Positions 1 through 64,000 of a stretch of DNA of 64,000 bases are shown here, one piece after another (position 1 is the stretch's first letter; every line of letters begins with the position of its first letter). The position numbers were made by a program, and so were the translations under genes. Source of the DNA: a virus. Lineage: Duplodnaviria > Caudoviricetes. The stretch is from IMG/VR virus record IMGVR_UViG_3300021387_000648, positions 82,459-146,458 of that record. One strand, given 5' to 3'. The notes under the pieces were generated by a model. The model made no database searches and was not told the origin of the DNA. It was given only the letters and a program-made list of their open reading frames with translations.

Positions 1-104
1 TGCGATCAAGCATAACCAGAAGTCGATTTACAACTGCAAGACCGGAAAGACCATTCTGAATAAGCACTACAATCCGGAGACAAATCCGATAGAGGGCGAT
101 AACG

Positions 105-404
105 ATGGCTAAGATCGATATTGGAAAACTGAATGAATCCGTTTCATCCTTTGTGGAAAACCCGCATTGGAAGAAGTATCTGGAAGAAGCTCCGTCCGGC
201 GAGTGCAAGGCGTACATCAAACTGAACTTCTATCTCAGTGACATCGAATCAGACGGCCCGGAGAAAGACGCGGTGATCGACAAGATGAACGCCTACGAGG
301 ACAAGCTTGGCCTTGCAGACTGGAAGCACCTGCTGAAATACGCAGGGAACAATCCCTTCGCCGGTAAGTGCAAGAAGCGGATTGCAGAGCTCTCGGAACA
401 ATAA
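105..404 (+). CDS. hypothetical protein (99 aa)
   Basis: ORF with GAGGG RBS; overlaps the stop of an upstream ORF truncated by the window edge. Confidence 0.7.
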   Translation: MAKIDIGKLNESVSSFVENPHWKKYLEEAPSGECKAYIKLNFYLSDIESDGPEKDAVIDKMNAYEDKLGLADWKHLLKYAGNNPFAGKCKKRIAELSEQ

Positions 405-454
405 ACGATACGGGTTGGTAAACCCCGGTATGAAAAACCGAAAGCTTCCAATAT

Positions 455-530
455 TGCGGCGTGGTAGCAGTGGTAGCTCGCTGCCCTCATAAGGCAGAGG
501 TCGTTGGTCCAAATCCAACCGCCGCAACCA
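455..530 (+). tRNA. tRNA-Met(CAT)
   Basis: Acceptor TGCGGCG/CGCCGCA, anticodon loop CTCATAA, encoded CCA; T-loop is TCCAAAT. Confidence 0.85.
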
Positions 531-682
531 TAAGGTCGGGCAGCTCCCGAATGATCTCAGTAGCTTGTCGGTGTGCCTGAGAGAGAATAACAAAGGCCTT
601 TCTGAAAACTCCTTGCGCGTGAACGGTCGTGCGCAGGCTGGGGCGCGAGTGAGATAATCTAAGAAAGGAAACCGCACAATAC

Positions 683-759
683 AGCCCTGTGGTGCAGTTG
701 GTGAACACGTCGGCCTGTCACGCCGAAGATCGCGGGTTCAAGTCCCGTCAGGGTTGCCA
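683..759 (+). tRNA. tRNA-Asp(GTC)
   Basis: Cloverleaf, loop CTGTCAC, TTCAAGT T-loop, CCA end. Confidence 0.9.
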
Positions 760-1067
760 ATACGTCTCATCTGAGCGTGGCACAACACAGTCTGTTGACG
801 CAAGGACTGTACGGGCGAAATCAGATGCCGGGGCGGGGTTACATCCCACGGAGCGTCACCGTGCTCGCAAAAAACGGACTCGGTATGTCCCAAGTCATCG
901 TGAGAGTATACACCTTGGATGGCACAAAGCGTTTAGAAGTGCCCGATCAGCCTTCTGCGCGTATCCCGGACGGTCCGGGACCAAGGACTGTGAAGAGCGT
1001 GTTCGATTCCGCGAACTCGAAGGTTCGACTCCTGACAGTGCTGGTGCAATATCAGTCCTTTTTATAC

Positions 1068-1156
1068 GCGGAATGATGCCGTCCGGCGACGGCTGCGGCC
1101 TTGAAAACCGTGGGTAGCAGAGATGCTATGGGGGTCGGCACCTCCGTTCCGCGCCA
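1068..1156 (+). tRNA. tRNA-Ser(TGA), atypical T-loop
   Basis: Acceptor GCGGAAT/GTTCCGC, loop TTGAAAA region, long variable arm, T-loop GTCGGCA, GCCA end. Confidence 0.75.
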
Positions 1157-1159
1157 GAT

Positions 1160-1249
1160 GCAGTGTTGCCAGAGCGGTAATGGGCCCGCTTGGAAAGCGG
1201 AAGCCAGGTTGAGAAGCCTGCGAAGGTTCGATCCCTTCACGCTGCGCCA
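1160..1249 (+). tRNA. tRNA-Ser(GGA)
   Basis: Anticodon arm CCGC-TTGGAAA-GCGG, long variable arm, TTCGATC T-loop, GCCA end. Confidence 0.85.
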
Positions 1250-1252
1250 GAT

Positions 1253-1342
1253 GCTTCGTTATGCCGGACGGCTCCGGTCCTTGCCTCGAAAGCAGAGGGT
1301 GCCCGATGAGGGCATGGGGGTCGGCACCTCAGCGAAGCGCCA
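1253..1342 (+). tRNA. tRNA-Ser(CGA), atypical T-loop
   Basis: Acceptor GCTTCGT/GCGAAGC, loop CTCGAAA, long variable arm, T-loop GTCGGCA, GCCA end. Confidence 0.75.
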
Positions 1343-1345
1343 CAA

Positions 1346-1420
1346 AGAGCCGTCGTCTAAGGGTAAGACACGAGGCTTTGACCCTCGTATGTGAAAGTTC
1401 GAGTCTTTCCGGCTCCGCCA
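1346..1420 (+). tRNA. tRNA-Gln(TTG)
   Basis: Anticodon arm CGAGG-CTTTGAC-CCTCG, TTCGAGT T-loop, GCCA end. Confidence 0.85.
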
Positions 1421-1424
1421 GTAT

Positions 1425-1510
1425 GGAAGAGTGGCCGAGTTGGTCAAAGGCAGCGGACTGTAAATCCGTTGGCACTGCCTACACAGGTTCGAATCCTGTC
1501 TCTTCCACCA
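1425..1510 (+). tRNA. tRNA-Tyr(GTA)
   Basis: Loop CTGTAAA, variable arm, TTCGAAT T-loop, ACCA end. Confidence 0.92.
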
Positions 1511-1513
1511 CAA

Positions 1514-1590
1514 GGTCCCATCGACTAACAGGCAAGGTCACCAGCCTTTCACGCTGGCAATGCTCGGTTCAAATCCGGCTGGGATCACCA
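1514..1590 (+). tRNA. tRNA-Glu(TTC)
   Basis: Anticodon arm CCAGC-CTTTCAC-GCTGG, TTCAAAT T-loop, ACCA end. Confidence 0.88.
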
Positions 1591-1593
1591 CAT

Positions 1594-1669
1594 GGGGTCG
1601 TAGCTCAGTTGGGAGAGCGCCTGCCTTGCAAGCAGGAGGCAGAGGGTCCGAGCCCCTCCGATTCCACCA
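1594..1669 (+). tRNA. tRNA-Ala(TGC)
   Basis: GGGGTCGTAGCTCAG start, loop TTGC, G3:U70 pair, ACCA end; T-loop TCCGAGC. Confidence 0.88.
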
Positions 1670-1672
1670 CAT

Positions 1673-1749
1673 GGTCTCTTCGTCTAAAAGGATAGGACGC
1701 AAGCCTCTCAAGCTTGTAATGCTGAGTTCAAGTCTCGCAGAGATCACCA
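1673..1749 (+). tRNA. tRNA-Glu(CTC)
   Basis: Anticodon arm CAAGC-CTCTCAA-GCTTG, TTCAAGT T-loop, ACCA end. Confidence 0.85.
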
Positions 1750-1871
1750 GCACATCTGACCGCCGAGGACGCGTACTCGGGAGATACCCGCAGATAGACG
1801 GAGAAGAAGCGGGGCTGAGCGGCACGGTGCAGACCCGACACCCGCAGGGTCCATGCCGCAAGCGGGTATAT

Positions 1872-1948
1872 GGCTCATTAGCTCAGTTGGTTAGAGCGCA
1901 CGGCTGTTAACCGTGATGTCGAAAGTTCGAGTCTTTCATGAGCCTCCA
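1872..1948 (+). tRNA. tRNA-Asn(GTT)
   Basis: Anticodon arm CACGG-CTGTTAA-CCGTG, TTCGAGT T-loop, CCA end. Confidence 0.9.
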
Positions 1949-2245
1949 CCAAGTGGCTGTGCTGCAGTGTTTGCATCGAAGCACCTCCTTTCGTAAATCC
2001 ACACGTCTGCTGGCCGTGCTTGCGCTACGGTTGTTGGATGAAACAAAGCAGAGCCGTGAACCGGAACAACGTGCGTACTGGGAACGCACGCCGGGAAATC
2101 GGCACAATACAGAACTGTTGGCTTTGATTCCTGCCTTGTACCGAAGGCTTCGGTCCCACCGAGGCGATGGATGTAGGTAGCAGCTGGGGATTATGAAAGC
2201 CGCAGACCCGATTAAAGCTCCGCGAGACGGACTATCGGGCAATAC

Positions 2246-2320
2246 AGGTTGGTGGTGTAATGGCAACATGCCGGTCTCCAAAACCGTGCGATCAGGGTTC
2301 GAGTCCTTGCCTTCCTGCCA
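2246..2320 (+). tRNA. tRNA-Trp(CCA)
   Basis: Loop CTCCAAA, TTCGAGT T-loop, GCCA end; two U-U mismatches in the acceptor stem. Confidence 0.8.
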
Positions 2321-2330
2321 AAAAGAATAC

Positions 2331-2419
2331 GGAGCGTTGGCCGAGTTGGTAAGGCACCGGATTGCTAATCCGTGGTTAGGGGCAACCCTACGAATGTTCG
2401 AGTCATTCACGTTCCGCCA
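2331..2419 (+). tRNA. tRNA-Ser(GCT)
   Basis: Loop TTGCTAA, long variable arm, TTCGAGT T-loop, GCCA end. Confidence 0.88.
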
Positions 2420-2890
2420 TTTCCGGGTAGCTGCCGGATGATGTCAGAGCAGATGCACCAGAGGCCTGACAGAGAATATGAATGGTAGACCGACCAAAGC
2501 GGGGCGGAAGCCCTGCACAAGGCCTATGGCGGTACTACAAGTGAGGGCAACGTCGAAGGAACGCGACTGATTTGTGCGGGATGGCAGACCCACAAAAAAG
2601 AACAAACACGCCCCGCTGCGGGTGACAGCGCCAAAGGAAGCTGAGACGTCCGGTTTCCGGGTCTCTCACTTAAAGCGGGGAATAGGCCGAATAAAACAGG
2701 AACTTGGCCGTAGGGCAGTGAAAGCGCGAATGCGTTGTAGCTGACTGATGATGGCAGACAGAGCAAACGGCTGTAACGACAGGACGTGTGAATTAGCCGT
2801 CTACTGAAAGGGAAAGAAATCCCGTAAAAGCTGTTTGCTCACAATTCTATATCGGATACCGTCATGCCGAAAGGTGTGGCGGTATCTTTG
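2420..2890 (+). ncRNA. candidate large structured ncRNA
   Basis: No credible ORF; nested long-range stems (2521-2527/2682-2688, 2539-2545/2665-2671, 2761-2772/2829-2840) and a terminal GAAA-capped hairpin. Confidence 0.5.
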
Positions 2891-2909
2891 CTTTGGGGAG
2901 AGAGCAGAA

Positions 2910-3158
2910 ATGAGTAAGTCGAAGGATATTCGCACGCTCTGCGCCTCCTGCAGAGCAGAATACGAGGAAGCCGGATTTGAACTGATCAAAGTCTGGGTGA
3001 AAAACAAAGAGGAATGTGACTGGTGCCGCGTGAGACTTGGATGGACCTATGAAATACGCGGAAAGAGACAACATCTTCGTAGCTCAGATGGCAAGAGCGC
3101 TGAATACTCCCAATTCAGGGGTCGCGAGTTCAAGTCTCGCCGAAGATGGACGCGATAG
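2910..3158 (+). CDS. small CxxC...CxxC zinc-ribbon protein
   Basis: RBS GGGGAG, ATG at 2910, LCASC...CDWC; the 3' part overlaps the tRNA-like element. Confidence 0.5.
   Translation: MSKSKDIRTLCASCRAEYEEAGFELIKVWVKNKEECDWCRVRLGWTYEIRGKRQHLRSSDGKSAEYSQFRGREFKSRRRWTR
3073..3150 (+). tRNA. atypical tRNA-like gene (enlarged anticodon loop, possibly Gly CCC)
   Basis: Acceptor ATCTTCG/CGAAGAT, D-arm GCTC/GAGC, T-arm GCGAG-TTCAAGT-CTCGC, anticodon stem CTGAA/TTCAG with 9-nt loop TACTCCCAA, no CCA. Confidence 0.55.
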
Positions 3159-3297
3159 GCCGCAGTTTGCGGATTTTCTGCGGCGCTTTCATGTTAGTCG
3201 CTCCTCCGCCCCACGATTGCTGGCTGCTGCTTGGGAAGTAACAGTCGCGGGCAAACAAGCAATGCCGGTGGAAATCCGGCCTATTGACGAACCTACA

Positions 3298-3325
3298 GCC
3301 TGCGGAAACGCGGGCTTTTTCTTTT
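3298..3325 (+). terminator. intrinsic terminator closing the tRNA region
   Basis: GCCTGCG-GAAA-CGCGGGC followed by TTTTTCTTTT. Confidence 0.75.
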
Positions 3326-3334
3326 GGAGGAACT

Positions 3335-3808
3335 ATGGAACTGATTCAGGTCCCGATTGACCAACTGAAACCTTATCAAAATAACCCGAGATACATAGAT
3401 GACGCGATTGACGCGGTCGTCGAAAGCATTGATCAGGTCGGGTACATCACGCCGATTATCGTGGATGAAAACTGGCAGATCCTTGCCGGGCATTCCAGAT
3501 GGAAGTCGTTGAACGAACTGGGTGAGGACGAAATTGACGTCATTCTCGTCCCGGGACTGACTGAAGAGCAGAAGCGCAAATTCCGACTGCTGGATAACAA
3601 GACGGCAGAGATTGCGTCGTGGGATCTCGATAAGCTCCAAGAGGAACTGGAGATGGTCGATTTCGACGGATACGATTTCTGGTCGAAGGAACTGGAACAG
3701 ATGGCCGACAACCTGATCGCCGACAAGCCGAAGAAGAAAGTGATCATCTGCCCGAAGTGCGGAAAAGTCGTGCAGGGCTTGGTGGATATGGACCAATACG
3801 ACGAATAA
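3335..3808 (+). CDS. ParB/Srx N-terminal domain protein
   Basis: LKPYQNNPR...PIIVDE...ILAGHSR...RLLDNK; C-terminal CPKC; GGAGG RBS. Confidence 0.85.
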   Translation: MELIQVPIDQLKPYQNNPRYIDDAIDAVVESIDQVGYITPIIVDENWQILAGHSRWKSLNELGEDEIDVILVPGLTEEQKRKFRLLDNKTAEIASWDLDKLQEELEMVDFDGYDFWSKELEQMADNLIADKPKKKVIICPKCGKVVQGLVDMDQYDE

Positions 3809-3809
3809 T

Positions 3810-4268
3810 ATGGAAAAACATCTTGTAACTATGAAACTGAGCGAGATTATTCCCTACAAGAATAATCCTCGTAAAAATAAAAGCGCGGTCAAGACCGTTG
3901 CGGAGAGCATTCGACAGACCGGATACAACAACCCGATTATTGTTGATGAGAACAAAGTGATTCTGGCCGGACACACAAGGCGTCTGAGCCTGATCCAGCA
4001 GGGAGTTGAAGAGGTACAGGTGCTTCAGGTGCTTGGACTTTCTGAGACGGCAAAGAAAAAGTTCCGGCTTCTGGACAACAAAGTCGGAGAGTTCGCGTCG
4101 TGGGACTACGTTGCTCTGACAGAGGAACTGGCGACGCTGGATTTTGGCGGTCTTGCTCTGGACTGGGGCGTTGAGTTCAACATGGACGATGCGGAGCCGA
4201 AGGAAAAGAAAAAGAGGGAAAAGCCGGAGTATGTCTGCCCGGAGTGCGGTTTCCACTTCAAGGCCTGA
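3810..4268 (+). CDS. ParB/Srx N-terminal domain protein (tandem paralog)
   Basis: IIPYKNNPR...PIIVDE...ILAGHTR...RLLDNK; C-terminal CPECG. Confidence 0.85.
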   Translation: MEKHLVTMKLSEIIPYKNNPRKNKSAVKTVAESIRQTGYNNPIIVDENKVILAGHTRRLSLIQQGVEEVQVLQVLGLSETAKKKFRLLDNKVGEFASWDYVALTEELATLDFGGLALDWGVEFNMDDAEPKEKKKREKPEYVCPECGFHFKA

Positions 4269-4277
4269 GGTCGAACA

Positions 4278-4730
4278 ATGGTAGAACTGACACCGAGCTG
4301 CATGGACAGGAATCTGTTCATGAGAATGGCAAAGGATTATGTGGACACCCTCAGCCAATACGATCATGAAATCAAGTGGGATGAACTGGCTTGGGAACAA
4401 GGGATGTGGTACTCACAGTTTATTGTAGAGGACCGGACCGTGCAGGGGTTCATACAGACCGAAATCGTCCCGTTCAACGTTTTCCCGAGTGCGTTTTATA
4501 TCGCTGAGTTCTATGTTGTTCCTGAGGCAAGGCACCGGCACATCGGCACGGAGGCTGTAAAGGCCGCTACTCAGTCGTGGAGCGGGGATGTGTTTTTATA
4601 TATCCTCGATAAAAATGTTCCGGCACGCTTCTTCTGGACCGACGTAGAGGCGGAACTTGGATGGAAGCGAATAGAGAGACCGGAGATCCGAAAAGAATCC
4701 GGATGCGAGCTCAGAGTGTACAAAACCTGA
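4278..4730 (+). CDS. GNAT-family acetyltransferase
   Basis: IAEFYVVPEARHRHIGT acetyl-CoA motif A and N..A..FW motif B. Confidence 0.75.
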   Translation: MVELTPSCMDRNLFMRMAKDYVDTLSQYDHEIKWDELAWEQGMWYSQFIVEDRTVQGFIQTEIVPFNVFPSAFYIAEFYVVPEARHRHIGTEAVKAATQSWSGDVFLYILDKNVPARFFWTDVEAELGWKRIERPEIRKESGCELRVYKT

Positions 4731-4744
4731 AAGGATGAGAAAGC

Positions 4745-5878
4745 GTGGATGACATTGTAAAGAAATACCGCATGCGCCGAGATGCAAGGATTGCGGCCAA
4801 AAAAGCCCACGCGGACGACCAGTGGATCACAATGCGAGGAACGCATGTCCTGATAGACGGCGGCGGACAGGTATCAAAGGGACCTGAAAAGCTGAAAAAC
4901 GTTGTGAAGCAGGGCGGCGGGTACAAGTCAAAAGCTGACCGGAAGTACGGAAGCAGCGACAAATACAGCAAGGCGATGAATAACGGCTGGAATGTGAAAC
5001 CAGCCGTGGAACAGCCAAAAAGAGAACGAAGACCGCTTGCAGACATACACAAAGAGTTTGAAGACAACAGGTACCGTCTGGAAGACTCTTTGAAGAAACG
5101 CGACAAGGCCAAAGAAAACTATGAGATGAGCAAGGGCAATTACGATTTGTACATGGATGATCCGGGAACGTCTGAAGAGTTCAAAGAGATGTTCCGGAAA
5201 GACCTTGCCATGACTCAGAAAAAATATCAGGAAGCAAAGAGCGAAGTAGACCGGCTTTCGGAGAAAGACAGAGCCTTGAAAAAAGAACTGTCTGAAGAGC
5301 GCGACGCGGTCAAGAAAGAAGACCAAGCGGCAATCAGGTCCGGTCCTGTGGCATACGTCAGGTCTGAAAAAGTCGTTACGGCGATTCGTGGCAACGAGAG
5401 CTTGATCAGAAAGAAAGATTACGAAAAAGGAGCTTGCGTGGACAAAAACGGCAGGCTCTTGTTTGAGGCAACTGACGGCAAAGCGAGTCAGATCGACCTT
5501 GAAGCGTATAAGGACAAACTGAAAGACTCCGTGTTCACACATAACCATCCCCGGGGTTCAACACTCAGCGTGGATGACGTCAGCTGTGCCGTCGCTCATG
5601 GAATGGCGGAAGTAAGGGCTTGTCATCGAGGCGGTACATACTCTCTCGTCAGGCAGTATTCGCTTGATGGCGAAAAGCCTGCAAATTACATGGACTTCGC
5701 TTGGGACTATCAGGAAAGCGTCGCAAAGTATGACCGCGAAGTTATCGATCCGATCTGGAGACGTGGACCGCAGGTACAGGAAACTGCGGACAGGTGCAAT
5801 AAAATGTACGACGATTACCGCCGTCTGTGGCTGGAACTGAATTCGAAGAAATACGGATGGATTTATTCGGAGGAGTAG
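4745..5878 (+). CDS. leader-bearing putative effector with C-terminal JAB/MPN-like domain
   Basis: YRMRRDARI...HAD-DQWITMRGTHVLID leader, coiled coil, THNHPRGSTLSVDD (HxHP-S-D) motif. Confidence 0.65.
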   Translation: MDDIVKKYRMRRDARIAAKKAHADDQWITMRGTHVLIDGGGQVSKGPEKLKNVVKQGGGYKSKADRKYGSSDKYSKAMNNGWNVKPAVEQPKRERRPLADIHKEFEDNRYRLEDSLKKRDKAKENYEMSKGNYDLYMDDPGTSEEFKEMFRKDLAMTQKKYQEAKSEVDRLSEKDRALKKELSEERDAVKKEDQAAIRSGPVAYVRSEKVVTAIRGNESLIRKKDYEKGACVDKNGRLLFEATDGKASQIDLEAYKDKLKDSVFTHNHPRGSTLSVDDVSCAVAHGMAEVRACHRGGTYSLVRQYSLDGEKPANYMDFAWDYQESVAKYDREVIDPIWRRGPQVQETADRCNKMYDDYRRLWLELNSKKYGWIYSEE

Positions 5879-5882
5879 GATC

Positions 5883-6020
5883 ATGAAATACACAAGGGAA
5901 GAACTGCAAAAAGGGGTCACGGTACTTGATAAGTCCGAGAAAGACTGCATTTATCGGGTCCCGACTCCTGAGAAGAAAAAACAACCGGAGAAGAAGACAG
6001 GCCGACCGGAAAGGACGTGA
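5883..6020 (+). CDS. small hypothetical protein (45 aa)
   Basis: ATG just after the upstream stop with GGAGGAG RBS. Confidence 0.45.
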   Translation: MKYTREELQKGVTVLDKSEKDCIYRVPTPEKKKQPEKKTGRPERT

Positions 6021-6024
6021 CAGC

Positions 6025-6201
6025 ATGGGACAGGCGAAACCGAAGATGGACGGGATTAAGGACAAGTACCTCAATATCATCGAACATGTCTACGGCATTC
6101 CAAGGATCTTGCTGGAAGACATGACCTATGACAAGATCGATGACTATGTCTACAACGAACTGCAAAGGCGCGAAAGAGAAAAAGAATCCACCAAGAAATG
6201 A
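6025..6201 (+). CDS. small hypothetical protein (58 aa)
   Basis: ATG 6025 within track ORF 5926..6201, AAGGA RBS. Confidence 0.5.
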   Translation: MGQAKPKMDGIKDKYLNIIEHVYGIPRILLEDMTYDKIDDYVYNELQRREREKESTKK

Positions 6202-6303
6202 GGACGGCTTGAGATGGACGAACTTATGACCATCATGAGGAAACATTGGAAGCAGATCCTCGGGGAAGAGGAAACGGAAAACGAAGAATAAGAGAGGGAC
6301 GGC

Positions 6304-6960
6304 ATGAACATCGTAAAATCTGCAATTGTCATTGAAGACGGTCCGGACTACCAAGAACTGCTCCAGAAGATCGAGCGGATCGGACGGACCTGCTACAAGA
6401 GCGAAGACAAAATCGGCATTGGGAGTGCCGAGAAATTTGTCAACCGCCTGATTGCGTCCGGTCACGAGTCGGTCATCGAACACGGAAGCATCACGGTGAG
6501 GGTGATCTGTGACCGTGGAGTCAGTCACGAGATCGTCCGGCACAGGCTGGCAAGCTACAGCCAGGAAAGTTCAAGATACTGCAACTACACGGCGGATAAG
6601 TTCGGGAACGAGATTACCGTCATTGATATAGCCACAGGTTTTCAATATGACCTGTCAAGTGAAAAAGACATCAAGAAATACCAGATCTGGACCCAAGCAA
6701 TGCTGGACGCGGAGAAGCACTACTTTGAGATGATCGAAGCCGGTGCCAAGCCGGAAGAGGCAAGAAGCGTGCTTCCAAACTCCACAAAGACAGAGATCGT
6801 CATGACGATGAATCTCAGAGAGTGGAGACACTACTTCCGGATGAGATGCAGCAGCAGGGCCCATCCGCAGATTATCGAAGTCAGCAAAATGATTCTCAAG
6901 GTATTTGCGGAACGCTATCCTGCATTCTTTAGAGACCTTGCGCAGGAATACTCCGCCTGA
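6304..6960 (+). CDS. thyX: flavin-dependent thymidylate synthase
   Basis: GHESVIEH, RHRLASYSQESSRY ThyX motif, EEARSVLPN, MNLREWRH. Confidence 0.95.
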   Translation: MNIVKSAIVIEDGPDYQELLQKIERIGRTCYKSEDKIGIGSAEKFVNRLIASGHESVIEHGSITVRVICDRGVSHEIVRHRLASYSQESSRYCNYTADKFGNEITVIDIATGFQYDLSSEKDIKKYQIWTQAMLDAEKHYFEMIEAGAKPEEARSVLPNSTKTEIVMTMNLREWRHYFRMRCSSRAHPQIIEVSKMILKVFAERYPAFFRDLAQEYSA

Positions 6961-6984
6961 TTTGGCGTCAGCAGATACAATGAG

Positions 6985-8187
6985 GTGACAAAGATGGAGA
7001 GACATGTAGCAGCCTACAAGAGGCGCAGAGCACAAAGGCTCTGTGAGCGATACGGAGTCAGATATGACTCGTCGAATTTAGATTCAGGACTTGGCTGGCT
7101 GTTTGGTCTTGCCACGGATCTTGGAATCAAGACAAAGGGTATGGAGATTCCTGAAATCTTCAAGGCTGTGAATGAGAAGCGTGCCCAGAAAGGGCTTGAA
7201 CCTGTTGGACACAAGGGAAATGTTTCCGGAAAGAAGGGCTCATTCAAGCAGACAAGCCGGAAGGGGCCGGAGGTAAACAAGTCCCTCGTGTCCAATGCAA
7301 AGGAGGAAGCCAAAAAGAATATGGCGACCTCCTACAAAACTGCGAGCGGAGCTAATTTCCCAAAGCCAAAGGCTGGCGCGAAGTTTGACAACAGTGTTAT
7401 GTCCGGCGTTGAAAAGAGCGCAAAGGAACTCGGAAAAGAAAAGGAATTTGACGACATCGTGAAGAGCCTGAAACCGACCGATTATGTCTATATGAAAGAC
7501 CCCGTGACGGGTGATCAGGTTGCTTCCGTTCCTGGCTTGGCTCAGCGTTTCGATAAGACAATGACCGGGCGGTCAGAAGAGTGCCAGAGGATCTACGACC
7601 AGAAAATCAAGAAGGGCGCACAGATCTCGAAAGACATGATTGATGCAGTCAACGGAATCGGGTGCCGTCTGTCCGGACTGGAGAACTGCTTCAAGGGCGG
7701 CGACTCCACGTCAAGGAAGATTTCTACCAAACGCAGCGAGGCAGAAGCAAGAGGAAAAGAAACCAAGACGGACGAAGGATACACTGCTGGTTTTGGTGAT
7801 ATCATCCGATTCACGGCCTTGTGTGACCACGATGACATCGCAGAAACGGTGACAAAGCTGGAAAGCGCTATGCAGAAGAAGGGCTATGAGCTCAACGAAA
7901 GAGACAATAAGTGGGTGACCGGAGACGGCAGCTACAAAGGCGTGCATGTTGAATTCATTTCTCCGACTGGCGAGCGCTTTGAGGTTCAGGTACATTCTAC
8001 TGTCGCTCTGGCATTCAAAAACAAGGGTCACAGATACTATGACAATGCACGCGTAGAAGACGTGAGCACTGCGAAGGGCAAGAAGCGCCACGATGCCGCC
8101 ATTGAGAAATGCAAGAGCATCTGGAAGACTTGCCCGATCCCCAAAGGAATTGAGGACCTGAAACCGATCCCAAAAAAGAAACGGTAG
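6985..8187 (+). CDS. leader-bearing RelA/SpoT-type small alarmone synthetase (toxSAS-like)
   Basis: YKRRRAQRL...RYDS leader; DIIRFT, YKGVH, FEVQVH synthetase motifs. Confidence 0.8.
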   Translation: MTKMERHVAAYKRRRAQRLCERYGVRYDSSNLDSGLGWLFGLATDLGIKTKGMEIPEIFKAVNEKRAQKGLEPVGHKGNVSGKKGSFKQTSRKGPEVNKSLVSNAKEEAKKNMATSYKTASGANFPKPKAGAKFDNSVMSGVEKSAKELGKEKEFDDIVKSLKPTDYVYMKDPVTGDQVASVPGLAQRFDKTMTGRSEECQRIYDQKIKKGAQISKDMIDAVNGIGCRLSGLENCFKGGDSTSRKISTKRSEAEARGKETKTDEGYTAGFGDIIRFTALCDHDDIAETVTKLESAMQKKGYELNERDNKWVTGDGSYKGVHVEFISPTGERFEVQVHSTVALAFKNKGHRYYDNARVEDVSTAKGKKRHDAAIEKCKSIWKTCPIPKGIEDLKPIPKKKR

Positions 8188-8201
8188 ATCGGATCTTATC
8201 C

Positions 8202-8230
8202 TTGACAATGTACTAAAATTAGTGTATAAT
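8202..8230 (+). promoter_or_regulatory. consensus sigma-A promoter with palindromic spacer
   Basis: TTGACA-atgtactaaaattagtg(17)-TATAAT. Confidence 0.9.
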
Positions 8231-8251
8231 GACCATGGAGGTGAGCGGGCT

Positions 8252-8500
8252 TTGAGTGTGAGAAAAGAAGTGTTCTATTATCAGGATCGCGATGACGATT
8301 CAGGGATTGCTCGTTCGGTTCGTGATGAGACCGGGACTGACTATCAGTTCTGGAACTATGAGAAGCACGACTGGGTATCTCCGAAAGATTCGATTGCGAT
8401 GGACTTCTGCCATGACTACGACAACACGCGCGTGATCAGTGAGGAGGAGGCAAAAAAGGCAATCGAAGAGGCTGAAAAGGAGATTGAAAGCCGAAAGTAA
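8252..8500 (+). CDS. small acidic protein, putative immunity protein of the synthetase
   Basis: GGAGGTG RBS, TTG start; lies between the synthetase and the HD hydrolase; ends ISEEEAKKAI. Confidence 0.6.
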   Translation: MSVRKEVFYYQDRDDDSGIARSVRDETGTDYQFWNYEKHDWVSPKDSIAMDFCHDYDNTRVISEEEAKKAIEEAEKEIESRK

Positions 8501-8512
8501 GGGGATGGTAGC

Positions 8513-8932
8513 TTGATTTCGATGGTCTGGCAGGCAGAGGCCTTTGCAAAGGAAAGGCACTTTGGACAGTTTGACCGCGCCGGAGTTCCGTATATCGAGC
8601 ATCCGCGTGCGGTTGCGGCGAAGGTGGACACGGATACGGAAAAGGTTGTCGCGTTCCTGCATGACACGGTGGAGGACACCAACACAACGCTGGACGAGAT
8701 CCGGAACAAGTTTGGCACTGAGGTCGCGGACGCGGTTGAATGCCTGACTCACAAAAAGGGTGTTCCGTATATGGAATACGTCAAGGGAATCAAAACGAAC
8801 GACCTTGCGCGGAGGGTGAAGCTGGCGGACCTGAGCCATAACATGGATCTGAGCCGTCTGCCAAAGGTGACCGATGCAGACCTGAAGCGCGTGGAGAAAT
8901 ACAAGGCTGCTTACGACTTTCTGGTCGAGTAA
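8513..8932 (+). CDS. HD-domain small alarmone hydrolase (SpoT/Mesh1-like)
   Basis: H.GQ.DRAG.PYIEHP, LHDTVEDT, VKLADLSHNMD. Confidence 0.9.
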   Translation: MISMVWQAEAFAKERHFGQFDRAGVPYIEHPRAVAAKVDTDTEKVVAFLHDTVEDTNTTLDEIRNKFGTEVADAVECLTHKKGVPYMEYVKGIKTNDLARRVKLADLSHNMDLSRLPKVTDADLKRVEKYKAAYDFLVE

Positions 8933-8974
8933 AGGCCGACCGGGCGTTCGTTCGAGATAGATAACGAGATGATA

Positions 8975-9010
8975 AGGACGACGCTCTGAGGGGTGCCGTC
9001 CTATATTTTT
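8975..9010 (+). terminator. intrinsic terminator
   Basis: Imperfect GC stem AGGACGACGCTC/GGGTGCCGTCCT plus T tract. Confidence 0.55.
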
Positions 9011-9027
9011 GCATAGGACGGTGCGAG

Positions 9028-10743
9028 ATGGAAAAGAGCCGAGCGAAAGCGATTGCGGACTACCGCAGGAGAAGAATACAACGGCTGAGAGCCAGATTCG
9101 ACGATGATAACGACGAGAACAATGCCCCGGCACCGGCTGGCGGGCATGGAAATACAAAACTTCCGTTCGGACTTTGCCGGAGGGAAGGCATCAAGGTAGA
9201 CCCGACTTGGACCCCGAAGGATGCGTGGAACGCTCTGGAAGGCAAGGGATACTCTGCCAAGGAAGCATATAAAGAACTGAAGGAAACCGGCAAGGTGGCA
9301 CCGAAGGCACCGCAGAAGCCTGCGAGGACGCCTGCTGAGATCAAGAAGATGGGCAAGTCCGTTTCCGACCTGAAGAAGGCTATAAAGAAGCGTGACAAGC
9401 TTGAAAAAGAACTGGATACGGCCAACATCGAGATTTCGAGAGCGATTAACACCAAAGCGAGGTATGAGTCCGCGTCCGAAAAGTACAAGAAGATGGCCGA
9501 CGAGATGGTCCAAAAGTACGGTTCCGAAGAAAACATTCCGTCCAAAAGAGAGGGAGAATACGGCTATCCTCCTTTGGCGAGCTATCAACTGTATCGTGAC
9601 AACGAGAGAAGCTATGCCAAGGACGCCGAGAACATCGGAAAGACGATCCCGGACCTGATGCAGAAGCACGAAGACCTTCAGAAACAGTTGGCTGAGTATC
9701 CGAGCAAAGAAGATCACAAGAAACAGTATGATCAGGCGGTTGACGACCTGCTGTCCAGTTCTCCGTACACCGACAAGGTACGCGACTATAGAACAATCGA
9801 GGAAGAGTCTGAGGGCGCGAGGGAGATTCTGGAAAATGCAAAGAAGAATGTCGAATATGCCCAATCGCATATCGAGTTCTATGAATCGATGGCCCGGAGA
9901 GCAAGAGAACGTGGAGACGAGGAAACCGCGAAGTTCTATGAGGGCAACGGTCTTGCTGCCAACAGAAAGCTTCTCGAAGTCAATCAGGCCAATGTCGACA
10001 AGTACTCCAAGCAGGTCGAGGACTATGACAGACGGATGAACGAGGCAAAGGGCGACGCTGCGGACAAGGACTGGAAGCAGATTTATGAGCTTTCGGTCGA
10101 GAAAGACACCGTGCAGGATGGACCATATACCGAGCTTGAAAGAGCGGCTGAATCTCTGTCAAGGGAAAAGGTCAAATACGTTAATCCGGTCAAGTATATG
10201 ACTCCGCCGTCAGAGGAGAAGATCATCTTCGACCTGCGCGGCAGTGACAAGACAAGCGGCTCCTGCGCTTCTCTGGCGTTTGCCTATTTCGTAAACAAGT
10301 CCGGATACAGGGTGCTTGACTTCCGTGGCGGAGCATCACGACGGTTCTTCTCGTATAACTGCGGTGATGTGATCCGGAGACTTGGCGGAACGGTCACACA
10401 CGACAGCGACGGCTTCAAAATCGCAAACGACCATCTTTCGCAGGTGGAAGAGGGCAAGGAGTACTATTTCGCGGCAGGAAAGCATGCTGCGGTTGTCAGA
10501 AAGAAAAACGGAAAGCTTGAGTTCCTCGAACTGCAAGACAGAACTGGCGGATGGGAAGAGCTCAATGACTCCGTTCTCAAACAGCGGTTCAAGGTCAAAA
10601 GGACCAGCCGTCGCGGCAGTGAGTATTCGTATCTGATCAGCGGAGACAAGCTGACCGGAAACAAAGAGCTTATTTCCCTGACGGGATATATCAATACGGC
10701 ATCGGACAAGCAGAAGAAAGGCGCTGGGGGTGGTATCAAGTGA
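9028..10743 (+). CDS. leader-bearing putative effector with C-terminal papain-like (Cys-His-Gln) domain
   Basis: YRRRRIQRLRARFDDD + GHGNTKLPFGLC module, long coiled coil, GSCASLAFAY / GKHAAVV / LELQ. Confidence 0.65.
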   Translation: MEKSRAKAIADYRRRRIQRLRARFDDDNDENNAPAPAGGHGNTKLPFGLCRREGIKVDPTWTPKDAWNALEGKGYSAKEAYKELKETGKVAPKAPQKPARTPAEIKKMGKSVSDLKKAIKKRDKLEKELDTANIEISRAINTKARYESASEKYKKMADEMVQKYGSEENIPSKREGEYGYPPLASYQLYRDNERSYAKDAENIGKTIPDLMQKHEDLQKQLAEYPSKEDHKKQYDQAVDDLLSSSPYTDKVRDYRTIEEESEGAREILENAKKNVEYAQSHIEFYESMARRARERGDEETAKFYEGNGLAANRKLLEVNQANVDKYSKQVEDYDRRMNEAKGDAADKDWKQIYELSVEKDTVQDGPYTELERAAESLSREKVKYVNPVKYMTPPSEEKIIFDLRGSDKTSGSCASLAFAYFVNKSGYRVLDFRGGASRRFFSYNCGDVIRRLGGTVTHDSDGFKIANDHLSQVEEGKEYYFAAGKHAAVVRKKNGKLEFLELQDRTGGWEELNDSVLKQRFKVKRTSRRGSEYSYLISGDKLTGNKELISLTGYINTASDKQKKGAGGGIK

Positions 10744-11021
10744 AGCGGATCTATAAGGAGAACAAGGACGACAAGGTTTGGTGGCTGGACAATGAGAAAG
10801 CGATTGGAGAATTCGCCTTTACGCTTGACAAGAAAACGTTCTACAATCTGTTCGCGGACTATCCGGACAAACTGTCCGTGCAGGACTGGATCACGTTCAA
10901 TGAGGAGAATGAGTATTGGGTGAAGTTCTTCAAAGAGAGGAACGAGGACTATGTGATGAAGCACGCCGAAGAGCTTGAGAAGCTTGGGCGTGAAGACCTG
11001 ATCAGGGCAATCATGAGCTGA
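10740..11021 (+). CDS. small protein, putative immunity partner
   Basis: GTGA overlap with the upstream stop; 93 aa; acidic and aromatic-rich. Confidence 0.6.
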   Translation: MKRIYKENKDDKVWWLDNEKAIGEFAFTLDKKTFYNLFADYPDKLSVQDWITFNEENEYWVKFFKERNEDYVMKHAEELEKLGREDLIRAIMS

Positions 11022-11068
11022 GCGGGGTATCCGGCAGCAAAGAAGAGGGAGAATTAAATACGTATCTT

Positions 11069-11097
11069 AGACGTCACTGAAAGGTGGCGTCTTTTTT
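11069..11097 (+). terminator. intrinsic terminator
   Basis: AGACGTCACT-GAA-AGGTGGCGTCT plus T tract. Confidence 0.75.
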
Positions 11098-11119
11098 ATA
11101 TCCAGGAGGAGCAAATAAA

Positions 11120-11836
11120 ATGCCGAGGAAAAAAACCGAGACCGCACCGGTTGCTGAGGCAAAAAAGAAAAAACCGAGTACGGCAAGTAAAACCACAAGA
11201 TCCCGAGAAAGCAAGGAGAAGACCACCGCGACAAAGAAGACGACCGCCCAGAAGAAGCCGAGGACCAAAAAGGATCAGGCTCCCAAGGAGCAGAAAATTG
11301 AGGTTGTCGAGGGCGAAGTTGTACAGAAAAAAGCACCCAAGAAAAAGGGCGTAGGAGGAAATAACAATTTAGTTCCATTTTCGCAACGAACAGAGGACGA
11401 ACAGAGAAAAATTGCTACAATGGGCGGTATTGCATCGGGAGAGGCAAGACGCAAGAAAAAGAACCTCAGAGAATTCGGAAGAGACTTCCTGATGCAGGCG
11501 ACATCACCGGTCTTTCAAAGTCTGATGGAGACCCACCAAGTCGAGCAGGATGACATGACAAATGCTGCGGCTCTGTTCGTAAGGCTGTTCAACAAGGCGA
11601 TGAGCACAGGGGACCTGAATGCCGCGCGGCAGGTTGTCGAATGGGCAGGAATGGCACCGCTTCAGGAAATGAGGGAGAATGAGGCGGTCGCGAGAATGTC
11701 ACAGGTGATCCAGCTTGCTCAGGGTGATACAGAAGATGAAGAAGAGGAAACGAGCGATGTGATCATCTATCTTCCGGACAATGGAATAAAAGTCGGAAGC
11801 CCGGAGGACTACGGACTGAACCTCACCGAGGAGTGA
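11120..11836 (+). CDS. terS: terminase small subunit (probable)
   Basis: NLVPF...IATMGGIASGEARRKKK motif; directly upstream of TerL. Confidence 0.7.
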   Translation: MPRKKTETAPVAEAKKKKPSTASKTTRSRESKEKTTATKKTTAQKKPRTKKDQAPKEQKIEVVEGEVVQKKAPKKKGVGGNNNLVPFSQRTEDEQRKIATMGGIASGEARRKKKNLREFGRDFLMQATSPVFQSLMETHQVEQDDMTNAAALFVRLFNKAMSTGDLNAARQVVEWAGMAPLQEMRENEAVARMSQVIQLAQGDTEDEEEETSDVIIYLPDNGIKVGSPEDYGLNLTEE

Positions 11837-11842
11837 TGACCG

Positions 11843-13249
11843 ATGGCGACAAGGACTCTGCGTCCCCAAGAAGGTCCGCAGACGGCTTTTCTTGCCAGTT
11901 CGGCTTCTGTAACCATATATGGCGGAGCTGCGGGCGGAGGAAAAACCTACGCAGAGCTTTTGGCACCGCTGAGATACAAGGACGTCAAGGGCTTTAACTA
12001 TACCATTTTCAGACGCGAGTATAAGCAGATCTTCAACGCTGGCGCACTCTGGGACGAGGCGATGGAGATGTACTCCGGAATCAGGAGGGCCGTGCCGAAG
12101 TACACGACCGGCCAATGGCTGTTCCGGGACAAGAAGGGAAGCGTCGTATCAAAGATTACCTTTGCCCATATCGAGAACGACCTTGCCGTTCACACATATC
12201 AGGGCTCTCAGCTATGCGGCATTGCTTTTGACGAACTGACGCACTTCACGGAAAAGCAGTTCTTCTATATGCTGACCCGTAACAGAAGTACGTGTGGTGT
12301 GCCTCCGTTTGTCCTTGCGACAACGAACCCGGACGCGGACTCCTGGGTGGCAGAATTCATCTCATGGTGGATCGATCAGGAAACCGGATATGCGATACCG
12401 GAAAGAAGCGGCGTGATCCGCTGGATGGTCCGAATTGACGACAAGGTAAGATGGGGCGATTCAAGGGAAGAACTGATAGAGACCTATCACCTTACCACAA
12501 AAGAAGAGCTGGCAATGATCAAGTCGGTGACCTTCATTGCTTCGAGTATCTATGATAACAAGGCCCTGCTGAAATCTGACCCGTCCTATCTTGGCAACCT
12601 GATGATGCAGCCGGAAGTCGAAAGAGAGAGACTTCTCAAAGGGAACTGGAAGATCAAGGCGGCAGCGGGACTCTATTTCAAGCGCTCTCAGGTTACGATG
12701 GTGGATGAAGATCCCTTGATGATGAGGGAGATTGTCCTGACGTGCAGAGCGTGGGACCTTGCGGCAACAGAAGACGACGCGGCAAAAGACCCAGACTACA
12801 CGGCTGGCGTCCTGATGGGCCGATTCAAGAGCGGGGAAGTAATCGTTCTGGATGTGATTAATCAGAGAGTCAAGGCTGGCGAGGTCGAAAAGCTTATCTA
12901 TAACACGACTGTAGCGGACGCGCAGAAATACGGCTTTGCCTACAGAGTCCGTATCCCCCAAGACCCGGGCGCGGCAGGAAAGATCGTTGCCAATTCCTAC
13001 GTGCAGAAGCTTTCCGGGTACTCCGTGATCACAGAGAGAGTAACCGGCAGTAAGGTGAACAGGGCGACGCCGTTTGCGGCCCAGTGGCAGAACGGGCATG
13101 TGAAGGTTTTGAAGGGCGAGTGGAATGATATGTATTTCAAGCAACTTGAGTCATTCCCAGAATCCAAACACGACGATATGGTCGACGGTAGCTCCGACTC
13201 TTTCAATGAACTGAGCAAGCCGCTGTTTGACCCGAGCAATCTCATATAA
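11843..13249 (+). CDS. terL: terminase large subunit
   Basis: YGGAAGGGKT Walker A, FDELTHF Walker B, ATTNP, RAWDLAAT, HDDMVD nuclease. Confidence 0.95.
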   Translation: MATRTLRPQEGPQTAFLASSASVTIYGGAAGGGKTYAELLAPLRYKDVKGFNYTIFRREYKQIFNAGALWDEAMEMYSGIRRAVPKYTTGQWLFRDKKGSVVSKITFAHIENDLAVHTYQGSQLCGIAFDELTHFTEKQFFYMLTRNRSTCGVPPFVLATTNPDADSWVAEFISWWIDQETGYAIPERSGVIRWMVRIDDKVRWGDSREELIETYHLTTKEELAMIKSVTFIASSIYDNKALLKSDPSYLGNLMMQPEVERERLLKGNWKIKAAAGLYFKRSQVTMVDEDPLMMREIVLTCRAWDLAATEDDAAKDPDYTAGVLMGRFKSGEVIVLDVINQRVKAGEVEKLIYNTTVADAQKYGFAYRVRIPQDPGAAGKIVANSYVQKLSGYSVITERVTGSKVNRATPFAAQWQNGHVKVLKGEWNDMYFKQLESFPESKHDDMVDGSSDSFNELSKPLFDPSNLI

Positions 13250-13274
13250 TTCTTTTGTAAGGTTGGTGTATCTG

Positions 13275-14834
13275 ATGGCCGACAAAGATGCGATTAGACG
13301 ATACAAGCAAAGACGTGACGCCAGACTTGGCTTCAAGACATCCATGCACTATGACAGCGTGGACGAGTACAGGAGACGCCGCGCGGAACGTCTTGGAATC
13401 CGCCTTGACGCCGATGACGATGAAAACAAGGGTGGGACAGGCAGACGCGGCGGTCATGGAAACACCAAGATCCCCTTTGGACTCTGCCAAAGAGAGGGGA
13501 TTGAGGTAAAGCCCGGATGGACACCGCAAGACGCATGGAACGCCTTGGAGGGCAAGGGCTATTCTGCGGGCGAGACGTACAAGGAACTGAAGCAGACGGG
13601 CAAGGTCTCCAAGAAAACCGGAGGCACGGCCAAAGCAGCAACGCCGTGGAAGAAAGACTATGCTGCAATGGACTATGATACCATTGCCAAGGAGTACGAG
13701 GACCACAACCGCCGTTATAAGGAGTCAGAAGAAAAGTACCGGACAAAGGACAAGAGCATCAAGGCAATCAATTCGATGGCAAAGCGCATCAAGACCATGA
13801 AGGAGCGCGGCGACTATCACGGAGAGAGCTATGAAGAGCTTGAAAAGGCTGCAAACCAAGATCCGTCTGACCTTGACGGAGACTCTTTTGCCCGGTACTA
13901 TGCGCAGAACTTCGCAAAAAAGGCCATGGACATGTTCGGTCGCGATGTTTTTTCAAAGAGTGATGACGAAATTGCCAAGATGGCGGCGGAGAGAGTGGAA
14001 GAGCTTGAAAACATCAACTTTGCAACGCTTAACGAGGAGCGTGCCGCGATCCAGAAGGCGATGACCGAAAAGGCAAAAGAGAAGTATCCGAATATATCCG
14101 ATTGTGATACGCCTACAGCCTTGGAGGCGAGGCTTCGAGGCGACGACTTCTTCCAGACCGGAGACCTCCTGTCCGGCACGATGGCTTATCATGCTCTTGA
14201 CACAAAAACGATCGGCGGCATCGGGAAGGCGATGGATGGCATTAAGCAGAAGTTCCCGGAACTGAAAGGGAAACTGCATCCATTCCTCGTAGGCGATGAT
14301 GTGGAAGCAAATGCGTATGCCCACTGCGAAATCAGCGCGTGGAGCGATGCGCAGGTTGTTTTGAGCAGCAAGAGATTCGGCGACGGTGAGAAGCTTCAGG
14401 AGAGCCTGAAGAACGACGTGAAGGAAGGCTTCCATCCGAGAGGGACGGCAAGCTTTGAGGCGGTTGTTACTCACGAGTACGGTCACGCAATCGACGACTG
14501 GCTGAGCAAAACGTACAAGGAAGAGCTTGGCGGAAAGCCGTTCTGCCAATATGTGATCGGCAGGATCATGGAAAACCACACGCATGAGGATAAATACAGT
14601 ATCATGCGGAAGGTGAGCAAGTATGCGGTAAACAACAAGTCTCCTGAAGGAATGGAGTTCCTTGGCGAGGCGTTTTCGGAATACTGCTGCGCAAAGAAGC
14701 CGAGACCTATTGCAATGGAAGTGGGGCAGATTATGAAAGAGTTCATCCAAAACCCAAAGAGTGCTCTTGAACCGAAAAAGCCCAAGTGGACGTTTGCACC
14801 GCCAGACGACGAAGACGACGCCCCACTGTTTTAA
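13275..14834 (+). CDS. leader-bearing putative effector with zincin metallopeptidase domain
   Basis: Tandem leader (YKQRRDARL..HYDS, YRRRRAERL..RLDAD), GHGNTKIPFGLC, HEYGH plus EFLGEAF. Confidence 0.7.
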   Translation: MADKDAIRRYKQRRDARLGFKTSMHYDSVDEYRRRRAERLGIRLDADDDENKGGTGRRGGHGNTKIPFGLCQREGIEVKPGWTPQDAWNALEGKGYSAGETYKELKQTGKVSKKTGGTAKAATPWKKDYAAMDYDTIAKEYEDHNRRYKESEEKYRTKDKSIKAINSMAKRIKTMKERGDYHGESYEELEKAANQDPSDLDGDSFARYYAQNFAKKAMDMFGRDVFSKSDDEIAKMAAERVEELENINFATLNEERAAIQKAMTEKAKEKYPNISDCDTPTALEARLRGDDFFQTGDLLSGTMAYHALDTKTIGGIGKAMDGIKQKFPELKGKLHPFLVGDDVEANAYAHCEISAWSDAQVVLSSKRFGDGEKLQESLKNDVKEGFHPRGTASFEAVVTHEYGHAIDDWLSKTYKEELGGKPFCQYVIGRIMENHTHEDKYSIMRKVSKYAVNNKSPEGMEFLGEAFSEYCCAKKPRPIAMEVGQIMKEFIQNPKSALEPKKPKWTFAPPDDEDDAPLF

Positions 14835-14853
14835 TTTAAGAAACCGAAAAAGT

Positions 14854-14880
14854 GGCTGATCTGCGGATCAGCCTCTTTTT
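14854..14880 (+). terminator. intrinsic terminator
   Basis: GGCTGATC-TGCG-GATCAGCC-TCTTTTT. Confidence 0.85.
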
Positions 14881-14905
14881 GTCGTTATACAGGGAGGAAT
14901 AAGCA

Positions 14906-17900
14906 ATGGATACTCTCGCAATTGCTCTGTACCGGCAGCGAAGGGAAGAACGCCTTGCTGCGCGTGGGATCAGAGTCAAGAAAAGGCAGTACCGAAAATC
15001 CAAGGACCTGAAAAAACTGGATAAACAGCCTCCGGTGCCGACCTTCCGGAAAGACGCGGACGGAGACGATGATCAGCAGAACGAGCAGAAGCGAGGCGGT
15101 GGCGGCGGTCACGGTAATACGAAGCTTCCGTTCGGCCTGTGCCAGAAATACGGCATCGAGATCGGCGATGGATGGACGCCAAAGGACGCGTGGGATGCTT
15201 TGGCCGGTAAAGGTGTGACTCCCGGAGAGATTTACCGGAAACTGAGAGCTGGCGAAGAGATCGGCCCGGACATCAAGACGGAGCCGCCGAAGAAAGACCC
15301 GGTCAAGACCGTGGACGGTTCCGGAGGCAAATACTATCTCAAAGACCTGAAGGCGCGTCAGACTTGGGGCTATCGCGGTGAAAGGCCGTGGGCTCTGGAA
15401 GGAACGCCGGAGTGGCATGATGATGTTCCGGAGGACGAAAGACACGGATACCGGTCTACATGGCTTGGCAGATTCGCAACGCTGACAGACATGTATTACT
15501 TCCTGAAAAGGAAGGGCGTGGAAGAGTTCATGGACCCTGAGACAGGAGAACTGGTGAATCCGGTCGAGATGGAGCTTCCGACCATGCTGTATTCGGACGG
15601 CGAGCGCGGATACAGTGCTATGGCGATCGGTATGAAGAAGGACCTGTATGCAATCACCGGCACAGACTTTATGGGAAAGAAAAGGGCTGTGAAGGAGTTC
15701 CGGTCTCTGGAAGACGCAAAGCAGTGGCTTGAACGTCACGGTGTTTCCGAGGATGATGTGAAACTGTCTCCTGCACTCAAAAAGAGAGAGACGGAGCGTC
15801 TGAGCTGGCTGACTTCCGACCGGAAAGAATACATGGAGGTCGACGGCGTCAGATACGGCGACCTGAGAATGCAGAAAGAGCGCTATGGCGGATGGTATGA
15901 GTTGTTCGGCGAAGATGAGGACGGACGACAGAAGAAACTGAGCTTCTCATCCAAGACCGAACTGCTGAAATACCTGAAGGATCAGGGCGTCGAGAAGGTC
16001 CGAGACCAAGACAAGAGCATTGTGAATCCGACCGAACTGGATATTCCGGATGCTCTTGTAAAAATCGACAACACATCTTATCAGAGCTTCGAGTACCAGC
16101 TTAGAGGCGGGGACCTGATACTTTACGGCATAGATCTTGACGGAGAAACACATTCCATCGACTACATGAGGAAGTACGAGACCTTCGAGGCCTTCCGGGA
16201 GAGGATGGCCGAAAAGGGCATTGAGTCCGACGACTGGATCAGCGAAGACGACGACGTCAAGGAGCATATCAAGAGAGTCAGGAAGGAGCAGGAGGATCAG
16301 GAACGCCGGAGGAAAGAGTTCCCGAGCAAGGCTGTTCCGGTGCTGGGCGGCATGTACATGGAGCCGAAACTGGTTTGGAACGGTCCCGGCAGTTCTTTGG
16401 AACTGAGAGGATACGACAGCTACGGCAGAGACTATTGCATCGCCACGCAGAGCAACATGGCTGACATGATCGACCTGATGGAAAAGAACGGACTGAATCC
16501 GGACGACCTTATCAAGGACCATGAGCTTCGGGCAGAATACGACCGCATCGACAAGATCAGGAAAGACTTTGACGCTACGGCGGAAGACTTCGGATCTGGC
16601 AAGTATGCGGATATCTCTGTTTCTGTGGATAGTCTCGGGGAATACCGCCTTGTCGGATACGAGAGAAGCGGCAAGCTGCGCAGACTCACCTACGGCGGCG
16701 ACATGTATTCTCTCACGGACCAGATGGAAAAGGGCGGTATCACAGATATCGACAAGTACATCAAGGATGACAAGATCCGTCAGGAGTACGAGACCTTCAA
16801 AAAGCGTATTGCAGAGTTCGAGCAGAAGGCAATCGATATCGACGGCTACAGACTGTCAGACGTTGAAGTTGTGGCAGCGGATGACCCCGGCAAGTTCAAG
16901 GTGATCGGCTACGACAAGAAGGGCAGCAGGAAAACCATGTCCATGAGCACGGACATGTATTCCACGGTTCGGTATGCCCAGTCGAGAGGATTGAATGTTG
17001 AAGACTTCATCAAGCAGCCGGAGGTCAAGCAGGCTTATCAGGAGTACAAGAAGATTCAGGAGAAGTTCGATTCTGAGGCCAAGGACTTCGGCGGCGAAAA
17101 GTATCTGGACCTGAAAATGGAGTATGACAGTGACGGATGGTACCGTCTGAAGGGCACAGATATCCGAGGCAGACGCAAAACGATTGTCGAATCCACAAGC
17201 GCCTACACGATGGACGAGAAGCTCAAGACCTCCGGCATGAGCAGCGACCTGACGATAGATTCCTTTGATCCGTCCGAGAGTATGAAGGAGCGGAAAAAGG
17301 TTCTGCAGAAGGCCAAAGACGCGGTTGCGAGCGGCGAGTATTATGACATGGGTATCGACGGTCAGGCCTTTAAGTCAATCCACGCGGACAAGATCGGGGA
17401 CAAGTGGTCTATCAAGGGCGTGGACATCGACGGGAAGGAAAAACAGATCATTGAGACCGCCGACTGGGATGAGACGGTAGACACCCTTGAAAAGTTCAAT
17501 GTTAAGGACTACAAGCTTCTCACCAAAGACGGGACCTATGGCAGACCGGCAGACGGCATGCGTCACGTGATGCTGCTGAGAGGAACAGACGGATCGTTCC
17601 GGGTATATGCGGACAGCGCGTCCAAAGGAACGCACGCTGAGGTGTACTCCACGACGACCGAGGAAGCAGCCAAACAATGGCTTCGAGATAACAATGTGGA
17701 TACCGGCAGCATCAAGACCAGAGGAATGAATCCGAACGACGATGCACCGAGAAGCCACACCCAGCCGTCCCTGAGCAAGTTCGATGTGTACCGCATGGAC
17801 CGGATCAGCAAGAGCTATATCGACGACCTGACAGCCGATGAAAAGAGCGAGATCGCCGAAATGCTGACAACGGTATTTCAGACGGGAGCTTATCGTGTAG

Positions 17901-18637
17901 CGAGAAGCACATCGAGCTTCGGCGCGATCATCGAGAACGGCTATAAGAGCCAAGTAGAAACCGGAAAAGGCGGTTCCGGTGCTGCGCAGGACAAGGAGCT
18001 TAGAAAGAAAGCTTCGAAAATCTTCTACGGTCACGATGGCCTTGACGACAAGGATTATGAGAAGTGCGGTTATATCGGCTTTGCGGATGAAGCGGAAGAC
18101 TGGGACGACAGCGCTCATCCGGGCTATGGCGGCAGAAGCCCCCTGACCTACACCCTGCGGAAAGACACTATGAAGGACCGCACGACCTACACCTACGGCG
18201 ATTCACTGAATACGAGACGCTGGATGGCCTGCGCTGGCTATGCCGGGGACAAGCCGACAATCGAGGGCATGTCTGCATTGGACAGCGACTACTACGTCAA
18301 GAATGCTCTGGAATCCTACCGAAGGTACAAGAACGGCGAGATCAGCTACAAGGAAATGTTCGATGATATCCGAAGGTATGCAAACAACGGGTACATTGAA
18401 CTTCAATTCCACGGCCCCGTTACGGTTGCGGATATCGAGAAGGTCTCTTTCAACAGCAAGAAGGATCTGGAAGCGGCGTTCAACAAAATGTCCGACACCC
18501 GCAGAAAGAAAGTCATCGGCCTGCTGCGCCAGAACGGAGTCCAGCTGATCTATCGAGAGAACAGACGAAGCGAATTTCAGGACGCTTGGGAATGGATAAA
18601 AGATCAATATCCAGGTGACTTTTCGGCAGAAGTGTGA
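14906..18637 (+). CDS. large leader-bearing putative effector: ~8 internal repeats plus C-terminal DUF3626-like domain
   Basis: YRQRREERL..RKDAD, GHGNTKLPFGLC; repeats Y.D...L.G.D..G; C-terminus GY..PGYG..TYTYGDSLN..YIELQFHGPV. Confidence 0.65.
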   Translation: MDTLAIALYRQRREERLAARGIRVKKRQYRKSKDLKKLDKQPPVPTFRKDADGDDDQQNEQKRGGGGGHGNTKLPFGLCQKYGIEIGDGWTPKDAWDALAGKGVTPGEIYRKLRAGEEIGPDIKTEPPKKDPVKTVDGSGGKYYLKDLKARQTWGYRGERPWALEGTPEWHDDVPEDERHGYRSTWLGRFATLTDMYYFLKRKGVEEFMDPETGELVNPVEMELPTMLYSDGERGYSAMAIGMKKDLYAITGTDFMGKKRAVKEFRSLEDAKQWLERHGVSEDDVKLSPALKKRETERLSWLTSDRKEYMEVDGVRYGDLRMQKERYGGWYELFGEDEDGRQKKLSFSSKTELLKYLKDQGVEKVRDQDKSIVNPTELDIPDALVKIDNTSYQSFEYQLRGGDLILYGIDLDGETHSIDYMRKYETFEAFRERMAEKGIESDDWISEDDDVKEHIKRVRKEQEDQERRRKEFPSKAVPVLGGMYMEPKLVWNGPGSSLELRGYDSYGRDYCIATQSNMADMIDLMEKNGLNPDDLIKDHELRAEYDRIDKIRKDFDATAEDFGSGKYADISVSVDSLGEYRLVGYERSGKLRRLTYGGDMYSLTDQMEKGGITDIDKYIKDDKIRQEYETFKKRIAEFEQKAIDIDGYRLSDVEVVAADDPGKFKVIGYDKKGSRKTMSMSTDMYSTVRYAQSRGLNVEDFIKQPEVKQAYQEYKKIQEKFDSEAKDFGGEKYLDLKMEYDSDGWYRLKGTDIRGRRKTIVESTSAYTMDEKLKTSGMSSDLTIDSFDPSESMKERKKVLQKAKDAVASGEYYDMGIDGQAFKSIHADKIGDKWSIKGVDIDGKEKQIIETADWDETVDTLEKFNVKDYKLLTKDGTYGRPADGMRHVMLLRGTDGSFRVYADSASKGTHAEVYSTTTEEAAKQWLRDNNVDTGSIKTRGMNPNDDAPRSHTQPSLSKFDVYRMDRISKSYIDDLTADEKSEIAEMLTTVFQTGAYRVARSTSSFGAIIENGYKSQVETGKGGSGAAQDKELRKKASKIFYGHDGLDDKDYEKCGYIGFADEAEDWDDSAHPGYGGRSPLTYTLRKDTMKDRTTYTYGDSLNTRRWMACAGYAGDKPTIEGMSALDSDYYVKNALESYRRYKNGEISYKEMFDDIRRYANNGYIELQFHGPVTVADIEKVSFNSKKDLEAAFNKMSDTRRKKVIGLLRQNGVQLIYRENRRSEFQDAWEWIKDQYPGDFSAEV

Positions 18638-18643
18638 TATAAT
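18615..18643 (+). promoter_or_regulatory. sigma-A-type promoter (extended -10)
   Basis: GTGACT-17-TATAAT with TG immediately upstream, in front of 18661. Confidence 0.6.
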
Positions 18644-18660
18644 ATAAAGGGTGATAAAAG

Positions 18661-19023
18661 ATGAAGCTGATAGGAAAACTGGATGGTCTTCCACTCTTTG
18701 AGATTGAGGAAGGAAAGTATATCGCCGTCAATCCGGACACGGAAACCTGCAAGGTCTTGTGGAGCTGGCTTGCGGTGCTTGGCAGATGGTACGACACCTT
18801 CGAGAAGTGCGAAGAGTGCGAAGATGAAGTGGCGTGCCTGCATCTGATCGAGCAGAACAAGGAAGAGCTTGCGGAGCATCTGACCACCATTGGGAAAGAG
18901 AAAGAGTCGGACGACTTCCCAGAGTGGATGGAAAAGCAGCAGGAGTTTTATGACTGGCTGGACAGCAACCGGGAGTATGACTTCACGGAAGGCTACGTGG
19001 ACGAGGAAGAGGACGAAGATTGA
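18661..19023 (+). CDS. very acidic small protein, putative immunity partner
   Basis: Directly follows 14906..18637, has its own promoter, E/D-rich. Confidence 0.65.
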   Translation: MKLIGKLDGLPLFEIEEGKYIAVNPDTETCKVLWSWLAVLGRWYDTFEKCEECEDEVACLHLIEQNKEELAEHLTTIGKEKESDDFPEWMEKQQEFYDWLDSNREYDFTEGYVDEEEDED

Positions 19024-19186
19024 CAGTTCTCTTTTTGTTTCCACGACGGATGACAAGCGGCACTTTATAAGTGCTTTAAGGTTTACGGTTTGTTCATGAA
19101 AGTGACACCTGCTTGTGATAAAATTACTATGATGGTATAGGTGTAGGGTGCAAAAGGAACCGACACCACCAAAGAAAACAATAGGA

Positions 19187-19219
19187 CCCGGTAACGTTCT
19201 TGGCGTTACCGGGCTTTTT
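19187..19219 (+). terminator. intrinsic terminator
   Basis: CCCGGTAACG-TTCTTGG-CGTTACCGGG-CTTTTT. Confidence 0.8.
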
Positions 19220-19268
19220 CTCTTTATGCGCAGAAGGGCGCTGCCCTTCCGGAAAGGAGGGCGCAACG

Positions 19269-21617
19269 TTGGCAAAGACCAAAACACGGAAACAGGCGCA
19301 GTTCAATATGGACTTCGCGGACGGCACGGCCAAGATGCTGGAATCGTATACGGGTGTGCAGGCGGTGCGTCCGCTGAATGACAGAGTGTTCCGGGGCGAT
19401 GGCGGCTACCAGAACATGCTGACCAAGTACGGAACGTCCAGAGATGCAAGCGAGTACTATAACTACGTTGCGGATGCGGATGTTACCGACATGGAACTGG
19501 CGACGTTCTACGAGCAGAACGGTTTGTTCGCAAGGGTGATTGATGCCCCTGCGGAGGAGGCTGTGAAGCACGGCTTTGAGATTGTCGATCTGGAAGACGA
19601 CAGCATTCAGGGCTTCACCGACGAGTGCCTTGATGAACTGGACTGGGAAGAAACTGCGATGCAGAGCCTTAAATGGGCCAGACTGTTCGGCGGTTCGATT
19701 GCGGTGCTTCTGATCAATGACGGTCGAAGCATCGACAGACCGGTCAACTGGGACCAAATCAAGTCCATCGACGATATCCGGGTGTTCGACCGGTCGGTGA
19801 TTTCACCGGACTATTCGAGCATGTACGAATATGACAACCTCAAAGGACAGGACCCATTCCGGACCAGAGGCAGCAGGCTTGGGTATCCGGAGTGGTTTCA
19901 TGTGTCCGGCAGAAACGGATCGTTCACGGTCCATGAGACCCGGTGCCTGATTTTCCAGAACGGGGTGCTTCCGGAGAACACCACGACATCTCAGTATCAG
20001 TTCTGGGGTATTCCGGAGTACGTCCGAATTAATCGGGCGATCCGGGATGTGGAGATTGCGCACGGGATGGCACCGAAGATGCTTGACCGTTCGGTGCAGG
20101 CGATCTATAAGATGGCAAATCTCTCCAACCTTCTTCAATCGGAACAGGGCGAGGACGTTGTTTTGAAAAGGCTGAAGATCATCGACATGGCAAAGGGCTT
20201 GATGAACAGCATGGTCCTTGACGCCAACGGTGAGGACTACGACTTTAAGTCCTTCTCCTACACCGGAGTCTCCGATGTCATCAACACGACCTGCAACTAT
20301 CTGTCTGCGCTGACCAATATCCCGCAGACAATCCTGTTCGGAAGATCTCCTGCTGGTATGAACGCAACCGGTTCTTCCGATTTGGAAAACTATTACAACT
20401 ATGTAGAGAGAATCCAGAAGCGGATGCTGCGAAGCAATTTGCGGTATCTGCTTTCTGTTATCCTCCAAGCGGGCAAACACACCGGCGAAATCAAGAAGAT
20501 CCCCAAAATCAAGATCGAGTTCAACTCTCTGTGGTCCATGACGGAAACCGAAAAGGTTGCTCTGGATCTCCAGAAGGCACAGGTTGAAAGTGCCAAGGCG
20601 CAGACCGCAGCGGCTTATGTGCAGATGCAGGCAATTGATCCGGGCGAGGTCCGGAAAAAGCTTGCTGATGAAGGTGAGTTCGATGTGGAAACGCTGCTGG
20701 ATGATTTCAGCGAGGAAGAACTGGAAGAGAACGACCCGAAGAATCAGCAGCAGGAGGGCGGAGACCCGATGGCCGCGATGATGGGCGGCGGAGGCGGCGG
20801 TGGCGAGAATCCGTTTGCCGCGATGATGGGCGGTGGCGGTGAACAGCCGCAGGCCCCAGAGAAACCCGCAGAGCCAAAGCAGCCGGAACAGCAGCCGAAG
20901 CATGAGACGCCGAAGCCTCCGAAAGAGGAAGAAGAGCTCAAAAAGCAGCTGACGAAGAAGACAGAAGGCAATTCCCCCGATGCGGCCCCTGAGGCGACAA
21001 AGCTTCCGAAGGACATGGACTTCTCTGATGAGGTAAACAAAGACGCCGAGAACGAGATTTCCGAAGAGCCGAAGGAAGAGATGGTGCAAAAGCCCGAGCC
21101 GCACAAACAGGAAAATGTGTGGGACAGGCTGGAAGTCAAGGACGCCGAAGACGAGAAGCCGATGGGCGGAGTCGGAGTCCTGATCATTCAGGGCAACAAG
21201 ATCCTGACCGGTACCAGAATCGCCGGTGACGCTGGCGGCTATGGCCTGCTTGGCGGCCCGGGCGGTCACATCGAGTACATGGAGACTCCGGAAGAAGCAG
21301 CCTGCCGGGAGACGGAAGAAGAGTTCGGAATTCGACCGATTGACCTGAAGGAAATCGGGACCATCGTTGACGATGACGAATCTGTCAAGGTATCGCATAT
21401 CTTCACGGCGACGATGTACTCCGGAATCCTGCAGTGCGACGACGTGGAGATGAGAGAAGCGGTCTGGCACGACCTTGCCGACCTGACGAACATGCAAGGC
21501 CTGCTGTTCAAGCCGTTTGCCGACAGCCTTAATATCCTTCTTGAAGAAATCTATCGGGAGGATGAGAAAGGCGAGCCGGTCTGCATCTCTGCTGAGGAAG
21601 CGGTCAAGCAGATTTGA
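19269..21617 (+). CDS. portal protein (DUF1073 type) with C-terminal Nudix hydrolase
   Basis: VIDAPAEEAV, WARLFGGS, IPQTILFGRSPAGMNATGSSDLENYY, F.SLW; Nudix box GGHIEYMETPEEAACRETEEEFGI. Confidence 0.9.
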   Translation: MAKTKTRKQAQFNMDFADGTAKMLESYTGVQAVRPLNDRVFRGDGGYQNMLTKYGTSRDASEYYNYVADADVTDMELATFYEQNGLFARVIDAPAEEAVKHGFEIVDLEDDSIQGFTDECLDELDWEETAMQSLKWARLFGGSIAVLLINDGRSIDRPVNWDQIKSIDDIRVFDRSVISPDYSSMYEYDNLKGQDPFRTRGSRLGYPEWFHVSGRNGSFTVHETRCLIFQNGVLPENTTTSQYQFWGIPEYVRINRAIRDVEIAHGMAPKMLDRSVQAIYKMANLSNLLQSEQGEDVVLKRLKIIDMAKGLMNSMVLDANGEDYDFKSFSYTGVSDVINTTCNYLSALTNIPQTILFGRSPAGMNATGSSDLENYYNYVERIQKRMLRSNLRYLLSVILQAGKHTGEIKKIPKIKIEFNSLWSMTETEKVALDLQKAQVESAKAQTAAAYVQMQAIDPGEVRKKLADEGEFDVETLLDDFSEEELEENDPKNQQQEGGDPMAAMMGGGGGGGENPFAAMMGGGGEQPQAPEKPAEPKQPEQQPKHETPKPPKEEEELKKQLTKKTEGNSPDAAPEATKLPKDMDFSDEVNKDAENEISEEPKEEMVQKPEPHKQENVWDRLEVKDAEDEKPMGGVGVLIIQGNKILTGTRIAGDAGGYGLLGGPGGHIEYMETPEEAACRETEEEFGIRPIDLKEIGTIVDDDESVKVSHIFTATMYSGILQCDDVEMREAVWHDLADLTNMQGLLFKPFADSLNILLEEIYREDEKGEPVCISAEEAVKQI

Positions 21618-21629
21618 TATTATAAAGCA

Positions 21630-21658
21630 TTGACAGTGTACTAATTTTAGTGTATAAT
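21630..21658 (+). promoter_or_regulatory. consensus sigma-A promoter with palindromic spacer
   Basis: TTGACA-gtgtactaattttagtg(17)-TATAAT. Confidence 0.9.
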
Positions 21659-21681
21659 ACAGTTGGATTGCGAGGGGTAGA

Positions 21682-22503
21682 ATGCTGAGCAAACAAGGCG
21701 AGCGGCAGCTTGATGAGATGGCCGCGATATCTGAAGAGCTTGGCGCTATCGTTCCGAACAACGGCTGGACGCCTTATGCGAGGAAGATCCTGCTGAGGCT
21801 CCAAGAACTGAGTATCAGTCTTTTTGGACAGTCCGAGGTCCGAGAGGATGCAAGCATCGGCGAGATTCTTGCGGCAAAGAAGAATTCGGCCCTGCCGGAT
21901 GACCTGACAGAACAGGAAAAAGCGCAGGGCTATTACTTCCGGACCGTCAACGGAAACAGCATCAAGTTCAGTTCCGAAACAGGACTCCCGGTGGACGGAC
22001 AGCCGAAAGCGTTTGGCGCACAAGACCTGCAAGAGATGGTCGACAACGCTCTGGCAAGTATTGAGGCCAAGCGGGAAGGCAAAGAGCCGGAAGAGCCGGA
22101 ACATAGAGACAGATACAGCAGCCCGTATCCGATGGAGCAGATTTCCGCCGAGGGCGAAAACTTCCCGTGCATAGGGTTTACGGAGAACAACCTTCGCGTT
22201 CACAAGGAGCAAAGGCACCCCGAGCAGTATGCGAACATGACAGCCGAGGAGTATAACGAGCACGCAAAGAAACTTCTGATGAAGAAGTGCGGTCCGGATA
22301 TCTGGGGCTATCGCTGTTCGGACGGGAGCATCTGCCGGTTCAACAGACTCACCGGCGAGTATGCAAAAGGATATCCCGGAGGGAATATCAAAACGTGTTT
22401 CTATCCGACACGGCTGAATGCGGCGGACCCGACAGACATAGATTTGGATTTTGCGAGGAACTATTTTATGGCGAGGAAGGAAGCGGAACAGTATGATCGA
22501 TAG
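21682..22503 (+). CDS. putative nuclease-type toxin/effector
   Basis: Helical leader ending VREDAS, FRTVNGNSI module, C-terminal H...H..Y...YNEHA...GNIKTCFYP toxin-like domain; followed by a CPCC gene. Confidence 0.55.
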   Translation: MLSKQGERQLDEMAAISEELGAIVPNNGWTPYARKILLRLQELSISLFGQSEVREDASIGEILAAKKNSALPDDLTEQEKAQGYYFRTVNGNSIKFSSETGLPVDGQPKAFGAQDLQEMVDNALASIEAKREGKEPEEPEHRDRYSSPYPMEQISAEGENFPCIGFTENNLRVHKEQRHPEQYANMTAEEYNEHAKKLLMKKCGPDIWGYRCSDGSICRFNRLTGEYAKGYPGGNIKTCFYPTRLNAADPTDIDLDFARNYFMARKEAEQYDR

Positions 22504-22762
22504 AGAGGACTACTTCAAGCCGCACATGTGCCCGGTATGCGGAAAGTTCGAGTTTCCGACACACGGGTCCTACGAGATCTGCGAGGAATGCGGATGGGAA
22601 GACGACGGAATGCAGGAGACCGATCCTGAGGCCGGTGGTGCCAACTGGGAAGGACTGGCAGGGTACAGAGCGCTGTATCAGGCCGGGAAACATAATCTGC
22701 CTACTGCCGAGAGACGGGAATGGCTGATCGAAAACGGGTATCTCCAATCAAAGAATAGCTGA
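22493..22762 (+). CDS. CPCC-type cysteine-rich protein, putative immunity protein
   Basis: CPVCG...YEICEECGWEDDG.Q...GGAN. Confidence 0.8.
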   Translation: MIDREDYFKPHMCPVCGKFEFPTHGSYEICEECGWEDDGMQETDPEAGGANWEGLAGYRALYQAGKHNLPTAERREWLIENGYLQSKNS

Positions 22763-22788
22763 CCTGCCACGTGTAGGAACAGTTTCTG

Positions 22789-22824
22789 AAGACGTTTCGC
22801 AAGAGCGAGGCGTCTTTTGCTTTT
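22789..22824 (+). terminator. intrinsic terminator
   Basis: AAGACGTTTCGC-AAGA-GCGAGGCGTCTT plus T tract. Confidence 0.7.
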
Positions 22825-22842
22825 ATCGGAAGGTGGTGCGTT

Positions 22843-23625
22843 ATGACTGATGCTGTAGCTGAATACAGAAAGCGGAGACAGCAGAGGCTTGATGCACGCT
22901 TTCACCGCGATGCCCCCGAAGAGGAGGCAAACGGAAACAATAACACGCCGGTCAAAAGAACCGGTGGACACGGAAACACGCGCCTGCCGTTCGGCCTGTG
23001 CCAACGGTACGGTATTGACGTGGACAGTTCGTGGAGTCCGAGAGATGCATGGGATGCTCTGGCGGAGAAGGGCATAACGCCTGAGGCGGAGTTTGCCAAG
23101 CGAAACGGCGGAGCGAGCTTTATCAGGACCAGAAGCGGCGCAACATACAAAAACCTGAGCGCGACCAAAGTAAATGACGGCAAGTACACCCTGAGAGGCG
23201 ACTTCACAGACCGCACATTGAGCGGAAGGCCGATCACGGCCACTGCTGCCGCGTTCCACACGTTCCTGAATAAGGAGGAAATGTACGCTTGCCTTCAGGA
23301 GCACGGAATCAGCCGGTTTAAGGACCCGGATACCGGGGAGACGGTGAACCCGAGCAAGATGAAGCTGCCGAAGACGGTTGCCAAGGTCGGGGAAACGCGG
23401 TACAAGGATCTTGTACTTGGCACGCGGTACAACAAGACCGGACACCCTTACAGCAGGCGTGGATTTACAGTCACAGGCACCGACTTCACCGGGCACCGTA
23501 CAACCTTGAAGATCTTCGAGAAGATTTCCGATGCAAAAGCCTACGCTGCGAAAATCGGCTGCAAGGAATCTGACCTGAGGACGTCTCCGGATCTCAAAAA
23601 GTACGCAACGCCGAAGATCGGCTGA
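22843..23625 (+). CDS. leader-bearing protein, short paralog of the 14906 N-terminus
   Basis: YRKRRQQRLDARFHRDA, GHGNTRLPFGLC, FKDPDTGETVNP, TGTDFTG. Confidence 0.7.
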   Translation: MTDAVAEYRKRRQQRLDARFHRDAPEEEANGNNNTPVKRTGGHGNTRLPFGLCQRYGIDVDSSWSPRDAWDALAEKGITPEAEFAKRNGGASFIRTRSGATYKNLSATKVNDGKYTLRGDFTDRTLSGRPITATAAAFHTFLNKEEMYACLQEHGISRFKDPDTGETVNPSKMKLPKTVAKVGETRYKDLVLGTRYNKTGHPYSRRGFTVTGTDFTGHRTTLKIFEKISDAKAYAAKIGCKESDLRTSPDLKKYATPKIG

Positions 23626-23645
23626 CAATCAGAGAGGGGTACAGA

Positions 23646-24587
23646 ATGGACGAGAAGCCCGTAAGGGGTATAGATGTACTCCGAAGAAAAAGAGTTCGAA
23701 ACGGACAGATAAGAGAGCACGGCGAAATTTCACCAAGGCGGAGACCGACCTATCCGATCTCCGCCGAGCGTGAATGCATGCGCGGCACTCTGGCCTATAC
23801 AGAGATGGTGATTCAGACGGTGCAGCCCGCGATCAACAGCGTGATGCGGCAGTACGTGGAGCGCGGCGAGGTACGGCAGGACGCGACCGGAGAGTTTATT
23901 TCAACCGCGAGAGGACTTCGCTTGGCGGCGGCTGAAAGGCTGGACCGTAAAAAAGGCGCTCTGGCAAAGCTTGAAAGGCAGTATGCCAGAAGCGGAAGCC
24001 TTGCCAAAAACCACTCGATCGAAGACTGGAATGATCAGGTCCGTGATGCCCTTGGCTTTGAGATCAACGTCAAGAGCTATCAAGAGGATATGGAAAGCAT
24101 GGTCCAGCGCTGGATTCACGAAAACGTGAGCAAGATCCAGTCGATTCCGAACGAGTACCTTGCCGAGGTCGAGTCGATTATCCGGTGGGGCTACGAAACC
24201 AAACAGCCGAAGGTCAACGTCTACCGGAGACTGGAAAAACTGATCGGCCTGACAAAGTCCAAAGCAATGATGATTGCAAGGGACCAGTTGGGAACACTCA
24301 ATTGCCAGATGACGAGATACGAGCACGAAAGCGCTGGCGTCGGCAAGTATAAGTGGATCACCAAGCGTGACAGTCGAGTAAGAGACAGCCACAGGGCCTT
24401 GCATGGAACGGTCCACAAGTGGAGCGAGCCGCCTGCCGAGTGGTACATGACGAAATCAAGAGGGATTGTGTACACTGGAAGATACTGCCACCCGGGCGAA
24501 AGCTACGGCTGTCGCTGCGTAGCGTCGCCGGTATTTGATATAGACATTGCAAAACGCTATCTGGCGAACAAGTTTAAGCCTTTGTAG
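23646..24587 (+). CDS. phage head morphogenesis protein (MuF/SPP1 gp7 family)
   Basis: IARDQ, YKWITKRDSRVRDSH, HPGESYGCRC. Confidence 0.92.
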   Translation: MDEKPVRGIDVLRRKRVRNGQIREHGEISPRRRPTYPISAERECMRGTLAYTEMVIQTVQPAINSVMRQYVERGEVRQDATGEFISTARGLRLAAAERLDRKKGALAKLERQYARSGSLAKNHSIEDWNDQVRDALGFEINVKSYQEDMESMVQRWIHENVSKIQSIPNEYLAEVESIIRWGYETKQPKVNVYRRLEKLIGLTKSKAMMIARDQLGTLNCQMTRYEHESAGVGKYKWITKRDSRVRDSHRALHGTVHKWSEPPAEWYMTKSRGIVYTGRYCHPGESYGCRCVASPVFDIDIAKRYLANKFKPL

Positions 24588-24600
24588 AGTGAGAAAAGTG

Positions 24601-24629
24601 TTGACACTGTACTAATATTAGTGTATAAT
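24601..24629 (+). promoter_or_regulatory. consensus sigma-A promoter with palindromic spacer
   Basis: TTGACA-ctgtactaatattagtg(17)-TATAAT. Confidence 0.9.
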
Positions 24630-24645
24630 AAAGGTGGTCGGAGAG

Positions 24646-26268
24646 ATGGACAATTCCGTTAATCGATATAGGAACCGCAGAAAAACGAGAGTTGCCGGAA
24701 GACGGAAGGCAAGGCTTGACAGCGTGGAGGCCTACAGACAGCGCAGAGAGCAGAGGCTTCAGGAACGCTTTGACGCGAGTGCGCGTCTGGCCTACGGAAT
24801 TGCAAAGAGCATGGGAATCAAGACCGAGGGCATGGAGCCCAAAGAGGTCTGGGCCGCGATCAAGAAGAAAGATCCCGGCGCTGCTGAGGCGGCTGCAAAA
24901 AGCTTCGGCAACAGAGGACCGAAAGGCAATGTGACCGGAAAAAGCGGTGAGCGCAGCAAGCAGACTTCCCGTGCGAAGTATCAGGGGAACTGGATGCCGC
25001 CAAAGGTCAAGGGCCTTGATGCCGCGACGGTGAACAACACGCTTTCCGGCTGCGACAAGGTCGGCGGACAGCACTATGCCAAGGGCACCAAGGTCGCCAA
25101 TGAGAAGCCGACGCTGAGAACCTTTACCACGCATGGTATGGATCACATCCAGCAGGTGGTCGAGAAGACCAATCAGGCTGCGGACGTGATTGAGCAGCTT
25201 CAGGGAAATCACCGTTTTCGCGGTGCCAAGATGGACCGGAAACTGATGCTTGTGTCTGCTTGGTTTCATGACACCGGCATGGACGGCGGCGACATCAATT
25301 GGAGCAAAGACAACGGAGACGGTATCCGTGGCAATCACGGAATGAATTCCGCGATGCATATTCTTGAGCACTCTGCGGAACTTCAAAAGCTTGGCGTTAA
25401 TCCGAGTCAGGCCGCGTTTATTGCCTTTGCCCACACGAAGAGTAAATCCGGAGTCAATGACCTGATGAGTCCGGAAGACTGGAAGGTTGGTCTGGACAAG
25501 ATCGAAACCGCCGTTAACGAGTATAATGAGCGGAACCCGAATAAGAAAATCAAGTTTGACCGCGACTCTGTGTTCGGCGGGGAACCGAACGAAGAGAACA
25601 TCCGCCACATGGCTTCGCAGGTTGCGGCGGTACGTCTTGGAGACGCCAACAGAGAAGCCAACATTCCACTTCGGGCCCAGAGCGGCGGTAAGTACGACAT
25701 CGACAAGATGGCAACGCCGGATCAGTGCGGGTCTTGGCAGGATGAGGTCAACAACTCCAAGATCAGCATCAAGGACGACAACGGCGTGCATGACCTGAAT
25801 GACGACAAGGACGGGTTCATCGGAGAGCTCGGACAGGAGAGCCGAGACTTTTCCAAAAAGGTTGTTCTTGGTGAGCGGAATATGGTCAAGGTTGACACGG
25901 TCCTGCATAACGGCAGTCTTGCTTTGAGCGTGTCGCTCCGAGGCGGAAACGATGTTCCGCACTGCACGGTGGAGGCGCTTCTGGAACGCTGCGGCGAACT
26001 GAATACCATCAACGGTATTCCGAGAAGCATGCAGATCAAGATGACCGGAGTCAAGAGCGCGAATGACATGAATCCGAACGCCACGGGAGCCTATGACGAC
26101 ATGTGGAAACGGATTGAGACCGAGGTTGACAAGAAGACCGGAAAGCCGAAGTACGGCGGCATTGACGCCCTGACGCTTGTTTGCGAAGACGGCACGAAGA
26201 TTGAGTACAAGAGAGAACCGAACGGCGGAAACAACAGAGAATGGAACAACGGAGGGAACAGCAAATGA
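24646..26268 (+). CDS. leader-bearing putative effector with HD phosphohydrolase domain
   Basis: Tandem leader YRNRRKTRV..RLDS / YRQRREQRL..RFDAS; FTTHGMDH...WFHDTGM...H...RLGD. Confidence 0.7.
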   Translation: MDNSVNRYRNRRKTRVAGRRKARLDSVEAYRQRREQRLQERFDASARLAYGIAKSMGIKTEGMEPKEVWAAIKKKDPGAAEAAAKSFGNRGPKGNVTGKSGERSKQTSRAKYQGNWMPPKVKGLDAATVNNTLSGCDKVGGQHYAKGTKVANEKPTLRTFTTHGMDHIQQVVEKTNQAADVIEQLQGNHRFRGAKMDRKLMLVSAWFHDTGMDGGDINWSKDNGDGIRGNHGMNSAMHILEHSAELQKLGVNPSQAAFIAFAHTKSKSGVNDLMSPEDWKVGLDKIETAVNEYNERNPNKKIKFDRDSVFGGEPNEENIRHMASQVAAVRLGDANREANIPLRAQSGGKYDIDKMATPDQCGSWQDEVNNSKISIKDDNGVHDLNDDKDGFIGELGQESRDFSKKVVLGERNMVKVDTVLHNGSLALSVSLRGGNDVPHCTVEALLERCGELNTINGIPRSMQIKMTGVKSANDMNPNATGAYDDMWKRIETEVDKKTGKPKYGGIDALTLVCEDGTKIEYKREPNGGNNREWNNGGNSK

Positions 26269-26660
26269 AGTATGTCGGCAAGAGCGTGATTCGCGGCGAT
26301 GTGGTCAGTTACAAGTTTGCGGCTGACGAGATGAAGACGGAAAAGGACTGCTTCCGGTTCGCGGCTGTGGCCTGCGGCTACGGCGAGCTTGAGATCGTCG
26401 AGTGCCGTGGCTACTCGGACATGGACACCCACGAGAACTATTGCAGCTTCAAAACGCAGAAAGAGTTCGTGGGTGGCCTTGACAAGGTCAAGAAGATCGA
26501 TGCTGATGTGATTGAAGTCCGCACGAAGGTTGACGGGTCCCGCGTGACCATCTCGATCACTCCGTGCTGGGATAACGAAGCAGGAAACACGGTTAACGTT
26601 TCCGGACCGGAGGAAGCGGTTAAGAAAGTAGCCGCCATGATCCAGAAGAAAAACGGCTGA
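26265..26660 (+). CDS. hypothetical protein, putative immunity partner
   Basis: ATGA overlap with the upstream stop, GGAGG RBS. Confidence 0.65.
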   Translation: MKYVGKSVIRGDVVSYKFAADEMKTEKDCFRFAAVACGYGELEIVECRGYSDMDTHENYCSFKTQKEFVGGLDKVKKIDADVIEVRTKVDGSRVTISITPCWDNEAGNTVNVSGPEEAVKKVAAMIQKKNG

Positions 26661-26683
26661 TACATCAATCGGAGGTAGAAAAC

Positions 26684-26893
26684 ATGATTGGTCCGTCCCC
26701 TGAGTTCACAAGCAGCAAGTACTTTGTCGCAGATCCCGAGTGGCACATGCTTCCGGGTGCTTCCGACAAGGACAAGAAGGAACTGGAAGAGTTCATGAAC
26801 GGCGGCGGTTATCCGAACATCTGGAAGTCGGAGAACCCGAAAATGAAGAAGCCCTACTACACATGGTCGGGTAAGATCGTCGATAAAGGTTAA
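26684..26893 (+). CDS. small hypothetical protein
   Basis: GGAGG RBS, 69 aa. Confidence 0.65.
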   Translation: MIGPSPEFTSSKYFVADPEWHMLPGASDKDKKELEEFMNGGGYPNIWKSENPKMKKPYYTWSGKIVDKG

Positions 26894-26898
26894 TAAAC

Positions 26899-26927
26899 AA
26901 AGCGTTGCTGACGGGCAGCGCTTTTTT
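26899..26927 (+). terminator. intrinsic terminator
   Basis: AAAGCGTTGC-TGACGG-GCAGCGCTTT plus T tract. Confidence 0.75.
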
Positions 26928-26950
26928 CATATCCGAATGGCGGTGATTAG

Positions 26951-29900
26951 TTGCATAAGATCGGCTACATCACTGCAGAGCTGAGCCTGCTGTGCCAAGA
27001 GTATAAGACCGCTGAGGAGCCGAAGGCGTCCAAGTTGGGCGAGGAGATCCGGAAACTGGTAGAGTCCCTGACAGAGAGCTTTGATCAGGTTCGTAATGAC
27101 GGCGTGTTTTTCGCAGGTGACTTGGACGACCATCACCACGAATACGAAACCATCTATCCGGGCGATGAGCGCAAAGAGCACGATGACGCAGATTCCAGTG
27201 AATATGACTGGGTCACGATCAAAGGTACGCACGTTCCCCTTGATGATGAGGGAAACATGACCGGCGAGGTTGCCAAAAAGATCAAGGCTACCTCAAAGGG
27301 ACCGGCCAAAGCAGGACAGCGCGAACTGAATCTGAGCGACAGCACAAAGCCTAAGAGAACCGACTATGACTTGGACCCGGCAGACGGGCACCAAGAGTTC
27401 ATAAGCAAGAATGTGGACAAGCTCATGCCCATCTTTGAAGAGAAGGGCATGGACGGCGTGAAAGAAGAATGGCTCAAGGCCAGACTTCAAAACGCGACCG
27501 GAAACCTCCGACGCATCAGTGATCAGGAAACCGACGAGATCCTGCAAAACGGCATTGACAAAGGTGTCGCCAGCATGTGGATCACCGAGTATGATCCGGG
27601 CGTCAAGGAAAAGCTTGCACATCAGCTGACCAAAAACAGCGAGATACATAACGCGGCATTGAACGTTATGTATAAGAACTATCAATACCACTGCAAAGCG
27701 CAGGGCGAAGAGGATCTGCCGTTTGAAGACTTCCTCGTTACACCGGTTAAGATGTATAGAGGCGGAAGCGGCAAGGAGCACAAGAAGGCCCTTGCGTTTT
27801 CTTCTTATACGTTTGACAGAGCAGCTGCGGAAAAGTTCAAAGCCAGCAACGAAGGCCACGGAAGAGCCACTGACGACGGCGTGATTTACGAGGCGGAGAT
27901 CCGCCCGATTGACACCTTCGGCTCTTTGAACACGAGCGGCGAGATGGAGATTTTTGTCCCCGGCTTTATTGCACCGAACGGAAGATTCGATGCGGACGAA
28001 GAGTCGGAAGGTGATTCCTCATCCAAAAACCACGGCAACACCAAACTGCCTTATGGCCTGTGCAGGAAGTACGGCATTGAGGTGCAAAACGGCTGGACCC
28101 CGAGGGAAGCGTGGGAAGCGCTGGAAGGGAAAGGCGTGAGCGCTGCTGAGGAATACAAGAAACTCCGCGAGCGTGGGAAAGCAGAACAAAAAACTGTCGT
28201 TTCCCCGGAAAGACACACTGCTGCGAAGAAGTCCTGCATAGAAAAGCAGACTGAAGTAGCCCAGCAGACGAAAGAGCTTAATCGAAAGATCATCGATGCG
28301 ACGAACCGCCGAATTGATACAGAGTTTGGTCCTTTGTCACGTGCCAAAAGTGAACTTCTCCAAGCCGAACGCGGTGCCGTTGAAGCGAAAAGGAGAAAAG
28401 ACCTGATCGCAGGCAGGACCAAAGAAGAGCTTGAATCGGAAGTGGATGCTCTGTATAAACGTGTTCGCGAGGCCCAAGAGCTTAATGAAAAGCTCTACGA
28501 CAGGCCGGAACGCGGAACACCGGAACGCGAGGCATGGAACGCATGGTGCGAGCAGCACGGCGGCAGAAGCGAGATTATCAAGAAAATCGACACTGAGCTC
28601 TTATCCAAGGACGGAGCTCTTGAAAAATACAACGCTCTGAGCAATATCCTCAATAACGACTACGACCGCTACGGTCCGGACGGCGGATATAAAGAGGCCA
28701 GCAGAAAAGTACGGGGCGTCAAGAAAAAGATTGCCGGGTACGAAAAAGAGGTTCAGGACGCAGAGGCCGAGGTTGAAGAATACAAACGGCAGATTGCGGA
28801 AGCGAAAGAAAGTCTGAAGCCTGTCCGGCAGGAATACTACGATTCCGTCACGGAAAGATTTCCAACATTCGACGACTGTAAGACGGTCGAAGATATCGCG
28901 GAGCGGCTTTCTGCTGAGGGTGCCTTTGACGGGGACGACATCGTGTGCGACTTTGGACACAAGGTGTCTCTGGATACCGCAAAGGCGACAGCGAAGTCCT
29001 TTGTAGACTATATCAATAAGGTGCCTTTCATGAAAGGGCACTGCGGGCGTCTTGTGATTGAAGACATGACAGCCGAGGACGCAGGCGTCTACGGCTACTC
29101 ACAGAGAGGCAAGGGCGTCCGCCTGAATAACCGGTTCTACGGAGACGAGCAGAAGTTTGAAGAGTCTTGGCAGCGGTGCATGACGGACAAGTTCCATCCG
29201 CCCGGACTCACAAAGGAAAGTGTTGTCCAGCATGAGTATTCTCATCAGTTGGACGACTACATGTCAGATGCCTTGAAGCTCCACAGCGGTAATTTTTCCA
29301 CGCTGGTGATGAACGAGGTTATGTCCAAGCTCGGAATGAGCAGGGACGAGTGCAAGAGAGCCGTGTCCGGATACTCCGTCAACAACAAAAGCGGCGGTGA
29401 CGTCGAGTGGTTTGCGGAAGCGATGTCCGAGTATACGGGCAGCGCGAATCCGAGACCGGTTGCAGTTGCGGTCGGCGAATGCGTTATGAAATACGCCCAG
29501 CAACTTCAGACGCAGCGTCATGACGCAGCTGATGACGATGGACGGTGGGTAACCACAGAAAACGACCATCATGTGCATATCAATGAGCAGGGAATCCCGG
29601 ACAAGGGAAATCCTTATGTGCTTTCCACCATGCGCGGCGAAGGTCCAAACCCGAAAAGCAGGGAAGAGCTTGTGAGGAACCGCCTGCGGAAAAGAAGCAG
29701 ACAGGTGAAAGCCCTATTCCAGAGCCTTGAAGATGCGGAATGTGACGAAGAAGCCGCATACGATGAGAGAAACAAGGCGGACAATGCCCTTCGCCGTTTG
29801 AATCTCCAAAGGAAGATCGTTGCGAACGACAAGAAGATGCTTGAAGACCTCGGCTATGGCGAAGGCGATAAAGAGGTCATGGAGAGAGACCTTGAAGAGC

Positions 29901-31306
29901 TCAAATCCGAAATGGACAGCATTCTTCAAGGCAGGAGCAAGTGGAGCCTCCAAGACGAAGAGAAAAAATCATTTACTGAAGTCGAAGCCAAGTACAATAA
30001 GCTTGACTTTGCGATCAAGTCTTATGACGAGTGCTACGGTCCGGATGCGTTCTCTGAGGAAAAGGTGAGTCAGGCGGAGGAACACGCCGCCAAGGCCAGA
30101 CAGAGGGCCCACGATGCAACCGTGAGACGAGAGAAGGCGCACAAGGAAGCACACGCGGTTTCCGGAAAACTGGATCAGGAGCGGTTTCTTACAAGTGATG
30201 AGAGGTCATCCGCGATTCAGGAGATCCAGCATTCGTCCACATGGGACGGAATGTCCGATGAGGCAAAGGCATCTGCGTTTGAAAGCCTGCAAGGGGCGTC
30301 TGATGCGCAGCTGCTTCTGTTGCAAAAGACAGCCGGTCATGTTAGAATCATGGACGGCGAAGGAAGGGTTTCTCCCTCCGGCGCTGATTCGTTCTATTCC
30401 AAAGGAACAGGGACGATCGTGATGTCGGCAGAGGACATGCGGAAGCCAAGTATCCTGTGGCATGAATACGGTCACTATCTGGATGACCCGGATCAGAGCG
30501 ACTGCTATTCGCACAAGAAAAGAAACTTGTCCAGCGATACGGAATACAGGTCGTCTCTGTCGCAGGCCTTGTATGATGGAAGCGCGATGCACAGCAAAGA
30601 ATCCGCAGCCGATATGAATAAGCTGCTGCGGGAGTCCGGCGTCGAAGACTACACAATCGAAGAGAGTCCTTACGGGCATTATCTGATTGTGAAGAATTCC
30701 GAAGGCGGGATGATAGAAGATGCCTACGACACGGCGTTCTTCAAGATTGCGTCTGCCGTGGACAGCCAGTTCAACAAGTTCCAGTTCGCTGACAGCGAGT
30801 ACGACGACTATCTGAGGTCGATCGGCTGTCCGCTTTCCAGCGAAGAGCCAAAGTATGGCGACTACATAGAGTTCTATTATACGCCGAAGCGGAGGCTTCT
30901 CCGGGAACGTGAGAAACACAAGGGCGCAAGAGAAGAGTACAATCGTCTGCATCGAGAATACAGAGAGAAGAGAGAAGCCGCGATTGCCAAGAACCCGGAC
31001 GAGTACTACGACAAAACCCGGGAATACGAGGAGCGGTGCAGGCAGCGCGAGAAAATGATCGGTCCGGTTTCGGATATCATTTGCGGTATGTTCAACGGAC
31101 GCGGACCTTGGGTTTGCGGCGGTCACAGTTCGGATTACTATTCCAGAAGCACGGCACCATACAGCGAGGCGGTAGCCAACTACCACCAGATGCGCATGAT
31201 GGGCTGGACCGAAGGACTCAATCTCCTGAAGTCTATTGCGCCGAGTGTCCACAACAGTCTTGAAAAAGCCTATGACGAATGGCTTTGGAGGAATGTAGAC
31301 CTATGA
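26951..31306 (+). CDS. polyvalent putative effector: ART-like domain plus two zincin domains
   Basis: Modules start after HDDAD/RFDAD/RHDAAD; MYRG..FSSYT..EMEI (R-S-E ART-like); HEYSH..EWFAEA; HEYGH..SEAVANY. Confidence 0.7.
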   Translation: MHKIGYITAELSLLCQEYKTAEEPKASKLGEEIRKLVESLTESFDQVRNDGVFFAGDLDDHHHEYETIYPGDERKEHDDADSSEYDWVTIKGTHVPLDDEGNMTGEVAKKIKATSKGPAKAGQRELNLSDSTKPKRTDYDLDPADGHQEFISKNVDKLMPIFEEKGMDGVKEEWLKARLQNATGNLRRISDQETDEILQNGIDKGVASMWITEYDPGVKEKLAHQLTKNSEIHNAALNVMYKNYQYHCKAQGEEDLPFEDFLVTPVKMYRGGSGKEHKKALAFSSYTFDRAAAEKFKASNEGHGRATDDGVIYEAEIRPIDTFGSLNTSGEMEIFVPGFIAPNGRFDADEESEGDSSSKNHGNTKLPYGLCRKYGIEVQNGWTPREAWEALEGKGVSAAEEYKKLRERGKAEQKTVVSPERHTAAKKSCIEKQTEVAQQTKELNRKIIDATNRRIDTEFGPLSRAKSELLQAERGAVEAKRRKDLIAGRTKEELESEVDALYKRVREAQELNEKLYDRPERGTPEREAWNAWCEQHGGRSEIIKKIDTELLSKDGALEKYNALSNILNNDYDRYGPDGGYKEASRKVRGVKKKIAGYEKEVQDAEAEVEEYKRQIAEAKESLKPVRQEYYDSVTERFPTFDDCKTVEDIAERLSAEGAFDGDDIVCDFGHKVSLDTAKATAKSFVDYINKVPFMKGHCGRLVIEDMTAEDAGVYGYSQRGKGVRLNNRFYGDEQKFEESWQRCMTDKFHPPGLTKESVVQHEYSHQLDDYMSDALKLHSGNFSTLVMNEVMSKLGMSRDECKRAVSGYSVNNKSGGDVEWFAEAMSEYTGSANPRPVAVAVGECVMKYAQQLQTQRHDAADDDGRWVTTENDHHVHINEQGIPDKGNPYVLSTMRGEGPNPKSREELVRNRLRKRSRQVKALFQSLEDAECDEEAAYDERNKADNALRRLNLQRKIVANDKKMLEDLGYGEGDKEVMERDLEELKSEMDSILQGRSKWSLQDEEKKSFTEVEAKYNKLDFAIKSYDECYGPDAFSEEKVSQAEEHAAKARQRAHDATVRREKAHKEAHAVSGKLDQERFLTSDERSSAIQEIQHSSTWDGMSDEAKASAFESLQGASDAQLLLLQKTAGHVRIMDGEGRVSPSGADSFYSKGTGTIVMSAEDMRKPSILWHEYGHYLDDPDQSDCYSHKKRNLSSDTEYRSSLSQALYDGSAMHSKESAADMNKLLRESGVEDYTIEESPYGHYLIVKNSEGGMIEDAYDTAFFKIASAVDSQFNKFQFADSEYDDYLRSIGCPLSSEEPKYGDYIEFYYTPKRRLLREREKHKGAREEYNRLHREYREKREAAIAKNPDEYYDKTREYEERCRQREKMIGPVSDIICGMFNGRGPWVCGGHSSDYYSRSTAPYSEAVANYHQMRMMGWTEGLNLLKSIAPSVHNSLEKAYDEWLWRNVDL

Positions 31307-31626
31307 TGACAGAACAGAACGAACTAATCAAGCTGTTGAATGACGGCTTCTTTAACGATGCTGAATTCTTCCAGAAAGCCTACATCGACAAAAAGGGCGT
31401 CATGGATATGGACGGCGTCACGAGGCTTTGGGAGTCTTTCCGTGGCAGAAAGTACACGATGAAGTACTATATGGTCCACGGGAACACGATCCCAACCTGG
31501 GGAGTACCAAGCAGGTACAGAGACCCCGACGAAGCAGAAAAGGTTTACAAAGCCTGCCTTGAAGAAGGCGTAACTTGGCAGGAGAAGCTTAACTACAAGC
31601 CTCCGAAGTCAAACGAGGTTTGGTAA
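31303..31626 (+). CDS. hypothetical protein, putative immunity partner
   Basis: ATGA overlap with the upstream stop, GGAGG RBS. Confidence 0.65.
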   Translation: MMTEQNELIKLLNDGFFNDAEFFQKAYIDKKGVMDMDGVTRLWESFRGRKYTMKYYMVHGNTIPTWGVPSRYRDPDEAEKVYKACLEEGVTWQEKLNYKPPKSNEVW

Positions 31627-31645
31627 ACCGCATAATATTGTGAAG

Positions 31646-31676
31646 AAGCACTGAGCAAAAAGCTCGGTGCTTTTTT
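31646..31676 (+). terminator. intrinsic terminator
   Basis: AAGCACTGAGC-AAAAA-GCTCGGTGCTT plus T tract. Confidence 0.8.
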
Positions 31677-31744
31677 AATACCCGCGAGATGCTTAAAAGC
31701 ATTTTGCGAAAGCTGCACTGTTTCTTGGAAGGAGAGATGCAGAG

Positions 31745-33316
31745 ATGATACTTCACGGAGTCGTGCGCTACGACAGCATGCCCATGCCGAGAGCGTACTT
31801 CACCCCCGAAGGTTACCTGAAGGACAGGCCGATTCTGACCTCCTGCGGAATCTTCGAGTATACAAATCCTGACGGGAGCGTCAGGCGGGAGCTTCGGCTT
31901 CCGGAGGATGTTTTTTCTCCTGAAAGCCTGAGAAGTTACATCGGAAAGCCTGTTGTTCTGACTCATGAAGCGGGGCTGATTGACAAGAACAACGTGGCTG
32001 AGAATCAGATTGGAACTATTCTCAGCGAGGGAGAGCGAAGTGGCAATGACGTCAAGGCCGAGATCATCATCCATGACACGGACGCTATGAAGTCTGCTGG
32101 GCTGAAAGAGCTGAGTCTTGGATATAACCTCGATTTGGATGAAACGCCCGGCGTCTGGAATGGTCAACGCTACGACGCTGTTCAGAAGAACATCCGCATT
32201 AACCACCTTGCTCTTGTTCGCGAGGCGCGAGCAGGAGAACAGGCGCGGCTGAATCTTGACAGCCGCGACCAAGTAAATTTGCTCAAAGGGGGAAAAAGAA
32301 TGAGCAAGAAAACCAAGCGCGTTCCTCACGCTGATGCCGTTCTTACTGACGAAGAGCTGGATAAGGCGCTTGAGGAGTACGACAAGAAGTACGGAAAGAC
32401 CGAACCCGCCGCCCAGACCGACGCAGACGATGAAGAGGTTGTCAAAACCGAAGAAGTCGTCGAGCAGCCCGCCCCGTCTGATGACGTGGAAGCAACGGTC
32501 GAGGCAGTCAAAGCACGCCGCGACAAGCGCGACGAAGAGGGAGATCCGGAAGACGTCGATGCTGCAATGGGCATGATTGCACATCAGGACGAAGACATCC
32601 AGACCCTTATTGATCTGGTGGACACCCTCCGTGCCCGTCTGGACATGACCAAAGCCGCCAATTCCGACGAGGAAGAAGTCCCGGCTGAGGAAGAGCCCAC
32701 CGAGGAAGTTCCCGAGGAAGAAGTCAAAGCGGACGAAGTCGACGACCTCGAAACCCTGAAAGGCAACGAGGACGAAGACGACGTCGTCGAGGAAGAGATT
32801 CCGGAAGACGAAGAGGAAGAGCTTGTGACCGACGCCGACGAGGACGAAGAGGTTATCCCCGAAGACGAGGAAAACCCTGACGAGGACGACACCGTGGACA
32901 AGGAAGAAGAGGAAGATCTGTTCGCCGAAGACGGCGAGGATTGCGAAGACTACACCGGCAAGCGTATGAACGCCGACTCGGTGGAGCGTCTGGTCAACAT
33001 GAAGATCGCCCTTGGCGAACTCGGTGACAGAGTCGGAATCAAGGGTCTGGCCCGCAAGCCGGTCCGTGACGCGAAGATCGCAATTATCCGTGCAGCAGGT
33101 CTTAAGACCCGCATGGACGGAAAGAGCGACCGTTACGTCAACGAGGCCTTTGGTCTTGCCCGCGACGTGATCAAGGCCCGCAGCCGCAAGACCACTGCGG
33201 ACCAGAAGAGACAGATGTACAACAAGAAAACTGCACACATGGACTCTGTTGACGGCGGATCTGCCTTCGAAGCCCGCGAGCGCATGATCGCCAAATACAA
33301 CAAGGGTCGCAAGTAA
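31745..33316 (+). CDS. DUF2213 prohead protease/scaffold protein
   Basis: TPEGYL, ELRLPEDVF, LTH, KELSLGY, NHLALVREARAG; long acidic scaffold tail. Confidence 0.88.
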   Translation: MILHGVVRYDSMPMPRAYFTPEGYLKDRPILTSCGIFEYTNPDGSVRRELRLPEDVFSPESLRSYIGKPVVLTHEAGLIDKNNVAENQIGTILSEGERSGNDVKAEIIIHDTDAMKSAGLKELSLGYNLDLDETPGVWNGQRYDAVQKNIRINHLALVREARAGEQARLNLDSRDQVNLLKGGKRMSKKTKRVPHADAVLTDEELDKALEEYDKKYGKTEPAAQTDADDEEVVKTEEVVEQPAPSDDVEATVEAVKARRDKRDEEGDPEDVDAAMGMIAHQDEDIQTLIDLVDTLRARLDMTKAANSDEEEVPAEEEPTEEVPEEEVKADEVDDLETLKGNEDEDDVVEEEIPEDEEEELVTDADEDEEVIPEDEENPDEDDTVDKEEEEDLFAEDGEDCEDYTGKRMNADSVERLVNMKIALGELGDRVGIKGLARKPVRDAKIAIIRAAGLKTRMDGKSDRYVNEAFGLARDVIKARSRKTTADQKRQMYNKKTAHMDSVDGGSAFEARERMIAKYNKGRK

Positions 33317-33336
33317 TTAATAGGGAGGATATCCAA

Positions 33337-33825
33337 ATGAGTGCACAGACTGTTTATCGCTTCACTACCCCTGTCGGTCAGGCCGGTGGCATTTACGACC
33401 TGGCCCCGTATGAGGTCAACTCTTTCATGAATGAATCTGCTGACGGCGCTCTGAAGTTCGGCATGGGCGTCGTGCAGGGTGCCAATCCCGGTAAGGGCAT
33501 TGCCGTTCCTACTTCCACTGCCACTGCCGCCAAGTTCGAGGGCATTGTCACCAACCGCCGCACTTCCGAAAATGCCATGTTCGGCGGCGTCGAGCTGAAT
33601 CAGCACATCACCGTTGGCGTTATGCGCTATGGCCGCATCTGGGGCCTGCTTGCCGCAAACGAGACTCCGGCTTACGGTGATCCCGTGTATCTGGTCGTCT
33701 CCGGCAATGACGCCGGTTGCTTTGCAAAGACCAGCACCAACAACGTTGCTGTGAAGGGCGTGTTCCTCAGTGGCGCTCAGGACGGCATTGCGCTGATCGA
33801 GCTCTTCCACCAGGCTCAGGCGTAA
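33337..33825 (+). CDS. capsid cement/decoration protein
   Basis: Between scaffold and major capsid; FGMGVVQG, VMRYGRIW. Confidence 0.75.
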   Translation: MSAQTVYRFTTPVGQAGGIYDLAPYEVNSFMNESADGALKFGMGVVQGANPGKGIAVPTSTATAAKFEGIVTNRRTSENAMFGGVELNQHITVGVMRYGRIWGLLAANETPAYGDPVYLVVSGNDAGCFAKTSTNNVAVKGVFLSGAQDGIALIELFHQAQA

Positions 33826-33854
33826 TCCGAGAATTGACAGGAGGATAATGGATC

Positions 33855-34892
33855 ATGAAAAAGACTCACAACAAGTACGACCGTTTTGAGGTCGATACCA
33901 TCAAGCGCTCCGCAATCCCTGCGTCGCTGCTCCAGATTCAAGGTCTCGCTCGTTTCGACAGCGCAGACGCCGCTTCCATCTGGTTTGCCCGCGAACTTGA
34001 CTATGTCAAGAGCGAAGCCTACGAAGCCGAATACCCCGAGCTGATGGCCTATCAGCTCTTCCCGATCGACACCGAGGCGGATGCTGGTGCAGAAACCATC
34101 ACCTACTACGTGTACGATAAGGAAGGCACTGCGAAGGTCATTGACAACTATAGCACTGACCTTCCCCGTGCTGATGCCTTCGGTAAGGCCAACACCGCGC
34201 AAGTGAAGTCCATCGGCAGCAGCTATGGCTACAGCGCTCAGGAAATGCGTGCTTCCCGTATGGCAGACAAGCACCTCGATGCCCGCAAGGCTGACAGTGC
34301 CCACTACCAGATCGATGCCGAGATCAACCGCATTGCATGGGCTGGCGATCCCGGCCACAACCTGCTTGGCATTCTGTCCGTTGGTCAGAATATCCCGACC
34401 TACACCATCACCGCTGGCGGCACCACCGGCCAGACCTCTTGGCTGAAAAAGGATGCTGATGAGATCCTTCAGGACCTCATGAACATGTATTCTCAGGTCT
34501 CCAAGACCACCAAGAACATCGAGCGTCCGGATACGCTGGTCCTGCCGACCAACATTCACACCGCCCTGTCCATGAAGCGTGTCGGCGATACCGCCGATAC
34601 CGTTCTGACCTTCATTCAGCGCAACGCTCCGTGGCTGAAGAAGATCGAGATGGCGGCTGAGCTGAACGACGACGAAACCAGCACCAACCCCTATGCCGCT
34701 GCGTCCAACGGCTCCGGCGTTGCTCTCCTGTACACCAACAACAAGAAGAAGCTCGCGCTTCACAATCCGATGCCCTTCATTCAGTACCCGGTGCAGGTCC
34801 GCAACCTCGAAACGCTCGTTCCCTGCGAAGCTCGTACCGCAGGCATGATCATTCCTTACCCGATGTCCGCGCTGATTGCGATCGGCGTGTAA
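33855..34892 (+). CDS. major capsid protein (DUF2184/encapsulin-like HK97 fold)
   Basis: FARELDYV, DLPRAD, YGYSAQE, IAWAGD, PDTLVLP, IIPYPM. Confidence 0.92.
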   Translation: MKKTHNKYDRFEVDTIKRSAIPASLLQIQGLARFDSADAASIWFARELDYVKSEAYEAEYPELMAYQLFPIDTEADAGAETITYYVYDKEGTAKVIDNYSTDLPRADAFGKANTAQVKSIGSSYGYSAQEMRASRMADKHLDARKADSAHYQIDAEINRIAWAGDPGHNLLGILSVGQNIPTYTITAGGTTGQTSWLKKDADEILQDLMNMYSQVSKTTKNIERPDTLVLPTNIHTALSMKRVGDTADTVLTFIQRNAPWLKKIEMAAELNDDETSTNPYAAASNGSGVALLYTNNKKKLALHNPMPFIQYPVQVRNLETLVPCEARTAGMIIPYPMSALIAIGV

Positions 34893-34911
34893 TCGGCACA
34901 GAGTAACCGCA

Positions 34912-34947
34912 AGGGGCTTCTCCACCACAGGAGAGGCCCCTGTTTTT
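34912..34947 (+). terminator. intrinsic terminator after the major capsid gene
   Basis: AGGGGCTTCTCC-ACCACA-GGAGAGGCCCCT plus T tract. Confidence 0.85.
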
Positions 34948-34979
34948 CTACAGACTTTTTAGAAGGAGAGACGAAACAA

Positions 34980-35318
34980 ATGATCATTACCAACACTACT
35001 GATAGAGCAGGAAACGCCCCGAAAGTGATCGGCTTTGGAAGCAGGCTCTTTGCCCAGCCCGGTGAAACCATCCACATTCCCGACCGCATCGCCTACTGCG
35101 ACGAGTATGACGAAGACGGCAACAAGACCGGCAGAAAAGTCATTCTTCCCGGCATTCTGGCGCAGGCCAAGCTCGGCATGCTGACCTACGAAGAGACCAA
35201 GGCCGCAAAGGCTGAGCCCGTCAAGGAAGAGGCTCCTGCCGAAGAGGCTGCTGCTGATGCTGCGGCAGAACCGGAGAAGAAGCCCGCACGCGGAGGCCGG
35301 AACAAGAAGGCTGAGTAA
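34980..35318 (+). CDS. hypothetical virion-associated protein
   Basis: AAGGAG RBS, highly expressed-type codon usage, A/E/K-rich tail. Confidence 0.7.
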   Translation: MIITNTTDRAGNAPKVIGFGSRLFAQPGETIHIPDRIAYCDEYDEDGNKTGRKVILPGILAQAKLGMLTYEETKAAKAEPVKEEAPAEEAAADAAAEPEKKPARGGRNKKAE

Positions 35319-35330
35319 AGGAGAACGTCC

Positions 35331-35765
35331 ATGACTGCATTCACCGAAGAGGAATACACGAAGTTAATAACGATGATCAAAACCATCGGCGGCGGTGAGT
35401 TTAACTCCATGTCCGAAGAAGATTTGAGGTTCTGGATTGACTTTGTGCAGCCGATGGTGAGCAGAAAGCAGTTTGGAAACCTTTACTATCAGGCGATTAC
35501 TCTGATGATCTGCCACAAGCTGAAAATGGCCGGATTCGGTGAAAACACACTCGGCGACCTTGGAAAGATCGGAAACGCCTATGCAGCGTCCAGTGTGTCT
35601 GACGGCGGAAGCTCTATCAGCTTTGCAAGCGCCGGTCCGGGCAACCTGCAAGTGGATGCGGAATACACCATGACGATCTACGGCACGCAATTCCTGCAAC
35701 TGAGACGCATGGCGATTGTTCCGATCCACGTCTCCGGAGAGGAGAACTTCTATGGCAGGGTTTGA
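35331..35765 (+). CDS. head-tail adaptor (DUF4054-like)
   Basis: CH.L..., [18 protein letters not shown]. Confidence 0.75.
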
Positions 35766-36264
35766 GGCAATCTACAAACAGACGGTAACGCTGTTCAATC
35801 GTGTTCCGATAGCCCATGACAGCGGAGAATTCATCTGGTACCCGACTGTGCTGGAAGGTGTGCACCTTGTCACGGACGAGTCCGCATCGTGGAACAACAA
35901 CGGCGGTATGAAAAACGACAATGTGCGGCTGCATATCCGGTATCTGGTGTCCGGGACCGACGCGCTGATCAAGTGCAGAAACCCGGGTGAAACAGAGGTT
36001 GTGCAGAAGAAGTACTATCTGCCGAAAGAGTACCGGCGTCTGCTGGCTCCGGAAGAGGCTATCACCTTCCAGTTTGGGAACAAGTACTACGACTTCTTCA
36101 TAGAGGGCGAGCTTGACGAGGATTTTCCCGTTCCAATCAGTGATGTGTCCTTTACAAGGCAAGGATTTCTGGACTACATGAACACGCGATACGACCATGT
36201 GTTCGTGATTACGTCAGTATCCCGATACAATCTGATCCCGCATTTCGAGATCATGGCGAGGTGA
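35752..36264 (+). CDS. head closure/neck protein
   Basis: TVTLFN...V.L...IPHFEI pattern and position. Confidence 0.6.
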
Positions 36265-36683
36265 TAAGCATGGCGATTTTAGGACCGACTTTCAAAGACC
36301 TTACGATGAAAGACCAGTTCATGACCTGCAACATTCACTTCGCGAGATTCAACGGAAACTTCCGGCGTGCTCAAATCTGGTTTGACAGAACGCTTGTGGA
36401 AAAGATGCAGCCCTTTGTACCACGTAAAACCGGCGAATACCTGAGAAAGATCAATCAGGAAAACGCTGGCAAGTGGGGAACCGGAAAGATCGTAACCACG
36501 GTCCCGCCTCAAGGTAAGCGGCTATATCCGGGAATCAACCCGAATACAGGGCGACCGTTCCACTGGACGAATCCGAACACGCAGCCGAGATGGGGAACTT
36601 ACACCTATGAACGCTATAAAGCTGATTTCCTCAAGGGAATCAAGCATATCATAGTCAAAGGGGAGTATCCGAAGAATGGCTGA
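36261..36683 (+). CDS. neck/minor capsid protein
   Basis: MQPFVPRKTG motif and position. Confidence 0.6.
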   Translation: MISMAILGPTFKDLTMKDQFMTCNIHFARFNGNFRRAQIWFDRTLVEKMQPFVPRKTGEYLRKINQENAGKWGTGKIVTTVPPQGKRLYPGINPNTGRPFHWTNPNTQPRWGTYTYERYKADFLKGIKHIIVKGEYPKNG

Positions 36684-37176
36684 GAAACAGTATCAGCAAG
36701 ATGTGGATGGTTATGAGGAAGTAACCAAGGCTCTGATGAACATGGTCCGGAACTATCCGGGACTCCGCGAGGATGAGGTTGTCATGTTCAATACGGCAGA
36801 GCCGGAAAATGGGGTTACGGTATTTGCGACATCCGGTTCGTTCATCATGGATGACCATGAGAGCATAACCGGGCATGTTTGGCAGACCTGCCTGTATCCC
36901 TTTACGATCATTTATAGGGCTTCTGGATTGAACGAGCGCAGGAAGATTGAAGTTCAGGAATGGATGGACACCTTCGCAAAGTGGCTTACCAGACAGCCCG
37001 TGAATATAAATGAACACACAGAGTGGCTGAGTGACTGGCCGAAACTTACGGGAAACCGGAGAATCCGACAGATCAGCCGCCAAACGCCTGTCTACCTCAG
37101 TCAGGAGGAAGACAGCAAAGTAGAGAACTGGATCATGCAGCTGCAAATCCAGTATCTCAATGAATTTGACCGATGA
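36676..37176 (+). CDS. tail terminator/completion protein
   Basis: Position immediately before the tail-tube genes; YPFTIIYR. Confidence 0.55.
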   Translation: MAEKQYQQDVDGYEEVTKALMNMVRNYPGLREDEVVMFNTAEPENGVTVFATSGSFIMDDHESITGHVWQTCLYPFTIIYRASGLNERRKIEVQEWMDTFAKWLTRQPVNINEHTEWLSDWPKLTGNRRIRQISRQTPVYLSQEEDSKVENWIMQLQIQYLNEFDR

Positions 37177-37188
37177 GGTGATGCAGAT

Positions 37189-37761
37189 ATGCTTGAAAGA
37201 AAATATCTCGTTCATTACGTCAAGGTGCCGACCAATGTTGAAGACTACGCGGAGAAAATCGGCACCACAAACGAAAGTCAGATTCAGTGGACCTGGGTTC
37301 GCATCGGTCAGCACCTCGAAAACTTCGCTGAAGAAATGAACCCGCAGGTCGATATCCGGAAGAACATCTGGGGTTATCAGACCGCAATCCACAACGGGTA
37401 TCAGGTCAGCAGCAACGTGGACACCTTCTACGAGACTGACCATGAATCTGACAACGACTACTATCTGGACAAATTCCTCGAAGCGATCGTGCTCCATCGC
37501 TGGCAGGGTGACATGTGCAGGACCGAGCGCGTTGACGCCCGCGTCTCTCTGGATGTCATCACGGGTGGAGTGATCAGTTCTGAGGCCGGAAACCTTCTGT
37601 GGGCATGGAAAGAGGATTGCTACCTCGTTCCGCAGTCTCACGGCGGCGATACTTCCGGTGCGCAGATTCCGTTCCAGATCTCCAACCTTGGAAACAGGGA
37701 AGATGTGACGACCAAGTTTACTGTCACAAACAAAGTCATGGCAATTGCGTCTGGAAGCTGA
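37189..37761 (+). CDS. major tail tube protein, copy 1
   Basis: ERKYL.H, RIGQHLE..AEEMNPQV...NIWG, GGDTSG.QIPF. Confidence 0.75.
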   Translation: MLERKYLVHYVKVPTNVEDYAEKIGTTNESQIQWTWVRIGQHLENFAEEMNPQVDIRKNIWGYQTAIHNGYQVSSNVDTFYETDHESDNDYYLDKFLEAIVLHRWQGDMCRTERVDARVSLDVITGGVISSEAGNLLWAWKEDCYLVPQSHGGDTSGAQIPFQISNLGNREDVTTKFTVTNKVMAIASGS

Positions 37762-37790
37762 GCTCGCTTTACATCTGCAAAGCGAGGTGA

Positions 37791-38327
37791 GTGTCTTTGA
37801 TTGAAAGAAAGTATCTGGCGCATTTTATTGACGCAAATCACGTCTACACGCTTGACGCGAGCAACCTGCCGAACAACTTCACGACTTCAACGAACTACAC
37901 TCGCCTTGGCGAGCACCTTGAACAGTACAGCGAGGAACTGAATCCTCAGGTGGACGTTCACAGGAACATTCTCGGAGAGCCGTATGTGATTCACGCAGGA
38001 TACCAGCCGCAAAGCTCTGTAGATACTTTCTACGTCTCGAACAAGCCTACTGACGCAAACAAAGCGCTCAGCGATTGGATTCAGAATATTGTGCTCGAAC
38101 GTCTCACTGGAGACGATACGAGAACGACCATGATCGATGCAATGATCGACATGAGTGATCCGACCGGTCTTGCTGTTTGGGCGTACAAAGAGGACGTTCT
38201 TGTCGTGCCGCAGACCTTCGGCGGAGATACGTCCGGTATACAATCGCCTTTCCAGATCATCAAAGCCGGAAAGAGAGTGAAGGTGAAATTCAGCCTCTCC
38301 ACTCTGAAGATTACAGGATTGGCGTAG
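37791..38327 (+). CDS. major tail tube protein, copy 2
   Basis: ERKYLAH, RLGEHLE..SEELNPQV...NILG, GGDTSGIQSPF. Confidence 0.75.
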   Translation: MSLIERKYLAHFIDANHVYTLDASNLPNNFTTSTNYTRLGEHLEQYSEELNPQVDVHRNILGEPYVIHAGYQPQSSVDTFYVSNKPTDANKALSDWIQNIVLERLTGDDTRTTMIDAMIDMSDPTGLAVWAYKEDVLVVPQTFGGDTSGIQSPFQIIKAGKRVKVKFSLSTLKITGLA

Positions 38328-38339
38328 CAGTGTAGCTTG

Positions 38340-38368
38340 GGCCGGTTCTGATAAAGAATCGGCCTTTT
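38340..38368 (+). terminator. intrinsic terminator
   Basis: GGCCGGTTCT-GATAA-AGAATCGGCC-TTTT. Confidence 0.75.
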
Positions 38369-38413
38369 AGCTATTTGTAGGGAAAAACCGATTCAAGAGG
38401 AGGTAATTGAATC

Positions 38414-38917
38414 ATGGATGAGCGCAAAACCGCAAACCTGACGCCGGGTGAAGACGGCCTGTTCGTAGAAGACGGTTATATCAGGATACCGGTATATAAC
38501 CAACTTAAGGAACAGATTGGAACATTCAAGTTCAGCCCGACCGACGTCAACATCATCAACCGGTACAACGAAGTGGCAGACAAGTTTGGAACGGTCGTGA
38601 AACCGCTTAGAAACACAAGCATTGATCCGAACGGCGAGGCTGCGGACGACGATTCCGTCAGGGCTCTCAATGAGGCCGAGGATGCCATGATCGAACTGTT
38701 CGACTATCTGCTTGGCACCGACTCCAGAGAAGCGTTTTTCAGTCAGGTGCACGTTTTCACGCCGGTCAACGGCAACTTCTACTGTGAGAACGTCTTCAAG
38801 TCCATTGGGGCTTATCTGGAAAAGAAATTTCAAACTGAACTTAACAAGATCGATGCCCGAATCGATAAGCATGTGCACGGGTATCGAACTGGAAGACATA
38901 GACGCGGCGACCGATGA
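38414..38917 (+). CDS. tail assembly chaperone
   Basis: Position between tube and tape measure; F.F.PTD..I..R. Confidence 0.6.
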   Translation: MDERKTANLTPGEDGLFVEDGYIRIPVYNQLKEQIGTFKFSPTDVNIINRYNEVADKFGTVVKPLRNTSIDPNGEAADDDSVRALNEAEDAMIELFDYLLGTDSREAFFSQVHVFTPVNGNFYCENVFKSIGAYLEKKFQTELNKIDARIDKHVHGYRTGRHRRGDR

Positions 38918-39483
38918 ACTATCGGCTTCCGCAAACTCTCACCGTAAACGGACGGGAAGAGCCGATCCGGTGGGAGTATACAGCAGTTCTGGATGCTATT
39001 GCGGCACTTAATGACGGGGACCTTGAAGACTCGGAAAAGGTCCTCGCTTTTTTGTGGATTATCTACGAGAACTTTGAGCACTTCCACAGAGAAGACTATG
39101 CGCCTGCATTTGAGGCAGCTATGAACTTTGTGAACAACGATCTTGATGAACAGAAAAAAGACAACATCAAGATGGTCGACTTTGAACAGGACTTCAGGCT
39201 GATTGTCTCGGCGATCAACCGCGTGTCGGGAAAAGAGATCCGGGATGAGGACGACGTCCACTGGTGGACCTTCCTGTCGTGGTTTATGGAAATCGGAGAA
39301 TGCACCTATTCAACGGTACTGAATATCCGAAGCAAAAGAGCAAAGGGCAAGAAACTGGAGCCTTGGGAAAAAGAATTCTTTGAAGAAAACAAAGACATCG
39401 TGCTGCTGCATCCGAAGCTTACGGCGGAAGAGCGCAGACAGCTTGAAGAGGATGAACGCATACTGAAAGAACTGCTTGGATAA
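38914..39483 (+). CDS. Gp15-family tail assembly chaperone
   Basis: LPQTLTVNG, DFEQD..LI.SA, HWWTFLSWF. Confidence 0.8.
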   Translation: MNYRLPQTLTVNGREEPIRWEYTAVLDAIAALNDGDLEDSEKVLAFLWIIYENFEHFHREDYAPAFEAAMNFVNNDLDEQKKDNIKMVDFEQDFRLIVSAINRVSGKEIRDEDDVHWWTFLSWFMEIGECTYSTVLNIRSKRAKGKKLEPWEKEFFEENKDIVLLHPKLTAEERRQLEEDERILKELLG

Positions 39484-39506
39484 AAAAGCAAAGGTGGTGA
39501 TGGCTT

Positions 39507-41954
39507 GTGGAAGATGCGATTACAGTAATGGCGAATCTATCCACAAAAGGCTTTGAAAAAGGCACAAAAGAAATGACGCAGGCGATCAAGTCGCTGACCA
39601 GAACCGCGAAGTCTTTTGGTAGAACAATGCTTTCCACGATCGTCGGTGTCGGCTCGGTTATTGGTGTTCTGACGAAGTCCATCAGCACCTACATGTCACA
39701 GAATGAAGCGCTCAGTCAAAGGATGAACGCGATCTGGACGGCTCTCGGAAATGTACTCGGTCCTATCATCGAGCAGATTATTGAGTGGATTTCCACAGCG
39801 GTATCGTATTTTCTTGGATTCCTGCAATTACTTGGTGTTACCGGAAAGTCTGCTTCCGAACTGTCGAAGCAGGCAAAGAAGAATACGCAGGAACTTCAGA
39901 GAACCTTGCTTGGGTTCGATGAACTGAATGTTTTGCAGGACAATACGCAGCAAGATAAAAGCAACCCATTGCGGGACCTTGAACCGTCCGAGTTCATGAA
40001 GAAGATTGCCGACCTGCTGAAAAACGGAATGTTTGAAGAGGCCGGAAGAGAGCTTGCGCGAAAACTGAATGAGATGATAGCAAAGATCCCGTGGGGAGAA
40101 CTTGGCGCAAAGCTCAGATACTACTTCATGGGGCTCCTCGATCTGCTTTATGGGTTCGTCGATGAATTCGACTGGAAGGCGCTTGGCGCAGGAATCAGGG
40201 ACTTTATTGTAAACCTGTTTTCAAATCCTCAGGAGATTGCAGAGAAGATCATGCGGCTGATCAAAGCTGCATGGGATGCGGTGCTTGATTTTATCTGGGG
40301 CCTGTTCTGGGGCGATACGGAAGAGGAACCCCCTCTGATTGCAGCCTTCAGAAAGCTCGGCGATAAGATCTATGAGCTGGCTCAGGATATTCTTCCGATA
40401 CTGGAAAGGCTGTATAACGACTTCATAAAACCGACTATAGACTGGCTGGTAAATGAGGCGCTTCCGAAAGTTGTAGACTTTCTTACGAAGGTCGTAGATA
40501 AGATCGATGCGTGGATCAATAAGAATCCGGACAAAGCGGTAGAGCTCTTGAAAGGTGCTGTAGAACTGCTGATCGGTCTGAAAGTTGGTGCGTGGTTTAG
40601 GGATCTGATTACCGGAGCGACGAACGCAATCAAGCCGGTTACAGACCTCGTAAAGGCTCTTGCAGGGGGCGGCGCTGGCGGTGCGGCTGGCGGTGCCGGA
40701 GCAGCCGGAAGTAGTGTTGCAGGAGCTTCCACTGCAGCATCTACGGGGGCGGCTGGCGCTGCATCAGCAATTGGCGTTTTGGGCGCTGCGGCTGGCGGTG
40801 CTGCTGCTGGACTTGGAGTTTATGCTGTTTCTTTGTGGGATGCAAAACTCAGTTCGGATTATGCCAAAGAAGCGATGGATGAGACGGGCGGCTCTGTCGA
40901 ACTGATGGCGCAGAAGATGAACGAATTCCAAGTGACCGCAAGTCATTTGGATGAGTGTATGAACGACACCACCGGATACACTACCGCACTTGGATGGAGC
41001 ATGCAGGAAAGCAGATATGCTATGGAAGCATATAACGAATTCCTGCCGATCCTCGCCGAACAGCTTGGACTTACCACAGAACAGCTTCAAGCTCAGATTG
41101 AAGCCGCAGGCGGAGACGTTACGAAGATCGAAGCCCTCGGGAATGCGATGGCTACTTCCGCGCAGGCGATGGAAGAAAACCGGGAGTCGATTGCGAAAAC
41201 CAATGAGGAGTACAAAACCACATCTGGCGAAATCACGCAAAACGCTCAGGAAATGGCTGCTGGCGTAAACGCTGCGACCGAGGAGATCAAGACTCAGACG
41301 GAAGCCAACACGGCAGCGGCAAACACTGCGGCAACCCAAAACGCAGAGGCTATGAATCAGAACGTGTCTGGACAGTACAGCGAACTGGAAGGCGAGGCGG
41401 CGACCCACGCTGAAAACATTCTGACAAAGACCGATTCAACATTCCAGCAGGTAGCAGGAAACGCAAGCATCTGGGGCTCAGATATGGTAGGCAACTTTAT
41501 TTATGGTATTCAGTCGCAGATGCCAGCGCTCGAAGCACAGCTTCAGGCAATCGCGAATATGATCAACGCCTACATCCACTTCACAAAGCCTGACAAGGGA
41601 CCTCTGGCGGACTTTGACACCTATGGCCCTGACATGATCAAGGAATTCGTCGGCGGCATTGAAAGCCAAAAGGGAAAGCTGGAACAGGCTATGACGGACA
41701 TTGCGGAAACCGTATCGTTCCGGATGCCTGCTGTTGCGGGCGGCTCTGTTGTCCCGTACAGCGTGTCCAGCGCTGGCGGAGGCTCTGGCGGAGCGGACCT
41801 TGGAAGCATGATGGAACGGTTCATGTCTGCACTGGATACCTTCGAGGATTCAATCCAGAACATGCAGCTTGTCGCCCAGTTCGGCAGTTTCCGTGTCATC
41901 GCGGAGGCAGTGGAAAAAGAGATGCGGCGAAAAGCGAGATCCGAAGGGAGGTAA
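39507..41954 (+). CDS. tail tape measure protein
   Basis: Helical Ala/Gly-rich, LLGFDELNVL, HFTKPDKGPL. Confidence 0.85.
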   Translation: MEDAITVMANLSTKGFEKGTKEMTQAIKSLTRTAKSFGRTMLSTIVGVGSVIGVLTKSISTYMSQNEALSQRMNAIWTALGNVLGPIIEQIIEWISTAVSYFLGFLQLLGVTGKSASELSKQAKKNTQELQRTLLGFDELNVLQDNTQQDKSNPLRDLEPSEFMKKIADLLKNGMFEEAGRELARKLNEMIAKIPWGELGAKLRYYFMGLLDLLYGFVDEFDWKALGAGIRDFIVNLFSNPQEIAEKIMRLIKAAWDAVLDFIWGLFWGDTEEEPPLIAAFRKLGDKIYELAQDILPILERLYNDFIKPTIDWLVNEALPKVVDFLTKVVDKIDAWINKNPDKAVELLKGAVELLIGLKVGAWFRDLITGATNAIKPVTDLVKALAGGGAGGAAGGAGAAGSSVAGASTAASTGAAGAASAIGVLGAAAGGAAAGLGVYAVSLWDAKLSSDYAKEAMDETGGSVELMAQKMNEFQVTASHLDECMNDTTGYTTALGWSMQESRYAMEAYNEFLPILAEQLGLTTEQLQAQIEAAGGDVTKIEALGNAMATSAQAMEENRESIAKTNEEYKTTSGEITQNAQEMAAGVNAATEEIKTQTEANTAAANTAATQNAEAMNQNVSGQYSELEGEAATHAENILTKTDSTFQQVAGNASIWGSDMVGNFIYGIQSQMPALEAQLQAIANMINAYIHFTKPDKGPLADFDTYGPDMIKEFVGGIESQKGKLEQAMTDIAETVSFRMPAVAGGSVVPYSVSSAGGGSGGADLGSMMERFMSALDTFEDSIQNMQLVAQFGSFRVIAEAVEKEMRRKARSEGR

Positions 41955-41960
41955 TAGTCA

Positions 41961-42338
41961 ATGACGGCAAAACAGAATAGCTATTACTTCTATATCGGGA
42001 ACATCAATATTGCACCGTTCATTGAAGAATTCAAGTGGGAATACAACGATGTAGACGCGCCCAAATCCGGGCGTACACTTGACGCGGTCATGCACAGAGG
42101 AAGGGTGACGGACAAGCGGAAGATCTCAATCAAGCTTGTGCCGGTAACCCTTGCCCAGTGCACGAAGATCATATCAGCGCTGAGGACGCAGTATATAGGC
42201 ATTAATACCAACATGCTTCCGGAAGGAGCCGTGTCATTCACCGCTTATAACAGTTCAAGAAACGGCGGCATTGGATTCATCGACACGAGCGGCGCGGTGA
42301 TGAACCGGGACGTATCATTCAATATCATCGAGAGATAA
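41961..42338 (+). CDS. distal tail protein-like
   Basis: D...SGRTLDAVMHR...VSFNIIER; follows the tape measure gene. Confidence 0.65.
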   Translation: MTAKQNSYYFYIGNINIAPFIEEFKWEYNDVDAPKSGRTLDAVMHRGRVTDKRKISIKLVPVTLAQCTKIISALRTQYIGINTNMLPEGAVSFTAYNSSRNGGIGFIDTSGAVMNRDVSFNIIER

Positions 42339-42353
42339 AAGCGAGGTGGACCG

Positions 42354-43100
42354 ATGCAAGAGGTAAACTCCACCTACCGAGAAATATTTGACAGCGGAGA
42401 TTATATCTCCGAGGCCTATGTGGTTATAAACGGAGTAACGTACCAGCAATCAAAGCTCTATAGCATGTGCACACGAAAGAAGCTCTTCAAAGAGAAAAAG
42501 CCCATGTTCGGAAATGCGATTGCAGGTGAGATTGAGATTTCGATGGAAGACCCGGAACGGGAGATCCCGCGCGGGGCTTCCATCAAACCGTATTTCCGGC
42601 TGAGAAGCGGAAACAAGGTATCTCCGTGGTACCAGAAGGGCGAATTCTTCATCAATACCAGAGAAGCAGACGACGAAACAGGACGGCTTGAAATCTACGG
42701 CTACGATGCTTTGCGAAAAGCGGAAAGGGACTACCCGTCATCCACCCTGTCGTGGACAGCAACAAGCCCGAACGCTTACGCCGTCGTCAAAGAAATCGTC
42801 GCGCACATGTTCGGAGTCTCGTATTCAACAGTCAACGGCAGACCGACAAACTATATTGAGCAGGACACCATAACAAAGCTGCAAGCGGCAACGCATATCA
42901 TCGGATTCCCTGCACAGTATACGATGCGGGAAGTTCTGGAAAGCATTGCGACCATGTACGGTGGCAACTTCATCATGTCCGATACCGGCAAGCTCAGCCT
43001 CGTCGGATTTGTCGATATGCTGGAAGAGACCTTCTATCTTATTACGGAGAACGGAAGACGAATTACCTTCGGCGGAACAAGAATTCTGCTAAGGGCGTGA
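42354..43100 (+). CDS. baseplate/tail protein
   Basis: KGEFFI..R, GYDA, YTMREVLESIA..GGNF. Confidence 0.6.
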   Translation: MQEVNSTYREIFDSGDYISEAYVVINGVTYQQSKLYSMCTRKKLFKEKKPMFGNAIAGEIEISMEDPEREIPRGASIKPYFRLRSGNKVSPWYQKGEFFINTREADDETGRLEIYGYDALRKAERDYPSSTLSWTATSPNAYAVVKEIVAHMFGVSYSTVNGRPTNYIEQDTITKLQAATHIIGFPAQYTMREVLESIATMYGGNFIMSDTGKLSLVGFVDMLEETFYLITENGRRITFGGTRILLRA

Positions 43101-43117
43101 AAGGAGATTGATGCGGA

Positions 43118-45109
43118 ATGTCTGACAGCGTAACATTGGAATACGGGGCAGGTCAATTCAGCACCTCTCCAAAATTCGCGCCCTATGACATGATTATCCT
43201 TGCTCTGGATGAGAACAACTACATCTCAAGCCCGGGTGCGAAGATCCTTGAAGTAACCGATTCATCCGCCATGACTGATACCTCGAAAAGCTACGCCTAC
43301 ACAGGAAGTGAAAGAGGCTATACGGCAAACAAGTGGTATTCCTACAGCGGCAGCGCATGGGTTGCTGGAAGCAACTACACACCGTGGGCCAACCGGAATA
43401 CGGGGACATACACCTTCACATGGAATACGACGCAAAACAAGTGGCGGTACAACACTTCGAGCACCTACTACACGACGGAGCAACTGTACTCCACCTACGG
43501 CATAGAGGTCCACTTCGCAAGCGTAACCGGATTCACAGACCAGCCAAAAGCCGGGGACGTGATTACGGTTGTGCTGATCAAGACGACAGACTCGAACGTC
43601 AATGACAAACAGAACGTTTCTTTGAACATCACCATGACCAGAAGCGGCACCTGCATGGAAGCGGCGTGCCCTCTGGTCAAACCAGCAGAACGTCAGTCCG
43701 TGGCGGACAACCTTCTGAAAGACCTTTATGGCTATGAGTATCAGCCGTATTCGGCGACAACAGCGATTGTAGACCCCGCTGCGGAGATCGGCGATGCAAT
43801 CCATGCTTACGGATACTACAGCGGAATCTACGAGCAGGAATTGACCTTCGACTCCATGATGGCGTCGGATATCGGGGCCCCGTGGGAAGAAGAGGTCGAC
43901 AACGAACTGGAATACGAGTCAAGCACGGACCGCAACTACAAACGGAAGTTCGCTGACATTGCGGCGGAGTTTCTGATTAAGGCCGACGAGATTTCCGCAC
44001 GGGTTACCAAAGAAGGTGCGGGGGACGGCTTTAGCTGGTCTCTGGTATACGACAGTTGGACGGTCAAAAAAGGAAATACAGAGGTCCTGAAGGTCGATGC
44101 GAACGGGCTTCATGTCACTGGCGATGGTACGTTCACAGGAACGATTTATGCGAACGCCGGTGAGTTTACCGGTGACATCAAAGGCGGCACCATCCATATT
44201 GGAAACAACTTTTCTGTTGACATCAACGGAAACATGAGCGCGTCGAACGCCTCATTCAGCGGGTCAATTTCCGGTTCTACCATAACAGGCGGCTCTATCA
44301 ATATTGGAGAGAACGGAAGCGGCGGATATAACTTTAGCGTGGACCAAAACGGAAATCTTTCAGCAAACAATGGTACGTTTGCTGGGAGTGTGTATGCGAA
44401 AAACGTTGTATGGAGTCAAACTAATGCTTCATACGGTACTTTCAGTGGCGGTGGAATTACTCCAAGTTCAATTTATGGCACAGATACCGGTCCTCTCGTA
44501 GAAGCGGTTAGGCAGAGGCTTTCTTGGGCCAATGACTATAACAACGCGACCGGACAGAATACAACGAATTTTCCTGCATATTTTAGAGCGGGGCACTTTA
44601 CGACTCCAAACAGCTATTACGGTCCATCGTTCATTATTTCAAACAGCAATGGATACAATGAGATACACTTGGAGTCGCATTACCATACATTTACAGAGAG
44701 CAATGGCACCATCAAAATCGGCGGACCGTCCCTGACACAAGGGTCTTTTAATATAGCCGATACCAAGACATATAAGGACATGGTATCGGCGCTTACTGTT
44801 TCGTCCTCACGGTCTACCGTTACTGCAAACGAGAGCAGCGATGGCAAGTTCTATAACATCAATGTAGTTCTAAAAAATGCGGCAGGAAACCAAATCACAA
44901 CTTTAGGTGGTAGTTCTGGAACGGGTGTCTGGTCAAATGGCTATAGTGCAGGAGCACAAGATGTTAAAAATAGTGTATATGCCACACTATCTAATAGCGG
45001 ATGGGAAGACCACGGATCTTATGCGTCGATTACTTATTATGCGAAAGCTTGGTATGGAAACACTCAACTTGGCATCACCCAATCTGGAACAGCAAAGTGG
45101 AATTATTGA
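43118..45109 (+). CDS. tail tip/spike protein
   Basis: YQPY...DPAAEIGD baseplate-hub motif; G-x-I/F beta-helix-like repeats (FSVD.NGN). Confidence 0.65.
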   Translation: MSDSVTLEYGAGQFSTSPKFAPYDMIILALDENNYISSPGAKILEVTDSSAMTDTSKSYAYTGSERGYTANKWYSYSGSAWVAGSNYTPWANRNTGTYTFTWNTTQNKWRYNTSSTYYTTEQLYSTYGIEVHFASVTGFTDQPKAGDVITVVLIKTTDSNVNDKQNVSLNITMTRSGTCMEAACPLVKPAERQSVADNLLKDLYGYEYQPYSATTAIVDPAAEIGDAIHAYGYYSGIYEQELTFDSMMASDIGAPWEEEVDNELEYESSTDRNYKRKFADIAAEFLIKADEISARVTKEGAGDGFSWSLVYDSWTVKKGNTEVLKVDANGLHVTGDGTFTGTIYANAGEFTGDIKGGTIHIGNNFSVDINGNMSASNASFSGSISGSTITGGSINIGENGSGGYNFSVDQNGNLSANNGTFAGSVYAKNVVWSQTNASYGTFSGGGITPSSIYGTDTGPLVEAVRQRLSWANDYNNATGQNTTNFPAYFRAGHFTTPNSYYGPSFIISNSNGYNEIHLESHYHTFTESNGTIKIGGPSLTQGSFNIADTKTYKDMVSALTVSSSRSTVTANESSDGKFYNINVVLKNAAGNQITTLGGSSGTGVWSNGYSAGAQDVKNSVYATLSNSGWEDHGSYASITYYAKAWYGNTQLGITQSGTAKWNY

Positions 45110-45131
45110 CAATAAGAGATAAGGGGAAATA

Positions 45132-45407
45132 GTGGTGACACTGAAAGCAAAAAACGGGAACGAATACGAATGCGACCTTTGTATCGAAAGCCGCAGCACG
45201 CAACGGCTGTACATTCATTTTGTTGGCATGACGCTGATGGAGGCGGTCATGCTTTTCGGCGGTCAGAACGTTCTGCCGTTTGAAGGATATCCGGAATATG
45301 TTGTTCTGGAATCAATTTCGGACGCGGTTGGCGGCGTCAATGTGGACCTGAAAAAGCGGGAAATCATAGAAGAACAAACGGAGGTAGAACATGGCGAAGA
45401 AGAATAA
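45132..45407 (+). CDS. hypothetical protein
   Basis: AAGGGG RBS, GTG start. Confidence 0.6.
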   Translation: MVTLKAKNGNEYECDLCIESRSTQRLYIHFVGMTLMEAVMLFGGQNVLPFEGYPEYVVLESISDAVGGVNVDLKKREIIEEQTEVEHGEEE

Positions 45408-45627
45408 GTATTGCATGATTGAGAAGGGTTTGCTTGCAAACCTGATCGTCACATTGAAGCAACTGAATGTGCAGGGCTACGACAGCATGAACATGCTTGT
45501 CGGCTGCGTGTCCTTGCTTTCCGGAATGTATGAAAATGGCGTAGTTGGAGCTGCGCCGGGTGACTTTGTTTTTGAAAAGAACGAAGGACCTGAAAAAGTG
45601 GAAGAAGACTCCGAAGAGGAGGGATAA
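45391..45627 (+). CDS. hypothetical protein
   Basis: GGAGG RBS. Confidence 0.6.
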   Translation: MAKKNKYCMIEKGLLANLIVTLKQLNVQGYDSMNMLVGCVSLLSGMYENGVVGAAPGDFVFEKNEGPEKVEEDSEEEG

Positions 45628-45630
45628 TGT

Positions 45631-46248
45631 ATGGCTGATGCCGCGATAAGCTCTCTTGCTGCTGCTGAAAATATAGGTAACGCTGACCTGTTCGTACTGG
45701 AACAGAACGGGCAGGCCAAGAAACTGAGCGGCGCGACTCTTGCAAGCTTCATCAACCGCGATGTTATGTCGGTCACGGTCAATGAGCTCCTGACGACAGA
45801 ATCTCCAAGCGTGGACTATGACCTGATTACCGGCGCTCTGATCCTCGGAATCCCGAAAGGAAACAGCATCGTCCGTGCCTACGTGGACAACAATTATCAG
45901 CTGATCATGGAGTGGGCGGACGGCACGACAACCTCCGTTGGTACCGTGCAGGGTGAAACCGGTAAATCGGCTTATGCCTATGCGGTAGAGCAGGGATACA
46001 CGGGCTCGGAAACGGACTTCGCAACGCTGCAAATCAATCTGTACAACGCTTCCTTGAACGAGGATGAGCGCGTACAGGCTGAAAACGAACGCAAGACCGA
46101 GTACGCCTACATGATTCAGCGAATGAACGATAAAATTGCCGCTATGGACGCATTGGTTAATAAGGCCGATGCGTCCGTGTCCGGTACTACCCTGATAATC
46201 ACAAGACTTGGCACGTCAGTCGTCGATACCACACTGATGATTGCCTGA
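45631..46248 (+). CDS. tail fibre-associated protein
   Basis: ADAAISSL...LFVLEQNGQAKK N-terminus; GKSAYAYAVEQGYTGSE motif. Confidence 0.65.
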   Translation: MADAAISSLAAAENIGNADLFVLEQNGQAKKLSGATLASFINRDVMSVTVNELLTTESPSVDYDLITGALILGIPKGNSIVRAYVDNNYQLIMEWADGTTTSVGTVQGETGKSAYAYAVEQGYTGSETDFATLQINLYNASLNEDERVQAENERKTEYAYMIQRMNDKIAAMDALVNKADASVSGTTLIITRLGTSVVDTTLMIA

Positions 46249-46262
46249 TGTGAGGTGAAAGC

Positions 46263-49200
46263 ATGGCTAACAGACCTATTGAACATGTCTATGTAAACGA
46301 CACCACATACGATGTCAAAGACATCTACGCAGAGCGCTCGGAAAACAAGGCGAGCGCTTTTTCTGCGGTCCCCGGTGACACAAAGTTCCCGACTGAGAAA
46401 CTGGTCAAGGACAATCTGGACCTGAAAGAGAATGCCGCAAACAAAATTACCACCTTCGCCGGAATTGTCCCGAACGACACCCAGTATCCGTCTGCGAAAC
46501 TGGTAAAGGACACCATCGATCAGGTTGTCACGGACCTTGGCGGCAGCATCGACGGAATCGACTTCACGCCTTATGAGCGTCATGCCAACCGTGTTTCCGT
46601 TTTTCAGGCTACCCCGGATGATACACACTATCCGTCTGAAAAACTCGTCAAGGACAATCTGGACGCCCTCAGCACTGGCGTTTCCAACGTCAGAACGGTT
46701 GTTGTGTCCGCACTTCCTGCAATCGCAGACGCGTCTGAGACGGTAAACTACGTCCTGTACACGAGCGGCCTTGCCCTTCTGTATAAGAAGATCGAGGGCG
46801 CATGGGTCCTGATCAGCGGTTCCAAGGCCTATGTCGGAGACAACCTTCCGTCTACCGGCGATATCTTCACGGAATACTATATTCCGAACCCGACCGGCGA
46901 CAACTACCTGCATTATCGGTGGGCTGATCCCATTGCCGCAGACCCGGAGCACGGCACTGAGGCTGTCCCGGGCCGGTTCTATGCAATCGGGTCCGACGCG
47001 TACTCCAAAGCAGAGGTCGACGAGATCCTTGCCGATTACGAAGTGCTGTCGAATAAGGTTACGTCTATCACTTCCGCATCGACGGACACTCAGTATCCTT
47101 CCGCAAAGGCCGTCTATACGTCTCTGCAAAGCCTTCAGAGTGCTCTGGAAGGTAAGGTGGAAGATTCCACGCAGGTTGTTTCGAGCGTTCCTTCGGCTGC
47201 TTCTGCCGACGAGAACGTCAACTATGTCGTGAAGCAGGGGACCGGCGCTCTTCTGTACCGCAAGATCGACGGCGTCATGAAGATGATCGGTGGCGCGATG
47301 GTAAAGGTAGTGTCTGCGCTTCCGGAGGACGGGAACGGCGATCCTGACGGCGATGAGTTCACGGACTACTATGTGGCGACGACAGACCCGAAAATCTATC
47401 TGCACTATCGGTGGTCCGACACGCTCGGTGACTTCTATGCTGTCGGTGCGGATGCCTACTCAAAAACACAGATCGATAACAAGCTGTCTGAAATCACCAC
47501 CAATCACTCCACGGATATCAGCGGTATCAATGATGCCGTGAACGGCCTCGGCAGAGCAATCGAGAGTGCAAATGCCGATATCGACGAACTGCGCGGGGAT
47601 ATCAATGAGTATTCCATGTCTCTTGTCCAGAACGGCGACGTGTACTTGATTGAGATGTATGAGAACGAAGACACGGAAAACCCGGTCAGTACCATCACGC
47701 TTCCTCAGGGAACCGGTGGCGGTGGCGGAACGAGCGGCACAACGATCATGACGGTCGAACGCATTACGCCGACGCCTCTGTCTGTGACTCCGACTGATAC
47801 AATCGTTCTTCAGGTCAACTATTCTTCTGTTGACTCGGACAATGAGACGGTAGACGGATCGTATGTCCTCAAAATGGGCAACGCTGTTGTTATGACCGGC
47901 GCAATGGTGCAGGGCCTCAATAGTTTTAATGTCACCAACTTCTGCACGGTAGGTTCTCAAAAGTTCACCCTCACCGTCACGGACGACGGCGGGTCCATGA
48001 ACACAAAGTCTTGGACGGTGCAGGTTGTCGACGTCCGTATTGAATCAGCCTTCAGCGACAGATACACGAACGCAACCGGGAAGGCTGTCAACGTCACATA
48101 CACGCCTTACGGCTCTGTCCCGAAGGTAGTTCATTTCAAGCTGGATGGCGGGGATCTTCCCTCCGTGACGACCTCGGCTTCCGGTATCCTTCAGAGTTAT
48201 TCCGTCCCGGCGCAGTCCCACGGCGCACACCTTTTGGAATTCTGGATGACAGCAACAGTCAACGGTGAAAACCTCGAAACCGACCACATCTTCAAAGATA
48301 TCATCTGGTACGACGAAGCCAGCGACGATCCGGTGATCGGCTGCATTTATCGGTATGACCATTATGGCCTTGCCAATGTGAAGCAGTACAACACCTTCAA
48401 TATTCCCTATGTTGTCTATGATCCCAGAACTTCAAACCCGACCGTGGAACTTAGAGTAGACGGCAATCTGGTAAGCGAACTGCATCTCAGCACGGCGTCC
48501 AACACATGGTCCTACAAATCCGATGTTGTAGCAACCCATATCCTGACAATCACCTGCCGCACGACTACGGTTACGCTGCGTGTGAATGTGCAGGAGCTCG
48601 GATATGACATTCAGCCAGTGACCGCAAACCTTGACTTCGACTTCAACCCTGTCGGAATCACGAACGCGTCTTCAAACAGGCTGTGGACCGATGCGAACAA
48701 CCCGGATGTTAAACTTACGGTCTCCGACAACTTCGACTGGAACAACGGCGGCTATCAGGTGGACAGCGACGGAAACCAGTATTTCTGCGTCCGGTCCGGA
48801 ACAAGAGCCTATATCTCTCACCATCTGTTCGGGACTGACCCGAAGCAGAACGGCGAAGAGTTCAAGATCATCTTCAAGGTATCGAGCGTTCGCAATAAGG
48901 ACGCGACCTTCCTGACCTGCCTGACCGGCGCGGCCAATGACAAGGTAGGCTTCAAGATGCAGGCCCATGAGGCGACGATCTACACCTCCACCGGCTCTCT
49001 TGTGACCAACTACTGCGAAGACGATATCATCGAATTCGAGTACAACATCAATTCCATCGACCTTGAGACTGACGGCGCGACATCGTTTATCATGACCTAC
49101 GAAGACGGCGTGGCCGCGAGACCTCTTCTGTACTCCAACGCGGAAGACTTCCTGCTGTATCAGCTGAACCCGGTGAATATCACCATCGGTTCTGATGACT

Positions 49201-52200
49201 GCGACGTTTACATCTACCGCATGAAGTCCTACAGTTCCGCCCTGACCGACAGCAATATCCTGTCCAACTTCATTGCGGACGCCAGAGACTCCGAAACCAT
49301 GATCAGCCGGTATGAACGCAATCAGATCTACAACGAAAACAATGCCCTCACACCGGAATCCGTTGCTGCGGCGTGCCCGGACCTGAAAATCATCAAGATT
49401 TCCTGCCCACACTTCACCAACGACAAGAAAGACTACGTCAGAGACACAACGGTACAGTGCCTCCACACGAACGGAGATCAGGTCCTTGACAACTGGACCA
49501 TGAGGTATATGTATCACGCCGGACAGGGCACAACCTCCAACCGTTACGGTCTTGCCGGACGCAACATCGATATCATCGGCGGTTTTGACGGAGAAAGTCA
49601 AGTGGTAAGCAAAATTCCATTGGACAGCACCTATATCACGGAGCTTACGCTTGGCGACGGCAGCAAATACTATGGATCGGACGCGAAAGTCGCTCTGACC
49701 CGGACCTCGGAACCAAACACATGGTTTAACATCAAGGTCAACATCGCTTCCTCCGAAAATGCGAACAACGCACTTCTGCAGAAGAGATATAACCAATACA
49801 TCCCGTACAAGACCCCGGCGCAGAGAAGAAACTCCAAGCTGAAAAACAGCATGGAATTTGTCAACTGCGTCATCTTCCTCCAAGAGAACGATCCTGACGT
49901 CACCACCCACAGAGAATTCGATGATACCAACTGGCATTTCTATGCGCTCGGCAACATCGGCGACTCCAAGAAAACGGACTTTACCCGCGTCAATGATCCC
50001 ACGGACCAGAATGAGTTTGTAGTTGAAGTATCGGATAACACCCTGCCGAACAGCACCTTCGATACCGGATACTACAACGCGGACGGAAGCATTCGGTACC
50101 CGATCTCCATGGCCGAATGGACCGCGACCAATGGATATTCCGAAGTCACGGACTCCACGCTTCTGAATATCAAGAATCTGGACCTCCTCTACGAGAGAAG
50201 CGGAAACACCTACAGAAAAACCACTGACACCAGCATCGACTCCGGAAAGACCTATTACATGGTCAATTACGTAAGTCCGAAGTATCGATCCCTCTATATT
50301 GACGAGTACCGTTATAACGTGGATAAGAACGAGTACGACCAGATCAGCGGTTGGGACGCCTCCTTCGAGTTCCGTTATGACGCGTCCGGTACGAAAGACG
50401 GAGAGTCGATGTCCGGCAGCGAAGTCAAAGCACTTCAGACCAGACTCAAACAGGTCTTCCGGAATATGTACGAGTTTGTCATCACGTCCAGTGATACAGA
50501 TTTCGTGACGCATTTTGGAGACTGGTTTATCACCGAATCACCGCTGTACTGGTACCTGTTCACAGAGCGGTACACGATGATTGATAACCGCGCAAAGAAC
50601 TCCTTCTGGCACTGGGGCAAAACGTATATCACCACGGCGGAAGCTGCGGAGCTTGGTGACGCAAACATCAATGCGGACGGAAACCAAATCTATATTGTGG
50701 ATGATGCTGCAGCGGCAATCAACGACGGCTACCGTTTCGACCTGTGGGACTACGATAACGATACCGGCCTCGGTATCGACAACAACGGCGAACTGAACAT
50801 GACCTACGGTCATGAAGACATCGACTACAAGGTAGACGGCGACCCGTCCTCCGGCTGGATCTTCAACGCTGCGGACAGCGTCTTCTGGCGCAGAATTCGC
50901 GGACTGATGGGATCTCAGCTCAGAACGATGTATCAGAGCCGTGAAAGCTCGAACTGCTGGTCCGCAACCTCCCTGATCAACGAGTTCGACGCATGGCAGG
51001 AGCAGTTCCCGGAAGAGCTCTGGCGTCTGGACGTTGAGAGAAAGTATCTGAGACCGTACTATGTCGGCAACCCTGTTGCAGGTATGGGAGCGACCGCAGA
51101 CTTCCTCCAGAACATGATGAACGGACGCAAGCGTTATCAGCGCCGTCAGTTTGAACGCGACCAGGAAATCTACATCGGCACCAAATACTTTGGCATGAAT
51201 CAGTGCGCAGACTCACAGGCAATCTCCTTCCGTTGCAACACGCCTCAGAGTGCTGTGGTTAAGCCGGATTACACCATCAGGATTGTCCCGTATTCCGACA
51301 TGTATCTGTCCGTGGCTTACGGTAACTCTTCGCCTCAGACGGTACGTGCCAAAGCCGGTGTGGAGTACACCTTCACCACCACGCTTACCACGATGGACGA
51401 TACGCAGATCCTTATCTACTGCGCTGAAAACATCATGGCCCTGAATGATCTTTCGGCCTGCTATATCAGAGCAAACAACTTCTCGCAGGCCAAGAGGATG
51501 AAAACCCTTGTAATCGGCAGCAACACTCCCGGATATGCCAACAACTTCATCACGGCTCTTCAGATTTCTGGCGGCAACGCTCAGGATACGCAGACCCTTG
51601 CTCTGGAAACGCTGGATATCCGCAACTGCCCGAACCTCACCGGATCTGTGAACTTCTCCAACTGCCCGGACCTCAAAACGCTTCTGGCTGAAGGAACGTC
51701 CCTGTCCGGTGTAACCTTCGCAACGAACGGCAAGATTCAGACCGCACATCTCCCCGCTACGATCGCCGGTCTGACTCTGAGAAACCTGAATTACCTGACC
51801 GACCTTGAACTGGCAGGGTACGACAACCTCGTTACGCTTGTAAGTGAATACTGTGCTATGGACCCGCTTTCCATCGTCTATGCGGCCCAGAACTCGCTCC
51901 AGATCCTCCGAGTGCTCGGAATCAACTGGCAGTCCTATAACACAGACCTTCTGAACAAGATTTACGCAATGAGCACGTCGGTACTGAGCGGAACATGGGA
52001 AGTCACAGGGTATATTCGTCAGTCTGAAATCGATCGGTTCGGTACCAAGTGGACTGACCTCGACCTGATCTACAACGAAGACAACATCATTCCTCAGCAG
52101 ATTGTAACGTATCGGAACTGGGACGGCACCGAACTGGCAAGGACCCTCGTAGACACCGGCTCCAACCCGCCCAACCCGATTGACGCGGGAATCATCACGG

Positions 52201-54131
52201 AAATCCCCACAAGAGAACCGGACGCCCAGTATGTTTACACATACAGCGGATGGGACGGACTGGACCAAGTTGTTTACAGCAGCACGGACGTCACTGCCGC
52301 ATTCAGCACGGAGCTTCGCGAATACGAGGTTTCGTGGTATATCCACGTCGGCGATCTTCCTCTCCTGACCAAGAAGGTCACTTACGGAGACGAGGCGATC
52401 TATGACGGCGAGACGCCAACGGACAACACGGCGGAAACTGTCAGCCACATGTACCGTGTCTTCAAAGACTGGGACAAGAGCACCGGCTGTGTCACGGGCA
52501 ACCTGTCCGTTTATGCGCAGTTTGAAGAAGCCAGTATTCCTCCGGTTGGGAAAGAGCTTGCGGACATGACAGACGCGGAGAGATACGCAATCCGCAGAAA
52601 CGGTCTTGCGAGTTCGAGATACACGGTTGGGGACTACTTCAATGTCGTGCAGGGCTATGATCCGGAATTTATAGACCCGAATCCGTACTCAGACGGATCA
52701 TATCACCCGGGGTACGTGAAGCAGCAGATGCTTCTTGAAAACCGGTGGTTTGACGGAACGGACTACTACGACACCGGCATTAAGCTGTTCGATGCGAATT
52801 CCCCGTCCTTCACGCTCGCGATTGACTACGAATTCGTACTGGGCAACATTGCCGGGGCAACCTTGGCGTCCTGCGTCGACACGAATACGAACGTCGGGTT
52901 CATGCTCAATTTCAGCCTGAATACATCCACAAGAACAAGCTCCTTCTCAAGAATCACGTGGGGCAGCAACACACATCAGAGATGCGGCTTCTGCGGGCAG
53001 AGAAACATTATTGTTCTCAGATACACCAAAGGCTCCAATAACCTGATGGTTTATTCCTTCAACGGCACGTCAAGCTCTTCGTATAATATCTACGACACGG
53101 ATACCGCGAGGAACCTGATTGTCGGCCCAAAAGCAGCGACCCATTCACAGAGCTTGGTATTCGGCGGAGTTGTTTACAACGAGGCTGGGTACATCACAGG
53201 AAACCTCGCAAAAGGCTGGATACACTACGCAAAAGTCTGGTACGGCGATCTTGGCGACGATGTGTGCAAGCAGATTGTCAACTGGCCGCACGAGACCATG
53301 AAATGCGTGTATGTCGGAAGCAACCGTCAGTTTGTCGCCGGAAGCAATATCACCAGAGCAGACGCACAGTTCGTGTTTGCATCCGCGATGCCCTACATGA
53401 AAGCATTCAGCAACACGTCGGCCACATCGGAGTCGTGGGAGACGGCGACACTTCGCCAATTCATCCATGACAGAATCGTGAAGTCGCTTCCGAAGACGCT
53501 GCAAAGTGCCCTGCAAAAGGTCCGGATTGTAACGAAGGCAGGCAGCTACACCAACCTTCAGGTCAATACGGACGACTACATGTATCTTCTGTCTATCCGT
53601 GAAGTCTATGGAGATATAGGAAGCGGATACTTTGACCCCGAACAGGAAGCCGGGTATCTCTCTTATTACTCTTCCGATTTCGCCAAGGCGCAGGTCTATC
53701 TCCCAGGAGCGCAGCTTGAAACAAGACAGAGCAATGTTCCCGGAAGAAGAATCTTCTCACAAAGCACAGACCCGACGAGAAGCGGCGAGCAGGTCAAAGA
53801 AGGCGATATCTGGATTGACACTTCTTATTCCTACTATTATGTTTATTACTTTGTGTCTCAGGACACGGTGGATAAGCATAGTATGCTTGGTGGCAGAGTG
53901 ATCAACAACGGCACGTCTACGACCCAGAGCTATTGCAGAATCCCGTATGACAGCAACGGCTCTCCCGGACTGTGGGTGCAAGGGTACGAATACTGGATGA
54001 CCAGATCTCCGTACTACTACAACGGCAGCTCCAACTATGACGCCTATCGGTACTACAGGTATCGCATGAACAGCACGACCTACGTGAGCGGGACAACAAA
54101 TGAACCGTTTGTTGTCGGCTTCTCAATCTAA
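46263..54131 (+). CDS. giant multidomain tail/adhesin protein (2622 aa)
   Basis: YPS.K.VKD repeats, CotH-kinase-like region (IDNRAKN, WDYDNDTGLG), LRR-like stretch, LamG-like domain, C-terminal YWMTRSP...GFSI lectin-like end. Confidence 0.7.
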   Translation: MANRPIEHVYVNDTTYDVKDIYAERSENKASAFSAVPGDTKFPTEKLVKDNLDLKENAANKITTFAGIVPNDTQYPSAKLVKDTIDQVVTDLGGSIDGIDFTPYERHANRVSVFQATPDDTHYPSEKLVKDNLDALSTGVSNVRTVVVSALPAIADASETVNYVLYTSGLALLYKKIEGAWVLISGSKAYVGDNLPSTGDIFTEYYIPNPTGDNYLHYRWADPIAADPEHGTEAVPGRFYAIGSDAYSKAEVDEILADYEVLSNKVTSITSASTDTQYPSAKAVYTSLQSLQSALEGKVEDSTQVVSSVPSAASADENVNYVVKQGTGALLYRKIDGVMKMIGGAMVKVVSALPEDGNGDPDGDEFTDYYVATTDPKIYLHYRWSDTLGDFYAVGADAYSKTQIDNKLSEITTNHSTDISGINDAVNGLGRAIESANADIDELRGDINEYSMSLVQNGDVYLIEMYENEDTENPVSTITLPQGTGGGGGTSGTTIMTVERITPTPLSVTPTDTIVLQVNYSSVDSDNETVDGSYVLKMGNAVVMTGAMVQGLNSFNVTNFCTVGSQKFTLTVTDDGGSMNTKSWTVQVVDVRIESAFSDRYTNATGKAVNVTYTPYGSVPKVVHFKLDGGDLPSVTTSASGILQSYSVPAQSHGAHLLEFWMTATVNGENLETDHIFKDIIWYDEASDDPVIGCIYRYDHYGLANVKQYNTFNIPYVVYDPRTSNPTVELRVDGNLVSELHLSTASNTWSYKSDVVATHILTITCRTTTVTLRVNVQELGYDIQPVTANLDFDFNPVGITNASSNRLWTDANNPDVKLTVSDNFDWNNGGYQVDSDGNQYFCVRSGTRAYISHHLFGTDPKQNGEEFKIIFKVSSVRNKDATFLTCLTGAANDKVGFKMQAHEATIYTSTGSLVTNYCEDDIIEFEYNINSIDLETDGATSFIMTYEDGVAARPLLYSNAEDFLLYQLNPVNITIGSDDCDVYIYRMKSYSSALTDSNILSNFIADARDSETMISRYERNQIYNENNALTPESVAAACPDLKIIKISCPHFTNDKKDYVRDTTVQCLHTNGDQVLDNWTMRYMYHAGQGTTSNRYGLAGRNIDIIGGFDGESQVVSKIPLDSTYITELTLGDGSKYYGSDAKVALTRTSEPNTWFNIKVNIASSENANNALLQKRYNQYIPYKTPAQRRNSKLKNSMEFVNCVIFLQENDPDVTTHREFDDTNWHFYALGNIGDSKKTDFTRVNDPTDQNEFVVEVSDNTLPNSTFDTGYYNADGSIRYPISMAEWTATNGYSEVTDSTLLNIKNLDLLYERSGNTYRKTTDTSIDSGKTYYMVNYVSPKYRSLYIDEYRYNVDKNEYDQISGWDASFEFRYDASGTKDGESMSGSEVKALQTRLKQVFRNMYEFVITSSDTDFVTHFGDWFITESPLYWYLFTERYTMIDNRAKNSFWHWGKTYITTAEAAELGDANINADGNQIYIVDDAAAAINDGYRFDLWDYDNDTGLGIDNNGELNMTYGHEDIDYKVDGDPSSGWIFNAADSVFWRRIRGLMGSQLRTMYQSRESSNCWSATSLINEFDAWQEQFPEELWRLDVERKYLRPYYVGNPVAGMGATADFLQNMMNGRKRYQRRQFERDQEIYIGTKYFGMNQCADSQAISFRCNTPQSAVVKPDYTIRIVPYSDMYLSVAYGNSSPQTVRAKAGVEYTFTTTLTTMDDTQILIYCAENIMALNDLSACYIRANNFSQAKRMKTLVIGSNTPGYANNFITALQISGGNAQDTQTLALETLDIRNCPNLTGSVNFSNCPDLKTLLAEGTSLSGVTFATNGKIQTAHLPATIAGLTLRNLNYLTDLELAGYDNLVTLVSEYCAMDPLSIVYAAQNSLQILRVLGINWQSYNTDLLNKIYAMSTSVLSGTWEVTGYIRQSEIDRFGTKWTDLDLIYNEDNIIPQQIVTYRNWDGTELARTLVDTGSNPPNPIDAGIITEIPTREPDAQYVYTYSGWDGLDQVVYSSTDVTAAFSTELREYEVSWYIHVGDLPLLTKKVTYGDEAIYDGETPTDNTAETVSHMYRVFKDWDKSTGCVTGNLSVYAQFEEASIPPVGKELADMTDAERYAIRRNGLASSRYTVGDYFNVVQGYDPEFIDPNPYSDGSYHPGYVKQQMLLENRWFDGTDYYDTGIKLFDANSPSFTLAIDYEFVLGNIAGATLASCVDTNTNVGFMLNFSLNTSTRTSSFSRITWGSNTHQRCGFCGQRNIIVLRYTKGSNNLMVYSFNGTSSSSYNIYDTDTARNLIVGPKAATHSQSLVFGGVVYNEAGYITGNLAKGWIHYAKVWYGDLGDDVCKQIVNWPHETMKCVYVGSNRQFVAGSNITRADAQFVFASAMPYMKAFSNTSATSESWETATLRQFIHDRIVKSLPKTLQSALQKVRIVTKAGSYTNLQVNTDDYMYLLSIREVYGDIGSGYFDPEQEAGYLSYYSSDFAKAQVYLPGAQLETRQSNVPGRRIFSQSTDPTRSGEQVKEGDIWIDTSYSYYYVYYFVSQDTVDKHSMLGGRVINNGTSTTQSYCRIPYDSNGSPGLWVQGYEYWMTRSPYYYNGSSNYDAYRYYRYRMNSTTYVSGTTNEPFVVGFSI

Positions 54132-54191
54132 ACGGCACAAGGGCGGGCACCGACAAGGTGTCCGCCTTACTCTAAACGGAGGTAAAAACAA

Positions 54192-54935
54192 ATGACTTAC
54201 TACAAGGTCCTGACCGAAGACGGCTTTATAGGAGTCGGAACAACAGAAAACCTCGTAAAATACCAGAAAAAGCACAATACGACCATCGGGTGTCCAGCAG
54301 AAGAGGCGGAGTGCATCATGATTGGTGGTACCCTGTACCACGACCGGTGGATGCTCCCGTTCAACACCACGGAATATGAATATTCCAATGCAGACGTTCA
54401 GGTGATCGAAAAGGACGATTATGATGCTCTACTTTCCGCGATGGAAAACGGCGAAGAGATTAAGACCGTGGAAGAGCCGCAGGAAGTCACAGAAGAACCG
54501 GACGAAGCCGAGACAGAAGATGTGACGGTTGACTACGTCCGGTCTGTCAAGCTCAAAGAGCTTGGGTTTGCCTGCAATAAGGCAATCACGACCGGTTTTG
54601 ATATCGAACTATCAGACGGAGCGCAGCACCACTTCTCTCTGACCTTGCAGGATCAGCAGAACTTGAACGAGATTCAAGCAAAAATCCTGATGGGCGATAC
54701 AGTCCTGTATTATCATGCGGACGGCGAAGAATTGAAACAGTTTTCAGAACAGGACATGCTTGCCGTCATCGGTGCCGGAAGCCAGCACAAGCTCAGGCAC
54801 CTTACCTATCACAACTGCCTGAAGGCTTGGGTGAAGTCCCTGACGAGGATCAAGAATATCCAAGCGATTGAATACGGCAGTGAGATCCCGAAGAAATATC
54901 AGTCGGCCTTGTACAAGAACTTGTACGCTGGCTGA
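54192..54935 (+). CDS. tail fibre assembly-type protein (DUF4376-like)
   Basis: CNKAITTGF..HFSLTLQDQQNL..YHADG..Y.N.LK. Confidence 0.6.
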   Translation: MTYYKVLTEDGFIGVGTTENLVKYQKKHNTTIGCPAEEAECIMIGGTLYHDRWMLPFNTTEYEYSNADVQVIEKDDYDALLSAMENGEEIKTVEEPQEVTEEPDEAETEDVTVDYVRSVKLKELGFACNKAITTGFDIELSDGAQHHFSLTLQDQQNLNEIQAKILMGDTVLYYHADGEELKQFSEQDMLAVIGAGSQHKLRHLTYHNCLKAWVKSLTRIKNIQAIEYGSEIPKKYQSALYKNLYAG

Positions 54936-54983
54936 TTTTTTAATTATGAGCACGAAAAGTAACTCGGAAGGAGGTAGAGGAGA

Positions 54984-55985
54984 TTGTCTGTAGCAAGTAA
55001 CGTCACGATCGTCACATTCAAACCGGGCAAAAGACACGCGATTGTAGATCCTCCGCTTTGGCAATACGACGTGGGGCAGATTTTGAAGTTCGGAGACCTT
55101 GACCTTCCTTCTGTATATGAAGTCCAGTTCTCCAACGAACCGTTCAAAGGGAAAGCCAAGCCTCAGATTGGCGGACCGGACGGGGTGGAGATCCCGAACG
55201 AATATTTCCTGTCCGGCGCTTCGATCCACGCGTGGCTGTACCTTCACGTTGGTGCGAATGACGGCGCGGTTGAATACCATGTCGAAATCCCGATCAACCG
55301 CAAGTCCGAACGCGTCGAAGAGGAATTTACGCCTGTCCAGAGAGACTTTGCGGAACAGACCCTTGCAGCGCTCACACAAGTTTCGGCAGAGGTTACGACC
55401 GCGAGAGACGAAACCATAGAGGCTGCGGAAAGTATCCTTGGCGCGGAAGAGAGAGTTGCCGCCCATGCGGATCAGGTAGCCGCAAACGCCCAAGCGGCGG
55501 CTGAATCTGAGGCCAATGCGAAAGCCTCGGAAGACGCGGCGAAACTGTCTGAGGATAACGCCAAAGTATCTGAGGACAACGCGAAGGAGTCCGAAACCAA
55601 AGCCAAGGAATACGCGGATGCAGCCAAGGTCTCGGAGGACAAGGCAAAAGAGTCGGAAGACAATGCAAAGCTGTCCGAAACGAACGCGAAGGCTTCAGAG
55701 GAAGCCGCGCAGCAGTCTCAGGAGACTGCGGCAACCTCGGAATTTCACGCTGTAGCCGCACGAAACGCGTCAGAGGAGGCGAGAGATGCCGCTTATGATG
55801 CAAGGGACCAAGCGGCGGACTATGCGGAAGCGGCGCGGCAGGTAGCGACAGAGATGGGATTTGTCAACTTCTACATTGATGAGAACGGCGACCTGATCAT
55901 GCTGAAAACCATCAATGTTACGGATATCAACTTTACTCTTGAGGAAGGAGATTTGATGTTTCATGCCTACTATCGAGGAACATGA
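54984..55985 (+). CDS. tail protein with heptad-repeat stalk
   Basis: LWQYDVGQIL baseplate-type N-terminus; (SEDNAKx)n repeats. Confidence 0.65.
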   Translation: MSVASNVTIVTFKPGKRHAIVDPPLWQYDVGQILKFGDLDLPSVYEVQFSNEPFKGKAKPQIGGPDGVEIPNEYFLSGASIHAWLYLHVGANDGAVEYHVEIPINRKSERVEEEFTPVQRDFAEQTLAALTQVSAEVTTARDETIEAAESILGAEERVAAHADQVAANAQAAAESEANAKASEDAAKLSEDNAKVSEDNAKESETKAKEYADAAKVSEDKAKESEDNAKLSETNAKASEEAAQQSQETAATSEFHAVAARNASEEARDAAYDARDQAADYAEAARQVATEMGFVNFYIDENGDLIMLKTINVTDINFTLEEGDLMFHAYYRGT

Positions 55986-58900
55986 CGGTCTCGTCGATGT
56001 AAAAACCAATCTCGGTCACGTCAGTGCCTATGCCATTGCCAAAGCTCACGGTTTTGAAGGAACTGAGGCAGAATGGGAGGCCATGATCGCAAACGCCGGT
56101 ACCTACGGGCAGCAGGCTATGGCTTCTCAGGCAGCAGCCGAAACCGCAAGAGTCGCGGCAGAAACCGCGCAGGCGGCTGCGGAAGCGGCACAGGCGGCTG
56201 CGGAAGACGCGAGGGACAGAACCGGTGAAGAACTGGCAAACAAGGTTGACGTCGTCGCCGGTAAGGGGCTCAGCAGCAACGACTATACCGATGCCGAAAA
56301 AGAAAAGCTGGCTGCAATTGAGGAAGGCGCGAACAAGAACGTCACCGTCGACTGGAATGCGACCTACGGCGACGCCTTCATCCGAAACAAACCGAGAAAC
56401 CTTGTACAAGACGAGAATTACGTCCACACAGACAACAACCTGACGGACGCGCTGTTGGAGAAACTGGAAAACATCGAGGCCGGTGGTCAGGTGAACGTGC
56501 AGGCGGACTGGACCGAGACTGACACCGAGTCCGATGCCTTTATCCGGAACAAGCCCGAAAACCTTGTACAGGATGCCAACTACGTCCACACAGACGAGAA
56601 CTTCACCAGCGCACAGAGGCAGAAGCTTCAGAACATTGAAGCCGGTGCCGAAGTCAACGTGCAGGCAGACTGGACCGCCGTTTCCGGCGACGCCGCAATC
56701 CTGAATAAACCGGAACACCTTGTCCAGGACGCAGATTATGTGCACACGGACAACAACTACACCACGGAAGAAAAGACGAAGCTTGCCGGGGTGCAGGCTG
56801 GCGCGGAAGTCAATGTGCAGGCTGACTGGGCAGAGACGGACAGCACGAGCGACGCGTTCATTAAGAACAAGCCTCTGACCGACGTAGATAACGCTCTCAG
56901 TGATACGTCCACTGATCCTGTACAGAATAAGGTCGTCAAGGCGGCTCTGGATGAAAAGGTAGATAAGGTTGCCGGGATGCAGCTCTCTCAGAACAGCTTC
57001 ACGAACGGTGAGAAAGAGAAGCTTGCGTCTATTGCAACAGGGGCAACGAATGTTACGGTTGACTCCGCAATCTCGCAGAACTCCGATAACCCGGTATCGA
57101 GTAAGGCTATCTACACAGAGCTTTCAAAGAAGGTTAATTCAAGCGGATCAAAGCAGCTTTCCGATGAAAACTTCACTTCTGAAGAGAAAACAAAGCTTGC
57201 CGGTATTCAGAACGGCGCTACCAACGTAAGCGTTGATGCTGCAATCACTCAGAACTCCAACAATCCGGTCACGAGCGCGGCAATCTACGCGGAGCTTGCG
57301 AAGAAGGTTGACGCGGACGGCGGTGCTGGGCTCTCAGACAATAATTTCACCGATGCATATAAAGAAAAGCTTGATGGAATTGCCTCGGAAGCTACAAAGA
57401 CGATTGTAGATGCTACGATCACCGAAAATTCCACGAATCCTGTTACCAGCGCGGCAGTATTTGCAGCACTGGCAACGAAAGTGGATGCGGACGGTGGAGC
57501 CGGACTCTCGGATAACAACTTCACAGACGCATACAAGACAAAGCTGGAAGGAATTGAGGCCGGTGCTAACAAGATCACGGTAGATTCCGCGACTTCCACG
57601 ACTTCCACCAATCCGGTGCAGAACAAGGTCATAACCGGAGCTGTCAATACCGAAAATACCAGAGCCACAACGGCAGAGAACGATATCAAGAACAATCTGA
57701 TTGCCGTTTCCGATACTCAGCCGACCGCTGCAACTACGAAGCTGTGGGTCAATACGAATTCTGATGAAGACACCGTCATGATTCCGACTCTGGAAGATGT
57801 GGCGGCTTCTTGGTTTGTGGATTCCGATTACAAGGCCAAGATGAAGAAGTACTTTGAATTGAGCGGCTGCAATGCAATGCAGGATCTTACCTCCATCTGC
57901 GATAAGTGGTACAGAGCGACAAGAACCGGATGGACAGGCGGTGTGAGATTTGCGGTCCCTGCTTCCGGCGCGGCAGCGAACTCAGACGGTACAAAAACCG
58001 GAGACAATGCCGGACTGACCTGCGTTCCGTCTACCACAGAACAGGCGAATACGGACGATTACAAGAACATTCCACTGTTTGCCTGTGTTGACTGCAATGT
58101 ATATCTGGATGATACCGGAAAGCCGCACATTACCGGCATTGATGGCGTCGGCGGCGTGTTCGAGCGGAACAATCCGGAAAAGATTGTCGGCGTTCTGCAA
58201 ATGGCTGGATGGGTGCGGTTCGTCAACAACGGCGAGACCTATGGATGGGACTACACCGATGAAGAGAATGCGAGCGGCTTCCATCCGTTGAGTGAAGCGG
58301 TAGAGCTTGCGGACAACTCGATCCGAAGTTGGGTTGTGCATGGCAAGTACAACTTTGGCGAGAACTGGACCTGCTGTTCCGGCGTCAAAACAAAGGTTTG
58401 GAATGTGTCCCACAACACACAGCTTTCCGGCGTTCGGACCCAGTGGGGAACAAGGTACTGCGGCGCAACGAGCGCGGATGACGCATGGCTCAAACTGATG
58501 CTTTATCTCAAATATGGTCAGCTCGATTCCGACCGTATTCTCCACGGCTGCAATAACTACAACTATGAGTACCAGCCTGCCCTTGCCGAAACCGGAGTGG
58601 AAAGAATCCTTCTCACGACCGCGCAGGCCGCGAACCTGATTGTCGGTTCAACGATTGTCCTTGCAGCATCGAAACGTGCTCAGAGCAACGTTCTGGACCG
58701 CGTGAGAATCACGGAAATCCGGACAGTCGAAGTAGATGGGGCTTCTTACGGCGCTGTTTATGTGGACAATGGCGGCACCACGTTTGATACGACAACGGAA
58801 ATGTGGCTGTCTACCATGCAGTGGTATACCGGCAGCACGGACGACGTCCTCGGCAATGACGGCGGTATCGATCCCGCCTCGGATAAGTACCCGGTCAAGC

Positions 58901-59370
58901 TTCAAGGAATTGAATACATGGTCGGATGCTACGAGGCGATGGGCGATACCATGCTGATCTACGGTGCCAACAACGGAGTGAACTGCTGCACGCCTTGGGT
59001 ATGCAGAGATGCCACAAAGCTGTCCACGAGCAAGACGAGCGATTATGTGAGCTGCGGTCTTGGCATTCCGACACCGGCCTCTGCTGCGTGGCAGTATCCG
59101 AAACAGATGCACGGAGACAATGACCTGCCAGAACTGATCTTCCCAGTAGATAACGGCGGAAGCACTTCCGGTGGCCCACGCGATGGTTTTTACACGCTTG
59201 CCAATACGAGCGGCACCTATGAGTGGCTGCGCCTCGGCACCCTGGACCACGGCGTCGGGTATGCTGGGTTGTCGTGCGGTCTCGGTGACTTCGGCCTCGC
59301 GGGCGCGAACTGGTCCCTCGGCGGGCGGCTTTCTGTAACCGGTAATAGGGGGGAATTCCAAGCGGCCTAA
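55963..59370 (+). CDS. DGR target: repeat-stalk tail fibre with C-terminal CLec-type variable domain
   Basis: VQADW/FIRNKP and NPV..K repeats; its 3' end is the VR (..GLAGANWSLGGRLS). Confidence 0.85.
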   Translation: MPTIEEHDGLVDVKTNLGHVSAYAIAKAHGFEGTEAEWEAMIANAGTYGQQAMASQAAAETARVAAETAQAAAEAAQAAAEDARDRTGEELANKVDVVAGKGLSSNDYTDAEKEKLAAIEEGANKNVTVDWNATYGDAFIRNKPRNLVQDENYVHTDNNLTDALLEKLENIEAGGQVNVQADWTETDTESDAFIRNKPENLVQDANYVHTDENFTSAQRQKLQNIEAGAEVNVQADWTAVSGDAAILNKPEHLVQDADYVHTDNNYTTEEKTKLAGVQAGAEVNVQADWAETDSTSDAFIKNKPLTDVDNALSDTSTDPVQNKVVKAALDEKVDKVAGMQLSQNSFTNGEKEKLASIATGATNVTVDSAISQNSDNPVSSKAIYTELSKKVNSSGSKQLSDENFTSEEKTKLAGIQNGATNVSVDAAITQNSNNPVTSAAIYAELAKKVDADGGAGLSDNNFTDAYKEKLDGIASEATKTIVDATITENSTNPVTSAAVFAALATKVDADGGAGLSDNNFTDAYKTKLEGIEAGANKITVDSATSTTSTNPVQNKVITGAVNTENTRATTAENDIKNNLIAVSDTQPTAATTKLWVNTNSDEDTVMIPTLEDVAASWFVDSDYKAKMKKYFELSGCNAMQDLTSICDKWYRATRTGWTGGVRFAVPASGAAANSDGTKTGDNAGLTCVPSTTEQANTDDYKNIPLFACVDCNVYLDDTGKPHITGIDGVGGVFERNNPEKIVGVLQMAGWVRFVNNGETYGWDYTDEENASGFHPLSEAVELADNSIRSWVVHGKYNFGENWTCCSGVKTKVWNVSHNTQLSGVRTQWGTRYCGATSADDAWLKLMLYLKYGQLDSDRILHGCNNYNYEYQPALAETGVERILLTTAQAANLIVGSTIVLAASKRAQSNVLDRVRITEIRTVEVDGASYGAVYVDNGGTTFDTTTEMWLSTMQWYTGSTDDVLGNDGGIDPASDKYPVKLQGIEYMVGCYEAMGDTMLIYGANNGVNCCTPWVCRDATKLSTSKTSDYVSCGLGIPTPASAAWQYPKQMHGDNDLPELIFPVDNGGSTSGGPRDGFYTLANTSGTYEWLRLGTLDHGVGYAGLSCGLGDFGLAGANWSLGGRLSVTGNRGEFQAA
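56270..57660 (+). repeat. tandem coding repeats in the tail-fibre stalk
   Basis: About four ~50-aa units (DW..DAFIRNKPENLVQDANYVHTD) then about five ~55-aa units (VD..I...S.NPV...AL..KVD..GLS.NNFT). Confidence 0.8.
59223..59332 (+). repeat. DGR variable repeat (VR)
   Basis: 110 nt matching the spliced TR with 16 mismatches, all at TR adenines. Confidence 0.95.
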
Positions 59371-59399
59371 GACGCTTGGAAGAGGGGACTTTGTCCCCT
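59356..59399 (+). promoter_or_regulatory. two hairpins downstream of the VR (DGR cis-acting elements)
   Basis: TTCCAAGCG-N8-CGCTTGGAA and AGGGGAC-TTT-GTCCCCT. Confidence 0.7.
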
Positions 59400-59447
59400 T
59401 ATAAAACAATAACAAATTGGGATGGATTGTGCATCCGCTGGTGCCCG

Positions 59448-59750
59448 GTGGCTGCGCCTCGGCAACCTGAACAACGGCGTCGGGAATGCTGGGTTGTCGT
59501 GCGGTAACGGTAAGCAAATTGCCCCTTCATATGGCGACATATGATTGAACTTCGAATAACGGGGGAAGCCTAAATCTTGAAAAAGACAAGGTAATCCCGT
59601 GGCGTCAACTATGAAAATAGAACGCCCGAACGACTGACAAGAAGCATCTCTTTTGTGGAGATGATGATACAGTCTACTCCATGCGGAAACGTATGGTAAT
59701 CAGGAACAACGGCCTCACGAACGCGAACTGGAACATCGGCGGGCGGATTT
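59448..59750 (+). repeat. DGR template repeat (TR) in two exons, 59448-59511 and 59705-59750
   Basis: AAC-rich copy of the VR, interrupted by 193 nt. Confidence 0.93.
59512..59704 (+). mobile_element. group I self-splicing intron (no ORF) inside the TR
   Basis: 5' exon ends in U pairing with G in P1 (GGU|AA-GCAAA-UUGCC); P2, P4-P6, P7 GACUG/CAGUC, P8 and P9 present; GNRA loops; terminal G. Confidence 0.88.
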
Positions 59751-59974
59751 TTAGAATGATTTTGACACGAATTTGATGAGAGGCGATATGCCTCAAGCAC
59801 AATTATTCCCACGCTGCGGCGAAAATGTGTCGTTCCGGCACCGGGGGCAGTTATGAGATTTGAAACTGATCCCCGGGTGTATGACGAATAAGGTCATGCG
59901 CGGGCTTAGTAGAAAAACCGAAAGGCCCTGAGATTCAAAAAGATTCTTTGCCATTGGAGGGATAGACCTTAAAC

Positions 59975-61162
59975 ATGAAAACGTACTGCAAAAAGGTAGA
60001 TCCCTCCGATGTTTCTACGATTGAACCGTTTATTTATGATGCTTTGTATTCCAAGCTTGGCCGCAAAGACTATTCTGACTTTGTTTCAAGATACTGCGAC
60101 ATGCGCCCGAAAGAGATTCGAAAAAAGAAGCATGAAGGTATCGCGCACTATCCGGAACTGGAAAAGGCGGTCAGAAACATTGCGCTGGATATATCTTTGA
60201 GGATCAGGCAGCGGTCATTGGATTTGGAGCCTATACGGTTTTCTGTGCGCACGGATGGCCTGAGCAAGAAAACGAGAATTATAGGCATTGAGAGCGTGAT
60301 ACAGCAGATCATTGAACATGTTGCTGTCGGCTGCATGACTGAGCTTTGGAAAGCAAAGTATGAGTATCACCAGTATGCAAGTATCAAAGGGAAGGGTCAA
60401 CTAAAGGGCGCAAGGGCAATACAGAGATGGACAGAAGAGGGCAAGACAAAATACTTCGTAAAGTTGGATGTGAGAAAGTGCTTCCAAAGCCTGAGCCGCG
60501 AAACTGCGATGCGCTGGCTTAAAAGAGATATTGGGAAAAACGGTCAAATGCTTTGGCTTGTGGACTCTCTCTTGACAATGCACGGAGAAGGTCTTGTGAT
60601 CGGAAGTCTTCTGTCACAGTTCTTATGCAACTATTTTATGAGTTATGCGTATCGGTATGTGATGTCGCTTTCAAAAGAAAGACGGGGTAAGAAAATTAAT
60701 ATGGTTTCCTGTGCTCTGTTCTATATGGATGACATATTGCTGTGCAGCAATGACCGAAGAAATCTCGTCATGGCGGTAAGAAAACTGATCGCCTATATGA
60801 AGAAAAGTTTTGGACTGGACATCAAACCAGAATGGCATGTCAAGCGTCATGTGGACTGCGGCATTGATATGATGGGGTATGTGATCAAGTATAACGGCAA
60901 ACTGAGAATACGTCCCAGAGTGTTCATACGGGCCCGCAGAGCTTTCGTGCGGTCTGCAGAAGGTGATAACTCAATCAAGATTCAAACTCGCGTAGCGTCT
61001 TATTACGGCTTCTTCAAAGCAACAAGGATTATGAAGCTGAGGACGGTACATTTTATTCCGAAAACCGGAAAGAGACGAACAGTCAACGTCCGGGCAATGC
61101 AGAAGAAATCAGCTATACTGACAGGTGCAGAAGCAAGGAGGGAAATGGAATGCGCTGCATAA
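59975..61162 (+). CDS. DGR reverse transcriptase
   Basis: KLDVRKCF, GLVIGSLLSQ (DGR-type SQ motif), YMDD, IDMMGY; adjacent to the TR. Confidence 0.93.
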   Translation: MKTYCKKVDPSDVSTIEPFIYDALYSKLGRKDYSDFVSRYCDMRPKEIRKKKHEGIAHYPELEKAVRNIALDISLRIRQRSLDLEPIRFSVRTDGLSKKTRIIGIESVIQQIIEHVAVGCMTELWKAKYEYHQYASIKGKGQLKGARAIQRWTEEGKTKYFVKLDVRKCFQSLSRETAMRWLKRDIGKNGQMLWLVDSLLTMHGEGLVIGSLLSQFLCNYFMSYAYRYVMSLSKERRGKKINMVSCALFYMDDILLCSNDRRNLVMAVRKLIAYMKKSFGLDIKPEWHVKRHVDCGIDMMGYVIKYNGKLRIRPRVFIRARRAFVRSAEGDNSIKIQTRVASYYGFFKATRIMKLRTVHFIPKTGKRRTVNVRAMQKKSAILTGAEARREMECAA

Positions 61163-61479
61163 GTGTATCTGCTGAGAAGCAGAAAGATGTTGAAGTAAAT
61201 ATCTTTGATGGAACTGCGCACATCTATCTCAGAACCGGTCATGTAGAAAAGACCGGCGAAGGTGAAGGCTCTGAGGGCGGAAACTACTGGGAATGCGAAG
61301 AGGCATATATGACCTGCGATGCGGATGACGCTCCGGCAATTGATGAGATCGGAGAAGCGTTTGACGCGTGGTTTGGTTATGTGTCTGACTGGCAGGCACC
61401 GAAAGAGAAGACCCTGAAAGAGCTTCAGGCAGATATCGAATATATAGCGGCAATGTCCGGTATTGATTTGGAGGTGTAA
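61150..61479 (+). CDS. acidic tail-associated small protein
   Basis: Ends ADIEYIAAMSGIDL, a pattern typical of the gene preceding XkdX. Confidence 0.6.
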   Translation: MRCISVSAEKQKDVEVNIFDGTAHIYLRTGHVEKTGEGEGSEGGNYWECEEAYMTCDADDAPAIDEIGEAFDAWFGYVSDWQAPKEKTLKELQADIEYIAAMSGIDLEV

Positions 61480-61482
61480 CCG

Positions 61483-61653
61483 GTGGCACTTCACAGCAAA
61501 AACTATCTTATGATCAAGAGAAATTTTGACCGGCAGCTTTGGAGCGTTGACAAGGTCAGAAGCCTTGTCGGTGTGCCGAGAACCGGAATCACAGCGGCGG
61601 AATTCTTTGAGATAACAGGCGAGGAATTCGGCCCAGAGACTACCGAAAGCTGA
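61483..61653 (+). CDS. XkdX-like small protein
   Basis: GGAGG RBS, GTG start; W...V...ITAAEFFEITGEEF. Confidence 0.7.
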   Translation: MALHSKNYLMIKRNFDRQLWSVDKVRSLVGVPRTGITAAEFFEITGEEFGPETTES

Positions 61654-61666
61654 GGTTGTACTTGAC

Positions 61667-61834
61667 ATGAAGAAAGCTTTGGTATTGGAAAAAGAAGACA
61701 TTCGCAAGATCCTTGCTGAGAAGTACAAGGTGGACAGCAAGAGTATTATCACAAATGCTTATTCGTACACGGTTGTTCTGGATGACATAGAAGATACGGA
61801 TAAGCCCGATAATTCAGTAGAGGGCGGTGGTTAA
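61667..61834 (+). CDS. small hypothetical protein (55 aa)
   Basis: GAGG RBS, open frame MKKALVLEKEDIRKILAEKY. Confidence 0.55.
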   Translation: MKKALVLEKEDIRKILAEKYKVDSKSIITNAYSYTVVLDDIEDTDKPDNSVEGGG

Positions 61835-61837
61835 TCT

Positions 61838-63799
61838 ATGGCATTGGAGTTCAAAAGAAACAAGCTCAATGTAAAAGACGGAACCGGTACATTCGTTGAG
61901 ATTCCAGTTCTCGGTGAGCAGGAAACCGAAAAAGCAACTGCCGGTGAGCTCGCAATTGAGGTAAGCAGAGCGACTGCTGCAGAAGATGCTCTTGCAGAGC
62001 AAGTCAGCCGTCTTCAAAAAGTGGTGGGTTCTCCGTTCGTTGCGAACACTGCTGCGAGCATGACAAACACTGACAGAGTGTATGTGTATACCGGCAGCGA
62101 ATCGGGTTATACAGCGGGCAATTGGTACTACTACGACGGCAGCGCTTGGGTGTCTGGCGGTGTATATAATTCCGCAGGAATGAATACTGACACGACGCTT
62201 GCAATGGCCGGAATTCCTGCTGACGCAGAAGCCACGGGAGAAGCGGTTGCTGAGTTAAGTCGCCATTTAAGTGACTCAATCACTAAAACAGTAGGGAAAA
62301 ATCTACTGAACACAGATGTAGCGGTTGATGGCTATTTAAATGCAGACGGTACTATTCATGCAAATTCTTCGTCACAAGATTGGAAAACATCTGACTTTAT
62401 CAATGTCAATGGGCAAGAATCTATTGCGTTTTCTTACGATAATAACGGTGTAAGAGCGGCATTATCTGTAAGTTTTATAACGCTTTACGATGCGGAAAAA
62501 CAAGTTAATGAACAGTTAAGTGGGATTAAATCTGTGCTCGCTATATCAAGCGGTACAAGTTATATCAGATTCAGCTATCACAGCACATTTTCTGATATTA
62601 TGGCTGAGTTTGGAGAGTCTTTTACAACTCCTTATGAACCCTATGAAGAGTTTACTGGGCTTGTAAACAGCCTTTATCCGACGCTTGACCAAACAAAAAC
62701 AGCACTTGCGGATGGCAAATTCCTCAACAATGAATCCGTTAGCGAAAAACAGACGTCTTTCATTCAGAGCGTGGAAGGTAAAAACCTTTATACAGGAGAA
62801 AATGAAGTTGATGGATATTTAAACGCAAATGGGACTATTCATGCAAACAGCTCATCAACTGACTGGTTGACAACAGATTTTATTAACGTTGCAGGAATGG
62901 ACTATATCACATTTAGTGCTTATGTTCTGTCAGTGAACCGCAGGGCGAAAGTTAACATGCATTTCCTCTGCGTGTATAATTCCGAAAAAACGATTATTGA
63001 ACAGGTATCCGGCAATCCAAAAACATATGCTGTAGGTCAAAATGTCGCATATATCAGATTTAGTTATCATGGCACACTTTATGAAGATATACAGGTTGAA
63101 AACAACAGTGACATGACAGGATATGAACCGTATGCGCTGTTTAATGTATTGAAAAACGCTTTATATCAGTCATGGGTTGATAAAAAGTGGACTGTTGTTG
63201 GTGATTCATTGACAGAAGTAAACAGCAGAACAGACAAACATTATTATGATTACGTTTCTGAAGAAACAGGAATCAATGTTCACATAATGGGCGTTGGTGG
63301 AACTGGTTATATCAGAGGGCAAGGCGATAATAATGCTTTCTATCAGCGCATATCATCTGTGCCGACAAATTCAGATGTCATTACTATCTTTGGCTCATTA
63401 AATGACCTTGGGTCAGGTGCAGAACTTGGTACAGCGGACGATACTGGCACAACAACAATAGGTGGGTGCATCAACACAACACTTGATAATTTGTTCGCTG
63501 TTATTCCACTCGCAAACGTAGGAATCGTTACACCGACGCCGTGGAATGGCAATGGCTATGCACCTATTGATGAACCAAACAACGCATCTAACTATGTCGA
63601 TCTGATAAAGGCGATTTGCAAAAAGCGTTCAATACCATGCCTTGATTTGTTCCATGAATCTCTTCTCAGGCCGTGGGATTCTACATTCAGACAGCTTGCA
63701 TATAGCAAGGACGAAGGAAGCGGGACGCACCCGGACGAAAACGGTCACAAGCTGATAGCACCACGATTCAAGGGATTCCTTGACACTCTGATTATTTAA
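61838..63799 (+). CDS. tail-type protein with C-terminal SGNH/GDSL hydrolase
   Basis: VYVYTGSE.GY..GNWYY N-terminus; duplicated GKNL..YIRFSYH domain; GDSLT, G.ND, GTHP. Confidence 0.85.
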   Translation: MALEFKRNKLNVKDGTGTFVEIPVLGEQETEKATAGELAIEVSRATAAEDALAEQVSRLQKVVGSPFVANTAASMTNTDRVYVYTGSESGYTAGNWYYYDGSAWVSGGVYNSAGMNTDTTLAMAGIPADAEATGEAVAELSRHLSDSITKTVGKNLLNTDVAVDGYLNADGTIHANSSSQDWKTSDFINVNGQESIAFSYDNNGVRAALSVSFITLYDAEKQVNEQLSGIKSVLAISSGTSYIRFSYHSTFSDIMAEFGESFTTPYEPYEEFTGLVNSLYPTLDQTKTALADGKFLNNESVSEKQTSFIQSVEGKNLYTGENEVDGYLNANGTIHANSSSTDWLTTDFINVAGMDYITFSAYVLSVNRRAKVNMHFLCVYNSEKTIIEQVSGNPKTYAVGQNVAYIRFSYHGTLYEDIQVENNSDMTGYEPYALFNVLKNALYQSWVDKKWTVVGDSLTEVNSRTDKHYYDYVSEETGINVHIMGVGGTGYIRGQGDNNAFYQRISSVPTNSDVITIFGSLNDLGSGAELGTADDTGTTTIGGCINTTLDNLFAVIPLANVGIVTPTPWNGNGYAPIDEPNNASNYVDLIKAICKKRSIPCLDLFHESLLRPWDSTFRQLAYSKDEGSGTHPDENGHKLIAPRFKGFLDTLII

Positions 63800-63841
63800 A
63801 GGCCTATTTTACGCACATTAATACACACTATGGAGAGAGAC

Positions 63842-64000
63842 ATGGATGAAGTTCCGCGCTGGATAGATATTTACCATTACGGGTTCGGTTATTCAAAATG
63901 CCCACATTGCGGTGATGAAACAGGTTGGTATAATCCAATGAGCAATCGGTTCCAGAGCGACTTAGAGAACAACAAGCGCGAGTATTGTCCCAAGTGCAAC
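63842..64000 (+). CDS. zinc-ribbon protein (truncated by the window end)
   Basis: GGAGAG RBS; CPHCG...CPKC. Confidence 0.55.
   Translation, partial: MDEVPRWIDIYHYGFGYSKCPHCGDETGWYNPMSNRFQSDLENNKREYCPKCN

Follow-up and report, generated by a model that had tools for sequence, protein, structure and literature searches.

A shared N-terminal tag on effector-type proteins in a phage head-assembly region, proposed to load them into the capsid

Why does the head-assembly region of a phage hold a row of enzyme-like proteins that begin alike and end differently? We addressed this question in a 146-kb phage, large and uncultured, that infects Clostridia of the gut or rumen and has an array of such genes in its head-assembly region, using a window of 64,000 nucleotides, the whole stretch of DNA that was analysed. 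The genome looks temperate, with two tyrosine recombinases, and a prophage relative lies in a 358-kb MAG contig. As the first-pass annotation had described, the effector-type genes are interleaved with those for terminase, portal and MuF:

4745-5878, + strand: effector 1 (377 aa); Arg helix, acidic stretch, WxTxxGxHV (4823), coiled coil, JAB-like C-terminus (from an HNHPRG..S..D motif only)
5926-6201, + strand: small ORF behind effector 1, not assigned to a family
6985-8187, + strand: effector 2 (400 aa); Arg helix, degenerate HGNT-like module, small alarmone synthetase domain (8vx3; phrog_7625 for the C-terminal part)
8202-8932, + strand: perfect promoter TTGACA-17-TATAAT (8202-8230), small ORF (8222-8500), HD_4 hydrolase (8513-8932)
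9028-10743, + strand: effector 3 (571 aa); Arg helix, HGNT domain, coiled coil, papain-like (Gln-deamidase-like) domain (phrog_7104, 5e-36)
10740-11092, + strand: DUF7675 small gene (10740-11021), which co-travels with the papain-like domain; terminator (11069-11092)
11084-13249, + strand: TerS-like gene and large terminase
13275-14873, + strand: effector 4 (519 aa); two Arg helices, HGNT domain, coiled coil, zincin HEYGH; terminator (14854-14873)
14906-18637, + strand: conserved member (1243 aa); Arg helix, HGNT domain, ten beta3-alpha repeats (aa 154-929), C-terminal domain (weak DUF3626 lead)
18661-19213, + strand: acidic 120-aa partner gene; terminator (19187-19213)
19308-21617, + strand: portal (Phage_portal_3) with C-terminal NUDIX fusion
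21630-22817, + strand: perfect promoter (21630-21658), p21682 (273 aa), CPCC zinc-ribbon gene (22451-22762), terminator (22788-22817)
22843-23625, + strand: member 6 (260 aa); Arg helix, HGNT domain, two beta3-alpha units; paralog of the N-terminal part of 14906
23646-24587, + strand: stand-alone MuF (313 aa)
24601-26924, + strand: cassette of effector 7; perfect promoter (24601-24629), effector, two small ORFs (26241-26660, 26684-26893), terminator (26899-26924)
24646-26268, + strand: effector 7; two Arg helices, degenerate HGNT-like module, HD-like (from motif only)
26951-31306, + strand: polyvalent protein (1451 aa); no Arg helix, alternative N-terminal domain
31279-31626, + strand: small partner gene of the 26951 C-terminal unit
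31745-34892, + strand: prohead protease-scaffold (DUF2213), cement protein, major capsid protein (phrog_530, 8.6e-72)

Nine copies of the arginine-rich motif Y[RK].RR..R[LIV] are present in the window, where codon shuffling predicts 0.06; every copy is on the + strand and 9-51 codons from the upstream stop. The copies are spread over seven ORFs (4745, 6985, 9028, 13227, 14906, 22843 and 24634), with the motif doubled in the two whose true starts lie at 13275 (ORF 13227) and 24646 (ORF 24634). HGNT[KR][LI]P[FY]GLC is found at five sites (9145, 13455, 15110, 22969 and 28031, the last internal to 26951), with a degenerate HGNT-like module in ORFs 6985 and 24646, and W[IV]T..H[VI] at three (4823 in effector 1; 27209 and 29546 in 26951), which confirms the leaders and modules of the first-pass annotation. 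The remaining 82 kb of the 146,458-bp genome contain no Arg, HGNT or WxT motif. Since third-codon identity at conserved residues of the tagged ORFs is merely 0.25-0.60, they are old paralogs under protein-level selection, not DNA repeats.

The tag consists of three parts. Specifically, an Arg-rich amphipathic helix of 20-25 residues, in one or two copies, occupies the very N-terminus, followed by an acidic [FLM]-D-A-D-D-E linker accompanied by a Gly-rich flexible stretch, and then by either the 45-residue three-helix HGNT domain (HGNT..PFGLC..W.P.DAW.AL) or a WxTxxGxHV module of about 30 residues; a coiled-coil spacer usually separates this junction module from the variable enzyme. Using an alignment of 26 sequences, AlphaFold2 predicts a helix at residues 2-24, a disordered acidic/Gly linker and the three-helix domain with a pLDDT of ~80-86, and the structural model of 22843 has a matching layout.

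A profile of the N-terminal module matches 473 metagenomic clusters (50% identity) at E<=1e-3, with no homologs in 50,697 GenBank phage records. The module lies no more than 140 residues from the N-terminus in 201 of 214 retrieved members, and the strict Arg motif precedes it in 134 of these 201. Behind the module, 192 proteins fall into at least 29 C-terminal clusters; the Pfam-positive domains in relatives are ADPrib_exo_Tox, Zeta_toxin, NUDIX and Methylase_S. Identical effector domain types are found behind HGNT as well as WxT, and the C-terminal domain of effector 1 reappears behind HGNT modules in P0038 and P0095. The portability claimed for the leader is thus borne out, both by the number of C-terminal clusters and by the swapping of effectors between HGNT and WxT.

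At E<=0.01, Pfam returns nothing for any of the eight window proteins, neither a MuF domain nor MPTase-PolyVal, ART-PolyVal, LPD or ArdC-N. The RelA/SpoT-type synthetase label of effector 2 stands, as residues 192-395 align at full length with PDB 8vx3 'SaSAS' (E 6.8e-8). With regard to a toxSAS or Apk2-Aph1-type assignment, we found a RelA/SpoT-type synthetase domain, an adjacent HD_4 gene and a small ORF, the latter two being candidate antidotes of effector 2; alarmone synthetase, small ORF and HD hydrolase travel together in six loci. The papain-like label of effector 3 is a good lead (Gln_amidase/SpvD/OspI clusters, score 0.95), and HExxH motifs together with phrog_7153 'zinc-finger protease' point to zincins in effector 4 and 26951. 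The JAB-like (4745), HD (24646) and ART-like (26951) labels are based on motifs only, and phmmer against the PDB gives no match for these three proteins. DUF3626 is a weak lead (0.90) for 14906. We dropped the nuclease identity of 22843, which is instead a paralog of 14906 residues 1-299 (E 1e-41) with two beta3-alpha units versus ten. As judged from sequence, 14906 and 22843, the two most conserved members, are repeat proteins and not obvious toxins; with no recognisable enzyme in either, they could be structural internal proteins. Protein 26951 holds three enzyme-like units (WxT with an ART-like domain; acidic motif, HGNT and zincin; acidic motif, WxT variant and a second metalloprotease-like unit), and each of the other seven holds one effector or none.

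Most effectors had been described as followed by a small gene and a terminator. The small ORF is present for six of the eight units, and a strong terminator ends four (11069, 14854, 19187 and 26899), a fifth (22788) closing the portal/p21682/CPCC unit. In diverged phages, each effector domain retains its own small downstream ORF even with a different carrier protein: the 31279-31626 partner follows the 26951-type C-terminal unit behind different carriers in six loci, and in at least ten the acidic 120-aa gene immediately follows the 14906 ortholog. The small downstream gene is probably an antidote that spares the producing cell. Three units have perfect sigma70-type promoters of their own and several end in terminators, which counts against packaging, as such units look like autonomous moron-style cassettes and not necessarily like late or structural genes.

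These boundaries, and partner genes conserved as in toxin-antitoxin (TA) systems, would also fit enzymes that stay unpackaged in the cytoplasm and were inserted by chance, with their antidotes, into the head operon as TA-like or moron cassettes. The N-terminus might then serve in nucleic-acid binding (an arginine-rich motif with a three-helix, HTH-like domain), autoinhibition or oligomerisation; the Arg helix is presumably similar to arginine-rich RNA-binding peptides, and the three-helix HGNT domain has no informative structural neighbour. We consider this account unlikely, however, because the tag is confined to head modules. The proposed co-occurrence of leader and head genes holds strictly across some 20 contigs and five genomes that are nearly complete. 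Across about 20 IMG/VR and MAG loci, tagged genes are always interspersed among TerL, portal, MuF, protease and MCP; MuF has tagged genes on its flanks in all relatives, and the 14906 ortholog sits between TerL and portal in nearly all. All matches fall within a single span of 9-27 kb in each of five genomes or records (146, 159, 101 and 89 kb, plus a 2.6-Mb MAG). Even in a distant lineage whose head genes differ (Terminase_3, T7-type portal), HGNT-like and WxT proteins are encoded immediately upstream of the terminase. Moreover, identical toxin classes are MuF- or portal-fused in other phages (PMC5576092, PMC11699363), and the Arg helix is missing exactly where cargo is portal-joined or internal in a polyprotein.

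The relatives show what such joining looks like. Their toxins are attached covalently to a portal-NUDIX protein, in which the Arg helix is absent; P0208, for example, consists of portal, NUDIX, acidic motif, HGNT and ART. These fusions, of NUDIX plus ART, Zeta or Ntox50, form 82 clusters of 1347-2212 aa, with WxT in 21, a GNFGHxGRPG junction in 29 and HGNT in one. The C-terminal domain of p21682 is likewise portal-fused elsewhere, and the C-termini of 6985, 9028 and 13227 match C-terminal parts of 'head morphogenesis' (MuF-fusion) PHROGs; MuF of the window is toxin-free, as first noted, having no toxin extension. WxT is a general junction module, also common inside portal fusions, and because it is frequent there, where docking is unnecessary, it serves in joining or processing and not as a docking signal. 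What appears to set the stand-alone proteins apart is the Arg helix combined with HGNT; the association of these two is partly circular, as the profile used to collect the stand-alone proteins itself contained HGNT.

Could the N-terminal elements of packaged proteins mainly be cut, autoprocessing or junction signals that release units inside the capsid, with targeting left to something else, such as coiled-coil spacers or effector domains? The acidic motif [FLMH]-D-A-D, accompanied by HGNT or WxT, recurs where units meet within 26951, within P0106 and within many portal fusions, the prohead protease gene lies next door, and portal-fused cargo would have to be freed before ejection. Nevertheless, we regard this as decidedly unlikely: the Arg helix occurs at none of seven internal HGNT junctions and is absent from portal fusions, which fits a once-per-polypeptide signal rather than a cut site, and HGNT is nearly missing from the portal fusions although processing would be equally needed there. 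Polymorphic toxins freed at lysis or induction for interbacterial competition, with the N-terminus as a trafficking or entry domain, would suit the temperate-looking genome, the relative in the MAG contig and a toxin-plus-immunity layout typical of polymorphic toxin systems (PMC3482391, PMC5576092), but are very improbable here, as the module, a basic helix joined to a small helical domain, has neither signal peptide nor hydrophobic segment, and the strict tie to head genes and portal fusions would be left unexplained.

The eight tagged or cargo-type proteins are best accommodated, with rather better than even confidence, by non-covalent capsid loading of injected effectors; prohead loading and injection are what we infer from the comparative evidence. 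The Arg helix, probably with the HGNT domain, would dock the protein non-covalently inside the assembling prohead, replacing the covalent portal or MuF fusion used by related phages. Candidate receptors are the portal or the strongly acidic scaffold part of the protease-scaffold protein, whose residues 200-400 have a net charge of -73 and whose gene adjoins the array. The prohead protease may, speculatively, later cut at the acidic junction. Against such a cut, solved homologs of the capsid protein do not conserve its N-terminal RFD-type motif, which leaves the proposed protease site unsupported. On infection, the proteins would leave the head together with the DNA and work in the new host cell, in takeover, anti-defence or exclusion of competitors. 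The more specific proposal, that Arg helix and HGNT form a transferable tag read by the acidic scaffold or the portal and load many enzymes, several copies each, without structural fusion, is plausible to us at somewhat below even chances. If true, such a tag would be to phages what cargo-loading peptides are to encapsulins, would add an unrelated second instance of the principle of the T4 capsid targeting sequence (CTS), and could be used for loading chosen proteins into phage heads.

We lean towards seeing the cargo system as a variant on the theme of MuF toxins, polyvalent proteins and the T4 CTS, in which what is new is most likely a shared N-terminal tag doing what other phages achieve by fusing toxins to head proteins. 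Packaging and cleavage have been shown for the T4 CTS on IPI-III and Alt (PMC3012670, PMC9958956). Both systems have a short N-terminal peptide common to unrelated proteins, a location among head genes and a prohead protease, and the role we propose from genes alone, prohead loading and injection, is the same. In contrast to T4, the tag here combines a 20-25-residue Arg helix with a folded 45-residue domain, the helix is followed by the conserved acidic [FLM]-D-A-D motif and no L/I-x-E cut site, and the protease family is DUF2213. The Dar system of phage P1 (DarA, Hdf, DarB, Ulx; PMC9024508, PMC12810830) also places several anti-defence proteins inside the head by a defined loading route, here only proposed, and ejects them with the DNA, but P1 loading needs specific helper proteins instead of a common sequence tag, and the two systems are unrelated in sequence. 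Encapsulin cargo-loading peptides (PMC8346489) are likewise short and transferable and dock diverse enzymes inside an HK97-fold shell, as proposed here; they generally sit at the C-terminus and attach to the shell protein, whereas our tag is N-terminal, has a candidate receptor only and would act in a DNA-filled phage head.

Polyvalent proteins (Iyer et al. 2017, PMC5512222), known from phages and conjugative elements and at times fused to portal or MuF, carry two to fifteen effector domains per polypeptide and are predicted to be delivered from the capsid with the DNA. Multiple effector domains recur in 26951 and in the giant portal-NUDIX-toxin fusions of relatives, whereas most members of the array have one effector each and a dedicated common N-terminal tag; the word 'leader' is absent from that paper, and its passages matched by a term search contain no such tag. 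The window zincins could be distant MPTases, and one relative contig has ArdC-N and MPTase-PolyVal in another gene. Temperate phages also encode MuF polymorphic toxins (Jamet et al. 2017, PMC5576092; for toxins of the Bxa and Apk2 types, PMC11699363), which have an N-terminal MuF domain (PF04233/PF06152 or MuF3/4) in the toxin polypeptide. They share C-terminal classes with the array (an alarmone synthetase accompanied by an HD hydrolase and a small immunity gene; glutamine deamidase; ART), as well as a position beside portal and terminase and a putative cognate small downstream gene per toxin. Unlike in these systems, MuF is a separate 313-aa gene here and the tag takes the place of the MuF domain at the N-terminus, with 7-8 tagged genes per genome compared with one MuF toxin.

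Nine copies of the Arg motif Y[RK]xRRxxR[LIV] occur in seven ORFs of the window, all on the + strand, against 0.06 expected from codon shuffles. Each copy lies 9-51 codons past the preceding stop, which confirms the claim of the first-pass annotation that seven genes begin with a common leader. HGNT[KR][LI]P[FY]GLC is found in five ORFs and W[IV]T..H[VI] at three positions, and a search of the other 82 kb of the genome for the Arg, HGNT and WxT motifs returned nothing similar. Third-codon identity is 0.25-0.60 at the residues conserved across the five HGNT modules, indicating that the paralogs are old and maintained by selection at the protein level. This low synonymous-site identity rules out DNA-level repeats or gene conversion as the source of the common N-termini.

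From the N-terminus, the tag consists of an Arg helix in one or two copies, the acidic motif [FLM]-D-A-D-D-E, a flexible linker, and either an HGNT domain or a WxT (WxTxxGxHV) module, often followed by a coiled coil and then by the variable domain. When 26 modules drawn from the window and relatives are aligned, the core residues H-G-N-T, P, G-L-C, G-I, W, P, A-W, A-L, and G do not vary. On this alignment, AlphaFold2 predicts a helix at residues 2-24, then an acidic/Gly-rich linker that is disordered, then three helices forming a compact domain (residues 44-87; pLDDT about 80-86), and the full-length model of 22843 (array proteins are named by gene start) has the same layout. In more distant relatives the helix is altered ('R..MI.R.L.LDADEDE', 'EF.K.GLMDG.GESEE'), with the acidic end and the modules retained. 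Foldseek found no structural neighbour of the tag model in the PDB, and none of 50,697 GenBank phages matched the tag in a tblastn search. Behind the Arg motif lies an acidic stretch with no hydrophobic core, which ruled out a Tat or Sec signal.

We searched 1.84 billion representatives with a profile of the tag (A3), which identified 473 clusters at 50% identity. The module lies no more than 140 residues from the N-terminus in 201 of 214 retrieved members; the strict Arg motif stands upstream of it in 134 of those 201, versus 0 of 7 internal HGNT modules. The final 200 residues of the family proteins fall into at least 29 clusters, and one and the same effector domain can follow HGNT in one phage, follow WxT in a second, or form part of a polyprotein, in agreement with the proposal of a portable leader preceding diverse C-termini. 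Pfam families among these C-termini include ADP-ribosyltransferase toxin, Zeta toxin, NUDIX, and type I specificity domain, while the majority match no family, so that new enzymes for anti-defence or host takeover can be sought in this set.

The record of 146,458 bp is about 92% complete, and the window is its final 64 kb. The head module is encoded on the + strand, and the tagged genes lie among the following features:

455-3149: 12 tRNA genes (Met, Asp, Ser x2, Gln, Tyr, Glu x2, Ala, Asn, Trp, Gly), immediately ahead of the effector/head region
3284-4730 and 6304-6960: a tandem pair of ParB-like genes, with genes for a GNAT acetyltransferase and ThyX thymidylate synthase, amid the first tagged genes
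11084-13249, + strand: TerS-like gene and TerL
19308-21617, + strand: Phage_portal_3 portal with a C-terminal NUDIX domain fused
23646-24587, + strand: MuF, as a separate gene
31745-33316, + strand: DUF2213 protease-scaffold protein, a head maturation protease according to PHROGs (phrog_530, 8.6e-72)
head module, + strand: cement protein and DUF2184-type major capsid protein

The interleaving recurs in relatives. In about 20 IMG/VR and MAG loci, whose TerL and portal are 55-65% and 53-89% identical to those of the window, 3-8 tagged genes are always interleaved with the TerL, portal, MuF, protease, and capsid genes, with a 14906 ortholog between TerL and portal and with MuF flanked by tagged genes. 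In four further genomes or records every match is confined to one 9-15-kb span, and together these loci bear out the reported interleaving of the array with head genes. In a different lineage, with a Terminase_3 terminase and a T7-type portal, an HGNT-like protein and a WxT protein are encoded directly upstream of the terminase. ParB-like genes occupy the equivalent place in relatives.

The effector assignments of the first-pass annotation fared unevenly. Its RelA/SpoT-type synthetase stands, since the C-terminus of 6985 matches a small alarmone synthetase (PDB 8vx3, 6.8e-8). Searching the PDB by phmmer brought no useful match to the C-terminus of 4745, 9028, 14906, 24646, or 13275 (the true start of ORF 13227), nor to the ART-like unit of 26951. 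Three labels are tentative: the papain-like domain of 9028, a good lead, with Gln_amidase/SpvD/OspI papain-fold toxins as the closest Atlas clusters (0.95); the zincins of 13275 and 26951, which carry HExxH and match phrog_7153; and the DUF3626-like domain of 14906, a weak lead, which follows ten tandem beta3-alpha units. The JAB-like, HD-like, and ART-like labels derive from motifs, with no Pfam or PDB phmmer support; Pfam at E<=10 gave only noise for all eight proteins. We withdraw the 'nuclease-like' label of 22843, which is instead a paralog of 14906 with two beta3-alpha units; Foldseek with its model found nothing below 1e-3 in PDB or BFVD, and the best VIA-wide Z was 5.2. The C-termini of 6985, 9028, and 13275 also match C-terminal parts of 'head morphogenesis' PHROGs, which are MuF-toxin fusions. 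The 1451-aa protein 26951 has no Arg helix, and its internal unit boundaries carry the acidic motif plus WxT, HGNT, and WxT again.

Similar domains are also found fused to the portal itself. P0208, a 1620-aa ORF in a Clostridia MAG, joins portal, NUDIX, acidic motif, HGNT, and ART and has no Arg helix. Long portal homologs form 82 clusters (P0216-P0296, 1347-2212 aa) that combine portal and NUDIX with ART, Zeta toxin, or Ntox50 domains, indicating that phages of this group commonly attach these toxin classes covalently to the portal, which agrees with the head-packaged effectors proposed earlier (PMC5512222). Their internal junctions carry WxT in 21 clusters, GNFGHxGRPG in 29 (in fuller form, conserved as DGGPGSGNFGHxGRPGxxGGS), and HGNT in 1. 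HGNT is thus ruled out as a universal junction module (1/82), and WxT is a general junction element. Literature searches for the HGNTK, GNFGH, and NGTHV motifs found nothing relevant among the papers listed. The Arg helix and, almost always, HGNT are limited to proteins not covalently joined to a head protein, as expected if they supply attachment, a contrast that is fully independent on the portal side only, since the stand-alone set was gathered with an HGNT-containing profile. The C-terminal domain of p21682 (21682-22503) matches the C-terminus of a portal PHROG (phrog_15528), and in a Clostridia MAG prophage (L037, 4326-7103) a WxT module joins this domain to the end of a portal fusion. 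Around residue 85, p21682 has a degenerate WxT-like stretch of its own.

Each effector domain retains its own small downstream ORF across phages, even behind different carrier proteins:

14906 C-terminus: acidic 120-aa gene (10 loci or more)
final unit of 26951: gene 31279 (6 loci)
papain-like domain: DUF7675 gene
synthetase: HD hydrolase (6 loci)
24646: gene 26241

Behind 6985, a perfect promoter precedes a small ORF and the gene of an HD_4 hydrolase. The perfect TTGACA-17-TATAAT promoters are:

8202-8230: just past the 6985 stop, heading the candidate antidote pair
21630-21658: just past the portal stop, heading p21682 and CPCC
24601-24629: just past the MuF stop, heading the 24646 cassette

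In P0072, P0101, P0102, and P0069, tagged proteins of other phages, the DUF7675 ORF (10740) or the 69-aa small ORF 26684 is fused N-terminally, so not every small array gene need be an antidote. The possession of own perfect sigma70 promoters and terminators by several cassettes is what would be expected if they were toxin-antitoxin-like morons that are not packaged. They could be, but this reading leaves the strict head linkage and the fusion behaviour unexplained.

We favour packaging, and infer that the tagged proteins are produced together with the head proteins and would be docked inside the prohead by the Arg helix, probably with help from HGNT. Partner proteins would hold the effectors inactive in the producer cell, and the effectors would be delivered along with the DNA. 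The sequence data themselves establish the architecture, its conservation and context, the effector classes, the co-travelling partners, and the portal fusions, and the mechanism is reasoned from these. As receptor, the scaffold part of the protease-scaffold protein is plausible: its extremely acidic middle (residues 200-400) carries a net charge of -73, and its C-terminal end is basic. The portal is a second candidate. When the tag was modelled in complex with portal (1-500) and MuF, the prediction returned 'no answer' (score 0.00) and counts neither way. A further, speculative step is removal of the helix at the acidic junction by the prohead protease. The conserved N-terminal elements could instead be mainly processing signals, which fits WxT but not the Arg helix. 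Release of the toxins at lysis for competition between bacteria could also be imagined, but the tag has no feature that points to export or entry into cells.

To our knowledge, how phages select the proteins that enter the capsid is understood mechanistically in very few systems, namely the T4 CTS, P1 Dar, and covalent MuF/portal fusions. The T4 capsid targeting sequence is a parallel in logic, although the tag differs from it in sequence, length, and protease family. With MuF polymorphic toxins and phage polyvalent proteins, which it would resemble in its mode of action, the tagged set has its toxin repertoire and immunity layout in common (PMC5576092, PMC11699363, PMC5512222). However, the tagged proteins lack the defining MuF fusion, and most carry one effector each with a dedicated tag. 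Passages of MuF-toxin and polyvalent-protein papers retrieved by term searches mention no such tag; in Iyer 2017 the word 'leader' is absent, and the passages so retrieved contain no leader-type tag. Hundreds of metagenomic protein families bear this conserved tag, for which covalent fusion to the portal can substitute, and so an abundant phage group of gut and rumen Clostridia provides a candidate loading signal open to direct testing. Profile A3 provides a simple sequence handle for cataloguing putative injected effectors and their antidotes and, if the tag is sufficient for loading, chosen proteins could be packaged into phage heads.

Two head proteins have N-termini with features of their own. 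That of MuF (23646-23760) is also Arg-rich (e.g. LRRKRVR, PRRRP), is kept in relatives, and may make contacts of the type used by the cargo helix. That of the capsid protein (33855-34000) carries [RH]FDSAD near residue 33 in all close relatives and resembles the end of the cargo leader; we rejected it as the same protease site because solved homologs do not conserve it and there is no sign of cleavage. A single 2622-aa ORF (46263-54131) lies in the tail region, past the head module. The sources of related sequences are metagenomes and MAGs with Clostridia or Christensenellaceae labels, and one relative lies within a 358-kb contig and is thus probably a prophage. Two tyrosine recombinase genes outside the window, at 972-1418 (extreme left end of the record) and 27178-27762 of the full genome, suggest a temperate or plasmid-like lifestyle.

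Follow-up and report, generated by a model that had tools for sequence, protein, structure and literature searches.

The gene at positions 26951 to 31306 of the 64,000-nucleotide stretch of DNA analyzed here (the window) codes for a 1451-aa protein that we favor as a polyvalent, polymorphic capsid-cargo protein of three exchangeable cassettes; the source is a rumen Clostridia-type phage, and this gene, its parts, the hairpin upstream of it, and the genes at 13227, 31279, and 31745 described below are on the plus strand. In the proposed organization, a constant 76-residue N-domain would be followed by the three cassettes, each opening with a short adaptor, either a W-x-T beta-hairpin or an HGNT helix-loop-helix, with adjoining cassettes linked by a flexible R-x-D-[A/S] plus acidic linker. 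The protein would be synthesized late and at a low level, taken in during procapsid assembly along with the phage's many leader-tagged cargo proteins, and carried with the DNA into the next host, where the injected enzymes would modify or cleave host proteins. In the producing cell, a translationally coupled 115-aa partner is predicted to sit over the active site of the C-terminal zincin and keep it inactive, as in toxin-immunity pairs.

The open reading frame begins with a TTG codon, at which the homologs, aligned to it, have an ATG and start with MH.I.Y. We considered recoding and a split gene and rejected both, as the frame is open and colinear with the homologs. Because a terminator-like hairpin with a T-run (26899 to 26924) lies 25 nt upstream of the start codon and no consensus promoter was found between the hairpin and the gene, expression is probably low and due to read-through. 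A tblastn comparison of the protein with 50,697 phage records gave no match, and Pfam gave no credible family for the whole protein. A tape measure or tail protein was also rejected, as the gene is in the wrong block and a probable tape measure gene is at 39507 to 41954.

All of the motifs on which the initial annotation built a three-effector polyprotein are present in the protein where it placed them. The N-domain (aa 1 to 76; 26951 to 27178) is a 76-residue helical element of no known family, with two helices followed by an FFAGDLD..HEYE..YP motif; every syntenic relative begins with this constant part, which is a candidate capsid-trafficking domain. The protein (P0001) lacks the Arg-rich leader that heads other cargo genes. 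Joint 1 (27179 to 27235) consists of HDDAD (aa 77 to 81; nt 27179) and an acidic stretch, followed by the WVTIKGTHV beta-hairpin adaptor (aa 87 to 95; nt 27209). Joint 2 (27983 to 27997) is RFDAD (aa 345 to 349; nt 27983), followed by an acidic/Ser linker and a helix-loop-helix adaptor (28025 to 28183) containing HGNTKLPYGLC (aa 361 to 371), which looks HeH/SAP-like by its sequence pattern. At the DNA level, the HGNT element is a 110-nt repeat present five times in the window, with the fifth copy in the 1451-aa gene and the others in genes 9028, 13227, 14906, and 22843. Joint 3 (29516 to 29623) consists of RHDAADDD (aa 856 to 863; nt 29516), a WVTTENDHHVHI hairpin (aa 866 to 877), and a DKGNPYVL stretch, and is a low-confidence, flexible segment in the AlphaFold2 (AF2) model (pLDDT 33 to 46).

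The coupling of joint motif and adaptor recurs beyond this gene. Across all six translated frames of the window, the W-x-T...H pattern occurs just three times, each time in a plus-strand gene and shortly after an [RH]xDA-type motif, for which ~0.03 chance matches are expected by a rough estimate. Likewise, [RKHN]xD[ASG] lies no more than 25 aa upstream of the adaptor in 113 of 179 cases, versus 9.9% of random windows. The claim that these modules sit elsewhere at protein N termini holds for leader/adaptor modules in seven genes of the window and for 40 of 118 occurrences of W-x-T in related proteins. At the DNA level the three joints share just ~10 nt, with no recombination-grade repeat. No earlier description was found of a pattern combining R-x-D-[A/S], an acidic stretch, and a W-x-T, HGNT, or GNFGH adaptor.

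Cassette 1 is a probable R-S-E ADP-ribosyltransferase (ART), judging from its sequence motifs. The ART-like module (aa 119 to 347; 27305 to 27991) has a helical subdomain and then a beta core that contains R270 in MYRG (aa 268 to 271), S284, S285, and T287 in FSSYT (aa 283 to 287), and E331 and E333 in EMEI (aa 331 to 334), and ends in APNG-RFD. The order is that of the R-S-E clade (Arg, Ser-x-Ser/Thr, Glu-x-Glu), with an R-to-S spacing of 14 residues that is unusually short compared with classical ARTs. R270-G271, S285/T287, and E331/E333 show little or no variation among 40 diverse family members and 20 giant members, and the large family (293 clusters with invariant R-G, S-x-[ST], and ExE) has no Pfam model and is probably virion-associated. 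Its nearest named neighbors by protein language model include the ART families DRAT (0.93), ADPrib_exo_Tox (0.87), and Mod_ADP_RT (0.87), and a fourth set, DUF4765 (0.91), that has no known function. The ART-like label stands on conserved motifs, not on a confirmed fold: the AF2 model of aa 1 to 600 is poor in this part (pLDDT 25 to 65), a single-sequence PDB search found nothing, a 40-sequence family profile gave nothing credible against PDB, Pfam, or PHROG, and hhalign against the PF03496-type domain of P0013 to P0015 gave a nonsignificant probability of 0.3%, a weak comparison given a template of just three near-identical rows. Large family members also carry LPD38 (5 of 20), PBECR3, and ART-PolyVal; LPD38 was rejected as the identity of the module because the two do not overlap in the giant relatives.

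Cassettes 2 and 3 are each modeled as a long alpha-helical hairpin followed by a zinc metalloprotease of the anthrax lethal factor/Pro-Pro-endopeptidase (PPEP) fold. The coiled coils described earlier appear in AF2 models as long helical hairpins at aa 419 to 636 (28205 to 28858; pLDDT ~90) and aa 904 to 1069 (29660 to 30157), the latter resembling the alpha-hairpins of AcrA/MexA and the colicin R-domain in structure comparison. Zincin 1 (aa 641 to 854; 28871 to 29512) contains HEYSH (aa 761 to 765) and EWFAEA (aa 819 to 824), and its predicted fold matches the catalytic domain of lethal factor and PPEP-1, which we take to form the peptidase M34 fold group. This likeness is clear with VIA-align alone and not with Foldseek, which gave no match at E ≤ 0.001 for the model of aa 600 to 1451. 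Zincin 2 (aa 1082 to 1451; 30194 to 31303) contains HEYGH (aa 1171 to 1175) and an invariant E1406 in SEAVANY, and is a homolog of zincin 1 by hhalign with a large insert (~200 residues); its fold rests on this homology, as zincin 2 is outside the VIA-align matches listed. The zincin fold carries an HExxH helix and, downstream of it, a helix with the Glu ligand, and distant relatives all keep the catalytic HExxH and Glu. Sequence likeness to known proteases is low, with no Pfam match at E up to 1, no PDB sequence match, weak PHROG 'protease' matches (E 6e-5 and 1e-3), and just 13 to 16% identity to lethal factor and PPEP-1/2/3. Those enzymes also differ in lacking both the insert of zincin 2 and the long helical hairpin that the zincins follow here. 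The stand-alone gene at 13227 to 14834, which codes for an Arg-rich leader, RLDADDD, an HGNT adaptor, a helical region, and an HEYGH zincin, is a paralog of cassette 2, as had been noted from the sequence; the zincin parts share 28% identity over 250 aa (E 1e-25), and identity between the HGNT parts is 40% (E 1e-22). Module by module, structure and profile comparisons bear out the fold of zincin 1 and the homology of zincin 2, but give no match for the ART-like part.

That the protein is made of fused cassettes, as the initial annotation proposed, is strongly supported by relatives that lack exactly aa ~80 to 345 or have a PF03496 ART in place of zincin 2. The ART cassette is absent from P0005 to P0012, the swap is seen in P0013 to P0015, and P0023 lacks the zincin 1 core. 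Modules also occur separately: the ART cassette is a 289-aa stand-alone gene in P0028 and is carried on the portal-NUDIX protein in P0018, P0019, and P0037, and zincin cassette 1 is found as its own gene in the same phage. Module boundaries in homologs coincide with the proposed boundary motifs, and the joints are points of evolutionary cassette exchange.

A 115-aa gene (31279 to 31626), absent from the initial annotation, overlaps the end of the 1451-aa open reading frame by 28 nt, and it is this partner gene that gives the C-terminal zincin a toxin-immunity character. Its homologs follow every relative ending in zincin 2, and the ART-ended P0014 is followed by an unrelated 65-aa gene, so that the overlapping downstream gene varies in step with the C-terminal cassette. 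The predicted complex of zincin 2 and the partner scores 0.70 versus 0.00 for the best control, a mark that 58 of 80 solved complexes attained, as did 2 of 110 mismatched pairs (approximate counts, as our own alignments were used). At least 78% of contacts are common to the runs, the partner pLDDT is at least 76, and predicted contacts include H1175 of HEYGH, such that the partner is predicted to cover the active-site cleft.

The gene lies in a head module with the order TerL, portal-NUDIX, MuF, the 1451-aa gene, DUF2213, cement protein, and major capsid protein (MCP), and four related contigs share this synteny. MuF has a gene of its own (23646 to 24587), and the 1451-aa protein has no PF04233 match. 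Most likely, the capsid takes up the 1451-aa protein, which is then injected together with the DNA. For the earlier proposal that it is packaged as one chain, support is confined to context, namely the conserved head module between MuF and DUF2213 and the portal-fused relatives. The gene at 31745 to 33316 codes for a DUF2213/Pa193 gp24-type scaffold protein, the only candidate for a head protease, with the H-E and LSLGY motifs retained in its N-domain. The literature describes DUF2213 as a putative scaffolding protein (PMC11456595), and a literature search on DUF2213 gave no protease biochemistry. R-x-D-[A/S] is also present in the scaffold and in the MCP N-arm (ARFDSAD, conserved in L001), where the counterpart in the MCP of PDB entry 9kmg is KQDAA; a literature search on that entry for N-arm cleavage gave nothing relevant. 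Cutting into separate effectors, as proposed earlier, would fall at the flexible joints with their enriched R-x-D-[A/S] motif; the chances that the joints would act as docking and/or cutting points inside the capsid are about even.

[quoted passage not shown] These likewise place several unrelated effector enzymes on one chain, with ART and zincin-like metallopeptidase a described combination, and are encoded beside portal/terminase genes with packaging, injection, and processing already predicted (PMC5512222). At least two disparate activities are found here on one chain (ART-like by motifs, zincin 1 by fold, zincin 2 by hhalign), in a packaging/virion context between the MuF and scaffold/MCP genes of a 146-kb record. 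Relatives of the ART-like module are in proteins with polyvalent-type domains (those listed above), and none of the Pfam PolyVal models match the 1451-aa protein. The ART described for polyvalent proteins is of the H-Y-D type; the probable ART here belongs with the R-S-E type, and further differences are the repeated pattern of the joints and the cognate partner gene of the C-terminal cassette. MuF toxins (Jamet et al. 2017; PMC5576092) share a constant N-terminal part, a variable C-terminal toxin, commonly a metallopeptidase or ART, an immunity-like gene downstream, and a place in the head module, with delivery alongside DNA proposed. A variable C-terminal cassette with a cognate downstream gene is seen here in co-variation and predicted binding, although there is no MuF domain, three cassettes replace one, and the N-domain is a 76-residue helical element. 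T4 Alt and IPI-III are alike in concept, being head-packaged ART or cargo with a short N-terminal address, head-protease trimming, and injection, all of which would be by inference here; however, the motif is R-x-D-[A/S] rather than the [LI]-x-x-E of gp21 cleavage in T4, the head and protease family differ, and the protein here has multiple cassettes.

The same cargo protein could instead act as an uncleaved multi-enzyme chain, like the phage N4 virion RNA polymerase (vRNAP), with the R-x-D-[A/S] joints serving as flexible linkers and recombination joints comparable to the VENN and PT-TG pre-toxin motifs of polymorphic toxins, a reading that we consider possible but distinctly less probable. 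N4 vRNAP, ArdC, and TraC1 are transferred without processing, according to Iyer et al. (PMC5512222), the literature search gave no protease specificity for DUF2213, and the joints are evolutionary breakpoints. Moreover, stand-alone ART proteins end in an N-G-x-x-D-[SA] tail a few residues before the stop codon, so the joint motif need not be a cut site and may be a domain tail or recombination joint. However, separate cargo genes have the motif again where their N-terminal leaders end, and a recombination joint alone leaves the conserved R-x-D unexplained. The internal joints also keep R-x-D-A without the Arg-rich helix, as expected if the helix is an address and R-x-D-A a cut site, and a gene in L004 starts exactly at M-D-A-D-E-E-E. 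Tentatively, a 'dock and cut' code, a new capsid-trafficking N-domain, and a zincin 2/115-aa switch may all hold together. The joint (R-x-D-[A/S] plus acidic) followed by a W-x-T, HGNT, or GNFGHxGRPG adaptor would then be a general, undescribed code by which phages of the same head type load any number of exchangeable effectors without MuF or portal fusion, and zincin 2 and its partner would form a protease-inhibitor switch, silent until sealed in the capsid or injected.

The co-variation and predicted binding of the C-terminal cassette and downstream gene would also suit an unpackaged polymorphic toxin for bacterial competition, released at lysis or acting in the lysogen or producer, with the 115-aa protein as immunity; competition roles of MuF toxins are discussed by Jamet et al. 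(PMC5576092). This is quite improbable, as the protein shows neither a secretion signal nor a known trafficking domain, the gene position inside the head-assembly block is fixed, and the same cassettes are fused to the portal C terminus. Going by portal structures, that terminus would lie inside the capsid. Least probable of all is a mainly structural head or ejection protein with degenerate enzyme-like domains, in which the hairpins (~390 residues, resembling AcrA/MexA and colicin R-domains) form an internal core or trans-envelope conduit, since the HExxH and Glu catalytic residues, like the R, S, and ExE residues, do not vary even between distant relatives, and since the cassettes can be missing or exchanged, as would not be expected of an essential structural protein.

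What happens in the first minutes of infection is decided by proteins that the phage delivers, and to our knowledge few of these are known beyond T4, N4, P1, and jumbo phages. As a capsid-cargo protein of exchangeable cassettes, the 1451-aa gene product would illustrate how an uncultured gut/rumen phage lineage assembles and reshuffles injected enzymes at recognizable joints, and would place lethal-factor-fold proteases among phage cargo, with zincin 2 and its 115-aa partner offering a concrete, testable protease-inhibitor pair. If the joints are real docking or cutting signals, they would serve both as a transferable tag with which foreign proteins could be loaded into capsids and as a means of recognizing cargo genes in metagenomes.

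The gene for the 1451-aa protein (26951-31306, +) is positioned within a head-assembly block, between the MuF gene (23646-24587, +) and a gene for a DUF2213 protein (31745-33316, +; Pfam PF09979, 'Pa193_gp24'). The block also includes the large terminase (11843-13249, +) and a portal with a C-terminal NUDIX domain (19200-21617, +), with a cement protein and a PF09950 major capsid protein (33855-34892, +) following the DUF2213 gene; this gene order is conserved in four related metagenomic contigs. The window forms the final 64 kb of a virus record of 146,458 bp whose completeness is rated at 92%, and all of the long ORFs in the window are on the plus strand. The 1451-aa ORF starts with TTG, at the position where its homologs have an ATG (their N-terminal sequence is MH.I.Y). 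One homolog carries the source label Clostridium sp. MAG, and a tblastn search of 50,697 phage records identified no cultured-phage relatives of the protein. Immediately upstream is a 69-aa ORF (26685-26893), with 69-aa genes, matched by position, at the equivalent site in two related contigs (L001, 9727-9936, and L008, 3720-3929); it might be a partner of an internal cassette. Elsewhere in the block, the C-terminal 120 residues of a 273-aa protein (21682-22503) match the C-terminal end of the PHROG portal family phrog_15528 (E 2e-18), and the same domain is thus portal-fused in other phages.

The protein has an N-terminal domain followed by three cassettes, containing an ART-like module, zincin 1, and zincin 2, respectively. 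The initial annotation rightly regarded these as fused units, and the 22 relatives found among 5.8 billion proteins, analyzed by BLAST mapping and motif extraction, show that the cassettes are real evolutionary units that are lost or swapped as blocks. At least eight relatives of about 1,200 aa consist of the N-domain with cassettes 2 and 3, lacking exactly residues ∼80 to 345, and another has only the N-domain, the HGNT adaptor element, a hairpin, and cassette 3. Three relatives have a PF03496 ART in place of cassette 3, with the switch directly after RHDAADDD..GRWVTT, one opens with a leader, hairpin, and ART cassette, and one has five cassettes and is coded upstream of the terminase. In portal-NUDIX relatives, the C terminus runs via SRMDADDD..GWIT into an ART cassette and then further modules. 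Relatives at 50% identity have a complete Arg-rich leader at their internal joints (e.g., AWRERRDLRR..., EAYRARRQKRLD...), of which the joints of the 1451-aa protein keep just the R-x-D-A and acidic part. Some relatives have alternative junction tags at the position of the W-x-T hairpin (L003:9409-9834, P0031, and P0019), either HPR-x3-G-[KR]-F or GGPGSGNFGHxGRPGxVGGS, the latter being used three times in P0019.

All of the motifs originally quoted for the protein are present where they were placed, and the proposed resemblance of its internal joints to the N termini of stand-alone cargo genes is borne out, because seven separate genes (starting at 4745, 6985, 9028, 13227, 14906, 22843, and 24634, within 4745-26268) open with an Arg-rich leader, Y-[RK]-x-R-R-x-x-R-[LI]...R-x-D-[A/S], followed by an HGNT element, a related helix-loop-helix, or a W-x-T hairpin. 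The suspected paralogy also holds, with the 13227-14834 gene being a true paralog of the complete cassette 2 (zincin, 28% identity over 250 residues, E 1e-25; HGNT element, 40% identity, E 1e-22). The HGNT element doubles as a 110-nt DNA repeat with copies in five genes, and a six-frame translation of the window has three instances of the W-x-T...H pattern, all in a coding frame and after an [RH]xDA motif. The C-terminal domains of several leader-bearing genes match C-terminal parts of PHROG 'head morphogenesis' (MuF-fused) families.

The ART-like module (aa 119-347) is quite probably an ADP-ribosyltransferase. Its profile recruits 293 clusters (50% identity), whose proteins range from 121 to 3748 residues in length. 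The invariant or almost invariant positions are W, K, Y-R-G, S-[YF]-[ST], D-T-x-G, and E-x-E, in the R-S-E order of ADP-ribosyltransferases. Its language-model neighbors include three named ART families (DRAT, 0.93; ADPrib_exo_Tox, 0.87; Mod_ADP_RT, 0.87), together with DUF4765 (0.91), a family without an assigned function. The original ART-like designation is supported by these motifs. The family profile has no match in Pfam, PHROG-function, or PDB, nor with the PF03496-type domain in a weak profile-profile test, and the AlphaFold2 model of this part is of poor quality. Giant members of the family also bear LPD38, PBECR3, ART-PolyVal, portal, and NUDIX domains, and these tie the family to published polyvalent proteins.

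The two zincins are homologous (hhalign 99.7%, E 1e-25), and each is preceded by long alpha-hairpins of about 170 to 220 residues. In zincin 2 (residues 1082-1451), HEYGH and E1406 are invariant and are separated by a long insert. A 115-aa ORF (31279-31626, +) overlaps the 3′ end of the 1451-aa gene by 28 nt, and its product is predicted to form a complex with zincin 2 with a score of 0.70 (best control, 0.00). Of 80 solved complexes, 58 attained this mark, as did 2 of 110 mismatched pairs; with user-supplied alignments, these counts are approximate. At least 78% of contacts are common to the runs, with a partner pLDDT of at least 76. The predicted interface takes in the strands beside the catalytic helix as well as the HEYGH residue H1175 and the loop preceding the Glu helix, such that the partner would cover the active-site cleft. 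Partner homologs are downstream of every relative ending in zincin 2 (L001 and L009, with L004 having a partial copy). In the relative ending in a PF03496 ART, the locus is otherwise syntenic, but the same overlapping position is taken by a 65-aa Cys-rich protein unrelated to the partner. Such co-variation of terminal cassette and downstream gene is as expected of toxin-immunity or protease-inhibitor pairs. It argues against zincin 2 being structural and inert, and in favor of a harmful effector or, at the least, a protease whose activity must be restrained. Two relatives also have a 214-aa gene coding for a putative HNH/AP2-type homing endonuclease between the partner and DUF2213 genes (L001:14079-14723 and L008:7876-8520); the window lacks it at that site, where 31626-31745 is intergenic.

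The initial annotation further proposed that the chain is packaged and then cut at the joints, and the chances of cleavage are about even. In an AlphaFold2 model of aa 600-1451 (14 sequences, mean pLDDT 84), joint 3 (aa 854-891) is the sole long low-confidence stretch (pLDDT 33-46), within which a beta-hairpin is predicted at W-V-T / H-V-H-I; the joint is therefore a flexible linker bearing an element that is likely to fold on a partner. Among 168 related proteins, 113 of the 179 adaptor motifs (W-x-T, HGNT, GNFGHxGRPG, and HPRxxxGxF) have [RKHN]-x-D-[ASG] in the 25 residues preceding them, compared with 9.9% of random windows, and 40 of 118 W-x-T motifs are within 60 residues of the N terminus. 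One gene in contig L004 begins exactly at M-D-A-D-E-E-E, and the ART module invariably ends ...APNG-x-x-D-[SAG], irrespective of the next domain and even a few residues before a protein stop. These features are compatible with a cut site and, equally well, with a domain tail and recombination joint. For a head protease, the sole candidate is the N-domain of the DUF2213 protein, which is labeled a head maturation protease in PHROGs and has H-E and LSLGY motifs in common with Pa193 gp24, described in the literature just as a putative scaffold (PMC11456595). An R-x-D motif in the N-arm of the major capsid protein (aa 30-38; ARFDSADAA in the window, RFDSAD in L001, and KQDAA at the aligned place in the solved homolog, PDB 9kmg) may be the same as that of the cargo joints, which is suggestive.

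Strong terminator-like hairpins are located 25 nt before the 1451-aa gene start (26899-26924) and immediately upstream of cargo gene 22843 (22788-22817), and may throttle expression of these genes. There is no consensus promoter between the first hairpin and the 1451-aa start, and we infer low expression by read-through, which fits a low-copy cargo. A 29-nt element with a perfect TTGACA-17-TATAAT promoter and a conserved spacer is present in three copies (8202-8230, 21630-21658, and 24601-24629; 90 to 93% identical), each closely preceding the start of a gene in the cargo/head block.

Earlier descriptions exist of ARTs packaged in heads and of NUDIX domains fused to portals (PMC9503650), and the combination of ART and zincin, the head context, injection, and metallopeptidase processing were all proposed for polyvalent proteins in 2017 (PMC5512222). 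The 1451-aa protein resembles MuF toxins (PMC5576092) in its polymorphic toxin logic, although it lacks a MuF domain, and differs from published descriptions in its repeated joint pattern, an ART-like family without a Pfam model, lethal-factor-fold zincins behind helical hairpins, and a predicted inhibitor. By definition it qualifies as a polyvalent protein, and it is likely packaged.

Follow-up and report, generated by a model that had tools for sequence, protein, structure and literature searches.

Introduction

The closest described counterpart of the locus analysed here is an engineered one. In the DGR of phage BPP-1, a T4 td intron placed in the template repeat (TR) was spliced out before cDNA synthesis, according to PMC5703328, which also credits the td-intron experiment with showing that the DGR template is RNA (Guo et al., 2008, reference 6 of Naorem et al., 2017, PMC5703328). 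The rumen phage locus resembles this construct in that a group I intron lies within the TR and only the ligated exons reach the VR or the cDNA. It differs in that the arrangement is natural, occurs in three lineages and many wild genomes and is known from sequence; its TR introns are unrelated to td, 183–193 nt long and without an ORF, and unlike the BPP-1 DGR it has no detectable Avd. With canonical phage DGRs (that of BPP-1, arranged mtd-avd-TR-brt, and those of gut and rumen phages) the locus shares a reverse transcriptase (RT) with IGxxxSQ and YMDD motifs, adenine-only differences between TR and VR, a VR located 3' in a tail gene, a TR with many AAC codons and a repeat that is GC-rich at its 3' end, but its TR is split by 193 nt and its gene order is target-TR-RT, with no avd found. 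Group I introns in phage structural genes, some ORF-less and some with an endonuclease, were the closest relatives by sequence that the searches gave; those of contigs L169, L167 and L180 have the same core sequence and fold as the TR intron; they interrupt protein genes and leave an mRNA, whereas the TR introns interrupt a non-coding template of reverse transcription.

An earlier note on this DNA had described the arrangement and knew of no natural case. A full-text literature search likewise found no natural group I intron in a DGR template, only the engineered td-intron work, but the phage is not unique, as two further lineages (L271 and L278) also carry such an intron. Here we document (i) the anatomy of the locus, (ii) the fold and covariation of the intron, and (iii) the presence of the intron in all copies of the species examined, together with VR hypervariation at adenine sites on both sides of the intron junction. 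We consider it highly probable that the locus is a natural intron-in-TR DGR, in which self-splicing would be followed by adenine-mutagenic reverse transcription and then by replacement of the VR.

Sequence Data and Searches

The window, i.e., the whole stretch of DNA that was analysed, makes up the final 64 kb of an IMG/VR phage record of 146,458 bp, which is 92% complete (146-kb genome). The stretch was present in approximately 19 DNA runs of ruminant gut or rumen from 12 studies, and RNA runs were absent from the listing of runs that contain it. Nine loci (L261-L269) from eight further assemblies, two of them from one assembly, and representing several ruminant studies, were fetched via close relatives of the target protein. 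A metagenome scan gave one contig, L261, which has the same haplotype as run X3 and is not independent of it.

Intron homologues in other phages were searched for using pattern scans and nhmmer; the 14-mer pattern scans of viral contigs yielded mostly chance matches. Covariation was assessed by pair counting on an alignment of eight homologues (52 pairs), an earlier version of which had included four sequences.

Genomic Organization of the Locus

The features of the locus are as follows:

55963–59370, + strand: DGR target gene (ORF, 1135 aa), a probable tail or tail-fibre protein
59223–59332, + strand: VR, a 110-nt gap-free match to the spliced TR
59356–59399, + strand: two hairpins just 3' of the VR, spanning the stop codon, read from the sequence
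59448–59511, + strand: TR exon 1 (5' part of the TR), with the last letters ...AACGGT, placed by the VR alignment
59512–59704, + strand: group I intron without an ORF, 193 nt, recognised by RF00028 and covariation
59705–59750, + strand: TR exon 2 (3' part of the TR), starting with AACAAC and with the GC-rich end GGCGGGCGGATTT, placed by the VR alignment
59751–59974, + strand: spacer between TR and RT, kept among relatives
59975–61162, + strand: DGR reverse transcriptase (395 aa), identified by Pfam RVT_1 and PHROG

The VR is located within the last 50 codons of the target gene, at its 3' end. The N-terminus of the target matched PHROG tail and tail-fibre families, phrog_17147 spanned residues 634–1134, and the adjoining ORF (54984–55985) matched many tail-fibre PHROGs; the Pfam search returned no domain in the target gene, and the cluster of the L261 target protein in the protein collection had a single member. 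For the last 220 residues AlphaFold gave a poor model, and at a pLDDT of only 51 no claim of a C-type-lectin fold is made for the C-terminus. The hairpins 3' of the VR have stems of 9 bp (59356–59381) and 7 bp (59383–59399). A similar pair is located 3' of the VR in L271 and L278, and the hairpins may be a target-recognition or terminator structure of the DGR. The spacer is 70–97% identical to those of L001-L015 and 70% identical to that of L271; by analogy with BPP-1 (PMC5703328) it would probably be the 3' part of the DGR RNA and the site of cDNA priming.

The RT matched Pfam RVT_1 at 5e-15 and the PHROG reverse transcriptase at 1.6e-49. Hallmark motifs of DGR-clade RTs are I/LGxxxSQ and YxDD, and the window RT carries IGSLLSQ and YMDD, which places it in this clade. 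Neither a second TR nor a second RT was found in the genome, and no sigma-70-like promoter was found upstream of the TR. The search for Avd (PF05635) in the 146-kb genome, which is 92% complete, was negative, so that the DGR departs from the textbook composition; Avd is frequent in DGRs and not universal among them. An acidic ORF of 109 aa (61150–61479) overlaps the stop codon of the RT gene and is kept at the same position in relatives (106–109 aa), where it is followed by a Phage_XkdX gene. Searches of PHROG, Pfam and PDB gave no match for this ORF, which does not resemble Avd.

Elsewhere, 13 tRNA genes form an array on the + strand of the window (456–3148). One region of this array (1067–1153) is a long-arm tRNA that scored 49 bits with the tRNA-Sec model against a cut-off of 47, and is possibly a misassigned tRNA of the Ser or Leu type. 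Downstream of the DGR, a virion or tail-fibre-like protein of 653 aa (61838–63799) has a C-terminal GDSL lipase/acylhydrolase domain and would probably act as a surface-polysaccharide deacetylase or esterase in adsorption.

Match Between the Template Repeat and the VR

The VR (59223–59332) was aligned with the two TR parts (59448–59511 and 59705–59750) over 110 nt with 0 gaps and 16 mismatches. All 16 mismatches were at TR adenines, of which the TR holds 23, with 6 before the junction and 10 after it, exactly as the earlier note had counted them on either side of a 193-nt insert. At the non-adenine positions the window VR was identical to its own TR (87/87), including the lineage-private TR substitutions and the T at position -1. 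The TR-adenine sites all fall at codon position 1 or 2 of the VR codons, the TR codons are AAC-rich, and the homology between TR and VR ends at both outer flanks. The locus thus has adenine-confined TR/VR differences and a VR at the 3' end of the target gene, as expected of a DGR.

The insert is exactly 193 nt long. Since the intron and exon 2 both begin with AA, the alignment allows the insert to be placed in three ways, and 59512–59704 is the only one with U at position -1 and G as the last intron base, in agreement with the U.G wobble and the terminal G that had been proposed for this junction. At 59329, after the GC-rich GGCGGGCGG at the repeat's 3' end, VR and TR have a fixed difference, with C in the VR of all haplotypes and A in the TR; the difference looks like the distinction between IMH and IMH*. 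Every VR, i.e., those of the window, the species haplotypes, L271 and L278, corresponds to the two TR parts joined without the intron. The split arrangement is not due to chance because it recurs in eight other assemblies (nine loci) and in two further DGR lineages.

Fold and Covariation of the Intron

All of the helices from P1 to P9 listed in the earlier note were present:

59509–59513/59519–59523, + strand: P1
59527–59544, + strand: P2
59550–59553/59641–59644, + strand: P3
59559–59563/59596–59600, + strand: P4
59568–59592, + strand: P5 and P5a
59601–59626, + strand: P6
59632–59636/59670–59674, + strand: P7
59645–59663, + strand: P8
59679–59696, + strand: P9
59704, + strand: terminal intron base G, placed by alignment

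The minimum-free-energy fold recovered every P1-P9 helix except the P3/P7 pseudoknot. The search with covariance models, a check that the earlier note had proposed, gave a match to RF00028 at 59502–59696 that covered the full model (positions 1–253) with 37.2 bits, which is below the Rfam gathering score of 50, and a scan at the gathering threshold gave no RF00028 match. The E-value was 7.5e-8 in a search of 701 nt and 3.8e-9 in the whole 146-kb genome, where the intron was the sole RF00028 match. The L268 intron scored 39.5 bits with the same model, and the L271 intron had no match at E ≤ 0.01. In the catalytic core the window reads GACUGA...GAUACAGUCUA, compared to GACUAA...GAUAUAGUCU in the RF00028 consensus, and the conserved core sequences of P4, P7 and J8/7 are present.

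Among the eight homologues 97.1% of the pair cells were paired, compared to 35–45% when the partners were slid by 1–3 columns, and 23 of the 52 pairs had changed on both sides. Compensatory pairs numbered two in P3 and six in P2, and P7 was invariant. The U59511.G59521 wobble at the 5' splice site was present in all eight homologues, and the introns end in GG in six TR introns and in L169 (the 3' end of L272 being ambiguous). Judged by its sequence and fold, the insert 59512–59704 is a genuine compact group I intron within a genuine DGR template repeat.

The six intron polymorphisms among the species haplotypes are all in loops or preserve pairing. Four are in loops: one base substitution each in the loops of P1 and P8, GCGA to GUGA in that of P2 and loss of one A from that of P5a. 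The other two are in stems, A-U to G.U in P2 and C-G to U.G in P8. The intron neither contains nor adjoins an endonuclease gene; approximately 78 kb separate it from the single HNH of the 146-kb genome, in which HNH_3 and GIY-YIG were not found. The motif GGTAA occurs twice in tandem register (59503–59507 and 59509–59513), and the intron guide could also pair 6 nt upstream, at the cryptic copy 59503–59507. Splicing at this cryptic site would remove two codons in frame; such a form was absent from all 110-nt VRs.

Homologous introns outside DGRs were found in other phages. In L169 (3902–4419) two group I introns are located in tandem in a tape-measure-like gene (PhageMin_Tail), L167 (2996–3797) has two introns beside an HNH ORF of 187 aa, and L180 (4493–6323) has an ORF of 252 aa inside the intron, between the conserved blocks of the P5 side and the P4' side. 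Tandem pairs of group I introns in one tail-gene region are thus seen in related phages. Further homologues were located in L202, L270 and L272. The TR introns group apart from all of these, with 83–87% mutual identity and, judged from the alignments, clearly lower identity to the others.

Variation of the VR in Phage Populations

Contigs from three studies span the VR, TR exon 1, the intron and TR exon 2 with 0 indels, and their differences are concentrated in the VR; for the X7 contig approximately six differences are unlisted, so that invariance of the TR and intron is only partly established there. Among L261-L269 the intron was located at the same site wherever the contigs reach the TR, and was 193 nt long, or 192 nt in two loci. 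The nine haplotypes comprised eight distinct VRs, and 22 of the 23 TR-adenine sites were variable, many of them with three or four alleles, the 23rd being 59329. Each haplotype had 11–17 TR/VR differences at adenine sites and 0–1 at other sites. Variation at the 87 non-adenine sites was confined to three sites that vary in step with the TR substitutions of L268/L269 and two singletons. TR exon 1 was invariant in the seven haplotypes of the window lineage and had three substitutions in L268/L269, which are echoed by the VR. The variants were hence specific to adenines and located on both sides of the junction, as the earlier note had proposed to verify by read mapping, and the populations show ongoing hypervariation of the VR at adenine sites next to an invariant TR.

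Rewriting of the VR was also evident between very close genomes. Outside the VR, 10 of 5551 sites distinguish L264 from L266 (99.8% identical), and the two have in common a private one-base deletion in the intron; their VRs are distinguished by 17 sites, of which 7 belong to the exon-1 side and 10 to the exon-2 side. Because VRs vary at adenine sites on both sides of the junction even in such near-identical genomes, the DGR is very probably still functional, by way of a TR RNA that has been spliced.

Contigs that skip 59512–59704 were not found in any DNA run. Short contigs of X20, the single run labelled metatranscriptomic, were considered as candidates for the spliced form and rejected, as their joints contain 42–44 unlike letters; these contigs read as TR or VR copies of divergent intron-less relatives.

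Intron-Less Relatives and Further Intron-Bearing Lineages

Intron-less TRs, which the earlier note had suggested looking for, were found in related phages. The TR is contiguous (...AACGGC/AACAAC...) in twelve IMG/VR relatives with RTs 61–84% identical to that of the window, and likewise contiguous and intron-less in four relatives of a second lineage. The junction reads GGC/AAC in the TR of all intron-less relatives that are readable there (15/15), and the C before the join is also found in the VR of those with a VR that was checked (11/11); GGT/AAC is found in every intron-bearing TR and its VR. The T at position -1 supplies the U of the wobble pair at the splice site. Two contigs are uninformative on the intron, as L001 (99% RT identity) starts at the boundary of TR and spacer and L277 (98% identical to L271) at the first base of exon 2; these breaks suggest that assemblers fail at the repeat and that intron-bearing TRs are under-recovered. 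In L010 the copy at the TR position (2687–2796) is altered at many adenines and has 11 VR mismatches at non-adenine positions, and is probably a VR/TR swap or a chimera of assembly.

Two further lineages have homologous TR introns at the same AACGGT/AACAAC site. L271 (69% RT identity to the window) is an IMG/VR contig that was found by the motif scan, comes from the same sample series as one of the intron-less relatives and has an intron of 187 nt. L278 (71% RT identity) was found in a genome scan, on a contig placed in the bin of a water buffalo Oscillospiraceae MAG, and has an intron of 183 nt. Of the 15 adenine sites in each, 14 (L271) and all 15 (L278) are changed in the VR relative to the spliced TR, on both sides of the junction. 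Across the three lineages the TR introns are 83–87% identical and the flanking RT and spacer 67–70%; the RTs are intact, and the VRs match their own TR at 99–100% of the non-adenine sites.

In the RT tree the intron-bearing members are scattered among intron-less ones, with a minimum of three changes of state, and monophyly of the intron-bearing RTs was rejected (p-AU 1e-42). The scattered placement implies repeated entry of the intron at the same TR site, several precise losses, or recombination of TR segments between phages; we infer that the intron either moved between DGR templates or was precisely lost several times. The suggestion of the earlier note that the intron is a parasite in a safe site fits this distribution. 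Between the window and the L268 lineage divergence was 1.6% in the intron and 2.7% in the TR, compared to 6–13% in the flanks (dS 0.5–0.7), and the low divergence of the intron indicates that the TR-intron segment was exchanged recently, is very strongly constrained, or both.

Proposed Mechanism

In the mechanism proposed here, the DGR RNA would be transcribed in the order TR exon 1, intron, TR exon 2 and spacer. In P1, the exon GGU would pair with the guide GCC, with the U.G wobble at 59511/59521, and the intron would remove itself from the TR RNA, with G 59704 as its last base. The predicted ligated TR RNA would read ...GCGGTAACGGT joined directly to AACAACGGCC..., the RT would copy it with adenine-specific errors, and the cDNA would replace the VR at the 3' end of the tail-protein gene. 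Removal at the RNA level, by self-splicing ahead of reverse transcription, is the part of this scheme that we infer from sequence comparison. Because cDNA synthesis starts 3' of the TR, rewriting on the exon-1 side needs the joined TR parts as a template, and a spliced TR RNA would be the simplest source of such a template by analogy with the td-intron experiment (PMC5703328).

Alternative Explanations

Splicing could also be rate-limiting and act as a regulatory gate, through folding of the ribozyme, GTP or Mg2+, which would give the intron a function for the phage beyond parasitism. Retention of the intron in three lineages and the pairing-preserving nature of its polymorphisms agree with such a role, and so does one pair of haplotypes. 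The window and L262 differ in 4.8 kb at nine VR sites and one other site, a SNP at 59352 (region 59287–59352). All nine VR differences are in the part derived from exon 2, beginning with the base that directly follows the junction, and the adenine sites 5–6 nt upstream are unchanged; the crossover lies no more than 4 nt from the intron site. This single case could represent a partial retrohoming tract that ends at the intron site, or a short recombination tract; cDNA from unspliced or 3'-cleaved RNA could account for the former, but with the SNP at 59352 nearby plain recombination explains this one pair equally well. Most close relatives have no intron, and the scattered distribution fits a selfish element. 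A gating function therefore appears unlikely to us, though it is the alternative that fares best. Its most elaborate form, in which a TR-adapted intron lineage spreads among co-infecting phages and unspliced or 3'-cleaved RNA rewrites only the exon-2 half of the VR of a splice-gated DGR, is similarly doubtful.

It is far less probable that the intron inactivated the DGR, and that the VR alleles are relics from before the insertion while the intron-bearing TR spread later by recombination or homing. The divergence of intron and TR between the window and L268, far below that of the flanks, would fit a recent lateral spread, and at least three changes of state are needed on the RT tree. In principle, recombination among strains may have reshuffled alleles of old date to give the VR diversity, and the intron may have spread after that; the VR could have had its T at -1 before the intron arrived if a T is a prerequisite of insertion. 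Against this, the nine assemblies have eight different VRs that differ only at TR-adenine sites. The turnover of the VR between L264 and L266, at 17 sites in near-identical genomes with a common private intron allele, makes it unlikely that the VR predates the insertion, as the earlier note had allowed. Further, the introns of the three lineages have diverged by 13–17%, yet their RTs are intact and each VR matches its own TR. RT dN/dS was 0.07 (window vs. the intron-bearing L268 lineage), i.e., the RT is under purifying selection. The explanation by old shuffled alleles is strained by the number of alleles, by the strict adenine-site pattern that follows the TR of each lineage and by the intact RTs.

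Rewriting of the VR without any splicing, either by a jump of the RT over the intron via the AA microhomology or by cDNA supplied in trans from the intron-less TR of a co-infecting relative or of a minority intron-less variant, is likewise very improbable. In its favour, AA is repeated at both intron borders, and intron-less DGR relatives are present in the same samples, where they appear as short TR-like contigs that have unlike flanks. Against it, the window VR matches its own TR at all 87 non-adenine positions, and all known intron-less relatives differ at 9–19 positions; contigs that skip 59512–59704 were not found in any of the DNA runs; and there would be no need for the ribozyme core to be conserved with compensatory changes.

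Implications

A DGR with a self-splicing intron in its TR thus remains the favoured reading of the locus, and has consequences for the detection and use of DGRs as well as for their biology. Such elements will be overlooked or cut short by DGR-finding software that relies on an unbroken TR/VR alignment. Splicing also suggests itself as a ready-made switch with which engineered DGR mutagenesis could be made conditional. The locus is the natural counterpart of the classic experiment that proved the RNA template of DGRs. The history of the intron includes at least three gains or losses at one site, and a DGR template, which is conserved, transcribed and untranslated, can house a selfish intron. 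Since the VR records the ligated exons, wild genomes show that a ribozyme step can precede targeted hypermutation.
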